Below, piece after piece: positions 1 to 64,000 of a DNA stretch of 64,000 bases. The notes beneath the pieces were generated by a model. The model saw nothing but the letters and a program-made list of their open reading frames with translations, made no database searches and was not told where the DNA came from. The translations under genes were made by a program, and so were the position numbers. Each line of letters begins with the position of its first letter. Within the stretch, counting starts at the first letter, position 1. This stretch comes from Dicyema japonicum (taxonomy: Eukaryota; Animalia; Dicyemida): NCBI GenBank assembly GCA_011109175.1, contig RDEW01000022.1, positions 580,273-644,272 on the forward strand, written 5' to 3'.

Positions 1-143
1 TTTGTCCACTTTCTTTGAATCAAACTGATGTGAACTCAGTCCCTTTTTGACTGGATTTGAGGCACAAAAACAAAATGAATAAATTTATTAGAAAGCACAA
101 ACAATATCATAAAGTACTCACAATTCTTAAATTTAATCAAAAA

Positions 144-1385
144 TCAACTTGCCAGGTTTTTCATGAAAATATCAGGGAAAATTCCATGTAGAAAATTCAT
201 TACATCAAAGCTCATCAAACAAATAGTAAGAGACCAGTGATTATGGGCAGACTCATAAAGAACAGGGAGCAAGGAATCAAGAAATAGATCAGGGTAGCGA
301 TGAATTAAATTTAGCATCCATTCATGGCGTGGAAAAGTAAGAACCTTCTCAGCAATCTCAAATAATTCCACAAAAACCTGATGGCAAAGATCCCCATAAA
401 AAGGTACCAAGAACTCAACAAACTTATGACACAAATCAAAGCCCACAAGACTCACGTTCACAATTTGAAATAGGCGGCCAATTTCGTCAATAATCAAAAC
501 CTAAATCACCAAAACCCATCAAACTCCTTTTCTAGAACACCTCCTGGGGTAAATCTTTATCAAATACTTCAAAACCACTTCAAACAAGCCAGGGTCCTTC
601 CTCACAAACTCACAGGCACACAGCGACAACTTCAATAACACCAAGTCCAACCCGAACGTGAAAGGCGTACAAACACCTACTTTTGTGAAGCGGCAATATA
701 ATATTCTTAAGTAACTCGACATTTTTCTGTTTCAATGGGACATTAAACCCCTCAATTATGCACTGGAAGACTGTCAGGAGCTCCCGCACCCCGTTGAAGG
801 TTTCTCCGTCGTACAGGAACCTGGTTCGACTAAATTTTACCAGAGAATCATGTTCGACATGTATTTTAACAGGGAACTCCTCAGAGAGATGATCTTCGAG
901 AAGATCTTGTGCAGAATAAACTCCAAGTAACTCCGTTCCATCAAATCCTTGGAATCCAACATCAAAATGACACTCTTAGCAAGACTTTTAAAGGGCTTGG
1001 CTTTAAGGGCTGTCTCGGGTAGGGAAAGATCCAGGAAATTAAGGAAGTATTCGTAGACGAGCTGCTTTGGGAGGTACAAAACTACCTCCAGGTGAAACCA
1101 CATTGGTTCATTCGCAGTCTCAGGAAGTTCAATGTCGATTCCGTTAAAGTACTCGTATTTTGGAAGAGTTCGAAATATGTTTAACTGAATCATAGTCAGA
1201 GAGGCTGAGATGAAGTCAATCCCCATGGGAGAGGACTTATTTTGGGCGCAAAAATCGATTAGTTCCTCGAGAAGATGTCTTTTATTTGTCTTTTCCGTTA
1301 TCATGGTGTTTTTTGTAAAGTCAAAGATTACATAACATTTTTTGAGTTTAATAATGCAGTCCTGTTCATTTAGTATCTGATTCAT
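144..1385 (-). CDS. PPP2R5: PP2A regulatory subunit B56 (B') family, highly divergent, multi-exon; the 3' end may extend past 144
   Basis: Spliced translation follows B56 motifs in order: KLKKCYVIFDF, WFHLE|LVYEYFLNFL, LDSKDLMERSYL..ILHKI, FNGVRELL, GFNVPLK, ILPLHK, HQ|IAEKVL, HNHWSLTI. Tiny GT-AG introns include 1062-1085 (24 nt), 20 nt, 22 nt and 21 nt. Confidence 0.85.
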
Positions 1386-1584
1386 GGCTATGGTAGATAA
1401 AAAATGATTACTTGGTTTGCAAAAATAGAATTGGAATAACCTTTACTGTTTTTGCCCACCGGGGAAGAAAATTCTATTTAAAAAATTTATTTTTTAAATG
1501 AATTTAATTTTTTAAATTATATCCAAATTAATAGAAAATCATTTTTTGTGTTCCCTAATGTATATGTAATTTACTTGTTTAGCT

Positions 1585-2247
1585 TGGAGTCATGTGGTTC
1601 ACCGGATACAACGAATGTGGAGGCGCTCAGAATGCTCTTAAAGCATCTCGAAAAAGAGCCACTAGCTGTCTTCCACCGGTGGTATATGTCGCCCCTGGTC
1701 GACGGATTACTGGTCTGGCATCAGCTTCTCGGATTCGTGATCTACACAAGTCAAAAGACCGGATCTCTGTTACACAACTAAACGTGAACGGAATTAAAGG
1801 CAAAATTATTGAACATAGAACTCTGATTGTTAAACTCAAAGTTGACATCGTGCGATCGCACTAAGAAACGTGGAGGAGGACTACTTACATTAATCAGAAA
1901 AGACTTAAACTATGAGGACCATACACTCGAAGTGATGAAACCACGGTGATATGCGGTGATTTGAATGCCAAACACTCTCTCTGACTGTTAAATCAGTCTG
2001 CAGATACAAGAGGAAATTTGCTGCTGTCGAAGTCTGGCAATCTGATAATCATCAATGACCCATCAATAAACACAGGAACACCTCAAAGGAACTCTGACAA
2101 TCCAACCTCCCAGATATCACACTCTGTTCGCCACAGCTTTCAACAACAATTAATCGGTCCGTCATCTACGACACCCGAAGTGATCATAACCCTATTCTGC
2201 TAAAAATCAAAGAGAAATTAACAGTGGAACGAAGGAACTTGCATATA
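1585..2247 (+). mobile_element. Jockey/I-like LINE, 5' part (leader + APE endonuclease), split by the pogo insertion
   Basis: Leader motif TGGAGTCATGTGGTTCACC; QLNVNGIKG, CGDLNAKH and HNPILLKI endonuclease motifs; the reading resumes at 5892. Confidence 0.8.
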
Positions 2248-2339
2248 CAGTCAACCCTCTCTATTTGGTGTTCACTATTAAAAAATGGTGATCGTCAAAT
2301 GATTGTGAACATAAAATATTTAAATTTTTATTTTTATAT

Positions 2340-3640
2340 AATCATTTAATCTTTATTTAACAAACAATAAAACAGTAAATATATTTATTAATCAACAACC
2401 TTCCTCGCCTGCCTGTTCGCCAGCCTCCTCAGGCAGGTTCGATTCTGGTTGCTGAAACAACTCCGAGAGCAGCTTGTCTAATTGAACCCTCTGCCCATAT
2501 GGCATCTCAGGGCTCTTCTCCTATACTCCAGTGTCAGGATATCTAAAGTCCGCTTTAATACAGTGGACAGTAGATAGGCCTGGAGCTTCCTATCTACCCC
2601 CAACTGCTTCAGATAACCCTTGTGGTACATTGTTGCAATTCCTTCCCACGTCATTACTATTGGAATAACGAGGACCTTGCAACCAAGCATCTGCCCCATC
2701 TCGTTTGCAAGAAAGTCATACTTCCTTTTTTTCTCCACCTCCACAGTCTGCAAACGGTCTTGAGACGTGATGCCAACCTCTATGATAAGGACTTGGCCAG
2801 ACTCCTTATCGTGTACCACAATGTCCGGTTTATTGTGCTTGACTAGCACCGAGGTACGGATAACACTGTCTACCTTAATTTGGACCCTGGTGTTCTCTAC
2901 TACAGATTGCACCTTATGAGTCCGCAACTTTCTGGTGTGGCGAATACCATACTTATTGCATAGTAGAAGATGAAGACTCCTTACTACCTCGTTATGCCTC
3001 CACACATAGTCGTGGCAGAGCATGGATCCACATCGAGTGGCTAAATGATCAACCGACATGCTCCTTGACTTACAGTGGGGACATGTATTTGTTGATCGAC
3101 CCCAAAAAATATTGCGGTCTTGCATATACGTGTACAACGCCTCCGATCGAGGTGAGTTGTCACCGTATTTTAGCCATATTGTCGACGACTTAAGGTCGAC
3201 ATGTGGGTTGTCCAATGCTCTGAAGAGGACCTTATGAAGGCTTTTTAAGTTGATCTTTTCCATCAAATTATTATATTGTAATTCGATCAACGCCTTCACA
3301 TTTACTAGCCCACCATCATCAACACCATACTTAGCAGACAAAAAAGGTCTGATAGTGCCTAGGTGGGTTGCCCGTGTTTTCTCGGTCGTTATTATGGCGT
3401 GCTTCCTAGCAGACACACTTGACCCAGCTATCAGGGTGTCGTGCATTCGCATTAGGATACGCTCACTTAGTTGGACTACTCCACACAGTCCACGGCCGAA
3501 TTTATCACGGGGTAAATATAGTCCTCTCTTATTGGCTGCCAGCACATGGACATGATTCTCTCTAAGTACTCCACGGATCATAACATCATCCATCATACTC
3601 CTTGGGCTTAAACCCACAACACCTATGTAGTAGTTTAGCA
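2340..3640 (-). mobile_element. R4/Dong-like non-LTR retrotransposon, 3' part (RT end, CCHC knuckle, restriction-like endonuclease)
   Basis: 379-aa ORF 2478-3617 with GRGL, CPHC..H....C, HNEVVR, NKPDIVV, IEVG and EKKRKY motifs. Confidence 0.9.
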
Positions 3641-3699
3641 GCGAACAGCATACTCATTAATGCTAGGAACAAATTCCTTGCATTTTGAGACGTCTTACA

Positions 3700-4300
3700 A
3701 ATAACGCTGCTCTTATTTTATATAATAATAAATATTATATTATTTTAAGAACACCCCACTTATTTAACAAACACAATAAAGTTAATATATTTAATCAACA
3801 ACCTTCCTCGCCTGCCTGTTCGCCAGCCTCCTCAGGCAGTTCGATTCTGGTTGCTGAAACAACTCCGAGAGCGCTTTGTCTAATTGACCCTCTGCCCATA
3901 TGGCATCTCAGGGCTCTGCCTCCTATACTCCAGTGTCAGGCTCTCTAGGGTCCGCTTTAACACAGTGGACTGTAGATAGGCCTGGAGCTTCCTATCTACC
4001 CCCAACTGCTTCAGATAACCCTTGTGGTACTTTGTTGCAATTCCTTCCCACGTCATTACTATAGGAATAACGAGGACCTTGCAACAAGCATCTGCCCCAT
4101 CTCGTTTGCAAGAAAGTCATACTTCCTTTTTTCTCCACCTCCACAGTCTGCAAACGGTCTTGAGACGTGATGCCAACCTCTATGATAAGGACTTGGCCAG
4201 ACTCCTTATCGTGTACCACAATTTCCGGTTTATTGTGCTTGACTAGCACCGAGGTACGGATAACACTGTCTACCTTAATTTGGACCCTGGTGTTCTCTAC
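3700..4300 (-). mobile_element. Second, shorter head-to-tail copy of the same R4/Dong-like 3' end
   Basis: About 3770-4300 is near-identical to about 2370-2900, with a few substitutions and indels. Confidence 0.9.
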
Positions 4301-4344
4301 TATATATATTTTTTTTATAAAATATTTTTTTAACAATTAAACAA

Positions 4345-5150
4345 ATGTCATGATGTGGACTTCGTCTCGCAAAATGGGGAGGCCCTATTGGGATTACTCG
4401 AGACGGCACCAAGAGTATTCGAAAAATGGTCACTAAATATCAACAAAGACAAAACAGAGCTGACAACTTTGATGAGGAAGGAATCTATTCTGGAAGAGCA
4501 TTGGCGAAAGGTTAAAAAGCTGGATCCCTGCTTGGAGATAAAGAAGACATCATTGCACGGAAGATTAAAGCAAATACGGCCTTATACAACTTGAGAAGAA
4601 ATTGGTTTCTAAGAAAGAAGGGCTTGAATCGAGAGATCAAAATTCGACTATACAATTCGTTAGTCAAACCAATACTCCTATATAATGCAAGTTCTTGGTC
4701 ATTAACCCTAAATGACATTGAAAAACTAAACTCCTTCCATCGGAGACAACTACGAAAGATTCATTCGTGCTGGGACCGTATGATAACAAGAAGTCAAGAA
4801 CTATACTCTACTACGTCTTCTAAACCGATTTCACTAGACATCATGGAATTTCATTGGAGCCTATTTGGACACATCCTACAGGGAAATATCGAAACTCCAG
4901 CTAATGTTGCCATGGAGAATACTTTCAAACCGAGGACGTCCGAGAGCATCACTGGCCACGACACTGAATGAAGACCTGAAGAGAATAGGATTATCTCTAA
5001 CTACGGGAGATGACCTGGACTACTTGAGGGATTTGGCTCAGGATCGTGGAAAGTGGAGAAAATTAACTAAAAAAATTAATGTTTGGTACTGCACTGGTTT
5101 TGTCATATCCAATGGCAAGACGTTGTGCTTTATAATAATAATAATAAACA
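4345..5150 (+). mobile_element. RTE-clade LINE, 5'-truncated, 3' end with (TAA)n tail
   Basis: KIRLYNSLVKPILLYNASSW, LNSFHRRQLRKI, LFGHIL, RGRPR and DDLDYLRDLAQDRGKW; ATAATAATAATAA tail at about 5132-5146. Confidence 0.85.
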
Positions 5151-5891
5151 AATGTCAGTTGAGGAAGCCTGCTGCGTGGAACCCTTCTCGTTGATATAAA
5201 ATTATTTAAAATGAATAAATTACACGTTTTACAATAGTTTACATGGTACAAAATCGAAACGCCTATCATTTTTAAAAAGAAGGAAATCATAGAATTTTTC
5301 ATAAACATGGAGATTACACACAGCGTGATTTATCTTTTATGTGCACACTTGATTGAATTTTAAACTAATGATGCCATTGTAGATCACGAAAGTTACAGAA
5401 AAGTTGAAGAAACTCACTCTATTGAATTGCCTGATAATCATAAATCAAACTTGGCTTGAAATATCAGAATTGACAATTACAAATTATTTCAAGAAATTTT
5501 TTGAAAATCCGTTAATACAGAACCTGACAGAAATAAAAGAAAAAGATGATGAAAATTTTATGATTCATGAGAATAATCAAATTGATGATGAAAACTTCAT
5601 ACATAACTTTTTGAGAAAACTAAAACAGCATGGCGAAGTTGAAGAGAAAGATGAAAAAATTCATGTTCCGACACTACATGAAGTTAATGAATAACCAAGG
5701 CGCTCGAATTATGGTTTCTTGAGAATGATTATGAAAGAAGAGAAAAAGTTTACGAAATTATCATCTAATCATTCACAAAAAATATCCGATTACATGAAAA
5801 AATTCTTTGTTCTATTTTTTTGTTCTCTATTGAAGATTAGTGAACATCGTGTTTTTACGTGGACATTTTGTTTCATAGAGAGGGTTGACTG

Positions 5892-7260
5892 TATATATAC
5901 AATCTTGCAAATTGGCAATTACTCCGATCACTTACGGATCAACATTTGGCTAATATGTAGCTGGAAAAACTTTACCTCCCTTGATATGGCGGTTGCTTAC
6001 GGAAGATCTATGGCTGTCCTAAAAGATATGCAGTCTACACGAGTGAGTACGGAAGGCTCTGGTCAAGGAAAGGAACTGTCTCAAAAAGCAAGGATTCGTT
6101 CCTCCGAAGCAAGGATCCGTCTAAAAGTGCTGAACGAGGAAATAAAAGCCAAAAAATTCAAAATCAGAGAGCAAAATGGAAGATCCTTACGTCATTAAGT
6201 CGTAACCGGTCAACGTCTGAAGTCTGGAAAACTATTCGAAATATCTCGAAGGTGGATGAGAGGACACCCAGAAATGACGAATTCATCCAAAAGGACCTAA
6301 ACACCTTAATAAAATACTACGCGAAAATCTCTCACAAAAACCATGAGGACTGACCACCCAAACCGCCGCTAAGAAAACCGAAGCCGCAAGAAAGAAGAGG
6401 GACAATTAACTTATTTCATTGAAAAGGAGGTAATGGCATCCTAAGCCAAACACAAGTAACACATTCACATGGCCCAAACGGAATTCCATAATCCTCCTGA
6501 AACACCTAGGCAATGAGGGAATCGGTACCTTGACCAAAATCTACAACTGGTCGATTAACTATAACTCAATCCCAACGATGTTGAAACTTGCGAACATCCG
6601 CCCAGTATTGAAGTCTGGAAAACCGAAAGAAGACCCAGCTTTCTTCAGGCCTATTTCTCTCTTGTTCTCCATGTCAAAAATTCTGGAAAAGCTCATTCTC
6701 CCAAAAATCACTGAGAGGACCCCCGATAAACCGTTCCAGGATGGTTTCAAAAAGGATCGGTCCACAACAAATTTCCTCAGCTCCCTGACTAACTTTATTC
6801 GATCTGGATTTCTGTGTAAGCCAAGACACCAGAAAACCGTGTTATGTTTACTGGACATCCACAAAGCTTTGGACTCTGTGCTGAGAAAAAATCTAACATG
6901 AAAAATCTACCAATCAGATATCCCCAATAACCTCAAACTCTGGCTTACTAACTTCCTTAGCGGACGGAGAGGAAGAGTGTGCATTGGAAACATTTGTTCT
7001 GTCTCCCGTTTATTCCCAAATGGAGTACCTCAGGGTTCGTCGCTATCACCATTCTTATTCAACTTATTTACGGCTGACATCCCGACGGCGAATGGAGAAG
7101 ACGACCTGTCTCTGGCTTATGGAGACGACATCGTCTTAGCTTCACGGGATCAGAACATCCAAACAGCGACGGGAAGAATACAACAACACCTCGATCGACT
7201 ATTCGAGTGGTTTAATGAAAATCGGATGTCAATCTCTGTACAACTGTTAGGAAAAATGTT
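5892..7260 (+). mobile_element. Jockey/I-like LINE, continuation (linker + RT), degenerate
   Basis: FRPISLL, LEKLIL, FQDGFKKDRST, LLDIHKALDSV, GVPQGSSLSPFLFNLF and AYGDD. Confidence 0.85.
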
Positions 7261-7329
7261 TAAAAAGCAGAAAATACACGAGAATATGCTTGCCCTAAAG
7301 CTTTTTTACGTTCAATGCTAGAGGAATAT

Positions 7330-9380
7330 CTAAGCCTCAGTCAAGAAATAGTGATGACCTAAAATGATATAACGATTCAATTGGCTGTGTACAAGAAACA
7401 AAAATTACTTATTTTTCTCGATGAAAGCCATGGAAAATATTGACTAATATGCTTACCCAGTGACTCAAAACACCATGGTTTTGGATTCGTCATTCACAGA
7501 AAACTATCTTCATTTGGCGGGTGAATGACAGGATCTGGTAATACAGATCCGTCTGAACAACCAATGTTCCCCTAAAAATACACTAACAATTATAAATGTA
7601 TATGCGCCACACTGTGGAAAAGTGGCAAAAAACCCGACCGAACTGGATGAATTCTACTCAGCATTATCAAAGACGTATAATGAATATGAGTCGTCCTCAC
7701 TTGTATTCATTGCTGGCGATCTAAATGCGAAAATTGGAACAAAAAAGAACTCAGAAATACATTTATGAAAAGACACGGATTTGGGAAAAGAAACTTGCTT
7801 GGGACCATACTTAGCCATTTCTGCACGACAAACAAATTGTTCTTGTGCAACACTGCATTCTCTCATCGTGCATGTCACACAAGCATTTGGATGGGCGAAC
7901 GAAGAAACCCAGATGGAGAACTAGTCCCTATATAACTAAATTGATTACATTATATGCCGGATTAACGACAAACGCTCTCTTATAAACGCAGGGTCATACA
8001 AAGGTTCAACAACTGTCACAGAATGGTTACTGTCACCTGGCAAAACATTGTATCAAAAATAAGAAACATAACATTACAAACAGTCATATTGAGAATACAA
8101 GAAATGGACACGCAACGGAAAAACTGATCTCTTATCCAGATACAGTCAAAAATTACCCAAAATGCATCTGCTCTTATCTGAAGGACCTAACAGTTGGAAT
8201 TTCGTGGGTTTGCACAAAGAATATAATAAACGAAGCTGCAAGCCAGTACCTCAGAACGCGGGGGATGATCAGTATGGGTCGGACGATACATCAGAACTAC
8301 CAAAGGAGTTAAAAGAAATCCATAAAAAAAAGTAAACGAAAAAGACTATAACAAGAGAAAAGCCCTTCAGGAGCAGAGGGAATAAATCCGTAGAAAAATC
8401 AGGAGACTGAACAAGACACTCCACCAATAAGAACTGCTTCGCAAAATCAATGAAGTAACCAAACTAAAAGATAATTCACAAATGTATATGGCCGCTCGTT
8501 TACTACGTCACACAAACCGGAAGGAACAAATAATCATCAAAGACAAAAATGGCAAGACAATAGTGAATACTGAAGAGCAAGCGGAGGCATTTGCAACACG
8601 TTCTGAGAAATTTTTCAATGTGACTATAGCAATCTCCCCATTCAACGGAAAGCCAAGACCCTTGAAAGATTCAATTGACAATTTAGGAAGTAAAAACAGC
8701 ATGTCAAAAACTAAAAAATAACATAAGCCCCGGACTAGATACGATAAACCCAAAATTACTGAAATACGGCCCTGACCCCTTTTTTGAAAAATCGCTACAC
8801 TACTAAATGAAATGTTTTCAACTAACTCAACTTTACTCCTGGGTACGGGATTACTAATACTTATACAAAAACCCAAAGGACCGGTTGAAAACTTACGACC
8901 GATTATATTATCAATTTCTCTACGGAAAGTCCCAGCTAACATTGTTTTGGAACGGATAAAAGGACCCGCCTATGAATACCTACCCGAAAGTCAAAGTGGG
9001 TTCAGAAAAGGAAGATCAACAGCTGATGCAGTCTGGAGTCACAGATGGAGATGTGCAAGACATCAAAGATATTGCAATACCACCTCACATTCTGGAATAG
9101 ATCTATCAAAAGTCTTTGACGCGGTTAACAGGAACAAATTGATGACATTGCTGGAAGGGTTTCTTGACGAATCGAGTCTATGAATGATCCAAATCCTTCT
9201 ATCTAACACCGAGCTCCTTGTGAGAGTTGGAAACACCTACTCAAGAAAATTTGAAGCAAACACAGGCACTCTTCAAGGAGACTCCCTCTCCGTTACTATT
9301 CACAATATACTTGGAGGCCGCAATGAGGGAACTGAAACCATTATATTCAAGGAAAAATAGAAGAAGTGATTTATGCTGAT
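7330..9380 (+). mobile_element. RTE-clade LINE remnant (endonuclease + RT)
   Basis: IINVYAPH, IAGDLNAKIG, QIDYIIC, LRPIIL, QSGFRKGRSTAD and IDLSKVFDAVNR; many stops and frameshifts. Confidence 0.8.
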
Positions 9381-10227
9381 GATTTGGAGACACTAATTAA
9401 AAAAAACAAAAAAAGACACCAATGCCAAGAAGGAAGTGCTCGCCTGCAGCGAACTTGTGTAGGCTCAAGGGATCAACACCGAGCAAAGATGAGAGCCATG
9501 ATTCAATTCGTCGGGGTCACTTAGTTAGTTTTCTCGGTTTAACAGTGGTCTTTAGAATTAATTTTTTTTAATTTTAAACAATTAAAAATTATTATCAAAA
9601 ACACAAAAATCAATCAAAAATGATTCCCGCCGATATAATCGACGTTGCGTTGCCTCTCACAATACCAACAGAGATTAACTGGAAAAGCTACCGAGTCTCA
9701 CATGCGTCGTGGCTCTTTAGTGTTGCTAGGCGTCCCAGTTTCTTTAGGAAACGAAACAATTTCCCGCTTATTCATCATGTCTTTTTTTAAATATAAGTTT
9801 TTTTTCCGATTGAAGAAACAAGGCAGTAGTCTCCTTACTTTATAAAGGAAAAACATTAAATACATGAACATCTCTTAGGAAGTGAAAAGCCTCTTGACGA
9901 TGATGTCAATGAAATCATCATTATTTCACTTACATCAAAGGGAAAAATCTTCATTATAAACATCCGTACCTCTCACCTAGTTCCTCTCCGAAATGCTATG
10001 TAATGCCTGACATATCTACTCTGCTTATTTTGAATGACGTGGTCATCGGGAGTGACATGAACGCTAAGCACCCCTTAGGAGAGGGAAATTTCTGATAACG
10101 TAAAGCTGTTCCTTGACGGTCATAAATGATCCGTCGAAAAATGCAAGAACTCCCTACAAAGTGACTACCAAATAACTGTGTTCTCTCCCGCCCTGTCTGC
10201 GATTTCGTCATGGAGCTTATCATATAA

Positions 10228-10850
10228 CTAGGGCGATTTTTTTAACATAAAAAATAAAAAATTTAACCTAAAAAATTATCTTTATTAACCTAAAAATTAA
10301 AAAAAATTTAACTTTATGACTAAACAAAAAAAAACATTTATGTATTCTTTAATAAATTTGTTGTCATTTCCAAATTCCAACGATTCTAAACCATCATATG
10401 CTTGTTCAAATGTGAAGCGTGTACTTTCAAATTTCGTAATAATATCTGCAATAGCGACATTATTCGGAAACCTGGAATCTTCGAATAGCTTCGGATAAAT
10501 TCACATAGACTGCTAACTAACATGTGGTTTCTGAGACTTTCTTTTGCTGTTCGAACTAGATATCCATCATCCGCGAATGATTCGAAAATATTTTGAACTC
10601 CGATCAGATTTTCTGAATAGTATGTAGAGGCCATCTTGCACACGAGGTGGAATGGCGATGTTTCTGTCTTTGAATATTAGTTTTCTTTTATTGTTCTTGT
10701 TAATTGCTGCTTGTACAGTAACAGGACAATAGTTCGCTTTACATATAACTCTAGCAGCGACTACAACCCCATTATTTTGATGATCAAGATAAAAAAAGAG
10801 ATTTTCCACTTGTGAGAAGGAGAAATAGCAATTCAACTACAAACGTGCCT
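10228..10850 (-). mobile_element. hAT-like (CGGBP1-related) transposase remnant, family copy 1
   Basis: End begins TAGGGC with subterminal (A)TTTAACCTAAAA repeats; fragments resemble those of the 20.9-22.3 kb copy. Confidence 0.55.
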
Positions 10851-10955
10851 GCAAATTTTAATGCGTATTTACTGACAATCTCCTGCTTAATCTTTGCTTA
10901 GATGGTTGCACTTCCCTAGACAGAGTAGTCGCTTATGTCGACAGCACTATCATTG

Positions 10956-11810
10956 GGTTCCCATTCAAAATGGCTTCCATTCATAACGGCCTCCAATTAA
11001 TTTTTTCAGGTATTAGATAAGTTCATCAATAAAAATCACAAGATATTTTCCAATGTGTTTGACATCTTTAGGTAAAAAAGTCATCTTTTTTAAATCCTAT
11101 AAAAATTGATTTTAAGGGGTCTTATGGGTAAATGGAACATCTTACCAAAATCCTCGACATCTTTAGGTAAAAAATTCATCTTTTTTAAATCTTATAAAAA
11201 TTGATTTTAACGGATCCTATGTGTAAGTGGAACATTATACTAGGGTCCTCGACATCTTTAGGTAAAAAAGTCATCTTTTTTTAATATTTTTATATAACTT
11301 TAGAATGAAAAATTTATTTTCAAATGGAAAAAAAGAAAATAATTATAAATGTTAATAGAATACATATTCTACTAAATTGAATATATATTCTGTCGGATCC
11401 ATATTAAGTAGTTCTTCAACAAATCTCAATATATTCTTAGATAAAGCGATATATTTAGTTATTCTAAGAATTTTTTCTCCATTTTGTAATCTTAAGAATT
11501 TTATCATTATGCCTTTTCATAAGATTAAAAAAAGATGACTATTTACCTAAAGATGTCGAGGACCTTGGCAAAATATTCCACTTACCCATAAGACCCCTTA
11601 AAATCAATTTTTATAAAATAAAAAAATATGACTTTTTTACCTAAAGATGTCGAGACCTTGGTAAAATACCACTTAAAATCAATTTTTATAAGATTTAAAA
11701 AGATGACTTTTTTTACCTAAAAATGTCGTTTCGCTAAAATCTCGTGATGCTTATTGATGAACTTATCCAAAACCTGAAAAATTAATTGTAGGCAATTTTG
11801 AATGGACACG
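10956..11810. mobile_element. Foldback/MULE-like non-autonomous element with long modular inverted arms
   Basis: 9-bp duplication CTATCATTG at 10947-10955 and 11811-11819; termini ..CCATTCAAAAT / ATTTTGAATGG..; 95-bp tandem units on the left arm (11061, 11156, 11251) mirrored in reverse on the right arm; AT-rich non-coding centre. Confidence 0.85.
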
Positions 11811-12199
11811 CTATCATTGATGCAAGACCAATGCGTTGGAACCCGGGAAGAACACCGAGCAAGAATGAGATGGCTACTCGAGGAATCACCTGACGGCTAT
11901 GTAGTTATTTAATTTGTCGGTGATTTTTGGTTTTTAATAATTTAATAACCAGTTTATTTTACAAAAGTAATGTTAATAATTTAGTTAGAAGTATTTCCTT
12001 TTTATTAGCAAAGACGTCTTTTCAGTGTTTGGGGTTCTCCAACACACTCTAGATCATCCACAAAATTCGGTTCTGAGCAGTCCAAATTTACTTGTCCCGT
12101 CGTCCTGAAGAGTCTTTTGTTATCCATTCTCGGTATGGATATTATTTATTTCCTTCTTTAGCTCCTTAGCTCTTTCGATAAAACCCGTCTTATTCCTGT

Positions 12200-12950
12200 A
12201 TGAAACAATCATCGACTCAAAAGTTTTACTTATAACCAATGATTGAATATACGTATAGGTTCTTTGTTCAGAGATCTGGAATGTTCCCACGAGTGTGAGG
12301 TTACCAATCCATCCCAGGTCAGTACTATTGGGATAATCCTCACTTTCGCATGGTGTATTGATTCCAATTCTTTCGATAGAAGGTCATACTTTCTCAATTT
12401 TTCGAATTCTACTTGTTGGAGATTTTGGGTTGATGTTATACCTCAACCAACAGTATTTGATTTTTCTTTTTGTCGTAGATAAATAAATCAGGCTTGTGTT
12501 CAATGTTTATATAAGTTTTGATAAAAGAATCAACCTTTGTCTCTACCGAATCATTCATCAAAATTGTTTGCACTGAGTGGGTTTTTAATCTTCTTTCGTT
12601 TTTGAGAGCGTATTCATTGAAAAAATGAAAGTGAACGCACCGTACGACTTTATTATGTTTTCTGACGTAATCTCCGTGCAACATTTTGCCACATCTTGTA
12701 GCACAATGATCGACGGTTTTCTTTTATTTTTTACACAAGGTGCAAATCTTGTTCAGTTCTCCAAAGAAGAGATTTCTGTCCTGGACTAAACAGAACAAGT
12801 CTTTCGATTTTGGAGAGTTGTTCCCTTTTGCTAGCCACAGAGATGAAAATTCAGTGTTTACGAATTCTTCCGATAGGTTTTTGTACACTTGCGAATGAAG
12901 ACTTTTCATACTTATTTGTTTCTTTAAGTTTTCTTTTTGTAGGTCAATCA
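12200..12950 (-). mobile_element. R4/Dong-like LINE remnant, diverged relative of the 2.4-3.6 kb element
   Basis: SLWLAKGNNSP, QDRNLFF, HNKVVRCVH and HKPDLFIYDKKKNQILLVEV. Confidence 0.8.
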
Positions 12951-13634
12951 AAAATTTACTTTAGTAATTATTATGAAAAATCTAAGGACATTTTTACGTT
13001 ATGGTCTTTACTTTAAATAATAATAAAGACCATAACGTAATTGCCAGTGATAATAATCACTTTCATTTTTAAACTTTACTAAAACTCGAACTCTGTCCCT
13101 AGCAAATGGAAGAAATCCCATACCGTAATTGTTTTAAGACTTGGTAAACCGAAGGCTTTCCTACGTCTTATCGGCCATATCTCTGAGATGAAAAACTCGT
13201 GCTGGAAAATTAGATCTCATTTGTTTCCTGCCACTTTCAGATCAGAGCGATCTACAACAAGGCACTTCACTTGGTTGATGCAATTCATCTCGGAAGGCTT
13301 AAACGAACCTGTAAAAAAATCTACGGACATTTTTACGGGGATAGGGAAAGTCCGTTTGAAGTCAACCGAGCCCCCAGGTAGTTTAGGTGTGATTGAAGAT
13401 CTGATTTTGCCATGTCCACGTGTCTGTTGCGGTTTGCAATATTTAACTCATCCGAGTAAGCTAAGAGCATTGAATTGCCCTTTTCAGGGAGAGGTTAGTA
13501 GCGTAAGAATAGGTTGAAGAGTGCTGCGGAAAGATATGATCCTTGAGGGTCTCCAGGGCTGACAAAAACTTAAAAACCAAAAGCGGAAGTTCCCATGTTT
13601 CTTGTGAGTCACATAATCGTGAGAGAACCGCCAA

Positions 13635-13915
13635 CAATTCTAGTCACACAGCCAACCTCTCTCCGATACCAAGAAACTAAAAATTGCTATAGGACACCCC
13701 CAAGGTACCATTCACGATGTTTGATGTTCTCAAAAGGTAACATTTCCTCTTCCGCATTATCGTTTCAGAATCACAGTGGAATACGATATTTTGAGAATCT
13801 CTGCTATCTGAAATATGCAAGAAAGATAAGATAATGAAACAGACAGAAAATTCAAAACTTAGAGTACAAACCCCCAAAGCTTCTCCTAGAGCACCTACAG
13901 GGGGTAAACCCTCAT
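13635..13915. repeat. Dispersed repeat, inverted copy of 62893-63170
   Basis: Long reverse-complement match, e.g. CAGAATCACAGTGGAATACGATATTTTGAGAATCTCTGCTATCTGAAATATGCAAGAAA. Confidence 0.9.
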
Positions 13916-14467
13916 CAAATACTTCAAAGCCACTTCAAACAACTTCCGATTTTGAATGAATTAATCAATATGGAAAATCAACTTTTCAGATCAGTTATCA
14001 GAAGGAATCGATGATCCATTAAGGTTTATGTATTAACGGTAAGGTTTGGTGAGGAAGTTGACCCCCCAGCAAATTAGCTACGTGCTCAAAATTGTGACAT
14101 TTCTAGAAAGAATCGAGTTTGTGACAATCGTTCGCGCATAACTAAATAATCGATATAAGTGGACTCCTAATAATATTTGAAATACTCATCTCCCCCAAAT
14201 CGAAAATAAGCGAGGGACTTAAAAGTAAGCTGGATAATCTCTAATGACTGATACAGTAGTAATCCCTTAATGCAGGAGCTTAATTAGTGTAATGACAGAC
14301 TATTTCGAGGTTTGTCGTATAATGCAATCTGCCTCGAGAATGATTTCCATTAGCTCTCGGGGATCTGACATTGTCAGAAATCAATCACTGAACTGTCAAA
14401 ATGTTACATATTTCATTAATTGCTAAGATTTTAAAGGTTAATGTGGTTAATGACAGTGATTACTGCT

Positions 14468-15109
<642 letters not shown>

Positions 15110-15557
15110 TTCAAATCTAGTCGGACGATTACGTTATATAATCAGAAAAATGCGTCAAGTTTGCGACAGAAACAAAAAATCTATATTCTTAGAATTAGTG
15201 CGAACTAAAAATACTTGAAATCATGTCAATATTTCCGAAACACAGAATTTCGTGTTTTCACGTCCTCACTGTTCGTTGTAACCAGAACATTCCTCGGTCG
15301 TTAATTTCCGCGATTATTTGCGGATTTCTATTATTTCACCTTTGTCAGTGGTTTTATGCCCCAGTCACGTGTCATTATTCAGAATATTGTAGTGACTTTA
15401 CATCCTTGTAGGGAGTATTTTAGCATTTTCTTGCCTTCACTAACCTGAGAAATGTTTTTCATCTCTATAATAGATCAAGATAACTTATCAGAGTACAATA
15501 TCTGCCCAGTTTGATATTCCTAACTGACTGCCTTCCACTTTAGAAAATTCTAGAAAT

Positions 15558-15612
15558 TATTTATTAACCCCATGCTTACAATCTTTGGTAAGCCCAACAC
15601 AAACAGTCATAA
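15558..15612 (-). repeat. Retroelement 3'-end stem-loop motif, copy 1 of 3
   Basis: GCTTAC-CAAAGATT-GTAAGC followed by TGGGGTTAATAA; also at 42900-42950 (+) and 62230-62280 (+). Confidence 0.75.
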
Positions 15613-17044
15613 GTAGTTAATCCAGGAAGGAGAACATAAGCTTGTGCCGACCACATCCATCCTCCGATAGTACATTAAAGGCATCATCTTCAGAAGAGAG
15701 GTGGGGAAGTAGGTTCGCCCTCTTCCATTTTCATCACACGTCATGTAAGGCCGCTTGGATTCAGATTTCTGAAGCTTGGAGACTTCAAGTTTTTCATTTT
15801 TGACTCTCACTTTGATCGACTCATTAGTATTAAGACAACCACCTTGTTCGATAAATTGACATCAATGTAGCTGAGAAGGATTTTCCGTGATTTATTGCAA
15901 ATATTGTGGTAGTGCCAGTTCAAGTATGTCACTAAAAGGTTGACCAGTTGGTCGGATGGTTGAGGTGATGCTGTACCTCCATTGTAAGTGTCTTCATCTT
16001 CTCATGATGAACGTGGCCTTTCATTTCACTTCTCTTTTGGGTGGATGAGAGTTGTTTTTTTGGACGAACTTAAACAAATCTCCCTTGGGGAACAAGGGGA
16101 TTATTAGTTAGTTGATTCTAAAATGACGGAAAACGAGATGGTGGTAGTTCTGGGTGACAATCACTTTTTTCTATGAGGTTCTCAATCGAGTATGCCTTCG
16201 CAACAGATACACTTCCCTGTTTCTCCTTAAGAACTGATTCTAGATGTAGAGACTGTCCTCTTATTTTTCTCTCCCAAGTCGAATTTCTCAAATTGGTAAC
16301 CTCATTCGTGATCTGAAGTACTTTGCTTGTTGAAGTCGTTTGGAAACAAGCCACGATGCCTATTAAGTATTCTATTCTTGGAATTGGCTCCCCCTTGATG
16401 TTTCACTTCCTGTGCACGTTTTTTGGTGGTTTCCGATTTCCTAGTTAAGAAAATCTGCACTATGGATGTTTGATGCAGAAATCTTCCAAGAAAGTGAGGA
16501 CCCGCTAAGTGCGATCCTTAGTTGAGTACTGGGAACGTTCATTGACGATGATTCAGCACAATTCTGAGTGCCGCTAAGCACGTAATGAAGATTTGCGTGA
16601 CACAATGATTCCAATGCAGCGGATTGACGGTTACGGACTCCAAACTCTCACTAGAAGAAGTGGTGGCCAAAACTCTTAGGGACAAGACCTTTTTTAATAC
16701 CATGATGAGGTCATCTAACATTTCATAAATAACCGATTACTTTTAATTACTAGCTCATCCACAATCTGTTTAGAAGTGAGCGTTTGTGCAACGGGTGAAC
16801 AAGTTGGTCAATTGTGATTTCTAGACATCCAAGATTATCCTTTGTGATCTGCCATGTTAATTAATTCAGGTTAATTAATCCTGATTTTTTTTCATCCTAA
16901 TTAAATAAAAAATATCAAAAAATTAATTTCATAGGAATTAAATTTCCAAACTAAAGAATTGTGCAAAAAATGATTTAGAAACGTCAAAAGTGTAATAATC
17001 ACTTGCCAGTAAACTTTATTAAATTATTCTAAGACTAAAAATAA

Positions 17045-17260
17045 AACCAAATTAACTAATTCCTTGATCCTGACACGTTCCAACAGAACCCTCACCACAG
17101 CACAGTGATCCGGAGGATATTGTCCGGGAAGCTGAGGTTGATTCCAGAACTTGGAAGCGAAATTTTATTCCGGTTGAATAAATAGATGGATACTTTTGAA
17201 TACCGATCAGACATTGGACGTCTACTGAGTAAGGTGATCCTATGACGCCACCAGAGGGAA
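17045..17260 (-). mobile_element. Short internally deleted LINE derivative (leader + 3' tail)
   Basis: TGGCGTCATAGGATCACC leader (17233-17250), TTCAACCGGA and TCAGCTTCCCGGAC blocks shared with the 44.9 kb LINE leader, then a GGATCA..AATTAGTT tail. Confidence 0.6.
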
Positions 17261-17444
17261 AGGAATAAAAATCTTCAATAGGTAGCAACATAACACACAT
17301 AGCATCACGTATATTTAAAAAAATTAATTTATTTTTGCTGGAAAATAAATACTGTATTAATATCTTAACAGATAATTGTAATAATTGATTAAATCTAGCT
17401 TGCAAAATTGGTTGTGCTAAGTAGAAGATTTCCGTCTGTTTTTG

Positions 17445-17712
17445 CTCTTTAATCCTTTTCCTCTTCCTACTAGAATGGAGTCATGTGATCCACCTGTCTC
17501 AGGTGGGACCCAGTCCCAGGCTGGCACAAAAGATCATTTGCTTTTCTCGACTTCACTGGAGGGGTTTCCACAACTGCAAGGAATGGACGCCTTTTACCTT
17601 GTATGCTGGTTCCGGAAGGACTTGAGTGACGTTGAAGGACTCTGTTTCTGTAACACTGGAAACTGGATACACTTAACTAGTTGTTTCCTTTTAACCTCTT
17701 TCTCGTTAATTT
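17445..17712 (+). mobile_element. Short internally deleted LINE derivative (SIDE-like), same subfamily as 49.7 kb
   Basis: TGGAGTCATGTGATCCACC leader (17476-17494), shared ACTGGAGG(G)GTTTCCACAACTGCAA block and a CTGGATACACTTAACTAG tail. Confidence 0.75.
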
Positions 17713-20450
17713 AATTACTAAATTAAGTGATCTCGAAGGCCTTAGTCAGATTTCTCATTTTCTCCTCGTGCGCCTTCTGGATCCAACACAACTTCTCTGT
17801 GGGGTGGGTGGTTTGGGGATAGGAATTGGAGAGGGGTGATGTATACCCTTCTCATAAGACACGTCGTGGCTGTGTATTGTTGAGAGTTGCACTGCCTTCA
17901 CAGGGTAGCAAATCTTTTCCATTTTGTCGGATGAGATCTTCAAGTGATGAGGGAATTAGTTTTTCTAGTTTCCCGAGATTACTAATAGTAGTGGCTGTTA
18001 AGGCCTGAATGTCCCGGATTCTTTGTTTGTTCGTCCAGGACAGATTGATTCCCATGACGTACAGGCATAGCTGACAGATGGCTCAATGAATTGTTTTTAC
18101 AATAATTTCAAAGCTGTGAAAGGGTTTTAATGCCACCAAAAAAGATTTGATTACCCCTAGCTTTCTTGAGCAGCCTCCAGAGATCGACATGAGATGAAAC
18201 GGACATGTGTGTCGAAGGTGATCTCCAAGATTTTCAGTTTCTTCGTGAAAGGTATTTTTTCTGGTTGATAAATATATCCACTGTCATTTGTCCAAGTCGT
18301 TTGTCTGAAATAAATAAAGACGAAGAAGATTTTTCAGTAGATATATCAGGCCGGTTATAATTTAGCCAAATTTGAATCTTGAAGGTATTCATGTAGTCTT
18401 TCTGATGTCTTTGGATATCTTGATCGCGGGATCCGATTATTGTCATCAGTATATGATATGAGGAAATAGTCTTTATTATCTGGTTGTGGTAAATCGGACA
18501 TGTATATGTTAAATAAAGCGGGTGATAAAGGGGAACCTCGTGAGACACCATTGGGTAGTAGTCTTGAAACTCATTTGGTCCCATCCATGTATACCCGGGC
18601 CTTCTTCCATTGATGAAGTTAGTAAGCCAAAGTTTTTATTGGGGTTGACGGGGAGGCCAAACAATTTCCGGGTTAGGATTTTCCTTGAGACAGAGTCGAA
18701 GGCCTTTTGTAAATCGATCGAGCAAACGACTGTTTTGAGGTGACGAGGATTTGTGTTAAAGCCTTCAATGATAAATTGGTTGAGAGAAGTTAGGTGGGTA
18801 GAAGTTAAATGACCCTTCTGAATCAATGTTGTGAGGAAGAAAAAGGAAGGGACGGGTTATAAGGTTAAGAATTAATTTTTCCAATAACTTTGATAAGGTG
18901 CATAGTAAAGAGATTGGTCGAAATGACGCAGGATTGTTTTAGGCTTCCAGGCTTAAAAATTGGGCGTATAAAGGACAGTTTCAGATAGTTGGAATTGTCT
19001 TCATGTTTATTGAATAGTTGAAAATCACTGTGATTGCATCAATCGCAATAGGTCCAATATGTTTTAGTAAAATACTAGGGATAGAATCAGGCCCACGTGA
19101 GAGGGAAGAATTCATCCTTTTCAAACCCTCACTGACATCTGAATGTGAGATAAAGTTAATCGGCTGGGTTCTCTTCGGTCTTATTGAGGATAAAAAAGGC
19201 CCATCCATTTTCCTGAAAGGTTTGTGGCTTATACTGGCGTAATATTTCATGAGCTCGTTAAGACTGTGCTGATCCGTCTGTTGTCCTTTAAAATTTCTTT
19301 TGGGGCAAATTGTTTAATTTCTCTCCATATCGTCTGAGAAGATTTCTGAAATGGAAGGGAAAATACTAGTTTGTCCCATTTGTTGGATTCAGCTTTTCTA
19401 ATCCTTTTAGATATTTCGTCATTGAGAGTTTTTGTTCGATTTTTCTGTCCGGGGAAGGAAGGTACATGTTTTTTCAGGCGATTCCTTTCTTTAATTAATG
19501 ATTTGGTGTTCTTATCGAGTTTTTCATTGTAGAATTTAAATGATCCGCGGAATGAATGTTCTCCGCGCCATGAGAGTAGTTTTGTTTAAAAAGTCAATAG
19601 CCTCATCTATTGAGGGGAATATCATCATATCAAAGTTAGTAGAGCTTGATCGATGTATTTTGAATAGTCATTCCAGTTTGCTTTTTTATAAAAATGAAAA
19701 GTCTCTTTCTATGGTAAAGAACTTTTTTGATTCGAATAATGATTGGATTGTGGTCGGAAGATAATCCATAATGCACCGTCCAAGATGTGCCCGGTGCAAG
19801 GTATGGGGAACAGAAGGTAATGTCTGAGGACGATGATGCTTCGTTTTCCTTGTAAGGAGTCATAGTGTGCTTCCTGGGGTTGTTGAGGATAGTCAGAGAG
19901 GTGAGTTAGTTTATTAAGGATAATCCTCTTGAGTCTGCTGGATGTGATTTTAACCAGTCTGGATGTTTAGCATTAAAATCTCCACACAATATCAGGTTTC
20001 CGAGCTTGTTTAACTTGGTTAGGTTTAGAGAGACTCTTTTTGGGCAAGAAGATGGAGAGGGGACGTAGATGTTTGTAATGTTGAGAGTCCTGAATCCACT
20101 TGTAATTGATATCCCAGATATTTCCGTGGTCCTATCGTTTGCTGAGATGTCTGTAAATCGAATGTTATTTCTTATAATGAGGAGACCACCACCACGACGG
20201 TTTGAGCGGTCCAGGCGGATGCAGTGATATCCTGATTTCGTTGATGTTTATCTGCAGAATTGAGAGTGGAGGGCCTGGATTAAGTTCAATGTCACCGGGG
20301 AGAATTATCAGGAACCCATTCAACAGAAGGGGATTAAGAAAGGGAAGAGGCCATCGTCCGAAGAGTCCTTCTTCGGATGGGAGGTAGTTAATGGTATTTT
20401 TCGGCCTCCAAAACTTTCATAACTGGTAGACCACATGACGCTACGATTTA
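17713..20450 (-). mobile_element. Near-complete but decayed Jockey/I-like LINE: leader, 2A-like motif, APE endonuclease, RT, 3' tail
   Basis: Leader 20425-20443; GDIELNPGP at 20270-20293 in frame with LSILQININ; GLSSDHNPII, SRGPDSIP, SIDLQKAFDSVSR; 3' CVGSRRRTRRK and GAGATCACTTAATTTAG tail. Confidence 0.85.
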
Positions 20451-20494
20451 ACGTTAAATTCAGTTTTTTAAAGATTTTTCGTAGGTTGAAGTGA

Positions 20495-20880
20495 TGAACT
20501 AATAATAATAATAACACCAGAGACCACGGTTACACAAACTAACTGATTACGTGCTCTAGCAGGGACCTCATCTTGGCCCGATGCTCCTCCCTCGACCCCA
20601 CACAAGCACTAGATCTTCGCAGTCACGACGGCGTGTTCCATAGTTCATTTGTATCAAGGCTTCAAGAGGCATTGGTGGCTGGAACTCTACAGAAATCCAG
20701 CGTTCCGTGATTTTGGATGCTTTTTTCCAGCTATCCTCGATCTTCAAGACATTCGTCCAAGAGATGAATGGTCCCCATATACCACATGCACAAGAGATGC
20801 ATGGTTCAATGAATCGTTCACATATGGTGCTCAAAACAGTATGCTTTTCAATCTTCCATAAGCCTGTGAGGCATTTCAGA
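20495..20880 (-). mobile_element. Jockey/I-like LINE 3' end with (TTA)n tail
   Basis: CVGSREEHRAKMRSLL-type C-terminus and a TTATTATTATTA tail. Confidence 0.7.
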
Positions 20881-20911
20881 GCATTAGTTTTCTTTTCGCA
20901 TTTCGTAATTA

Positions 20912-22320
20912 CTAGGGCAACATATTTATTGACTTAAAAAAGTAAAAATTGCCCTTAAAAAGTCAATTTATTTGATCTTAAAATTTTAAAAATTGACATA
21001 AAAATTGACCTAAAAAATACTCGTTGCAACTTTATTTTCAAACTACGCTATTGAAAATTTAAAGTAATTTTATTTATCGTTTATCGAGTTATTCACAATT
21101 AAGTAATATTTTACATTATCCGCTTTAAAATTCCTATCCTTGGATAAGATTTTGTTAAGAATCGAAAATGATCGTTCCACTGCGCACGATGTAGCCTGAC
21201 AATCGATTAACAAAGAATAATCTAAAGGTGAAATGGAATCATCGAAATTCATTATTTTTGTGATATCATTAAAATTCATCCTTTTATTAATATAATTTTT
21301 ATCCACATACGTCTTCTTTAAAATCCAATTTTTTTCAAATAATTGTATGCTTTATAGTAAAATTGGTCGATTCGTCGTTAGATCTTCATGAAGTTGTCCA
21401 TTAAATAAACATTCTTTCGCTCTTTTAATAAGCAAAGAATCCCCTTTTAAGGAAATGCATATTTGAATGACATTTGGCAGGTTTGTAGCATTGTAAGAAC
21501 AGCCTTAAGCCAGCTCCCCCATCTCGTAACTATTGGTTCTGGTGGGTACTCAATTTCTTTAAACAATTGTCTTCGATGATTGTTTTTTACAAGTGCTTTA
21601 ATACAAGCAATCAATTTGTCGACTTGGGGATAATATACTTTCATTTTAAGTGCACAATTATGCACTAAATGAGCAAAAACTGAGATACGGTAGAGACTAA
21701 ACTTAGGTAAAAGCTTTACGGATTTGCAACGTTCCAAATAGACAATTAACAAATTTGTTTTTCCCAACATCAGTTTCGTCCACAATCAAAAAAACCTTAA
21801 CAATTAAATTATTCAAACTAACTTTCTTTTATGAAATTAAATTAATTATTTTGGATATCTTTCGTTGAGCTAAAATTTCTGCTACATTGCGGCAAGTAAA
21901 CTCTGAAGGAAGTGGATGCCCAAAGTTGATAATTGCTCGATTCCTCAATTTATAGAGTGGAATGTTTGCGGATACTAATGCTTCCGTTACGTCGGTTGCA
22001 AAAAAAAGAATTCATTTGGAACAATATTCAATTGTTTTTTTTGTGGATGTATTTATTCGTGAAGAGTGCTTCTGTGTTCCCTGTGTTTTTTCACAAAAAT
22101 TTGTTTCTTGCAAGTTACGGGTAACTCACATAATTTAGAAAAAAGCATTCCATTCGGTGTAATTGAGAACTCTTTGGATATTTGTCACCAATATTTTTAG
22201 TTTTTTTTTTAAATCGGAAGGCTTATTTTTAGTTATTTAAAAATTGACCTAATTAAAAAATTGACCTAAAAATCTAAAAAGTTGACATAATTGACCTAAA
22301 AACTTTTTATAGAAATCTTT
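20912..22320 (-). mobile_element. hAT-like (CGGBP1-related) transposase element, family copy 2
   Basis: FAHLVHNCA, PPEPIVTRWGSWLKA and TSCAVERSFSILNKIL (hAT-type dimerisation tail); AATTGACCTAA repeats at both ends. Confidence 0.7.
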
Positions 22321-22409
22321 GATATTATAATGGAAATGGCGGACGACCTGGACTACCTAAGAGAACTAGTGCGCAACAGAAGATCATGGTCGAAGCTGTC
22401 GGAGAAGAT

Positions 22410-23560
22410 GATTCGGAATACGGCACAAGGGAAACTTAACTAATTTTATGTGACTTATGCATGTCAAAAGTCTCCCCAAGGATCCTTTGGGATTTTCTGA
22501 ATTGGAAGGGAAGATACTAATTGGAAGGTTTTCTGAATTGGAAGGTCCGTTTTCCCAATCTCTTGTCTGAAGTAAATAGGGTTGTGACGGACTTTTCACT
22601 GCTGACAGTTAGGCGATTCTTCAAAGACGGTCCAGATTTTCTTGCAATCTCGAAATGGCAATCTGGATGTCCTGTTCGAGTGAAATAATGACGATGTCGT
22701 GATATGTTAGAATAATATCATTTTCGGAGTCTGAAGTGGGGAGGTCCGCTGAGATATTTCGGGGATACATCCGACTTCTTATGGTCTTTATGGGATATTT
22801 TCACATAGTATTTTTTAGGTTGTTGAAGTCCATTTGGCTGTGATCTACGATCTTTCATCCTCTTTTGAGGCGTCTTGGATGGTCTTCCAAAGCCTATCCT
22901 CAGTAGTTAATCGGCCAGACTTTTTGAGTTCGTTTCTTTCCTTGGTTAATGCCGACCTGCCACATCCCCTGGTGTAGTTAAGGTGGTGTTTAGGTACAGA
23001 TCTCGCATCCAAGATAGTGCGGTTTACATAAGCGAACACTTTGCCCATTGAAGTGATACCATCCAGGTACTGCAGTAGGTTGTCAGTAGGTGTGCGGTAA
23101 AGTCTCTAGTATGCGCGTTTGTAGTTGAATTGTTTTAGGGACCTCCTCCTAGTTGACGTTTTTCTCTTGATCTTCAAAAAGATCGCATTATGGTCACTTC
23201 TTGAGTTGTAAGTGACTGACCAAGTCGATATTGCCGCCAGGCCGTGAGAACAAAGCGTGATGTCTGTAGAAGTCAGTTGGTCTGACTCCTTGAAGGGGGT
23301 TCTCGTATATTTTGACTGGTCATTCATAATCGTGAAAGGTCCTGTCTGCGAAAGTAGTACTTTTCCCCTTGAATCGGACGGTTGACTCGCCAGCCATAGA
23401 GGGTGTTTGGCGTTGATAATCCGTTTTTTGCGGTGGGCTAGGGGTTCCTGTCTGCGGTAGTATGCGGATGATACGGTTGACTCGCCAGCGGAGACAGTTT
23501 CCTCGGAGGTAAATGTTTAATGGTTCTCTTTGGAGTAACATTAGGTGCCCTCTGGGCGTA
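22410..23560 (-). mobile_element. Jockey/I-like LINE remnant (endonuclease end + linker)
   Basis: STDITLCSHGLAAISTWSVTYNSRSDHNAIFLKI. Confidence 0.65.
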
Positions 23561-23759
23561 ATCAATACTTACAGAATCAATGAACCACATAACGCCACGC
23601 TCTAAAGCTTCTATGATCGACGCTAACTTATTTTTCTTACTTTTGTAAAGAGAACATAATTCTAGCCATTTTGGAAGAGATAGAATGTTCTCAACGAAAG
23701 ACTGTATAGTGTCTTTGTTGAGCAAACTGATGAGATTGAATGTGTCATAGAGATGTGTT

Positions 23760-24010
23760 ACTGTTGTGCATAATAATTCAACCTAATACTAATCAATTTC
23801 GAAAAATGCAGTTGTCGAATTATCCATGACTGCGAAGGAAATATCCTCTCTCTTTACAGGTACCTTTTATAATCGGACCACCTGTCATTTTGCACATCAA
23901 CAACGTGAAGAATTAGTAATTCTTTTATGGATGAACTTTATGAATGGTTCCATGTTGAACATATGCGGAAGGCCTCAAGCCCCATGAATTCAAGGACAAG
24001 TAGAAAGGTA
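23760..24010 (+). mobile_element. Retroviral-type integrase core remnant (Ginger/Gypsy-like)
   Basis: GPPVILH..N and GRPQAP.IQGQVER resemble the rve core GRPRHPQSQGSVER. Confidence 0.45.
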
Positions 24011-24927
24011 AGTCCTCATTTCTTTTATCTAAGATTTAATCAATCGAATGGATATCCTCAACTAGCTCGTCGACTGGACATTTTGGAGGATATATCGATA
24101 ATTTAACACAAATTACTTTTGATTACAACAAACGGAGTATGCGACCACCAAAAATCGATTTAAAAAAATATTTTTATAAATTTTGGCAACGATTTATGCC
24201 GAACTCAAATGAATTTGAGGGTTTACTGGTTTTGAAGCGGAAAACAGAAATGAGTTATTTTAGAGCGAATGATGCTACGGAAAATTTAGAATCGATTTTG
24301 AAAAAATTTTCTAAGGAAGGAGAAAGTAGTTTGACGAGAAGAATTCATCATTGATCTGTGTCATATCAATCATATCAACTATTCAAGAAAGGAAAATACT
24401 GAGTCGGAGAACTCATGAAATCCGCTATTCACAATCATTCTTATGAGAGGCAGCAGAGACTTGTACATCTACGTTGTGGACATTGGCTATCTCTCGATGA
24501 GAGAGAAGTTCCAATTTCTACCTGACGTAGAAACCAAGACTCGACGTGAAAGGTGAGGAATAAATTTTATTCAGTCCTCCCCAGTTGGAGTGAGAATTAT
24601 CCTTTCTTAGTACCACGTCCTATCGATACGTTTAACACTATGGGAATCCTTCCACTGGAGTAAAAAAGAGAAGGATCTTTTTGGATGTGGCTTTGCATTG
24701 AGCGTCTCCTGAATTAGGTAAATCCAATGACACCTCTGGGAAATGAAGAAGACAAAGTCTTTCGACCGAGTAGATATCGATGTGGGAATCAAATCCAGAT
24801 TCGAGCAACAGCACTAAACAAACTGGTCTAGGGATGACCATAGTAAGTGAAGACGTTCACTGTAATCCCTACGTTAAATCTAAAGAAGGTAAGCCTATTT
24901 ATTAGTACGCAATAAATTTCCGAATAA

Positions 24928-26314
24928 TTAATTAATGTCGATTCCTCTCTCAGAAAGAATGCACTTGGCAATAGTATTCAGCTGAATATTCGTTGTCCCC
25001 TCATAAATTGTTCCTAAAAATATGCAGGGAAATCACCAATTTTAGCGTCCCTATAAAACTTTTCCACCAGAGAATCCCTAATATAGCCCATTCCCCCCAT
25101 AAAGTCAACACACTGAGAAGCAATCTGACCCGCCATCTGACTTTATTATATCCCAGATCACCTCTGAAGCAAAATACTTGGTAATCGCCGCATTCTTCAC
25201 AACGGAATCTCCCGCAAGAAGCTGACGAGCTGTATTGTACACCAAAAGACGAGCAGCATGGATTTGAGATTCCATTTGTGCGATACGGTGATTCATCACC
25301 TAAATCTCCCCAAATATGAACCTGAAAGCTCAAAATAGACTTACCGAACTGCTTCCTGTCCTTAGCATAGTCAATAGCCAACTGTAGACACCCCTCAGAC
25401 AGTCCCACCATCTTATAAACCCGACCAGAACTTGTGCTCCGATAGCGATTCTTCCCTCGTTAAGGATGTCTATGGCATACTTATAGCCCTTTCCAAGCTC
25501 CCCCAACTAAATGGTCCGAGGTACCACACGTTATCAAAGAAGACTTGGCAGGTACCCGAGGCCCTGAGACCAAGTTTGTCCTCAGGCAACCCAACACTGA
25601 GTCCCTTTGATTCCTGTCCACCAGAAAGCAACTGATTCCCTTATACCTACCATAAACCCATCATTCTACAATTTCGGGTCTACTGTCGCCATGACGATAA
25701 ATACGCCTGCAATTGTGGCGTTGGTTATCCACATTTACTGCCGTTCAGCACGAATCCCCATTGCTGTTTTCGGTGGCCCGAGTTTGCAGGGCGAAGCGTC
25801 TGACCCGATTGTGCCTCTGAACAGGCAAAAAGCACCAATCTGCATTAAATCGTCCAAAAACCGTATTTGTGGCTAATTTGGGAAAATACTTGTCCCGGAG
25901 TTGTTTGGAGCCGTATTTCTTTAGAAGAGTGATCACCAGGGTATTCTGCACGTCACATATGACAGAAAATGAACAGTCCACCATGGACAGTTGTTCGATG
26001 GCCAGGATGCTGGCAAAAAAGTTGGCTCCACAGCCGCCAAGATCCTGGCTGATCTCGATCCAAAGATCTGCCTATTAGCAGAAAAATGACCCCATTTTGA
26101 AAGGCTGAGTCAAGGATGTCCTTGTCGATGTACCCCTGCTTGTCCATCTTAGTGACACGTGGTTTTAAGATGTCGCGGAAAACGTAGCGACTACTTTTTA
26201 GACTTTCTATAAACCTGTGTTTTTTATTAGAGCCTCTTCTTCAGTGAGGCAGGTTATCGGACTGATCTGGCTCACAGGCCGGCACAACATTCTCGCAATT
26301 TTAGCAATTTTCAT
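24928..26314 (-). CDS. ACADSB: Short/branched-chain acyl-CoA dehydrogenase, 9 exons, about ten 1-nt indels as assembled
   Basis: GAFCLSE..SGSDAF, LNGSK(M)WIT, EDKLGLRASGTC, YKYAIDILNEGRIAIGAQ|MVGL, RKQFGK, MGGMGY and FYRDAKIG|TIYEGTTNIQLNTIAK; eight GT-AG introns of 24, 23, 22, 23, 20, 22, 25 and 23 nt. Confidence 0.9.
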
Positions 26315-26656
26315 ATATTTTGCTACAATTCTCAAATTATTAAAACGATCATCAATTAAGCTACGCCCATTATTCGAGGTAAATAGAAATAATTAAGACA
26401 ACCATATTAATTTCGCTTTTTGGTTAGAAATAAGCCAAATAAACCAATTAAGTAACGCCCAATTAAATTATTTTCGACAACGTAAGCATTAATATATTAC
26501 AAAGTTTTTTTTTTTATTTTTTTTAATTTTAAACAATTATTTTAACAATAAATTAAATAATTTTATAATAATATTCAAAATTACTACCCGGAAAGGATTG
26601 ACTGCCAAGCCAATTGGCCAGTAACCAATGGGCTTCGAAAGTGGAGCGTCCCAAAG

Positions 26657-28288
26657 CAGCGCTTCCGATTTGTTTTGAGTTCGTACCCCAAAAAAATTTA
26701 AAAACCAATCTCGCACCCCCGATTTTAAATCTAACTTAATTCGAATTTTATTCAATAAAAAAATAGTTAGGTTTCTTGATATTTTTCCTGCCTCTTCGAA
26801 ACGTGGTTTTTTCTGTTAGTGCAATTATGAGATCGTTTTCAGGGTTAAGAGCGTTTCGGTACTTATTTATATATAGTATAGATGAAAATCCCAAGTTGTT
26901 GCAAATGGACCAAAACCTGCAGTGTTTTTTTCGCAAGGGTCGGAAACTTAACATGCGAACCGCACCAAAAAACCTCGAAAGAATTTGAGTCGTACAACAT
27001 TTTCAGTGATGTACATGCTTGCATTTCATTCAAATTGTCTTTATCCTCATCTCTATCGCCCATCTTTTCTTTTTTGAAAGCAAATGGGTTAACAATCCAG
27101 GTATTAGGCAATTATCGTAGAAACATAATCGTTGTATCTCCACACGTGCGGCACTTTAAGCGATTTTTCGGATCATCCAGGTATCAGAATCTTTAATATT
27201 TCCAATTGAAAAAAATATCCATAAATGAAAGTTTTAAGTTGATTTCTGTTTAAATAATTTTATCAAAAGTCGAGTTTGATTCAATGGCGATTTCATCCAG
27301 TGTTGGAAAATTGGGAAAATTATTGTCTTTAATACGTCAAGTCCGCAACGCATTAATAATGCTCATCCCTTTTTATTGAATTGAAAGACTCACTGGTTAA
27401 GATGATCGAAAATGTCAGCCAAATATGCCAATAAAATAACAAAATTTCGAGATTTGAAACAATCAAGTAGTTCAGATTATTTTGTTCGATTTCAAGTCTG
27501 AGAATAAAAATCTGGTCAAAACACGACTTCTTGACAGTTATCTACATCGGTATTATACAAGAGAACAGTGGCGTCTGTATCACAATCAATGCATAATGTT
27601 TTGAACAGTCAAAGCCCTTTCTCGAATGACATTCACAATGCTGAAACACGAATTTAAGACATCTATAACGTAATCGGCAACGACTTTGATACAAATGCAT
27701 GTCGATAAAGGATAAAGTGAGTATCTGTTGCACCCGGAACATGTCTTTTGAAAAGGCTGCATTCCCAACCTGTTTCCCAGCATAATTGCACCGTCCGTGC
27801 AGATTGACCCTATAATTTCCAGTGGAATATCACGTTTATCAAAAAAAGTCTCAATTATATGGAAAACCGTTTTGAGAGGTTTGCAAAAAAATACTCTTCC
27901 GGAGTTAAATTTTCTTGTACACAACGAACAAAGCCAATTATTTGACAGCAATTATCAACATCGGAATTCATACAACTGGATGGAAATTTTGATGCAAGGA
28001 TTCTTTATGTCCGAAACAACTTGTTTAAGAATTTCGTCACTGATACAATTAATTCGATTCCGGATACAATTATTTGACAAAAAAATCTGCTGCAGTTTTC
28101 GAGAGGCGTCTGGACCCAGAACTGTTTTCATCATTTCCAATGCACACGGCTTAATAAGAGTCTCTACATTCAAGATCATTTCCCGATGGTTTCAAACTTG
28201 AATTAGAAAAAATTGCATCACAAAACATGCACTGGGGATAATCATGATTTTTAAAATTATTTCTCGCATCCACAATCGGGAAGCGCTG
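26657..28288 (-). mobile_element. hAT Buster/Charlie-type transposon with intact ends and a decayed ZBED5/8-like transposase
   Basis: TIR CAGCGCTTCC(C)GATT at both ends; 8-bp TSD TCCCAAAG (26649-56) / TCCTAAAG (28289-96); ETLIKPCALEM, LSNNCIRNRI and SICTDGA. Confidence 0.9.
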
Positions 28289-28729
28289 TCCTAAAGGGTA
28301 TTATAAAGAGGAGCTCTTTCCCATCTGCAGCTTGTATGAGTAAACTCTATCTTCAAGTTATTGTTCCGACAATTTAATACGCCTGTTCTGTCTGAAGAAT
28401 TGCTTTTCCTTCTTCGAGGGTCGAGCGTATAAACTTTCTCAGGAGGAAAATCATGCGGCATATCCAATCTGAAGCCATATCTATCCCCAGTCTCGTTTCA
28501 GAGGTGGAGACGTTGAAAAATGGCCAAGGTTTCCTACATTTCTGCAAGGATCAGAGGAATTCCGATGGACCATAAAGAGGTGTAGTTGAATCGGTGGCTG
28601 AACATTCTAGGAGAATACGCAAGATGTTGGAGGCGGGGATCACCAAATTATTGAGTTAACCTTTTTTTGGCGGTCTTTGGGGCTTAAATAAAACAGATTA
28701 AGAAACAGTCCGAATTTAATGGTTTACTT

Positions 28730-29620
28730 AAGTTAATATTAGAGGCGATAAAGTTAATAAAGTTAAATTTTAATATTTTATATAAAAATTAAACAAATTC
28801 TGTTTTTTTTCATTTAAACGTTCTCCCTTTATATTTAAAAAAAATTAAAAAGTTGAAAAGTTAAAAAAATAAATCGTAAGGTTAATTTTTTTAACTTTAT
28901 TTTTTTAATTATTTCACAAATTATTATTTTACTATTAAATAAATATTAAGCAGCATGTAGTTTACACGTTTTTGTATGCCACGTATTTCTAAGTCTTCTC
29001 TGACTAAAGCAACATTAATTGTTAACGAAATTCCAAGAGAATTTCAATCTCATAATAACCACGAGTTATTTTGTAAACTATGCTTAACGACAGTTAAGTG
29101 CTCAAAAAAGCATTTTGTTAACCTTCACAGGTCCAAGAAACATAAAAATTTTCTTTTGATGAGGATTTATTTTTAAAAAAATTATATCCTAATCTTTTTC
29201 ATGTCAATTGCGTTGCCCATATTTTGCATAATTGTTCAATGGAGGTCAGAAAATCTTTTCCCAGAAGTAGATGATGTAATAGCTAGCGTACAGGCTTCTA
29301 TTAGGAAAAACCAAAAGCAAAAATTGTTGTTTTCCGAAATTGGAATTCCTCCCAAATTCGTATTGACGAGATGAGGTACCTGGTTGAAAACTGCATTTTG
29401 GAAGGACCTAACTAAAATTATTAATATGGAATGCAAAAATGTCTCTCCTGAAGATTATTCACTCCTTCTAAATTGTCAGCCATCCTCGGCATTTGTCGAA
29501 AGATGTTTTTTGCAATTCAAGAGTTTTTTGAGGATAAACAGAAAATTTTGTAAACGAAATCTGAAAAATTACGTAATTTCCATTTTCAATAAATAGTCTT
29601 TAAAACAACAGTTGTCTTTT
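28730..29620 (+). mobile_element. hAT-like (CGGBP1-related) internally deleted element, family copy 3
   Basis: LFCKLC....KKHFVNLH.SKKH zinc-finger-like N-terminus; CQPSSAFVERCF C-terminus; AAAGTTAA subterminal repeats. Confidence 0.6.
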
Positions 29621-29750
29621 TTAGCCTCTCCCGTGACTCACACCTTTTGAGGCGAGCTTGCTTCCAATGCTGGAGAGAAAAACGTCTGTCTTCGCTCCCA
29701 CGGTTCCAGTTGTCTCCACAGCAATGGGGGTGAAATGGTATTGGTGATTA
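29620..29750 (-). mobile_element. CRE-like LINE C-terminal remnant
   Basis: YHFTPIAVETTG..GAKTDVFLSSIGSKL matches the endonuclease tail seen at 47.8 kb. Confidence 0.55.
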
Positions 29751-30889
29751 ATATTTTTTTAAATTGTTTAAATATTATAAAAATGTTAGAAAATATCCTG
29801 GCGAATTTTATAACAACAGTTTTTATTGTTTTTTTCTAAGAAATATTTCAAACTAACACATTCATTATTTTTACAAGTTAAAGGTGCCATTGTAAAAATA
29901 TCTGATTTCCTTATTCCATCTACCGATTCTGGGATCAACAAGGACACTAATGCTTAGTCGAATATGATCTTCTTTGCATAAGTTATGATTTTCCTTTGCT
30001 CAATGATCCAAAGGGTCACCAAAATTCCATTTCTTGAGAACGCATATAGCTGTCGTTAGAGAAAACAGCATGGCCACTCAAGTTCCCTAACTTTTAAATT
30101 CTTAATTAACTGTTTATTAATAAAAAGAATAAATGATCAAAAAATAAACTTGACAGAAGCTATTTTTGAGAGCAGAAATTTAATATTATCGTCGTGTGCT
30201 TTCATGTTCCGGAATTCGCTCCTTAACAGGTATGGGGTCGTATGTACCCACGTACCGGAATTTGCTCCCATACTCCCCGCATACCTAATGTGAAGTGTGG
30301 AAAAATAATATTTATTATTTGTTTTCTAGGCGAGTTGTCTCTGATCGATTCCTAAGAATATCGTGGTATCCCTCGTTTCAACACTGTTGTGGAATCAGAT
30401 GTTTAGGAAAATCCAAAAAGTTTTAATATGGAAGAATTGGAAATTGCAGAAAATCACGACATTTATAATAAAAGTTTTTTATTGTTTTTTATAAGTAAAG
30501 ATGATGAGTACCAGTTTAACTTTGAGAGGGTGAATTTGCAGTCTTCATATTATAGAAGAATGAATACGAAGATGGGAGTGCATCAATCAAAATATGGGTT
30601 AGATGTTGGAGATTTGTATTCTATTTTTAATTGCTTAAAGCTTTGTATTCAAAAAATTATGGGACGAATCCTTCTCTTCGATTAAAAAAATTTGAACATC
30701 CGTATGGGGATCCCGTAACTATTGTCGAGAAATAGTCTAATAATTTTGTCAAAGTCGAAGATAGTGCTAGTGCTCGTTAATCTTGCACTTAACTTTGATG
30801 TAGTAGATTATTTTTATTTTTGACGATGATTGACGGTGATGGATCACTCTTAGCGCTCGCAACATACTATGACGCTTTTTTCTTCAGTG

Positions 30890-30984
30890 ATTCCGTGGAT
30901 ATCCCTGCTAATGCGTGCTGGGATCACGTGATTAGTTAGTTTGTGTAACAGTGGTCTCTCGTGTTATTATTATTCCGTGGATAT
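30890..30984 (+). mobile_element. 69-bp 5'-truncated LINE-tail insertion with 13-bp TSD
   Basis: ATTCCGTGGATAT at 30890-30902 and 30972-30984 flank a copy of the 3' tail also found at 20500-20560 (-). Confidence 0.85.
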
Positions 30985-31304
30985 AGCTATTTTCTAAGAG
31001 ACAAATTCAACCCATTCCCACTTTCCCTGGATATTTGTTTTCCGACGGGACAGAAAACATGGAAGGGGTGGAAGCCTTTCACTCTATGCAGGAATACGTC
31101 TTTGTTAATGAGATTTCTGATAACACATCAGCTCTCTTCCCATCTGATAAACCCTTAGAACAACTCTGGAACAAGGGGATCTCTCATATCAGACAACATT
31201 GACGACTTGATCATCCTTAATAATCGAGGTAAACACTTAGATACTCCCCTACCTTTTCTTACTGCTTATTCCCTTTTATCCCTTGGGGTGTTATTATAGA
31301 CTTA

Positions 31305-31396
31305 AGTACCTACCATAACCCAATCATGCTGAGAATTCTACAAAAATGGGAGTACCTACCATAACCCAATCATGCTGAGAATTTCACAAAAATGGG
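31305..31396. repeat. 46-bp tandem duplication
   Basis: AGTACCTACCATAACCCAATCATGCTGAGAATT(CT/TC)ACAAAAATGGG x2. Confidence 0.95.
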
Positions 31397-32179
31397 AGTT
31401 AATTCCTGCAACAATGACTACTAGCAACTGCTCACCAATGTCTGGTATGTCTTCGCATCCTTTCTGAATAGAGGATTTCTCTTCAATCGCCACTGTTGTC
31501 AGCCTCTTAATGTAATAATTTAATTCATTTTTATGGGTTGACTCCAATACACTTTGCATCTCCTTGCATAGAATCAAGGACGCTCATACGATGGAGAAAC
31601 AAACTAAAGGACTTTGACATACAGTCAACTACCATGAGTGAAACCTGTTCAGAGTCAAATAAAGATAACTCCCTTAACATTGGGAGACAAAACAAAAAAA
31701 GATTGGTAGACGTACTGACAAAATTCACAAACAAACATGTCTTTCACAACTCTAAAGAGGCTCAAAAAGTCTTCTCTATGAAAATGAAGTCTCCTAAGCA
31801 TCCCTTGAGCCGTTAGTCCGATCATTTCAAAATTCTCCTCAAGATATAGAAACCTTCTTTATGTAGATTAATCCATGAATCCAAGACAAACCGTATGAGA
31901 ATGCTAAGTATCCATCTCCACCTATTTACAAAAGTTTTATATACGAGTCTCTAACATTACTGTTCCACAAAAATAGCCATTTTGTCCTGAATCACGGTTT
32001 TCATTGCTCTGTCAAGTTGTTTTCTTCAATCCTGAAGTCATTATTAATCTCTATTTTAACACAATTTAATAAGCTTTAACACAAGCTTGATGCCTTCTTG
32101 TCTTCTTTTTGCTCCCCCTTAAAGTTTTAAAAATTATCATTAATCTGTAAATATGTTTTTTTTTAATTTTATTATTATT

Positions 32180-32680
32180 ATTAACCAAAAAACATCAATA
32201 GTTAATTTAATTAATCTCGACAGCCTCAATCATTTCTCATTCTCTCCTTGTGCGCCTTCTGAGATCCGACGCAGCTTCTATGTAAGCGGGGTGGTTTGGG
32301 GAATAGAAATTGGAGAGGGGTGATTTATACTTTTTCATAAGACACGTCCTGGCTGTGTACTGTTGGGAGTTGCACTGCCTGCACAGAGAATCAAATCCCT
32401 TCACACTTTGTCGGATAAGGTCTTTAAATGATGAGGTGATTAGTTTTTCTAGTTTCCCGAGATTACTAATAGTAGTGGATGTTAAGGACTGAATGTCGCT
32501 GATTTTTTGTTTGTTCGTCCATGACAGATGATTCCCCATGACGCACAGGCATAGCTGACAGATGGCGATCTGATCGCGGGATCGGACTAATAGGTCATCA
32601 GCATATGCTAGGAGGAAATCGTCTTTATTATCGGGTTGTGGTAAATCGGGCATATATTAAATCGGCGGGTGATAAACCTA
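32180..32680 (-). mobile_element. Internally deleted copy of the 17.7-18.5 kb LINE 3' region
   Basis: LLAYADDLL joined directly to AICQLCL..LSWTNKQ, skipping about 350 bp present in the 18 kb copy. Confidence 0.75.
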
Positions 32681-34551
32681 CCACGTGGTCCCTTGAATTT
32701 ACTGGCGATGAATTTAACTAGAACCATGAGTGCCGAGATCACTTGACTGTCTTTTGCCAGGGAACAAATATAAATTGGTAAATTTTCTGCTAAATAATCT
32801 CCACGTGACTTTGGCGTCTTCATAAATGATGTCTATAACATTGGCTTATAGTTTTCTCTGAAATCTCTTAAGAACGCTTCCATAATAAATAGGAGACTGA
32901 ATTTCCATGGGGGACGCCGAATGTCTTCCGGAAGTATGTGAATATTGCTATGCTAACCACCTCTTTAGTGGTTCTCCCACAGACTCCACTATTGAAATAA
33001 CTATTCATCTACCTGGTTCTTGATTCTGCTGGAGATGATTATAAATAGTGTTGGGGGTAATATTATCGAATATTTAGGGGACCTTTAGGTATGATAGCTT
33101 TATGTGGTATAACTTACAACCTACCTCCGAGAGAAATATGATTGCCCAGTCTCGTCGCTTAATAGTTATACCTCTCACTATTATTCGATTTGAGCCATCA
33201 AAGTCATCTTTTTGTGTCGGTCTTTACTGTTCTGACACAACTCCACCCTATAACCTTATTCATAATTATATTCCTTCCTAATTTCAAGATCCCCCTATGC
33301 CTCTGTTCAATAAATTTATTGGCTTTTCCTTGGGAATTCTCATGGGGGTGATCTTAATATTTCCTTGCAGAATTCTTGATTTTGGTGATCGCTTCCTTCC
33401 ACCATTCTGTGGACGATATAACTTCCAGAGTTTGATGGTTTTGGCCAGGATGATCCTAAACTTTTGTGAGTAGTTTCATAATATGCCAGTTTCTTGACGG
33501 AAGGTCAATCAGGTCGTGCTGCACTCTTCATTACTGGGATTCCGAAAATAAGCTTCACGCGGAAGCCAGTAACAACTATTCTTGAGTTAATGTGCCAATT
33601 GTAGGATCTTGAGCTAACAAGGATCTATCTGGCTGTAGATCCTGATTAAACCCCAGGTTGATCCCTTGTCGCCTTAATCCAAGTGGTAAAATATCTAACT
33701 GAATTTTTTAATGTTGTGTTGCAGATACAGGATGTTATGGTGTTTGAATCGACCATGTATCTGCTTCTCCTGTTCAACCAATGTCGAGCCTACCATATGC
33801 ACTCTACCAACTCTCGCCTTCCAATGTCCACCAATGAATATAGAGTTCCCATGCACATCGGAGGGACGCATAAAACTTTGTTTCCTGTAACTCTCACATC
33901 GGTGGGGGAATAATGCTTATATATAGGAGTTATTGTCGTTGCCATCAATGATTTTTATTACTATGTTGGATTTGATTATTTACATATTTTTAAAGAATTT
34001 TATTCCGTTCCGACGGTAGAAATGGGACGCATTTTCCAAGCATTCGCCACTGTGGAACCCCTTTACTAAAGTAGGAAAGAGAGGGATTCTTTTTAAATGC
34101 ACCAGACATTGGGTATTTCCTGGTTTATTTTGACCCCACTCTTAAAAGTTGAGAAAGGAGCAGAAAAGAATCCTTCGACCAACTAGGTAGCAGTGTTAGA
34201 ATCGAACCCAGAGCTGATTGCGACAGCACTAACCAATACGTTCAGCTCCTAGAAGTGCTTTTTCGTTTACTTAATTTATTTAAGAAACCTCAATATCACA
34301 AAAAAGAATGTGTCAAAGCCAACCGATTAAGTGATCTCAGCTTCTAGTAATTCCCGGACTCTCCTGGAGTAAGCCCCCATCGATCACATCGTCTTCAGGA
34401 AATGTCTTTTAGAATTTCATAGTTGCAGAAAATATTAAATGCTATGGTCTAAATGTGAAAAACTTTATTGGAAAAATGTAAATATTAATAAATAATTTCA
34501 TTAAAAAATATTTTTAAATTATTTGAAAATAGTTATCTTGTGGTTGTTACT

Positions 34552-35101
34552 ATGCAAGAACCTGAATACGTCAAATTAGAATCTAAATCAGCTGTCGAAT
34601 TGCAGAGAAAAAAGCTAGAAAAACTTATGGAGAATCCAGTTAGTGAATTAAACATAATATTTAAAGGATAAGCAAATTATAATCCCCAACTAACCGAACC
34701 TTCAAAACCACGTAATCCTCCTCAGTTCGTCCACCATGTATGGGGTACGGATTCCTTTTTCAATTCAAGGTTCCAGCGCTGGAGTTGGAAGCGGTGACTT
34801 CCACGTGTACCGAGGAATTCGACGTAGGGAGTACGCCAGACAGAAGATACTGGACGCCAACGCCCACATTGTGCAAGTTTTGCTGACTTTTGTAGGACAA
34901 GATCACGAGGGAGTTCTATGAAAGGATGGAGGCTGAGAAGATGATTTTGGAAGGGAAAATGGAAAAGAAGCGGAATAAGAGGTGGTCTGAGTCCTGTAGT
35001 TAAGAAATAAGCGAAAGGCCAGGATTCGAGAGTTGAAGTCTCAGGGACTTTATGCGAAGAAGAAGGATCTCCCCAATAATGAGGTTGAAGAGGAAGATTG
35101 A
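34552..35101 (+). CDS. PRKRIP1: PRKR-interacting protein 1 homolog, 5 exons, one 1-nt deletion as assembled
   Basis: LEKLMENP|[20 protein letters not shown]|[24 protein letters not shown]; introns 34639-66 (28 nt), 34745-69 (25), 34871-95 (25) and 34982-35004 (23). Confidence 0.92.
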
Positions 35102-35179
35102 CTTTTTTTAGCTTACTTATTATATCTGTTTTCCAATTATTAGTCGCTTGTGAGGGTAATCTTTTGTCCTCAGTTTACT

Positions 35180-35405
35180 GCCTATCTTAGTTGGTAGAGC
35201 TGGTCACGTGTCTTTCTCGTTGAATATCCAAGAGACCCCCTTGAACGGAGATGGTTCTTTCAGTGCCTTGACATCGTCATCATCCACGACGATTCTCAAA
35301 TAAAGACCTTAAGAAGATGATTGTTATAGGATTACTGTCATCAGTTAATACTTCACTACGGAACCGGACTCACACAAAACCAAAAGAAAAGGAAATTAAG
35401 AAAAT
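35180..35405 (+). mobile_element. Possible tRNA-derived SINE-like element
   Basis: A-box-like TCTTAGTTGGTAGAGC; 3' end CACT..GAACCGGA..CTCACAC + A-rich tail shared with 44265-44460. Confidence 0.35.
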
Positions 35406-35899
35406 TGATTGTTTCCTTTTCAACAATTGTTATTTGCTCTAATAATCTGTGTCCCCCTATGCGGAGTTATAAGTGCAATGGCGTTCATGAAAGAGCTGTT
35501 ATTTTCTGTCCAGTCGATGTGTGAGATATAAAGTTGGGCATTTTAGAGTTTAAAGAAATCTGTTAGTGAGACTATATTAGCTGACTTGGTAATCAAAGAT
35601 AGTAGAGATAATAATGGAATTGGGTTTTTTATTCATCAATATAATCTCAACATAAATTGTTTTTTGAGTTGTAAAGTAAAACATTTATAGTCAAGCTCTT
35701 GTGATTGAGAGTGCACTCTCTCTGATAATTTTCATGGAAATGAGTTCGATTAGCCGTTCCTTCGTTCTTCCTCTTTTTTGATAATAAAGGTCCGATGGCG
35801 CGTAGGAAGGGAAGCGATTCGGGTCATATTTTCCCGAGGTTTAGGGTGCTACAGACTTGAAGACGAATCCAACCAAGTTGAAAGAACTTGTCTGATCAC

Positions 35900-36873
35900 C
35901 CATCAGTGGAGGACGATAGTAATAATTAAAGTTTTCAAGGTCGTTGAATACTTGAGGAGTCAACTTGGTTGTAAAGTCAATGGAAGTTACTAAAAACTGA
36001 AAATCTTTGATTTGATTGAGTTTTTGCTAGATTTGTGACTCAGGCGACCATAACTGATGGTTGGCTTAGTATACTGGCTATATAGGGAACCTAGCGTCGA
36101 GGAGAAAGAGTTCCTCGTCCAATAATTTCTAAGGGCCGAGTATCTCTTCAGTGGGCCAATGCATGACTCTGTGCACGTCACATCCCACATGAGAGACTAT
36201 ATTCTTTAGTGAAGGACTTCTCTCCATGTGGTAGTCATAGTGATCAACTTAAAACTAATAAGTGGAGGATGGATTATCTGTCAGAAATTTGATGAGTTAA
36301 AAAAAGTTGTCAAATATTATTGACTCCCCAAGAATTTATCATCTTTTATTTACCTCCAAAATATCCAGTACAGCTAACGTACTCTGATTGGGAATACAGG
36401 AATTCCAAGTCAGAGTTGATCACCGACATTCCAAACATTCAACGAAATTATTCACTTCCACTAAAGACAGAGGAGACAGTACTCTGATAATAAAAATATA
36501 ATCTCCCATGTTATCGATTACTACTTTCCTTTATTCCACTACAATTATATATAAAGAAGATTACTTGGCATGTTTCTATAGTATATTCTTGTGTTTGCCA
36601 GCATTTCCATGGAAATTTGTAGTATAAATAGTAAATATCCAAGTATTATCGATGAACGAAACATTTGAATTCGAAAATCTGGATATTATCGAAGAAGGTG
36701 GAAACTCGGGTCACAAATTGGCCACGGAACAAACATACCAAAGAATCCGGCGAATGAGCATGGCTAATATTTATGGGGGAGTGAATGACATTGAGGACGA
36801 CTTTCTAATGTTTAACGATGATAAAAGGGAGGATGAAGATCATCTGAATATAATGATGAGGAAAAATAAGTAA
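35900..36873. mobile_element. Possible Ty3/Gypsy pol remnants
   Basis: SGHKLATEQTYQRIRR (+) resembles an integrase His-His segment; weak RT-like fragments on the minus strand. Confidence 0.3.
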
Positions 36874-38489
36874 CTCCTGTTTAATAATCATTAACACTGA
36901 TAATAAACGTTTTTACACATTTGGACCTTTAGTTTGGGAATAATAATTTTACCAGGTCCCTCTGAGTTTAAGTCCTGCTTAGCAATGCCGGTGATTTTTG
37001 CATATCTCCACAGTTATCCTTGGTCAAGTTCCACAGGTTTTGAAGTCGAAATCCTTCTGTATCCGACCATTCTGTAATTCGTCAGTCGGTCCATCGATAT
37101 ATGTTTTCATTTCGTGGTTAAAATCTAAGATAGTAACATTGCGAGAAAAGCTCGTTGATTAAAATTCAGACACACGTGTGCGAGGCGAATGCTTATCAAA
37201 GACAAGACCACGAAGAAATAAAATATTAAATACTAATGAAATCAGCTTCTAAGAATCACAAGTGACCCCATTGAAGTCCGACAGTCCTCCACCACTGTTT
37301 GCGAGAAACTCGATCAGGGTTATTCACGACTGATCGGCCATGACCATTGTTCCTTGTGGACTCCTCAGAAAAGAGAGTAACAAAAGGTGAAGTCTCCGAG
37401 AAATGAAGTTTTTATTGATCTTCGAAGAGGAAAAGGCAAACCTCCAGTCGGAATAAATGCACTTCATCGTCGCTCTGCCTTTCATATCTAGATCATCTGA
37501 GGCCCCTTTTCTGTGATTTACCTCGATCCTGATGATGATGCTAGTAGAAGATAAGGAGATGGTGTCCTATACTATTCGCTTCTCTTCCTTGAACTTAAAG
37601 AATTTAATTCCAGTTTTCCGTGCCAGCGGAATCCAGTATGGGTATCTGGAGACTCTAGTCCACGTTTATGGCATCATTTAGTTGATTATGTCTGGGAATC
37701 TCATCGCCTAGTGTCCATTGATATCGACGGTTCCCCACATGTGTGCTTGTCATACTTTTAATACTCAATACAGACTGTATCATTGTTGAGGTGAGTCCCA
37801 ATACCTCAGATCGGGAGAGCATTGATCCATGTGACACCCCCTATGATATCCCGCAAACCAGACAGTCAGTCGACCTTTTTCAATCGTCTCCGAAACTTAT
37901 CTTCTTTCAAATACTCAAATGTAAGTTTACGACCTTCCTTGTTCAGCGTTCATCACAAGCGCGAGGGAGAAGGTTACATCTTTTGGATAAAAGTCATCAT
38001 ATTAAGGAGAAAAAAGTTCCTTTGTGGACAAGAAAGGGAAAACTTTGAGGAACTCACCTTCCACGACATATTTCAGAATCAAAGGTCATCCAGAGGGCCG
38101 TCCAGATAAAAATAAATGTGATTATTAAATTTAATATTCACAGCCTTTAAACCTTAGTGGCATCCATTTTGGCAATATCACTTATTTTATATTGTAAGCG
38201 TGGAGAATACCCCACGTGGACCACCGTTTTGGTGAACCCAATGAAAATGCCATTAGATCTTCCAAAACATTGAATGGTTATCATGAATTCCTGAGCTGTA
38301 AAGAAAATATGTTAGTAAGGGACACGGGGAATCTGAAGCTGAAATCACATATTAGTTGAAGGATTACCCCCATAAAATGATATTTACAAATATTCTATGA
38401 TCCTTTGCTCCAACTCGCCGGCTTACAGTGTGGAAGACGTGTATCTCTAAAAGGAAGCCCTCACCCGAAAAGGGAACACAAGAAAGAGG

Positions 38490-39060
38490 AGTAAAAACTA
38501 ATTAAGTGATCCCTGTAGCCTCAACAGGACGATAGGTTTTTCCTATGTTCCTCCAGAGTACCCACGGCTTTCCTGTAAACGGCGATCATCTTCACTAGAG
38601 TTGAAGAGGGGTGGGTTTTTGCCCAATTTCGTGTTTTTGAGGCTTCTAGTCTTAATGGAGAAACGACTTGTTTCTTGACCGATGAAGCCAGAGCCGTTAT
38701 TTTTGATTGCAGCGTGGTCAAGCATTGGGGTGAAAAGACTTGGTAGATTTGTTAGACGTGCAAGTTTGCCTGTTAGGGAGTTGATCTTGTATAAATTGGA
38801 CATTGAAGCTCCATAGGCCCATGAGGCACAAGCATACTCTACCGTCGGTTTTAGAAGTTGATTGTACAAGACGACAGCGCATTCCTGTGACGGCCTGGAC
38901 TTTAAGAGCGGTTTCATTATATTCAGTTTCCAGAGACCCTTTGTCATAACGTTCTCCACATGTTGAGAAAATGTCATCAAAGGGTCGAACGTCACTCCCA
39001 GAATAGTTGAATGAATCTGCCTCACTTTATGATGGTATTTTGCCCTCCCCAAACATGGGT
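38490..39060 (-). mobile_element. Jockey/I-like LINE 3' end
   Basis: ILGVTFDPLMTFSQH, LYNQLLKPTVEYA and a GGGATCACTTAATTAG tail. Confidence 0.8.
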
Positions 39061-39849
39061 AGTACTACTGTACTAATAACCACGTACAACCATAAAACGA
39101 GTTTATCCAACTTCGTCTGACGAACTCATAAGGTTTCGCATATCCATTGCTCTCTTACTTCATCATCCTTACTGTAAACTGAAGCAAAAGGGTAGGACCA
39201 GCAATAAAGAGATATACTGACTCCACTGAAGCACAGTCTAGTCAACAGATATTGGAGACTAAACAAACACGTCACTGATATAACCTAGGCACTCTTCACG
39301 AGAGCCATGTGACTAAATCCCAATTTAAAGACAATCAAAATAGAAGAGGGAAATTAAAAAAAACAAAAATTAACATCAGAAATTAACTCTTAATTTTAAT
39401 GATATCCGAGTCCCCAGCATCCTCAATGGCCATCACGGAAACTCTGAAGCGCTTCCCACAGGCGATCCCTAGTTCGTTGTTGTTCCCCTTATAGTGATGA
39501 ATTGGAACCTTGGCCATGAAACCGTTATACTCCACCTCGGATTTACTAAAAAACGTGCTATCAAAACATTACTGGAGGTGGTTGGCGTTGTTAGCTATCA
39601 CAACCAGTTTTGCCTTACCTCCGATCATCATACGAAGAGCCTGTCGAAGACCAATTACACATTTTCCACTTTTCACCGCCATGGCCAGTTTAGCGTTTGT
39701 ATTATCGGCTCCAATCTTTTTTTTGCCCATATTTCAGTTGACCAACAAGACACACAAGGTGATAAACGTGATTAATATTAATTTATTTATTAAAATTAAT
39801 TATTAAAAATAATATAATCAATATCAGAGAAATCCAGATTATTATTATT

Positions 39850-41260
39850 AAAAACACTTATATTTTGTTGAGCTGATGTCTGGAAAACACAGTATCAAGC
39901 TATTGGACTTCTCCCTTCTCACGTTTAACGTCAGTTAATATAACCCTGAGGAGATTGATGACTTTTATACCAGTCTTTCTGCCGTCTTCTCCAAGTATGC
40001 TCTCTCAACATTAGTAATGATCGCAGGAGACCTCAACGCGAAAACTGGCATCCAGGTTACGACCGATGAGACATTCATGGGAAGGTATGGTAGGGGGAAA
40101 TGAAATCTCCCGGGAACCCTACTAGCTAACTTTTGTCAAACGAACAACCTATTTTTATGCAATGCAGCCTTCATGCATCCAGCCAGACATTAATCTACGT
40201 GGTCGGGACACAGAACAAATCCCGAAGGGCGAGTGATAAATATGTAAAACCAGATCGACTACATCACATGCAGGCAAAAAGATCGAGGGATTATACTTGA
40301 TGCACGAGCTTATGGTGGATCGATTATCGACAGCGACCACAAAATGATTATTGCTAGACTTTTTCTAAAGAGATTTATGGTACCACAAAGAACGAAATGG
40401 AAGCACGTTGAAACCACAGAACCCAACTCTAGACGTTATAACTCGGAGTCCTTAATCAGTCAATCAGAAGGGGCCTTAGCATTCAAAGAATATCTGGATG
40501 CAGAACTAGAAAACATGCCTACAGATTTGCCGCCCGGAAAATCCTGGGATTTTGTAAAGCAGCCGTTGAAAGAAAATGAGAAAATCCCATCGCACAATGA
40601 CATGTAAACGGTGGAAGGACGCCTAGATACATTTCTGTTGCTATACCACAGCGGATTCCGAAAAGGAAGATCTACTTCCGATGTTTTGTGGTCCTACAAG
40701 TGGAGATCTGCGGCCGTTCAAAAGTTCAAAATGTCTACAACCATCCTCGGAATCGACATTTTGAGGGCCTTCGACTCTGTCGACAGACGGAGGCTAATAC
40801 TGGTTCTAGGGAGATTCCTAGACGCTTCCACTGTCAGAATGGCCACCACCCTCCTAGCTGATACTTGTCTCACTGTAAGAGTCGGGGGAGCCTTGTCTCG
40901 CCGATTTGAGACGACTGTTGGCACTCCACAGGAGACCCATTATCCTTTCTGTCATATACTTTGAAGCTGCTTTACGGGAGTCAAAACCGATAATGGGTGA
41001 AAAGACAAAAATTATTGCGTATGCTGACGACGTAGACTTTTTTCAAACGACAAAATACCGCTCACCCGCTTGATGGAAGAAGTGCCTGGAAGACTAGCCG
41101 AATGGTTCCTAACAGTAAATCCAGACAAGACTGAGGTAACTGAACTCAAGAGGGAAGAAACGAGGACGGAGGAGCAGTGGCGCAAGTGCAAAGGGTTTGG
41201 CTCTCTCCTAGGAGACCATGAAGAAATTACAAGAATGAAAACCCTAGCACAAAGAACTCA
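39850..41260 (+). mobile_element. RTE-clade LINE remnant with internal deletions
   Basis: IAGDLNAK, QIDYITC, SGFRKGRSTSD, IDILRAFDSVDR and AYADD. Confidence 0.8.
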
Positions 41261-42570
41261 TTGATTACTCCAACTCTCAAGCCTGGAAAATCAAGACATT
41301 CCATCCTCTTACCGCCTGTCTCCATAACTTGCGCCTTGTCAATAGTGTTGGAGAAGCTTGTACTAATGTTAATCACCCCTGTTCTACAATTTCCTGATTT
41401 TCAACATGGCTTCAGATCAGGCCGTTCTACAACAACGCATTTGGGATCTGTCTCCCAGTTCATCACAGACGGCTTCAACATGACGCACTTACTGACGGAT
41501 CTGGTGTCTATAGATATACAGAAAGCCTTCGACTCGGTTTCGAGACTCTCTTAACAAAGAAGCTCTTTAACTCAAATTTACATCCGAGCATCATGCTATG
41601 GCTGGAAAATTTCTTAATTAGCCGACGTGGAAGAGTCCGGATTGGAAAAATTACTTCAAATCAAGACTACTCCCTAAGGGGTCCCACAAGGCTCCCTCTG
41701 TCTCCTCTTTTTAACTTATTTCTACACGATTTACCTACTATCAATGATCAGGACACCATGTTTTTATCTTATGCGGACGACCTGATTATCGCTGCAAAGG
41801 ATAAATCTCATTTCAGTGCTGTGGCGGAGGTTCAGTCACACCTCAACCAGGTGTATGATTGGCTATCCATGAATTTGCTGTGTCTGCATCCAAGTCTCAG
41901 TACACGCTATTTACTACGGACAGAAGATTTAAAGGTGGACTTGAGATATTCCTCGGAAATATTCCCATCCCTTATACACGAATCCAGAAGATCCTTGGAA
42001 TAACTTTCGACTCTCTGATGACGTTCGCCAGTCCAACGGAGGAGGTGTTAACCAAGGGTCTTCGAAAATGGAACGTCCTAAAAGCCATTGTAAAGAAAAA
42101 CCCCTTCCCTCCTACTGCTTGTATCAACAAAGTATATCTCCAAGTTATTGCGCCGACGATTGAATATGCCTATTCTGTCTAGAGATTCGCTATTTCTTCT
42201 ACGAGGGTGGAGGGTGTGAACTCTCTCAGACGGAAGATCATGAGGCACATACAATCAGACTCCACATCCGTCCCCAGTCTGTTTTCAGAGGAGGCGACGG
42301 TGAGAAATGGCCTGGCTTCCTACGTATGTGCATTGAGCTAGGAAACCCATTCAGAGAGAGGGTGGTTCATGCGGAGGAATTCAGATCGGCATTTAAAAAA
42401 CTGCACTCCGATAGAATTCCTTTGCAGAAATAAAGAAGACACTTCAGAAACGCTGTTGGTTCACTGGTGGAGCATTCGAAGAGAATTCGAGAGATGTTGA
42501 AAGCTGGGATCACTTAATTTAGCAAGTTAATTCTTTCTTTCTTGGTGGTCTTGGGGTTTTAAAATAAATA
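41261..42570 (+). mobile_element. Jockey/I-like LINE RT + 3' end, abutting the RTE remnant
   Basis: FQHGFRSGRSTT, SIDIQKAFDSV, LSYADD, ILGITFD, VGSLVEHSKRIREML and a GGGATCACTTAATTTAG tail. Confidence 0.8.
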
Positions 42571-43129
42571 AAAATAACTAAGGTCCCGTTTGTGCCACAC
42601 GTTTCGAAATTTGCTTCACTATCGCCCTCTGCTTTGCCCATCTGTCCGTAGATCTTCTAGGTCTTCTGCAGATTTAATATTGGTTGAACCGGTGAATTAT
42701 TCTGTCTATTTCACACATGAAGAATGATCTCTTCACACTGGCGTCATTCAACGTCCGAGGATTGAAAGAAATCCAAATGAATATTAAAATTAAATCATGA
42801 GAGCTTTTGACGTCAATCGACAAAAATTGTTACAATCCATGTTCTCCCTTGAGTTCCTTAGATATTCTCCCCTTGGGTCCCTTCTTTGGATTAATTAGTT
42901 ATGACTGTTTGTGCACGGCTTACCAAAGATTGTAAGCCTGGGGTTAATAATGTCTGTTCAGGGTGCTTATAATAATGATTGCCATTGTTTAGTATTTTGT
43001 AAGTGTTGTACTATTTAAGTGTACAATATTGTAGCCATTATCAAAAAGACAAAATTTTAAATTTATTCAAAGTAATTTGAGTCTCACAAAATTTTTTACT
43101 CAATGAAATTAACAACATCGAATAAAGCT

Positions 43130-43400
43130 TGCCATGAAAGCAAACTTATTTTCGCTCGGTCTGCTAACAGAATAACCGGAAGAATATATTTTCCAAGATC
43201 GAAGAAAGTGAACATAATTTTATTTGGTCTTCTTGAATTAACTGATATCTGAGCACATTCCATATATGTGTATGGGACAACATCTGGAAGTGATATTTTC
43301 CAAGAGGTTCAGATCACTTTGGAAAACTATAATCCTCAACGGAATCAATTACAGTCGATGATGGATGAATATGCAAGCAGTTAAAGAGGAGGCCAGTTCC
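43130..43400 (+). mobile_element. hAT (GTF2IRD2-like) transposase remnant
   Basis: YGTTSGSDIFQEVQITLENY resembles GTTTGEDIF. Confidence 0.4.
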
Positions 43401-43684
43401 AGAATAAATTAGATGAGCGTCAACCACTGGTTCTATGAACTCTAAGTTTCACCCTCCTAAACATGTCCAATGAGCTATTTGGTATCCTGGGGCACTTCTT
43501 CTGACCATTCGAGAGGATCAATGTCGGGATATTCAAACGACTTACTAAAATGGAATTCCCCAACGACCCATGCTAACTCAAAAGTAATCATCTGTGACAA
43601 TTTAATGATGATTAGCCTCCTCTAATTGGGTGGATTAAATCACTAGAAAATATAATATTAAAAATTGTTGCCAAGTAACAAATA

Positions 43685-44092
43685 ATGAGCAAGCCAAAGC
43701 CTACTCCCTCTGTGCTTACAGACACAAGCCTCAACTACCTGGCCAAAAAAATAAAGGGATCAGGTTTGACCTTGGGGATGTACCTCAACCTCCCTACAAC
43801 CACGATTGTCGCCATGAAGATAGATAACGATTTACGTGGAGGAAAAGAAGGCGACCTAACAGCCAGACTCATCCTGTACTGGAAGAGAGCCAGGGAAAAC
43901 GGCAAAAACGGAGAAAAGGTATTTCACGGTAAACACAAAGCTGTTGACACTAGAAAGAGCCCTCAAAGACAGTGGAAGGACAGAGATCAGCGAAATATTT
44001 GCAAACTGCTACCAATCCAACATGGAAATAGTCCCAGAGTCTTTTGCAAACTTCAAGTATGTGTTTAATATATTTTCAGGGAATCTGACTGA
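43685..44092 (+). CDS. Small single death-fold domain protein (about 120 aa), 3 exons, intact
   Basis: LTDTSLNYLAKKI..LGMYLNL..I..MKID..LILYWK..|LLTLERALKDSGRTEISE has the helix pattern of a Death domain; introns 43919-40 (22 nt) and 44057-79 (23 nt) give a clean frame to TGA. Confidence 0.75.
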
Positions 44093-44264
44093 TTTATTAA
44101 AAATAGGTTAACCATACATTAATTATTAATTTATTTACAAAACCTAATAATATATTTTATTTTTAATTTAAAATTTTAACCTCCTCGAGTATGCTCATTG
44201 TGGGTATTTTGACTCAGTTTCCTGCATATAAGAGCTTACATTTACTTCCAACTATCCCTTAGAA

Positions 44265-44460
44265 GGTGAAGCGGTGTAACGAGTGCCAGGCAAGAGGACT
44301 GATGGTCTCTAGTTCGAATTTCGCTGCTACACTCCGATTGAAGGTTCCAGGATGTTTTGGCTTGACGAGTGGCGACGTCATGAGTGAATATTTCACTGTG
44401 AAACCGGATCGTCTATAGAGGACTCACACACAACAAAAAGAAAAAAAGAAGTGAGAAGCA
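44265..44460 (+). mobile_element. Possible tRNA-derived SINE-like element
   Basis: B-box-like AGTTCGAAT about 50 nt from the start; GGACTCACACAC + A-rich tail. Confidence 0.35.
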
Positions 44461-44909
44461 TTCCTTGGTTCTCCTTTATCCATTAGTTATCATAACTGTT
44501 CTCTACATAAATAAATTGTGCCCTCCCTAAGCTATAGCTAATATGGCTCTGTGTAAAAGTGAAGTTTTTTTGTCCCTTAGAAGCTACAAATATTTCATGT
44601 AAATAAACAAAATGTTAATGGACGCAGAACTGATCGAGAGATGCCCATCATTTCTAGGAGCATATTGCGTCGTTAAGGTTGATTTTATTAAAATGACACG
44701 TGTCTGTTGTGAAGAACAAATTCATAGTAAATAACACGTGTTGATTCTGTGAATAAATGTTCTGATCCGATGGTGGCTCTTTCATGCTCCTGTATTTCCG
44801 AAAGTTCACATAAGAGTTCCAGAGATCAGTTAGATGTGTCTGATGTGCTAAGAAAATAGGATATAAATTATTTTTATAATTTAGGTAGATTAAACTATCC
44901 AACTAAAAA

Positions 44910-46760
44910 ACCTGGCGTTATGTGATCCACCAGACAGAATACCCACGGAGGTGCTCAGAGTGCGCGTGACGCACTTCAGAAAACGACCATTTGCTTTCTT
45001 CCACCGGAGAGTAATGTCACCACTGGTCGGAGAATTTCTGGATCGGTATCAGCTTCCCGGACGTGTGCCCCCTCGAAAACAAAAGGACCTGATTTCAGTG
45101 ATCCAGCTCAACGTGAATGGAATCAAGGTTAGAATCTTAGAGATCAGAACACTCATCTCAAAAATCAAAATTGACATCCTACTAATTCAAGACTCTAAAT
45201 TGACTCCGAAAGACTCTACGCTTATTTTTCCTGGATTCAATATTATTCGGAAAGATCGTACAAAGAAATGTGGAGGTGGACTACCAACGATTATTAGAAA
45301 GGGACTCAAGTATCAGGACTGTTCATAAGAAATAAAGAAACTCATTGGAGACGATGAAACCACGGAAATTATTGGAATCTCTGTGAGTTCAACAACATCT
45401 ATATATGTCCTAAGAAGTATTCAATGGCTGACTTATCTACTTTGGATAATATGGGGATATCTTGATCTGCGGAGACCTGAATGCCAAACATCCCCTTTGA
45501 CTGTCAAGTCAGTTTTCCGATGCAAGAGGAAGACTTCTACTCTCGCAGTCTGGAAAACTAATGATCATTAATGACCCCTCGAAACACACAAGAATCCCTT
45601 TAGGAATTCTGAACAACCTACATCCTAAACATCACTCTCTGCTCTCCAACTCTCCCTACAAGAGTAACTTGATCCGTCATATACGATACCAGAAGCGACC
45701 ACAATTTTATTTTTTAAGATCAGGAGGGAGGTATTTTGTGAAAAGAAGAATCCGACCTACATATACAAATCCGCAAACTGGAACCTTTTCCGGATTATTG
45801 CTGAATATCGTTTGGCTGACGTAAATCTGAAGGATTTCTCCTTCCTTGACAAGGAGGTGTATCACATAAATGACATCATTCTGCAAGGGAGAAAAATGGC
45901 TGTCCCAAAAAGACACACCTGCTACACAAGAGGCTTTGAAAAGATTGCTTTGGTCTAGGAAAGAAATAGTCTCAAAAATGCAGGAATTCTCTTAATTGAG
46001 GCAAAACTCCGACTGAAAGCTCTGAATGAAAATATAAAGGCCAAAGAACTTAAGATACAAAAAGCAAAATGGTCACGAGTTCTCACAGCTTTGAACCGAA
46101 ATCAGACAACCGCCCAAGTATGGAAAATCTCTTCAACCTTTTCTTGATTGATTTCCCGACTCCGGAGCATGAGGATGACCTTTTACTGGCTTATGCAGAT
46201 GATATTGTTATTGCATCCAGGGACCAAGACGCTCAGGTCGCCTCGGAGAGATTACAATTACTTGTAAACTGTTTAATCTACTGGTTAAATGAAAACAGTC
46301 TGTCGAACATCCCGGAAAAATCGGTTACGTCACTCCTTACCTCTTTTTTTAATTGCCTTTTCATGAGAGCCATAATATTTATAGCTCCGCATAGGCAGGA
46401 CACACACTTTATTTAAGTAAAAAACAGTTAATTTTAACTAATCGTAGAACCAAGGAATGATCTTCACTTCTTTTTCTTGTGTGTGGGTCCTTTCTAGACA
46501 ATCCAGTTCCGCAGTGAGTACAAAAAGAGCCTTTTCCGTGATAGAAAACTGGATCAAAGGCGATCTAAATTATACACCTACCCCCATGGAAGACCTAAGA
46601 AGAAGAAAAGGAGGCCAAACTCAACGATACCAGAAAATCACTTGTGTTGGATCGAGGGAAGACCACAGGGCCAAGCTGAGAGCCCTATTGAAATTCGCCG
46701 GGATCACATAATTTCTTGTTTTTGTCTTTAATTGTGGTCTATGGAAATAAATTTTAATAA
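44910..46760 (+). mobile_element. Jockey/I-like LINE with leader, endonuclease, a large internal deletion and the 3' end
   Basis: Leader TGGCGTTATGTGATCCACC; QLNVNGIK, RKDR..CGGGL; QVWK fused to LFNLF..AYADD at about 46130; CVGSREDHRAKLRALL. Confidence 0.85.
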
Positions 46761-47341
46761 TTATTTTTTTTGCTTCGCAGGGTAAGGATTATAGAACCGT
46801 CATTAAGACTTGACCGTTTTTAGATTTTTTATGAACCAGCTGAAATTACTCATACTTTATTTTTTATTAACTAAAAATAAATAGAAATGTGACTGTGGGG
46901 TTTTGACACGAGGAAAATTACATACGGAATAGTAGTGAATCTAGTTCCGTTGACGACGACGATTCATTTATCCCATGCGGATGATTTAATTATTGCAAAA
47001 AAAACCGTTCTGCATTTTTCTCAGCCACCAATGATCCACTGAAACTAGATTGAGTGCAGGAGTGGTAGATATCCAAGTTTCATGTAATATCCTACCCAAG
47101 TCAACATGCACGTCGTTCACCTATGACCGGAGGAGTAATGAGAAACTCAAAATCTTGATTGGATACCTTAGTCGTGTAAGATTCCCAATTCATAAGACGA
47201 GACTCAAAAAACCAAGAAATGCATTGGAGTTCCTATTTCAGCTATTGCCACAGTTATTTAGTCTGAAACCTATTTCAAAATGTAATTTAGTTGACCAGAT
47301 AATTTTAATTATGATGCTGTTGTCATCTAACCAACACCGAC

Positions 47342-47960
47342 GTGCTTGTTTGTTGTGGAGGCGTCCGAGTACTGCGGCTCAACGCCATCCCTAATGGAGT
47401 TTTGGGTACGATTCTGGATGGAGAATGCGTCCATATTGGGATCTCATTACGAATTGGATTAAAAATATGTGTTCCGCCTACATGCCGATGCGAAGACCAG
47501 ATTGACTGTTTTGGTCTGCGCCCACTATCTTGCACGAAGAGTGCGGGCAGATCTCCTAGACACAAGGCTTTGAACGAAGTCGTTAGGCGAGCTTTGGACG
47601 CTGCCGGACATCTTTCTATGCTCGAACCAGCCGACCTTTCCAGAAGTGACGGGAAATGACCAGATGGGATGACCATCTTCCCCTTTGAAGCTGAAAAACC
47701 TCACCGACACATTCGCCCCTTACAACCTACATCAGAGTGTCTCTGGAGGCTGATCTTCCGTTGAGAAGGCTGATGGTCAAAAGGGCAAAGGTCTTACCAA
47801 AGGATTTTTTAGTTTTTCCTCTCGCGGTTGAAACGTCTGGTTCCCTTGCGCATGCAACGCTGGAATTCTTGATTTGTCTAGGGAATCGGATTTCTGCACG
47901 AACAGGAGATACCCGTGAGCGCTGCTGGGTATTATCTCGCTCGCCTTCCTGAGAGGGATA
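47342..47960 (+). mobile_element. CRE-clade non-LTR retrotransposon 3' remnant (zinc knuckle + PD-(D/E)xK endonuclease)
   Basis: LNAIP..LGT.LD, LRIG, C.C...D..G..PLSC, RHKALNEVVRRAL, EP..L.RSDGK*PDG and FPLAVETSG. Confidence 0.85.
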
Positions 47961-49699
47961 GTTACTCAGTTTGACCTTTTTGTTTATTTTATTTTGTTTT
48001 AACAATAAATGAATGAAACTAGTAAAATATTCAAAAAAAGAATTAACTAGAAATTTATAGTCGCCGTCATAAAAAATAAAATATTGATTATCATCCTGGA
48101 GTTCTTCGTCTCTAGGACGCCTGAGATAGCCAAATTTGTGCATCTCTTTTACGAATTTGAGAGTACACTTAGATAATCACATTGTCGACTCTTCGTCTGG
48201 TGTTCAGCAAGTTGAGTCTTTTTGAGCTCTCCTTTTCTCCATTGCTATTGACCTTATTATTCAGAAGATCTTGGCCTCTTTTAATATTTGATACCTCGAC
48301 AAAGGAGTGATTGTTGGGAACGCCTTGATTATCGACGCTTTGGAAATCGATATTCCTGATCTGTTAGACCTCGGCCTGCAAGTGAATATGCAGAAGACAG
48401 AGATCATGAATGTTGGCTCTCCACAGGACGAGTTTTTCATTGTCCGAACCTGCCTTTAGGCCTTGTTCCCTGATGCGAGTATAGTCGAGTCTTCTGACAC
48501 TTTTCTTTATGGATGCTCTCTATTCTTGTTTGGGATGCAAAAGCTTACGAGGAGAAAAAATCGACTCGTAGTTAGTTACTGATTTTTATTGAAACACTTT
48601 TCATCACTAGGTATGATTAGAAAGGTTGTACACGTGTATGCAAGACCTCAATATCAACATGCCTGTAAAAGTGAAAGCTGGGACATACGCTATAGCAATT
48701 ATCAGTGAATGCTAATATACCTATGGATAGTTACTGACCTACTGACTTAATTGATGTCGTCCATTGGATGGTTTATCACGTAAGCTGGTTCTCAAAGACA
48801 TTAGTGACGAAGGATTATACGATTTTTGATGGCAGATACTTGTCGAAATTGGAGGTGGGTAAAACTTATTTGGATACAATCACGACCAGCATTGGCACTT
48901 CTTGGGTGACTTACTTTTGACAATTCTCTATGCAATTTATTTGGAAGATGCTTTGAGGGACTTCTGAAAGAAATGGGTCACATAATCGAACGTCTAGTTG
49001 AACTAGTCTCTGAGGCAATATAGATTTTGTCTCCGACGATGCACAGTACTTATTTCAGTGTGAATAGATCCACATATTTTTTGAAAATATGGTAATTTAA
49101 AATATCAAAGATAAAACTGAAAAACTGAGCTTATTTTGATTGAACTTCACAGGTTAATGAAAAGTGGAAATTCATTTAAAAAAGAAAAGAAGCTCGGTTC
49201 GCTTCTGAGAGTCGCTGAGGACATTGCTCGTAGAAGAACGCTGGTATTTTGTTATTCAAAAAGATGTAGAGTATTAATGATCTTTTTTCTGATATCTAAA
49301 CAGGTCCCACTGTATAACTCAGGAACGTATAGAACAGATCTTAAGAGACTTGATGGACAGCAGTCAAAGAAGAGGAGAATATGTTGAAGGGGAAAATCAC
49401 TTAGTTCATTTATTTCTGATATTTCTAATTAATTTGTTAATGCTAAAAAAAAGTTATTACGGGGGGCGATAAATTATTGACAGAGGCGAAAATTATTTAT
49501 AGGGACGATACGAAAAAAAGGTTGAGAAACACTTGTAGAGTAATAACTAGACAATCTAAGTTCTATAATGCTAGAATTTTTTTATTTTATTTTATTGTTA
49601 AATAAAATAAAAGCAATTTTACAACGTTTTTCATAAAATCACGTGCTTGTGGTGCTTTGTGGCTAATTGGTTGAAGTTTCAGTTTTGTTCGTCTGTTCC

Positions 49700-49885
49700 T
49701 CCTCTTTCTTCCTATTAGAGTGGCGTCATGTGATCCAGTGCCAGGCCGGCACGAAAAAGGATCATTTTCTCTCCCCCACTCCACTGGAGGGTTTCCACAA
49801 CTGCAACTATGGACGTCTTTTACCCTTTAAACTGGATGCACTTAATTAGTGTTTACTTAACTTCTTTCTCTTTAACTTTAACAAC
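49700..49885 (+). mobile_element. Short internally deleted LINE derivative (SIDE-like)
   Basis: TGGCGTCATGTGATCC leader at 49721; body shared with the 17.45 kb copy; CTGGATGCACTTAATTAG tail. Confidence 0.75.
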
Positions 49886-50109
49886 TTTATTAGCAAGAAA
49901 AAATTAAAGAGGGAGTTATTTGGCCTCATGCCGCAAGTCCTGCAAACGCTTGGACTCTTCTCTGCGCTCTCAGGCCCCTTTTATCGTTTATTCTTGCTGC
50001 AACATACGAGTAACTTATTTCTCGATGTGTCCGAGGTTAATAAATAATTAAAAAGCGATAGCTAATATGGATTCTCGGAAAGTGCATTGTTTTGGTCATA
50101 AACCCTATG

Positions 50110-51417
50110 AAAATGTTAGCGTGGTGTCATGTGGGTCACCGTAAAAAATGTCACACATTCCAAATTAGAAGAGAAAGAGCCTCTCCCTTTCCCCCATCTA
50201 TATGGACTTACATTTGTGATAGTTCCCCAGACTCAAACTTATGTTGTGTGGAGACATTGAAAGCAATCCTGGCCCTCAATGTGAACGGAATCAGAAGAAG
50301 GTCCTAGAACTTCGGGCACTCGTTGCAGAAATGAACGCTGATTTTGGACTAATCCAAGAATCAACCAACCACTCCAACACCTTCATCTCCCGGATACACG
50401 GTGATCCGTAAGGATCTGGAGAAAAGCCGCGGTGGAGGCCTACTCACTATTGTGAGGAAAAATATTGCTTTTACCGACATAAGCCCTCAAGTTGCAAATC
50501 TTTTGGACCCAGATTGTACTTTGGAGCAGATTACTATCAAGTTCTAGCTATTCCCTTCTTTCTGGATTACCTTGGTCAATGTGTACATCTTTCCACAAGG
50601 GTTCTGTCCAACTTCCTATGTTTTTCAAATATTCCGCTTTTCCTGACTGAAGAATTTACTAATATGTGGCGATCTCAACGCTCGTCATCCCTTGTGGCTA
50701 ACTTCACAGTCTGCCGACAACCGAAGTGAACACTTTGCAAATTGCCTTAAGGACATGATTGTCCTAAATGACCCTAACGTCCATACGAGGACTCCACTAA
50801 GAAGCACAGATGGTTGTAGATCCCCAGATTGGACGTTATGCTCTCCTTCATTGGCAAGACTCGCTTCGTGGAATTTGAGTTATGGTTTTTCCAGTGACCA
50901 TAACCCTATATCTCTACGTCTAAGAAGGATTTTGGTGGAGACGTATGCCCCAAACTCAAGTGAAAAAATTCAAGAATTATCGCAAGTCAGACTGGACCGG
51001 CATTAGTAATCATGTCGATGATGTGTTGGACAAGGGTCTGTCATTGGGAATAAGTTCAATGACGAGGCTCCAAAACTTATCATTGGGACAATCCAAAAAG
51101 CCGACAAGATTTTCATTCCTCGCTCGTCATGTGCAAAATTTGACCCTACTTTAAACTCACGCACCCTTCAGCTCATAAAACGAAGAGATTTTTTAAAACG
51201 ATCCAAACTGATGGACATAAACTCCTTGGGAGTAATCAGAAGACTAAACAAGGAAATCAATCTGAGCATTAAAGAACATCGGAACCAGAGATGGGGTCAC
51301 TTTGTCAATCGCCTAAATAAAAAAGAGCTCATCTTTCCGAATTTGGAGAACTCTGAAGCATGTCAATATCGTGTTGGAAGACGATCACGAGGTAGGAAAG
51401 CCATCTCTAGGAAATGA
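50110..51417 (+). mobile_element. Jockey/I-like LINE 5' part with leader, 2A-like motif and endonuclease
   Basis: TGGTGTCATGTGGGTCACC; LKLMLCGDIESNPGP (50253-50276); LNVNGIR, CGDLNA, SPDWT and SSDHNPI. Confidence 0.85.
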
Positions 51418-51619
51418 ATGTCAAATACACCCAAACTTACTCATAAAACATCAGAACTTTTTGAATGCTTCCAACAAGAACTTATTTGGGAAAATGTAAA
51501 CAACTGGAATGTCACGCTACTGCTGCTATCACGTGATAGAGGACGTAATGAGAGAAATTCAAATCACAGCAATTTATATCTTCCAATTTCTGATTCCCAT
51601 ACATCTCTATTAAACAAAA

Positions 51620-51830
51620 CAACGTATGAGGTCGACAAAGAACTCACTTGCATAGGAAGAAAGCCGAAAACAGGAGAGGATCTGGATGATCTGAGGTCGG
51701 TTGCGAGAAACAGGGGAGGATGGAAACGACTTACAGCACGTATCCAGAAATGCATGGCAAAAGTGGAATCTCAAACTAGTAACTTTTCTGGTTCCGTGGA
51801 CATTGCTATTAATAATAATTTACGATTCCC
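51620..51830 (+). mobile_element. RTE 3'-end fragment
   Basis: TGEDLDDLRSVARNRGGWKRL matches the RTE C-terminus at 5.0 kb; similar stubs at 22330 (+) and 42600 (-). Confidence 0.65.
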
Positions 51831-53230
51831 TCCCTTACATGATATCTGGTTAGTTAAATAACCCCGACCATTGGTAACACTAATGGTGATGTGCAATAAT
51901 CTACGTGACATTCTCATTTATTATATGATTATTCGTATAATATCCGGAAATAGATTATTTAATTGCAAGCATTAAAGCTGCCACAGTTATAACCGAACAC
52001 CTCGTAATTTGTTTATGGATATCCACCTGATGTATTACTATTATCCGTATTTTATTTGTGTAGAGGGGGAAGTTGGTTTGAAGTAAATATTATTTCAATA
52101 ATTTTGAACAAATTTTACAAATTGTTAACGAATTTGAGTCTGATTGAATTTTAGTTAGTAATGCTAAACATTCCGTCAACTATAAAATCGTTAAAATTTC
52201 ATTAAGTGAAGTAACACTATCACTATATTGTGAAAATTACAAGGCGAGTATTAAGAATTACATAAAACAGAATGGAACAAATTGGATTTAAATATTATGA
52301 GATGACAGAGCAGAAATTTGCAATGAAAATTATCAAATTTTGTCAAGTATACTTTCATCTGTAGAAAAAACCATTAAAATACTTAATATTTTAAACAATG
52401 TCAATAAAAATAAATAATATTTTTTAATTTTTTAAATGCTAGCTTTATTTTTATGTACTATTTTATATGGTTGTAACACATCGTGCTGTTTTATTGTGAT
52501 CGAACAAAACTGAATATTAAACTAGTCGTAGACTGGTCCTGAAGTGCTCATTCAATCTTTTGGAGTTGACGATAGTCATAGAAAATTTTATTCAAGTCTA
52601 AATATATTAATAGCAAGTTAGTTCATCTCACAGCCTGATAGCCTCATCTCTAATATATCTGTTCTTAAAATAAAGAACAATCAACCGAGGATCATACAGC
52701 GGCCACCCTAACTGTGTGGCTATTCCCAATCAGGATGACGAGATTCACTCAAATAGCTACAGCGCTCATGGAGATCATTTATTGACAATTTTGAGGATAC
52801 CTCCTTTCCAGTTCTGTACTTGAAGCCTTCCAAAATAATGTTCTAGGAAATTGAACTTATATTTCATAAAACGAGTTGTAGTATATATTTAAGACGCCCA
52901 GTATTTAAAAATGACACGTGCGGTCACTCAGAATGATTCTGAATCACTCGAATTCCTTTCAACAGGGTCACCTTAGGTATTTCGACACACGTCGAGATAT
53001 TATTTAGATGACCCACAGAAACTACGACAACACACAAGCACGTGACAAATTTTACTAATAATAGCAAATAACCCATTTCTCGTTGTAATCAAAAATAATA
53101 AAAAAGTCGATAAGCTTAATTAAAAGGTTCACAGATATACACACTACCACGTGTCCTAAATACGCAAACAACAAAACATAAAACAACAGCATCACAGTTT
53201 ACTAAGAAGCATCAGGACATCATCGGATTC

Positions 53231-54344
53231 CTACAATAAGCAACAATGTACAATTCTCTCTGCCAATTCTGTGACCCCAGAACACTCATCAAAGTATGAC
53301 TTGAACACACTCTCAGCCTCTTCATACCCACTCAAGTCCATTTTGCACAGAGTTCTCCTCAGGGGGAAGAGAGCCATAATACAACCACTCAATGATTCAA
53401 TGAACTTCTTTGGAAGAGGCCAAAGCACGTTTCGGCTCACATCAAACCTTAAGCTCTGCAATAATCACACCGACATCACATTTCGAGGGTACCGAACTCG
53501 TAGTTCTTCCAAACAATCAGCCAAGGTCCCCAACATGTGCGGCCACCTCTTATTGTTGATGTTCCTCAGCACTACGAGCGTCCCCAATTGTGTGTCAAAC
53601 ATACTCTGAGGCACGCACTCACGTGCTTGTCGCAGAAAGTACAGGAAAAGGCGACAGTCGTGGATAATCCGAATAACATACAAAGATACTTTGAATATAG
53701 AAGAGTTCTCCAAGATCGGGGACAGGTATTCAACTAAATCCCCCAGTTTGAAGTTCCTCAATGCGTATATGAAGACTATCTTCTCAGTAGCCACGGAAAG
53801 TAAAGAGATCGCTGACAGGTCTTCACAAAGTGAACAATGCATGGACAGGACGGTCTCCTTCGACAAGATCTCTGTCTGATGACGTCACAACCTCACCGAT
53901 GCTGCTGATGACTTCATTGGTGTCCCCATCAATCAAGACCTGGCACACGTTAGAACTGTTCCACTGATCGAGTGCCATATTTGCCTTGTTGGTCCTCATT
54001 TTTTGTTTTTCCTCCAAACTTTTGAGATGTTCAGGCGTCTCGTGCAACTCTAGATAGGTCTGTCGGTCCCGTCTATTTGTGAGCTAATGTGACTACTTTT
54101 GAGGTTCAATCTCCCGTTTGGTGGAGTAGTCCTGGTATAATTCGTTCTTTGCGTCAGATATCAGCTTTAGTTTGATGATCTGGTTATTGAGGACTTTGTA
54201 TTGGTTGTACACTACTTTTTTGTTTAAGTCTCTCACTAGAAATGCTATAAAAATGCTAACCACGTCTAAACACGATATAGCCGGTCTTTGGATCGTAACA
54301 ATGGAGTAGTCCTGAGAAGGATCCTTCGAGTACAGAAAATTCAT
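53231..54344 (-). CDS. EXD1: EXD1-like 3'-5' exonuclease-domain protein (piRNA-pathway family), divergent
   Basis: LLSVAT..VFIY, ILENSSIFK|IIHDCR, MFDTQ, LWPLP and LFPLR in EXD1 order; 24-nt introns after EPQK and YPRN; one probable 1-nt indel. Confidence 0.7.
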
Positions 54345-55200
54345 ATTTTAGGCCCACGTCAAGAGTCTCTGACATTTAACTTATGAAATTATTTTATTGT
54401 TTTTAGTTAACTTTAATAAAAATATATTTTAATAAACTTTAATACAAATAATTAAATAAAATCAAGGAACTGTTTCTTTAGAGTTTTTTTGCGACACCCG
54501 AAAGACACCTTTCTTGCTGCTGTGAAAAGCGCTAAACGTCTTGCCGATTATAGATCAAATTACGGAATACCTAAGAGACTTTCTTAGTATGACAAGATCT
54601 CAAGAGCATCCACTTTGGGTGGAAGTCTGATCATATCCAAATCCCTACTTATGGAGTCTATTCCAACATTACACTAGAAAAAGTAGGATGGTCCATGCAT
54701 GGACATAGTGATCGTTTAAGACTTTAACTTCTTTCAATCTGCTAGAGGAACAGGAATATGGTACAAGAGATGTGGTTGATTCTGATGTGGAGAGGAGAGT
54801 TATCAGCTACCATTTTTTGAGGATGATTTCCAGAGGTTCTGATGGATAACTACAGATAGACAAACACAACCAATACTTCTCTCTTCCCAAATCCAATCCA
54901 ATTGATTTAACTTTCCTCAACCTTTGACTGTTTCCGCAACTTTATTCAAACACGTGTAGCACATAATGTAGTTATGATTAATGAACCATACTTAAAATCT
55001 TTCTCCATTTTCTCGAATTAAAAATTCATGCGAATAACCCAGCTCTATCGTGCCAAATGCCAAGGTAAGGTCAATTCTATCCAAAACTTGGATGAACCCG
55101 TAAACGAAGGGAGCACAATGATAGGACAATTCTAAGCTTGTTGTTAATACAATCCACTAAGAATCAAGTTATGAATAAAAATCGTTAAACCAAAAATAAA

Positions 55201-57101
55201 CTATTTACTCTTTGCCCGAAGACTATCGTCGAATTCCTGCAAAATGAACTGTTTGTAGTCATCAATGCTTCCATCCCACATATTAACTGATCCACTACGA
55301 CATATCCAAATTTCCTCAGCGACTTGGGAGATCAGTCGAAAGTCGTGGGAAACGAGGATAACCCCTCCAGGAAAATCAACAAGGGCATCAGCAAGAGCAT
55401 CAATAGTCTCCATGTCCAAATGATTCGTCGGCTCGTCCAAAAGAAGAATGTGCGGTCTCTGCCAGGCCAGCCAGGCAAACGTGACTCTGCATCGTTGTCC
55501 ATCACTGAGATTGCTCATAGGACACACCTGCTGTTGTCCTGAGAGCCCATAGCGACCGATTATCCTCCTCATGTCCTCAATCTCCTTCACTTTAGGGAAC
55601 TGCTTCATCATCAAATTAAGAGCATAAATCCCCAAATCAAGAATGTCCTGCAAGTGCTGGTGATAGCGACCAAATTTGAGATGACTGTTTCTTCTAATGG
55701 CTCCTTCCGTGGGGACCAATTCGTCACATATTAATTTTAGGAAGGTGGACTTGCCAGCACCATTTCTCCCAACAAGGGCCAAACGTGTATCGAGATCTAT
55801 TCCAAAGTCCAAATCGCGGAAAATATAAGGCATTTCACTCCCATACTTGAAAGACACATTCTGGACCATAATCACCGGGGAGGGATATCAGAACAACCAA
55901 AAAAAGTGAATGCAGGAGTCTTTTCACTCCCACTGGCCAGCATGGCAGTGCTGGTCCTCTCCATCATTCGTTTCATCTGCTTCTCCCTGCTCTTTGCCTG
56001 TCTAGCTAATTTTGCGGTCCCGTGTCCAAAGCGAGCAACGTAGTTCTTCAAATGCTGCATTTTACCCTGCTCCCACTCCTGTCGCTTCTGTTGACTCTCC
56101 TCCATGTTCATGCGAATAGTGACATACGAGTCGTAGTTCCCCTACAAATTACAGGAAACTCAACTGTGAACTGATGCAGCTTCTTCTTGTACATGAGAAG
56201 AATGCGAGTGCATACCCCGTTGAGGAAGTCCTGGGAATGAGAGACGATCAGAAGAGTCCCCTTGTAGCTGAGAATTACCATTTAGTGTACTTTCGTAGCA
56301 CAGTTTCCAGCCACACGCAGGACTCCAAGTCCAGATGATTGGTCGGCTCATCCATTAGTAGAGAGGAGGTCGAATCAACAGCGCACGTGCGAGAGCAACT
56401 CTCATCCGCCAACCTGCAGTCAAATAATATTATTAACCCCCAGAAAAGCTATTAAGAGGACGAGATTGCATTTCATGATTAAACCCCAATCAACGAGAAT
56501 CTTTGCAGCACGTGGTCTAATTTTATCGTATTCAATCTCCTCCAGTCGTTCATAAATATCCATTAACAATTCATGACAATCTCCATCCTCACACGTGGCC
56601 AATAAAACACTCTGTTCCTCTAAGCTCTCCCGTTCGGAGTCCACGTTTATTACAGAGTCAATTACAGACTTCTTCAGAAGCTTCCATCTCCCGTTTTAGA
56701 TGGAAGACATCGATATGCTCAGGGATTGGGAGGTCCCGACTAGCAAGAGCGGACATCAAGGTTGACTTCCCTTATGTAATGAGAATAATCAACCACATCC
56801 GTTGACTCCCACGAGTCCGTATCTTTGGCCATAATTGAGTTCTATTGATGTGTCCATAAGGAGCTCAGTCCCGTGGTATATCAGACTCACTCCATCGATG
56901 TGGACATCACGGGAATCAACGTGAGAAGAAAGCACCCCAGTACATGAACGGAATGCTCTCTCAGGGTCATTCTTATCTTCCAAGGAGACCTTCTCTCTAA
57001 ATTCTTTGTATCTTCAAGGAGATTAATGACAACGAGGTACTTTGATTTGCTTTTGGCTGGTTCTTTTTCTGATTTTTCTTTTTTCTTGAATCAGAAGGCA
57101 T
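55201..57101 (-). CDS. ABCF2: ABC-F family member 2, 5 exons, about five 1-nt indels as assembled
   Basis: MPSD start; [24 protein letters not shown]|KST, FSGG|[37 protein letters not shown] and a second [25 protein letters not shown]; introns 23, 24, 23 and 23 nt. Confidence 0.95.
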
Positions 57102-57399
57102 GCTGGCGATAAATTCAAGAAAACGTGTTTTTACATAATATAATTATATTATAATTATGTATAAAAAATATAATTTAAATTTTAATCAAAAACATGTTAG
57201 GATGGTATCTCTTCTTTTGTGGAGTTTTATTGCCAATATGGCCCGCAGGGTTCTTTGCTGTAATTCACCTTATTCCATCTGAAATGTAGTTTTCCTGCTA
57301 CAATTTACCTTTCCCCCTTAAAATTTAGTTCTCTTGCTATAATTTACTTACTCTTGCTAAAACGTATCGTAGTTGGGGAGAGTCTGACATTTTTAATAG

Positions 57400-57770
57400 A
57401 CAATGAAGTAAAAGGAAATTGTGATGATTGATAATATTCCTTATAGATACTAAAAGTTAAAAACTTAACAATTCTAGTTACGAACCAAAAAGATATCCTT
57501 AAACCTCCTAACCCCCAAGTTTGCGGGAGCAATGATTAACGGTAGTACTACGGATAAATCAAAGCCATTTATTGTCAGAAAATACGAAAAACCAAGATGT
57601 TTTAAGGGTTTCAGCTCTGAAAATTCATTACGCACAAAATTCAAAAAGCGTGACGGGTTCGAAACTGTTCGATATTTTGAGGGGACATTTGGAAAAGTAA
57701 AACGCAATATATTGCTTGTAGTCGATCAGTCTCCTCACAAAATCTGCATGAATCTACAGCAAATTTAGTT
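57400..57770 (+). mobile_element. pogo/Tigger DDE transposase remnant
   Basis: KYEKPRCFKG and KRNILLVVDQSPH. Confidence 0.55.
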
Positions 57771-57879
57771 AGGGTTTGCCTACTAATTGTGTGTAGTACA
57801 GCTAATAGGTGCTATTAGTACGTTAATAGCATATTTATTACAAATTTAATAAAAATTATAAATTGAGATGGGGGAAATT

Positions 57880-58110
57880 CATCGTTTTAGCATCATGGGA
57901 GCAAGACGTCCAGGCAGCCACGGAGAAGAATAAAACATCATCTGAACCGTTTATTTGTGTAGATGAACAAAAACAGACTGACTAGTCCTAAGAAATGTGC
58001 TACATTCAGTTTCACAGGAAGAATAAGTCTATAGAAGTGGATGGGAAAACATTGCCATTTAAGGAATAACAAAAAATCCTGGGGGAGATCTTCGATACAC
58101 ATATATGTAT
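57880..58110 (+). mobile_element. LINE RT C-terminal remnant
   Basis: HLNRLF..MNKNRL, KTLPFKE..KILG.IFD. Confidence 0.5.
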
Positions 58111-58569
58111 TCGTGGCATGTCGAAAATGTGAAAAACAAGTTAATGAAAGCTATGTGGAAAATCGAGAACCACATGTACTAAAAAAATTTACTCCCAAAA
58201 TATTGAGCCATGCATTTCCTATGCATGCGCCTTATGGGTGCCTTCGATCTCTGACTAATGCTCATGAAATCGCGGTTATACAAAAAAGGGTTTCGAATTG
58301 ACAAAAAGTGGTCTACAGACAAAAGGAACATAATACCGACACCTTTGGCATCCTAATCCAAAGGAATAACGGAGGAGGTCTGATCAAACGTGATAAAGAG
58401 ACAACCCGACCCAACGAGTTGTAAGGGAGGAACATAGAGCCAAGCTACAAGCCTTTATGACAAATTTACATACAAATAATTTTTAAATATAAAAAAACTA
58501 ATCAGAATTTTTGTTAAAATACAAAATAATAATAACATTTTTAATATTTTATAAAAACATTTTTAAAGT

Positions 58570-59882
58570 CCAGGATTCAGTCGTCATAGGAAATAGCTTC
58601 CATCTAATACACCAGCTTCTAGAGCAACGGTGGAGTGCGCCTGTGCCTCCTGGAATCTTAGTTTCAAGTTACAATATAAATTCACAAAGAATTATGCTAA
58701 TTGATTGACCTTGATTTTAAATTGGTCTTTTACAAAATTAGAATTTTCTTCGAATTTGGTAACATGGTTTCGATAATCAGCCCATTTGACGAGATTCACA
58801 CAATCTGGATGGAGTTTTGTCAATAGAAGCTCCAAGATTTTAAAGAATGGGGGATCAGTCGTCGTTATGAAAAGCCCTGATGGTGAGGACTTTCTAATTT
58901 TGGTCGAAACCACGGTTTTCTGTTGTTCTATTTCAGAACGTCGGCAATCCCTTCACATTGAATTTCGTGGGGGATTTCAAAAACAAAGTATTCTCAAATT
59001 TATTTTAGTCTCTATATGTCAGGAAGACCAATCTGAACAGCGACAACGTCTCTTTATCAGGAATGGAACTTTTCTGGTAATTTTTATTACAATTTTAGAC
59101 AAACTCGGCAATTTTTAGTTTCACGTTCGAGAAGAATTCTGTTTATTCGTTTTCCACGAAAGACACTGATGACATTGTTATTCCAAGTCCCGGGGAGTTT
59201 CCGCGTTTATATAAAGATTTTGAAGATTTTGGTGGGACTTTATTTTAAGGTCTCCCTGTTAGCAGTGAGGCTCCGTATCTTGCACAGCAGGCTGACTCCT
59301 TCAAGTCATCAGAGAAATTGGGAATTCGCTTTACCGAAAAATGGTCACCGAATTACCAATATTTTAGAGTCCTGTCCCAACAACAGCTTTTACGATGTTC
59401 TCCCTTCTACACAATAGCTTCTTTTGGATGAAATTTAACGCTACTTTTGAAAAAATTAGCATCAATGTAAGGATTCCGACTTCTGACGACGTGATGCCCT
59501 TTCTTGCTCTTAGGACAAATTATGGGGGACTGTTCAGTTATTTGAGTGAAGGGCTGATTTTCTTCTACGACCCAATAAAAAATAAAGCCTACATTTACAA
59601 AGATATACGTTTTCCACCGTTTTTCTATTTTAAACAACTTTTTCCTATGAATCATTCCGAATGCCTATGGAATGAAAATAGAACGGAATTGCTGGTTTAG
59701 GATGACTTTGATTATTGATGTGTTTTGTGATATTAACCGGTAGGAAGACATCGTGGTGGCTAGGATCAACAAAGAAGTTGTGTTTAGTGATAAAATGACC
59801 GTCGAAAATCTACTTTAATGGCTTTGGAATGTCCGCATATGCCATCGGTGACTTTGACGACATTGAAGTAAGTCATAACTAA
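58570..59882 (+). CDS. GALC: Galactosylceramidase (GH59)-like, C-terminal portion only; the catalytic N-terminal region was not found
   Basis: AHLTRFTQSGW, GGSVV, ILVETT, FPRLYKDF, SEAPYLAQQADSF, RTNYGG, EGLIFF and GDFDDIEV align in order with GALC; 21-24-nt introns (58915-36, 58988-59008, 59077-98). Confidence 0.7.
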
Positions 59883-59899
59883 TTGAGTTACTTTCTGGT

Positions 59900-61355
59900 C
59901 GTTGGTTTAATTGTTTTGGTTTTAAATATTGTAGTTTCTCTAATACATGTTCTTTGTAATGAATTAATACTGTTATGTTCATTAACAATGGAATTAAGCT
60001 TTGACAACTTCTGCCTCGGGGACTTGCTCTTGTGATCCTTAACCTCGCGACTAACAAAATCTCACATGCGGATAGCTCTTTCGTCATTTAGGAAGCTAAA
60101 AGGGCCAGTAAGCCGTATAGTGGCACGAATTCACAGGGGTACGGAAATATCGCTTCCATTGATGTTCAGCGGCAACGTCTCAGAAGCTCGATTTCTTTAG
60201 TTTCACTGCAATGTTCTGTTTACAAAAATCGATTATTTATTGGGTTAATACGATACAGATAATTATTAAAGCAAAATCAACAGAAAACGTTCAGGAAACT
60301 ATCGGAAACAATTAGAGTTTACTGCAGTTAGTCTCAAAGTTAGCGAGTGGACCGATCTCTTTTGTGCACGTCAGACAATTGGAATCAATCTATGAGATGT
60401 ACAGCACTCATGAGATGTACAGCATCCTGGAGGTTGTAAATAATAGTTCCTGCTAAAAAAGCACAAACCTACCCAAAATAGTTAAACGGGGATCCATTGG
60501 ACCCACGGAACCAGCCGTGGCGAGAAATGTTGTTCATGTCTTGTATTACCTAGACGATTGCCGTATGCCAATAGAATCTACTCAAAATGTCAAAATACCA
60601 CATTATTTTCTTTCCTGAACTACAGTCAGGCGATTGTCAAGATGGTTCTCCATCACAGAATCATCAGATATCAATTATTCTGAGTTGAACTTCCTAACAC
60701 TCCGAGTACTCAGTACTCTTAAATTTCCCACCGAACAAAACCTTAACAGGATCCTTTGCAAATTTGAGAGACAACTGAAAGGTAGAGTCAACAACGGAAA
60801 GTTTATCTATAGTTGCTTGAGATATAGGGGTGTGCCGCATATATCAACCCCTTCCCGCTCGGAAGTATTGAATCCCACCTTGACGATGGCACAGTCCACA
60901 TTGGAATTTCTGCCCAAATGGGATTGAAAGTATGTCAAGCACACCAGTGGCAATGTGGAGGAACCGTGGATACCTATGGACATCATGCTCTTTCTTGCTG
61001 AAGGAACGCGGAGACTCCCGAGACATAAGGATTACAATCTTCACGTTCTAGAAAAGAATCGAATAGTATGGGAGGCCAACTTTATCGATTCCTTAACGGC
61101 ATCATTTGGAGAGGTAAAGGAAATATCCGACACAAAATACGGAAAAGAGTAATGGAAGAAACATCGAGGGCTCATCGACCGACTCACGTTCCGTGCGATC
61201 GCTTTCGAGAAAACTGGAGCAATAAACAAAAAGTATTTGTCTTTCTCAAGAACCTGTGACGTCTGATAACAATTAGAATCAACGACATCAGTGAAATCCA
61301 ATGGCTCTTCCATTTGATATATATCGCTATCGTGAGTCACAACATACCTCCCATA
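59900..61355 (-). other. Putative unidentified intron-containing host gene
   Basis: AT-rich patch at 61360-61420, then ATG GGA G|gtatgttgtgactcacgatag and several more 21-24-nt GT..AG candidates; no homolog recognised. Confidence 0.35.
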
Positions 61356-62892
61356 ACCGTTCTTGCAAAATAAAAATAAATTTAAAATAAAACTAATTTT
61401 TTAAAATTAAATTTTTAAGTTTTGGAAGCCTCTTTGTTTCCATTTGTTTTCGATGTTTTTCTCTGATTATTTTCATTCTCATTTTTTGCTTCCATCAATT
61501 TTCGTACTTTCGCAGTCCCTATATTTATTCAAGAGCATAACCTAGTGTCTTTGAGCGGCGAAACTTTAGCATTATGCGAATTTTATTCTAATTATTATAT
61601 AAATCTAGCACACGAATTCCTAGAAAATGGTAATTTTCGTTAATCGATAAAATCGTATTCTGTTGCTGTGGAATGCAAGGCGTCTTTTGGTTCATCTGTT
61701 CGAGGAGCCCCAGTGTCTGGTAGGCGTGTAAAATGATTTCGTTTTCCCTACTTCATTGGAAGGGTTCCCACTATCGGGTATATGGATGTATATTACTCTG
61801 ACCGTGAGAACTGGGGTCACTTAGTTAAGGACTCTCTTTAACCCTTCTAAAGGTGACGACACAATGGTCCCATGTTTGCATAAAACAGGTTTCGCCTTTT
61901 TAGTTTGATGACATCGGATCTGACAGTCGTGAGTTCGAATCCGAAAGAGGCTTTTCAGCGAAGGTCAATTCCCGTCAAACAAATCCCTACGAGTCCTTCT
62001 CGAACGACACAGTTGTTGAAAGACATCTTCATACCTTCCCCTGACCAACTCCATGGTGAAGATTAACTTATGAAACTTTCCGTCCAAAAATGAAAGTGAG
62101 ATACCGCGAAGCTAGACGTTAAATGAAAATGGAAGAGGGTGGACTACTTCTCCACACTCTTCGGAAGTCTGTAATGGACAATTGGAAAATGGATTTGGTC
62201 GGCAAAAACAGTCGTTCCTTCCTTGGATTTGTGACTGCTAGTGGTGGCTTACAAGATTATAAGCCTGGGGTTAATAAATAAAACCCGATCTTCTTGAAGA
62301 TAATGAAGCATTCAAGTTCACAAAGGCACCATAATAAACTATTACCCCCAAATTGGGAAGACTTTAGCTGATACATTGATAATTATGTTTGGCTCATACA
62401 TTTTGACTTCCACTGAGAGATGGTTCATCTATTTATCCCGATGAGTAAAATTTCTATTCGACAGGACCCTTGGGTGAAAAGACAAAGAAAAAATATTTTG
62501 TAGAAAAAAACTCTCACCATCTAATGACGGAATCACAAGAATGTGTACCCTCGATAGGGATATTGACAAACAGGTAGAGATGATTGACAAAGCTAGGATG
62601 TATGTGTTTCAAAAATATAATCTAATATAGCCATGTACATGTTGAATGGTAGTTTTGGAAGAAACGAGTAATTTTTATTCAAGGGGATATGTCAAAGAAG
62701 ATCATGGAATCTTCCAAAAGGACAGGAACATATGGACGCCTGATTAAATCGGATTCATGAATAATACCTTTTCAGTTCTAAAATAAAATCTCTTCAAATT
62801 TCCAATTGGCAAGTGACTCGACAGCCGTAAAACAGGGGAACTATGAAGAAACGTTCAAACAGGAGAGAAAATCTTTGAAGTATTTTATGAAG

Positions 62893-63170
62893 GTTTACCC
62901 CCTTTAGGTGCTCTAGGAGAAGCTTTGGGGGTTTGTACTCTAAGTTTTGATTTTTCTGTCTGTTTGATTATTTTATTTTTCTTGCATATTTCAGATAGCA
63001 GAGATTCTCAAAATATCGTATTCCACTGTGATTCTGAAAAGATCATGCGGAAGAGAAATGAGATCTTTTGAGAACATCAAACATCGTGAATGGTACCTTG
63101 GGGGTGTCCCATAGCAATTTTTAGTTTCTTGGTATCGGAGAGAGGTTGGCTGTGTGACTAGAATGTTGGC
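62893..63170. repeat. Dispersed repeat, inverted copy of 13635-13915
   Basis: See 13635-13915. Confidence 0.9.
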
Positions 63171-63283
63171 AATCCCTCAAGGCTCTCCACTATCTCCTTA
63201 ACTCTTCAATCTCTACATAAACAACATGCCACAAACCTGTAATGAACCAACAATCTTTGTGAAGAACAAAGCTATTAACTATG

Positions 63284-63393
63284 TAAAAAAGTCATCTTTT
63301 TTACATAAAGATGTCGAGGACCTTGGTATAATATTCCACTTTCCCATATGACCCCTTAAAATCAATTTTTATAAGATTTAAAAAAGATGACTT
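63284..63393. repeat. Solo 95-bp-unit fragment of the Foldback-like element
   Basis: AAAGATGTCGAGGACCTTGG..CCCCTTAAAATCAATTTTTATAAGATTTAAAAAAGATGACTTT, preceded by an inverted AAAAAAGTCATCTTTTTT. Confidence 0.85.
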
Positions 63394-64000
63394 TAGTGAT
63401 GTGATGTTTGTTCCTCCCGCTATGGAAACTTCCGGGACTTTCGGACATTAGTCTTACACTTTATTCAAAACTGAGGATTTTGTGTTTTTTTAATTTTTAT
63501 CCCAAACAAATAATATTTGTGTCTTTTAAAAAATATAGGGGAACCAATCAAAATGAGGCACAAGCTCGATTTTGTAATAGCTTTGTATGGATTATTCAAA
63601 TTGAGTAATTTTTTGCGTAATGAGATGCTTAAAAGTAAGCTCAGACCAAAGTGCAAATGGCTCAACCTCAACCAACCAAAAAAAATTAGGCGATAGGAAA
63701 AAATCCGGACTTGTCCCGTTCGGTAAGAATCCTTCCTCATTAAAGAGAGTGGCTTTCCAAACTGCTTCATGATTACTTCATCGAATTGGATCGGCCCTGT
63801 TCTTGTGAAAGTAGACAATTTCTTATTCAGCATAATTGGGAATGATAACAAAGTCATCTTTTCGACTTCCGAAAATGGCCTCGATTTGATCAAAATTTTG
63901 CCTGAGAACGATACAATCGCCTTTTTTATCGACACAAAGATTGAATGTAATTTTCGACTGATTTTAGATTACAATTTTATTTGTGGTGTTGATGATGCGC

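Follow-up and report, generated by a model that had tools for sequence, protein, structure and literature searches.

The 64,000-nt window analysed here, a stretch of contig RDEW01000022.1 of Dicyema japonicum, raises the question of what kind of element is formed by a short leader that recurs at the front of its LINEs, and whether it is an RNA fold at all. HDV-like ribozymes head R2, RTE and L1Tc/ingi elements together with non-autonomous derivatives (PMC3185411, PMC4035085), and the 5' regions of RTE and Vingi elements form SINE middle bodies (PMC5786205). A preliminary description had proposed a structured RNA of HDV-like topology, perhaps of an undescribed class. The present analysis indicates that the leader is most likely a diverged or attenuated HDV-type pseudoknot, and a candidate for ribozyme activity.

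The motif was present at all seven places first given for it (1585+, 17250-, 17476+, 20443-, 44913+, 49721+ and 50122+), and a degenerate 15-mer gave five matches against 0.11 expected, a number reached by none of 100 shuffles. An nhmmer profile built on the seven copies recovered three additional ones, at 23597- (E 2e-5), 24735- (E 7e-8) and 34138- (E 1e-3), while a covariance model of the motif, run with filters off, found no copies in the window beyond these ten. Five (a, d, e, g and i) lie at LINE 5' ends and five (b, c, f, h and j) in short SINE-like repeats. Among the LINEs, all decayed, the module occupies 4/4 of the 5' ends at which a 2A motif or an endonuclease start can be recognised; the short repeats carry it internally and not at their extreme 5' end. 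The fold spans 61-77 nt overall: the LINE family a/e/i has modules of 77 nt, the short repeats modules of 61-65 nt.

The core of the motif pairs, as first noticed, with a strand that follows an A-run (GUGRUYC/GRRYCAY), and this is the only helix in the RNAalifold consensus. Taken as a 7-bp helix, it is paired in 85.1% of cells, against 36-55% in slid registers, and compensatory changes occur at four of its pairs (position 4, U-A to G-C; position 6, G-C to A-U; positions 8 and 9, U-A to C-G), amounting to 11 cells, a count reached by 0/500 shuffles; the sample behind these figures is ten copies, all decayed, and the helices were chosen on these same sequences. An A-C mismatch noted earlier at 44.9 kb (copy e) was present, and the same G-to-A change turns a Trp codon, TGG, into TGA. 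The SINE-like non-coding copies read ATG TGA, and there the helix is kept by compensatory changes, with A-U pairs where the LINEs have G-C. The helices also contain about 20 G.U pairs, which are mismatches on the opposite strand. Because the non-coding copies keep the helix, and because of the G.U pairs, the leaders share a sense-strand RNA fold, and conservation of an N-terminal peptide, which the preliminary description had weighed as the sole cause, does not by itself account for them.

Six copies (a, e, i, h, b and c) parse in the order of HDV ribozymes with fixed spacers, namely P1 5', P2 5', P3 hairpin, P1 3', P4, J4/2 and P2 3', so that the HDV-like topology was upheld as the best fit; this parse is anchor-based, and the model was derived on the same sequences it scores. 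The fold starts with U(-1), the P1 5' strand GGNGUY, a J1/2 of AU, the P2 5' strand GUGRUYC and a single A, continues with the P3 5' strand CCN, L3, the P3 3' strand NGG, one base, the P1 3' strand GRYGYY and CA, and ends with a variable P4 hairpin, a J4/2 of C-R-A-A-A-A and the P2 3' strand. The earlier helix names have to be changed, since the covarying helix fits P2 and not P1, which is formed by GGNGUY with the GRYGYY just after P3. A candidate for the catalytic C that had been missed is offered by J4/2, the A-run of the earlier account, which starts with C; judged by sequence only, C followed by R-A-A (CGAA, CAGA or CAAA) stands directly before the P2 3' strand in 8/10 copies, and is absent in j and g. 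The AUG, described at first as buried, has only its G paired, as the first base of P2.

Among the six copies, P1 is paired at 32/36 positions (89%) against at most 22/36 at any slide, and P3 at 16/18 (89%) against at most 12/18. In e, h and b, no other stretch of the whole module pairs as well with the P1 5' strand as the P1 3' strand does, and the differences in P1 between b and h preserve pairing in all three cases. P1 has 6 bp and opens with G.U in three copies (a, e, h) and with G-C in the other three (i, b, c); its complementarity is conserved, although its covariation is not significant (matched by 63-69 of 500 shuffles). A P3 of 3 bp occurs in a, d, h and c, and e, i and b have an imperfect P3 or none; the third P3 pair is G.U, A-U or U-A, depending on the copy. 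P2 and P4 covary; across a, e and i, P4 has one position with three different pair types and another with two.

Copy a (1585-1662, plus strand) carries the 77-nt LINE module, with U(-1) at 1585, the P1 5' strand at 1586-1591, the AUG at 1592-1594 (its AU being J1/2), the P2 5' strand at 1594-1600, P3 at 1602-1604 with 1618-1620, L3 at 1605-1617, the P1 3' strand at 1622-1627, the P4 hairpin within 1628-1648, a J4/2 of CGAAAAA at 1649-1655 and the P2 3' strand at 1656-1662; its ATG and the endonuclease start QLNVNGIK at 1775 share one reading frame. The same 77-nt module is found in copy e (44913-44990, plus strand; P2 3' strand at 44984-44990), about 70% identical to a, and in the newly found LINE copy i of the same family (23520-23597, minus strand), which has identical segment lengths, P1 paired at 5/6 and P2 at 7/7, and an internal deletion in the LINE body. 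The other two LINEs are of the 2A type. Copy d (20391-20443, minus strand) has a truncated module that keeps the P1 5' strand, AUG, P2 (GUGGU/ACCAU) and P3 (CCA/UGG), with P4 and most of the P1 3' strand gone, and lies upstream of the 2A-like peptide PGDIELNPGP (20270-20299, minus strand). The decayed copy g (50122-50183, plus strand) precedes CGDIESNPGP (50247-50276, plus strand) and has the motif and AUG, with neither a P1 3' strand nor a P3 recognisable; its P2 is paired at 5/7, bearing out the weak pairing reported at 50.1 kb.

Of the short repeats, the best-formed module is the newly found SINE-like copy h (24672-24735, minus strand; 63 nt), with P1 6/6 and G.U at its base, P2 6/7, P3 3/3, an L3 of AAUUC and a J4/2 of CAAAA, and an unbiased topology descriptor recovered it with exactly these helices. 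Copy b (17185-17250, minus strand), a non-autonomous element with a 65-nt module, has P1 GGCGUC/GACGUC paired at 6/6, P2 GGAU/AUCC and P3 2/3. The SINE-like copy c (17476-17537, plus strand) has a 61-nt module inside the repeat, with P2 6/7, P3 CCU/AGG, P1 4/6 and a J4/2 of CAAA; in the SINE-like copy f (49721-49765, plus strand), a 20-nt internal deletion takes out P3 and the P1 3' strand, leaving P2 7/7, a 5-bp hairpin and CGAAAAA. In the SINE-like copy j (34083-34138, minus strand), also newly found and decayed, the P2 5' strand is lost. The short repeats have upstream parts of their own as well, shared among them: the homology of c and f extends upstream for at least 70 nt, and the upstream part of repeat h (24736-24835, minus strand) has about 95 nt in common with the homologous part of repeat j (34139-34240, minus strand), comprising a tRNA-like stretch, GGTCGAARGA and a pyrimidine-rich linker. 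A box-B-like GGTTCGATTCT lies at 34198-34208 in repeat j, but ARAGORN and Rfam called no tRNA, and a tRNA origin of the head was not confirmed. The module is common to LINEs a, e, i, d and g and to repeats c, f, b, h and j, so that a segment inside short non-autonomous repeats is homologous to the 5' region of LINEs resident in the same stretch, as in SINE bodies derived from such regions (Kojima 2018).

The fold departs from canonical HDV ribozymes in several respects. In agreement with the preliminary description, P1.1 is absent and L3 is non-canonical: the P1 3' strand is followed by CA(G/A), for which L3 offers no partner conserved among the copies, and L3 is 5 nt (NWYUC) in SINE-like copies and 13 nt in LINE copies. 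Rfam (HDV, CPEB3 and drz families) gave no gathering-score or E<=10 match with either the whole window or a 551-nt slice containing two copies, and the folding energies are ordinary (z from -0.07 to -1.8). A sequence-free descriptor of HDV topology matched the window 13 times, and because it also matches shuffles (3-8 times), topology alone is weak evidence. The second, crossing helix of the preliminary description exists as strings, but as a general feature it was unsupported, complementarity between the inside and downstream sequence being at chance level (mean z -0.14). Copy d alone, at 20.4 kb, reaches p 0.04, and has its own 7-bp pairing (GGAGGCC/GGCCUCU) with downstream sequence, while in copy i (23597-), which forms one family with the 1.6 and 44.9 kb copies, one of the four pairs is left. 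This helix would reuse P1 3' bases with a downstream partner, and is at best an alternative pairing.

The predicted cut does not coincide with the element 5' end, as shared bases lie upstream of U/GG. TTAGAG/CG, the 6-8 bases immediately before the predicted cut, recurs in a, i, g, c, f and j, and upstream repeat sequence is retained in 5/5 short repeats; no target-site duplications fixing the element ends were found. Since these upstream bases are shared among copies, the RNAs that were copied had not been cut at the predicted site. It is on balance probable that the leader is a nested double pseudoknot of the HDV-like ribozyme type, descended from the self-cleaving ribozymes found at the front of other non-LTR retrotransposons, and that its cleavage is weak, conditional or lost, because the core is non-canonical and copies retain upstream sequence. 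The fold is thus a variant of a known device, and an undescribed motif class need not be invoked. In the LINE, read-through transcripts would be trimmed 6 nt before the AUG, and the start codon, made up of the AU and the first G of P2, would be presented for initiation at the J1/2-P2 junction. The fold may then have been carried into non-autonomous repeats when LINE 5' parts turned into SINE bodies, the knot being retained as a cis-acting RNA element. A more restricted reading, that the delta-type knot no longer cuts at all and is needed at the template front by the LINE machinery or the ribosome, with the second downstream partner of P1 3' as a possible conformational switch, is a tentative one and rather unlikely; a knot acting in cis would account for the repeated appearance of RTE/Vingi-type LINE 5' regions as unexplained SINE 'middle bodies'.

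Three other explanations have to be weighed against this pseudoknot. That the motif has no RNA function, and is made up of start-codon context, an N-terminal peptide (MW.T ... K.TI..LPP) and DNA promoter sites (CRE-like TGGCGTCA, E-box-like TCATGTGA) that the repeats share only by descent, has some appeal because the LINE frame begins at this ATG in a, d, g and i, reading M-W-(F/S/V)-(T/I), GGAQ and LPP are common to a, e and i, and CACGTG is three times over-represented in the window; the motif also resembles TGACGTCA and the TCATGTG M-box. This is nevertheless improbable, as the helix covaries even in frameless copies with an immediate TGA stop, the many G.U pairs make it strand-specific, and a DNA site leaves the matching strand 20-55 nt away unexplained. 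An unlikely competitor, though less so, is a simple stem-loop with neither catalysis nor kinship to HDV ribozymes, in which a 7-bp P2 closes a variable loop with one hairpin and an A-rich 3' junction, serving as a binding site for the LINE's own protein or a host factor or in translation control of the AUG, and the other helices are due to chance. Real covariation is indeed confined to P2 and the internal hairpin, that of P1 does not stand out from shuffles, Rfam is blank, and a cis-acting recognition element is a better match than a cutter for a module that SINE-like repeats have kept behind heads of their own (argument in PMC5786205). A stem-loop, however, leaves the strongly conserved GGNGUY upstream of the AUG without a role, and chance is unlikely to have placed register-specific P1 (89%) and P3 (89%) pairings at homologous places in LINE and SINE-like copies, with 1-nt spacers, a 3-bp P3 and C-R-A-A right before the P2 3' strand.

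At the opposite extreme, the 5' end of the element could be set by a self-cleaving ribozyme that is canonical and fully active, either HDV-like or a twister variant; the topology, the G.U or G-C at the P1 base, the U at -1 and the C in J4/2 would all fit, and in c and f the hairpin CCAG-UCCCAGG-CUGG looks like twister P4/L4 (table in PMC8501958). This is very improbable: P1.1 and a canonical L3 are missing, as are the twister L1, L2 and GAGGG strands, Rfam shows neither a twister nor an HDV family, and, wherever a copy can be judged, conserved bases and whole repeat heads precede the cut. A twister ribozyme was itself rejected, given that only the L4-like loop (c, f) is found, GAGGG is not adjacent to the helix and Rfam has no match. 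Twister-variant ribozymes at the 5' end of Perere-3 of Schistosoma mansoni (PMC8501958) do provide a parallel, in that a LINE starts with a ribozyme-type fold, an A-rich junction precedes a helix 3' strand and one hairpin loop is similar to that in c/f, but neither the conserved twister strands nor either of the two pseudoknots occurs here.

The closest relatives of the proposed pseudoknot are the HDV-like ribozymes of LINEs (R2, R4, RTE, Baggins/LOA, L1Tc), with which it shares the helix order P1-P2-P3-P1'-P4-P2', a 3-bp P3, a J4/2 C directly before the P2 3' strand, a P1 that begins with G after U, and a position at the element front with the ORF start inside or adjoining. It differs from them in lacking P1.1, in an L3 of 5 or 13 nt (about 7 there), in a P1 of 6 bp, a J4/2 lengthened by the A-run and the absence of an Rfam model match, and in the conservation among copies of sequence upstream of the predicted cut. 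Pr77/L1TcRz of trypanosomatid L1Tc/ingi, NARTc, RIME and SIDER elements is likewise a module of about 77 nt at the 5' end, common to a LINE with an N-terminal 2A and its non-autonomous relatives, and some derivative copies have a disrupted P3 and P1.1 (PMC3185411, PMC3383444, PMC4035085). Downstream sequence has been proposed to refold that ribozyme, and in a and e the P1 3' bases also match downstream CGCC/CACC. Pr77/L1TcRz, however, forms the very 5' end of its elements and shows in vitro cleavage at +1, while in the short repeats 70-95 nt of shared sequence precede the present module; the host here is an animal, and the two are compared by architecture.

HDV-like ribozymes are known at LINE 5' ends, and SINE bodies are known to be built from LINE 5' regions; no publication joining both was found. 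It has been argued that a SINE whose body held an active 5' ribozyme would lose its head to the cut (Kojima 2018, PMC5786205), and such a ribozyme should for that reason be harmful. A delta-type fold with a drifted core, preserved by compensatory changes in LINEs and SINE-like repeats, is a testable candidate for the function of the conserved SINE body, and the copies form a natural series on how a ribozyme loses catalysis yet keeps its architecture. With the LINE start codon at the J1/2-P2 junction, a link between processing and translation start is directly testable. The Ceph-domain snippet printed in PMC5786205 had no match in the window. As in the SINE middle bodies of that study, where SINE2-1_AMi 61-127 matches Vingi-2_Gav 2-74, a LINE 5' segment of about 65-75 nt lies just downstream of a short-repeat head; the published cases concern sequence similarity only, with no fold, whereas here the shared segment is the pseudoknot itself. 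Copy b carries more of the LINE leader, its downstream part still matching that of a/e to about +170, and in this it is like a bipartite non-autonomous LINE.

All seven sites of the preliminary description, a (1585+), b (17250-), c (17476+), d (20443-), e (44913+), f (49721+) and g (50122+), carried the motif T-G-G-N-G-T-Y-A-T-(G/A)-(T/G)-G-R, and a 15-mer version of it matched five times in the window against 0.11 expected. A profile built from these sites recovered three further copies, i (23597-), h (24735-) and j (34138-), and a covariance model run over the window with filters off found no copy beyond the ten; its match at 57210 (18 bits) was judged not to be a copy. The best explanation, and the one towards which we lean, is that a diverged HDV-type pseudoknot fronts LINEs of this window and would then have been carried into SINE-like repeats. 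The original observation was largely borne out and its interpretation in part.

The window is eukaryotic DNA, 31-44% G+C per 2-kb windows, crowded with decayed retroelements, and endonuclease and reverse-transcriptase domain matches were found in its ORF fragments. Four LINE 5' regions were marked by two 2A-like peptides (GDIELNPGP, GDIESNPGP) and two endonuclease starts (QLNVNGIK). Five motif copies head LINEs, with a, i and e in one family and d and g accompanied by 2A motifs. In four of the LINE copies (a, d, g and i) the motif ATG starts a frame that reads M-W-x-(T/I), and in copy a this continues in frame to the endonuclease. The other five (c, f, b, h and j) lie in short, non-coding repeats. 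Upstream of the motif, c and f have at least 70 nt in common, and h and j about 95 nt, within which lies a box-B-like GGTTCGATTCT; because the repeats have upstream sequence in common, the module is internal in them. Copy b resembles the a/e leader as far as about +170. Neither ARAGORN nor Rfam called a tRNA head in the short repeats, the box-B pattern was not enriched, and target-site duplications, sought to fix the 5' ends, were not found.

The helix first described, between the motif core (GUGRUYC) and the strand after the A-run, is real, being the sole helix returned by RNAalifold on the ten-copy alignment. As a 7-bp helix it had 85% of cells paired, compared with 36-55% at slid registers, and the reported covariation was confirmed, with compensatory changes at four pairs in 11 cells, a count reached in 0 of 500 shuffles. 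A pair that is G-C in the LINEs is A-U in the non-coding repeats, the G of this LINE-specific pair being the middle base of a Trp codon, and in copy e a single mutation accounts for both a TGA stop and the one mismatch, A x C. The helix is rich in G.U pairs and therefore belongs to the sense strand.

The HDV-like reading in which this helix is P1 was rejected, and the helix was reassigned to P2. As P1 it would place the cut inside the AUG, leave the conserved GGNGUY before the AUG without a role, and set the A-run in the position due to the P3 3' strand. A relaxed HDV descriptor recovered copy h with the other assignment: P1 GGUGUC/GACGCU, J1/2 AUU, P3 CCU/AGG with an L3 of 5 nt, and J4/2 CAAAA. 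In the minimum-energy fold of this copy (24679-24727 -), the partner of the P2 5' strand, inside P1, is formed by L3 together with the P3 3' strand (UUGGAUU/AAUUCAG), a pairing that competes with P2 and P3. A shared hairpin in the first MAFFT alignment was spurious, the SINE GGAGACGCUCA having been wrongly set against the LINE CUCAG, and anchor-based parsing replaced this placement.

Anchor-based parsing gave the same segment order (P1, J1/2, P2, P3/L3, P1 3', P4, J4/2, P2 3') in six copies, LINE and SINE-like. The module is 77 nt long in the LINEs, with segment lengths identical within the LINE family, and 61-65 nt in the repeats. P1 formed 32 of 36 pairs, compared with at most 22 when slid, and P3 formed 16 of 18, compared with at most 12; in copies e, h and b no other strand of the module matched the P1 5' strand as well as the P1 3' strand did. 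The P4 hairpin differs in sequence between all families, and between the LINE copies a, e and i compensatory changes are seen in it. Immediately before the P2 3' strand, C and then R-A-A occur in 8 of 10 copies, and from this and the parsed order it follows that the A-run is J4/2. It contains a candidate for the catalytic C, which had escaped the preliminary description. On this model the LINE start codon would consist of J1/2 and the first P2 base, and the cut is predicted at U/GG, with 6 nt between it and the AUG.

The crossing helices proposed in addition (GGCG/CGCC, GGUG/CACC and GAGGCC/GGCCUC) join P1 3' bases to a partner downstream of P2. The proposal held for a and e, in which the first four P1 3' bases pair with CGCC/CACC (1622-1625 with 1690-1693, and 44950-44953 with 45018-45021) with one compensatory change, but their relative i keeps only one of the four pairs. 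It failed as a general feature, inside-to-downstream complementarity being at chance overall (mean z -0.14), with only d standing out. The pairing in a and e may be an alternative conformer competing with P1, possibly like the alternative pairing proposed for L1TcRz, the 5' ribozyme module of L1Tc elements (PMC4035085). An outer helix, TGGCGUCAU with downstream GACGYC, paired well in no copy but f, and across the copies as a whole it was no better than chance (mean z +0.15).

The module is not classed as an active ribozyme, and catalysis appears doubtful, because P1.1 is absent, L3 is 5 or 13 nt long, P1 covariation was not significant, and the suggested Rfam search returned no ribozyme family at gathering score or E<=10, a small slice included. 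Further reasons are that a sequence-free HDV topology descriptor matched 13 places in the window and 3-8 in shuffles, that folding energies were ordinary, with thermodynamic stability no different from shuffles, that d and g are without the P1 3' strand and P3, and that a 20-nt deletion removed both from f. In addition, several copies have six to eight bases in common just ahead of the predicted cut and the upstream part is kept in every short repeat (5/5), and the copied RNAs were therefore uncut there. The main rival is a plain, non-catalytic stem-loop element, which we consider rather unlikely. A twister reading was rejected, there being no Rfam support. Another descriptor match, ~33520-33581 (-), about 560 nt downstream of repeat j, has P3 GCU/AGC and L3 UCCGCGUGA; it may be a chance match, P1 and P2 being AU-rich.

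R2, RTE and L1Tc/ingi elements are headed by HDV-like ribozymes, and the 77-nt Pr77/L1TcRz module is common to non-autonomous derivatives, some with broken cores (PMC3185411, PMC3383444, PMC4035085). Among LINE 5' regions, only those of RTE and Vingi recur as SINE middle bodies, in which an active 5' ribozyme would truncate the SINE (Kojima, PMC5786205). In the diverged pseudoknot favoured here, by comparison, the segment common to LINEs and SINE-like repeats is the delta-type knot itself, its core drifted, and the present case joins LINE-heading HDV-like ribozymes with LINE-derived SINE middle bodies. Identity with the Ceph domain was rejected, as the printed 23-nt snippet had no match within 3 mismatches in the window.

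All conclusions are based on ten decayed copies of one window, because no outside copies were retrieved. When 1.84 billion representative proteins were searched without a profile, the copy a leader ORF had only two matches, both of low complexity, and word-indexed protein searches found no match for either the copy e leader/endonuclease ORF or an RT ORF. A metagenome scan with a 19-nt motif gave 42 matches, mostly in GC-rich contigs, none with downstream similarity and in about the number predicted by chance.

Several other features of the window were recorded. CACGTG occurs 25 times (1-64000; 8.2 expected from base composition), while CATGTG/CACATG counts equal expectation; two of the CACGTG sites precede copy e by 180-220 nt and another precedes copy f by 80 nt. 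A 379-aa open frame without a Pfam match (2478-3617 -) overlaps a 551-bp segment that is repeated 1.4 kb away at 95% identity (2353-2902 and 3760-4302), inside or adjoining LINE copy a. A 224-aa frame with an ABC-transporter ATPase domain (55201-55875 -; PF00005, E 2e-21) is probably a host-gene exon. A unit of ~95-130 bp forms direct and inverted repeats around 11.0-11.7 kb (11044-11728), with a further copy at 63.3 kb (63277-63394), and a 300-bp segment recurs inverted at 95% identity (13630-13929 and 62873-63170). Finally, 17719-18529 and 32203-32676 share 83-86% identity and are probably 3' ends of copy d's LINE family.
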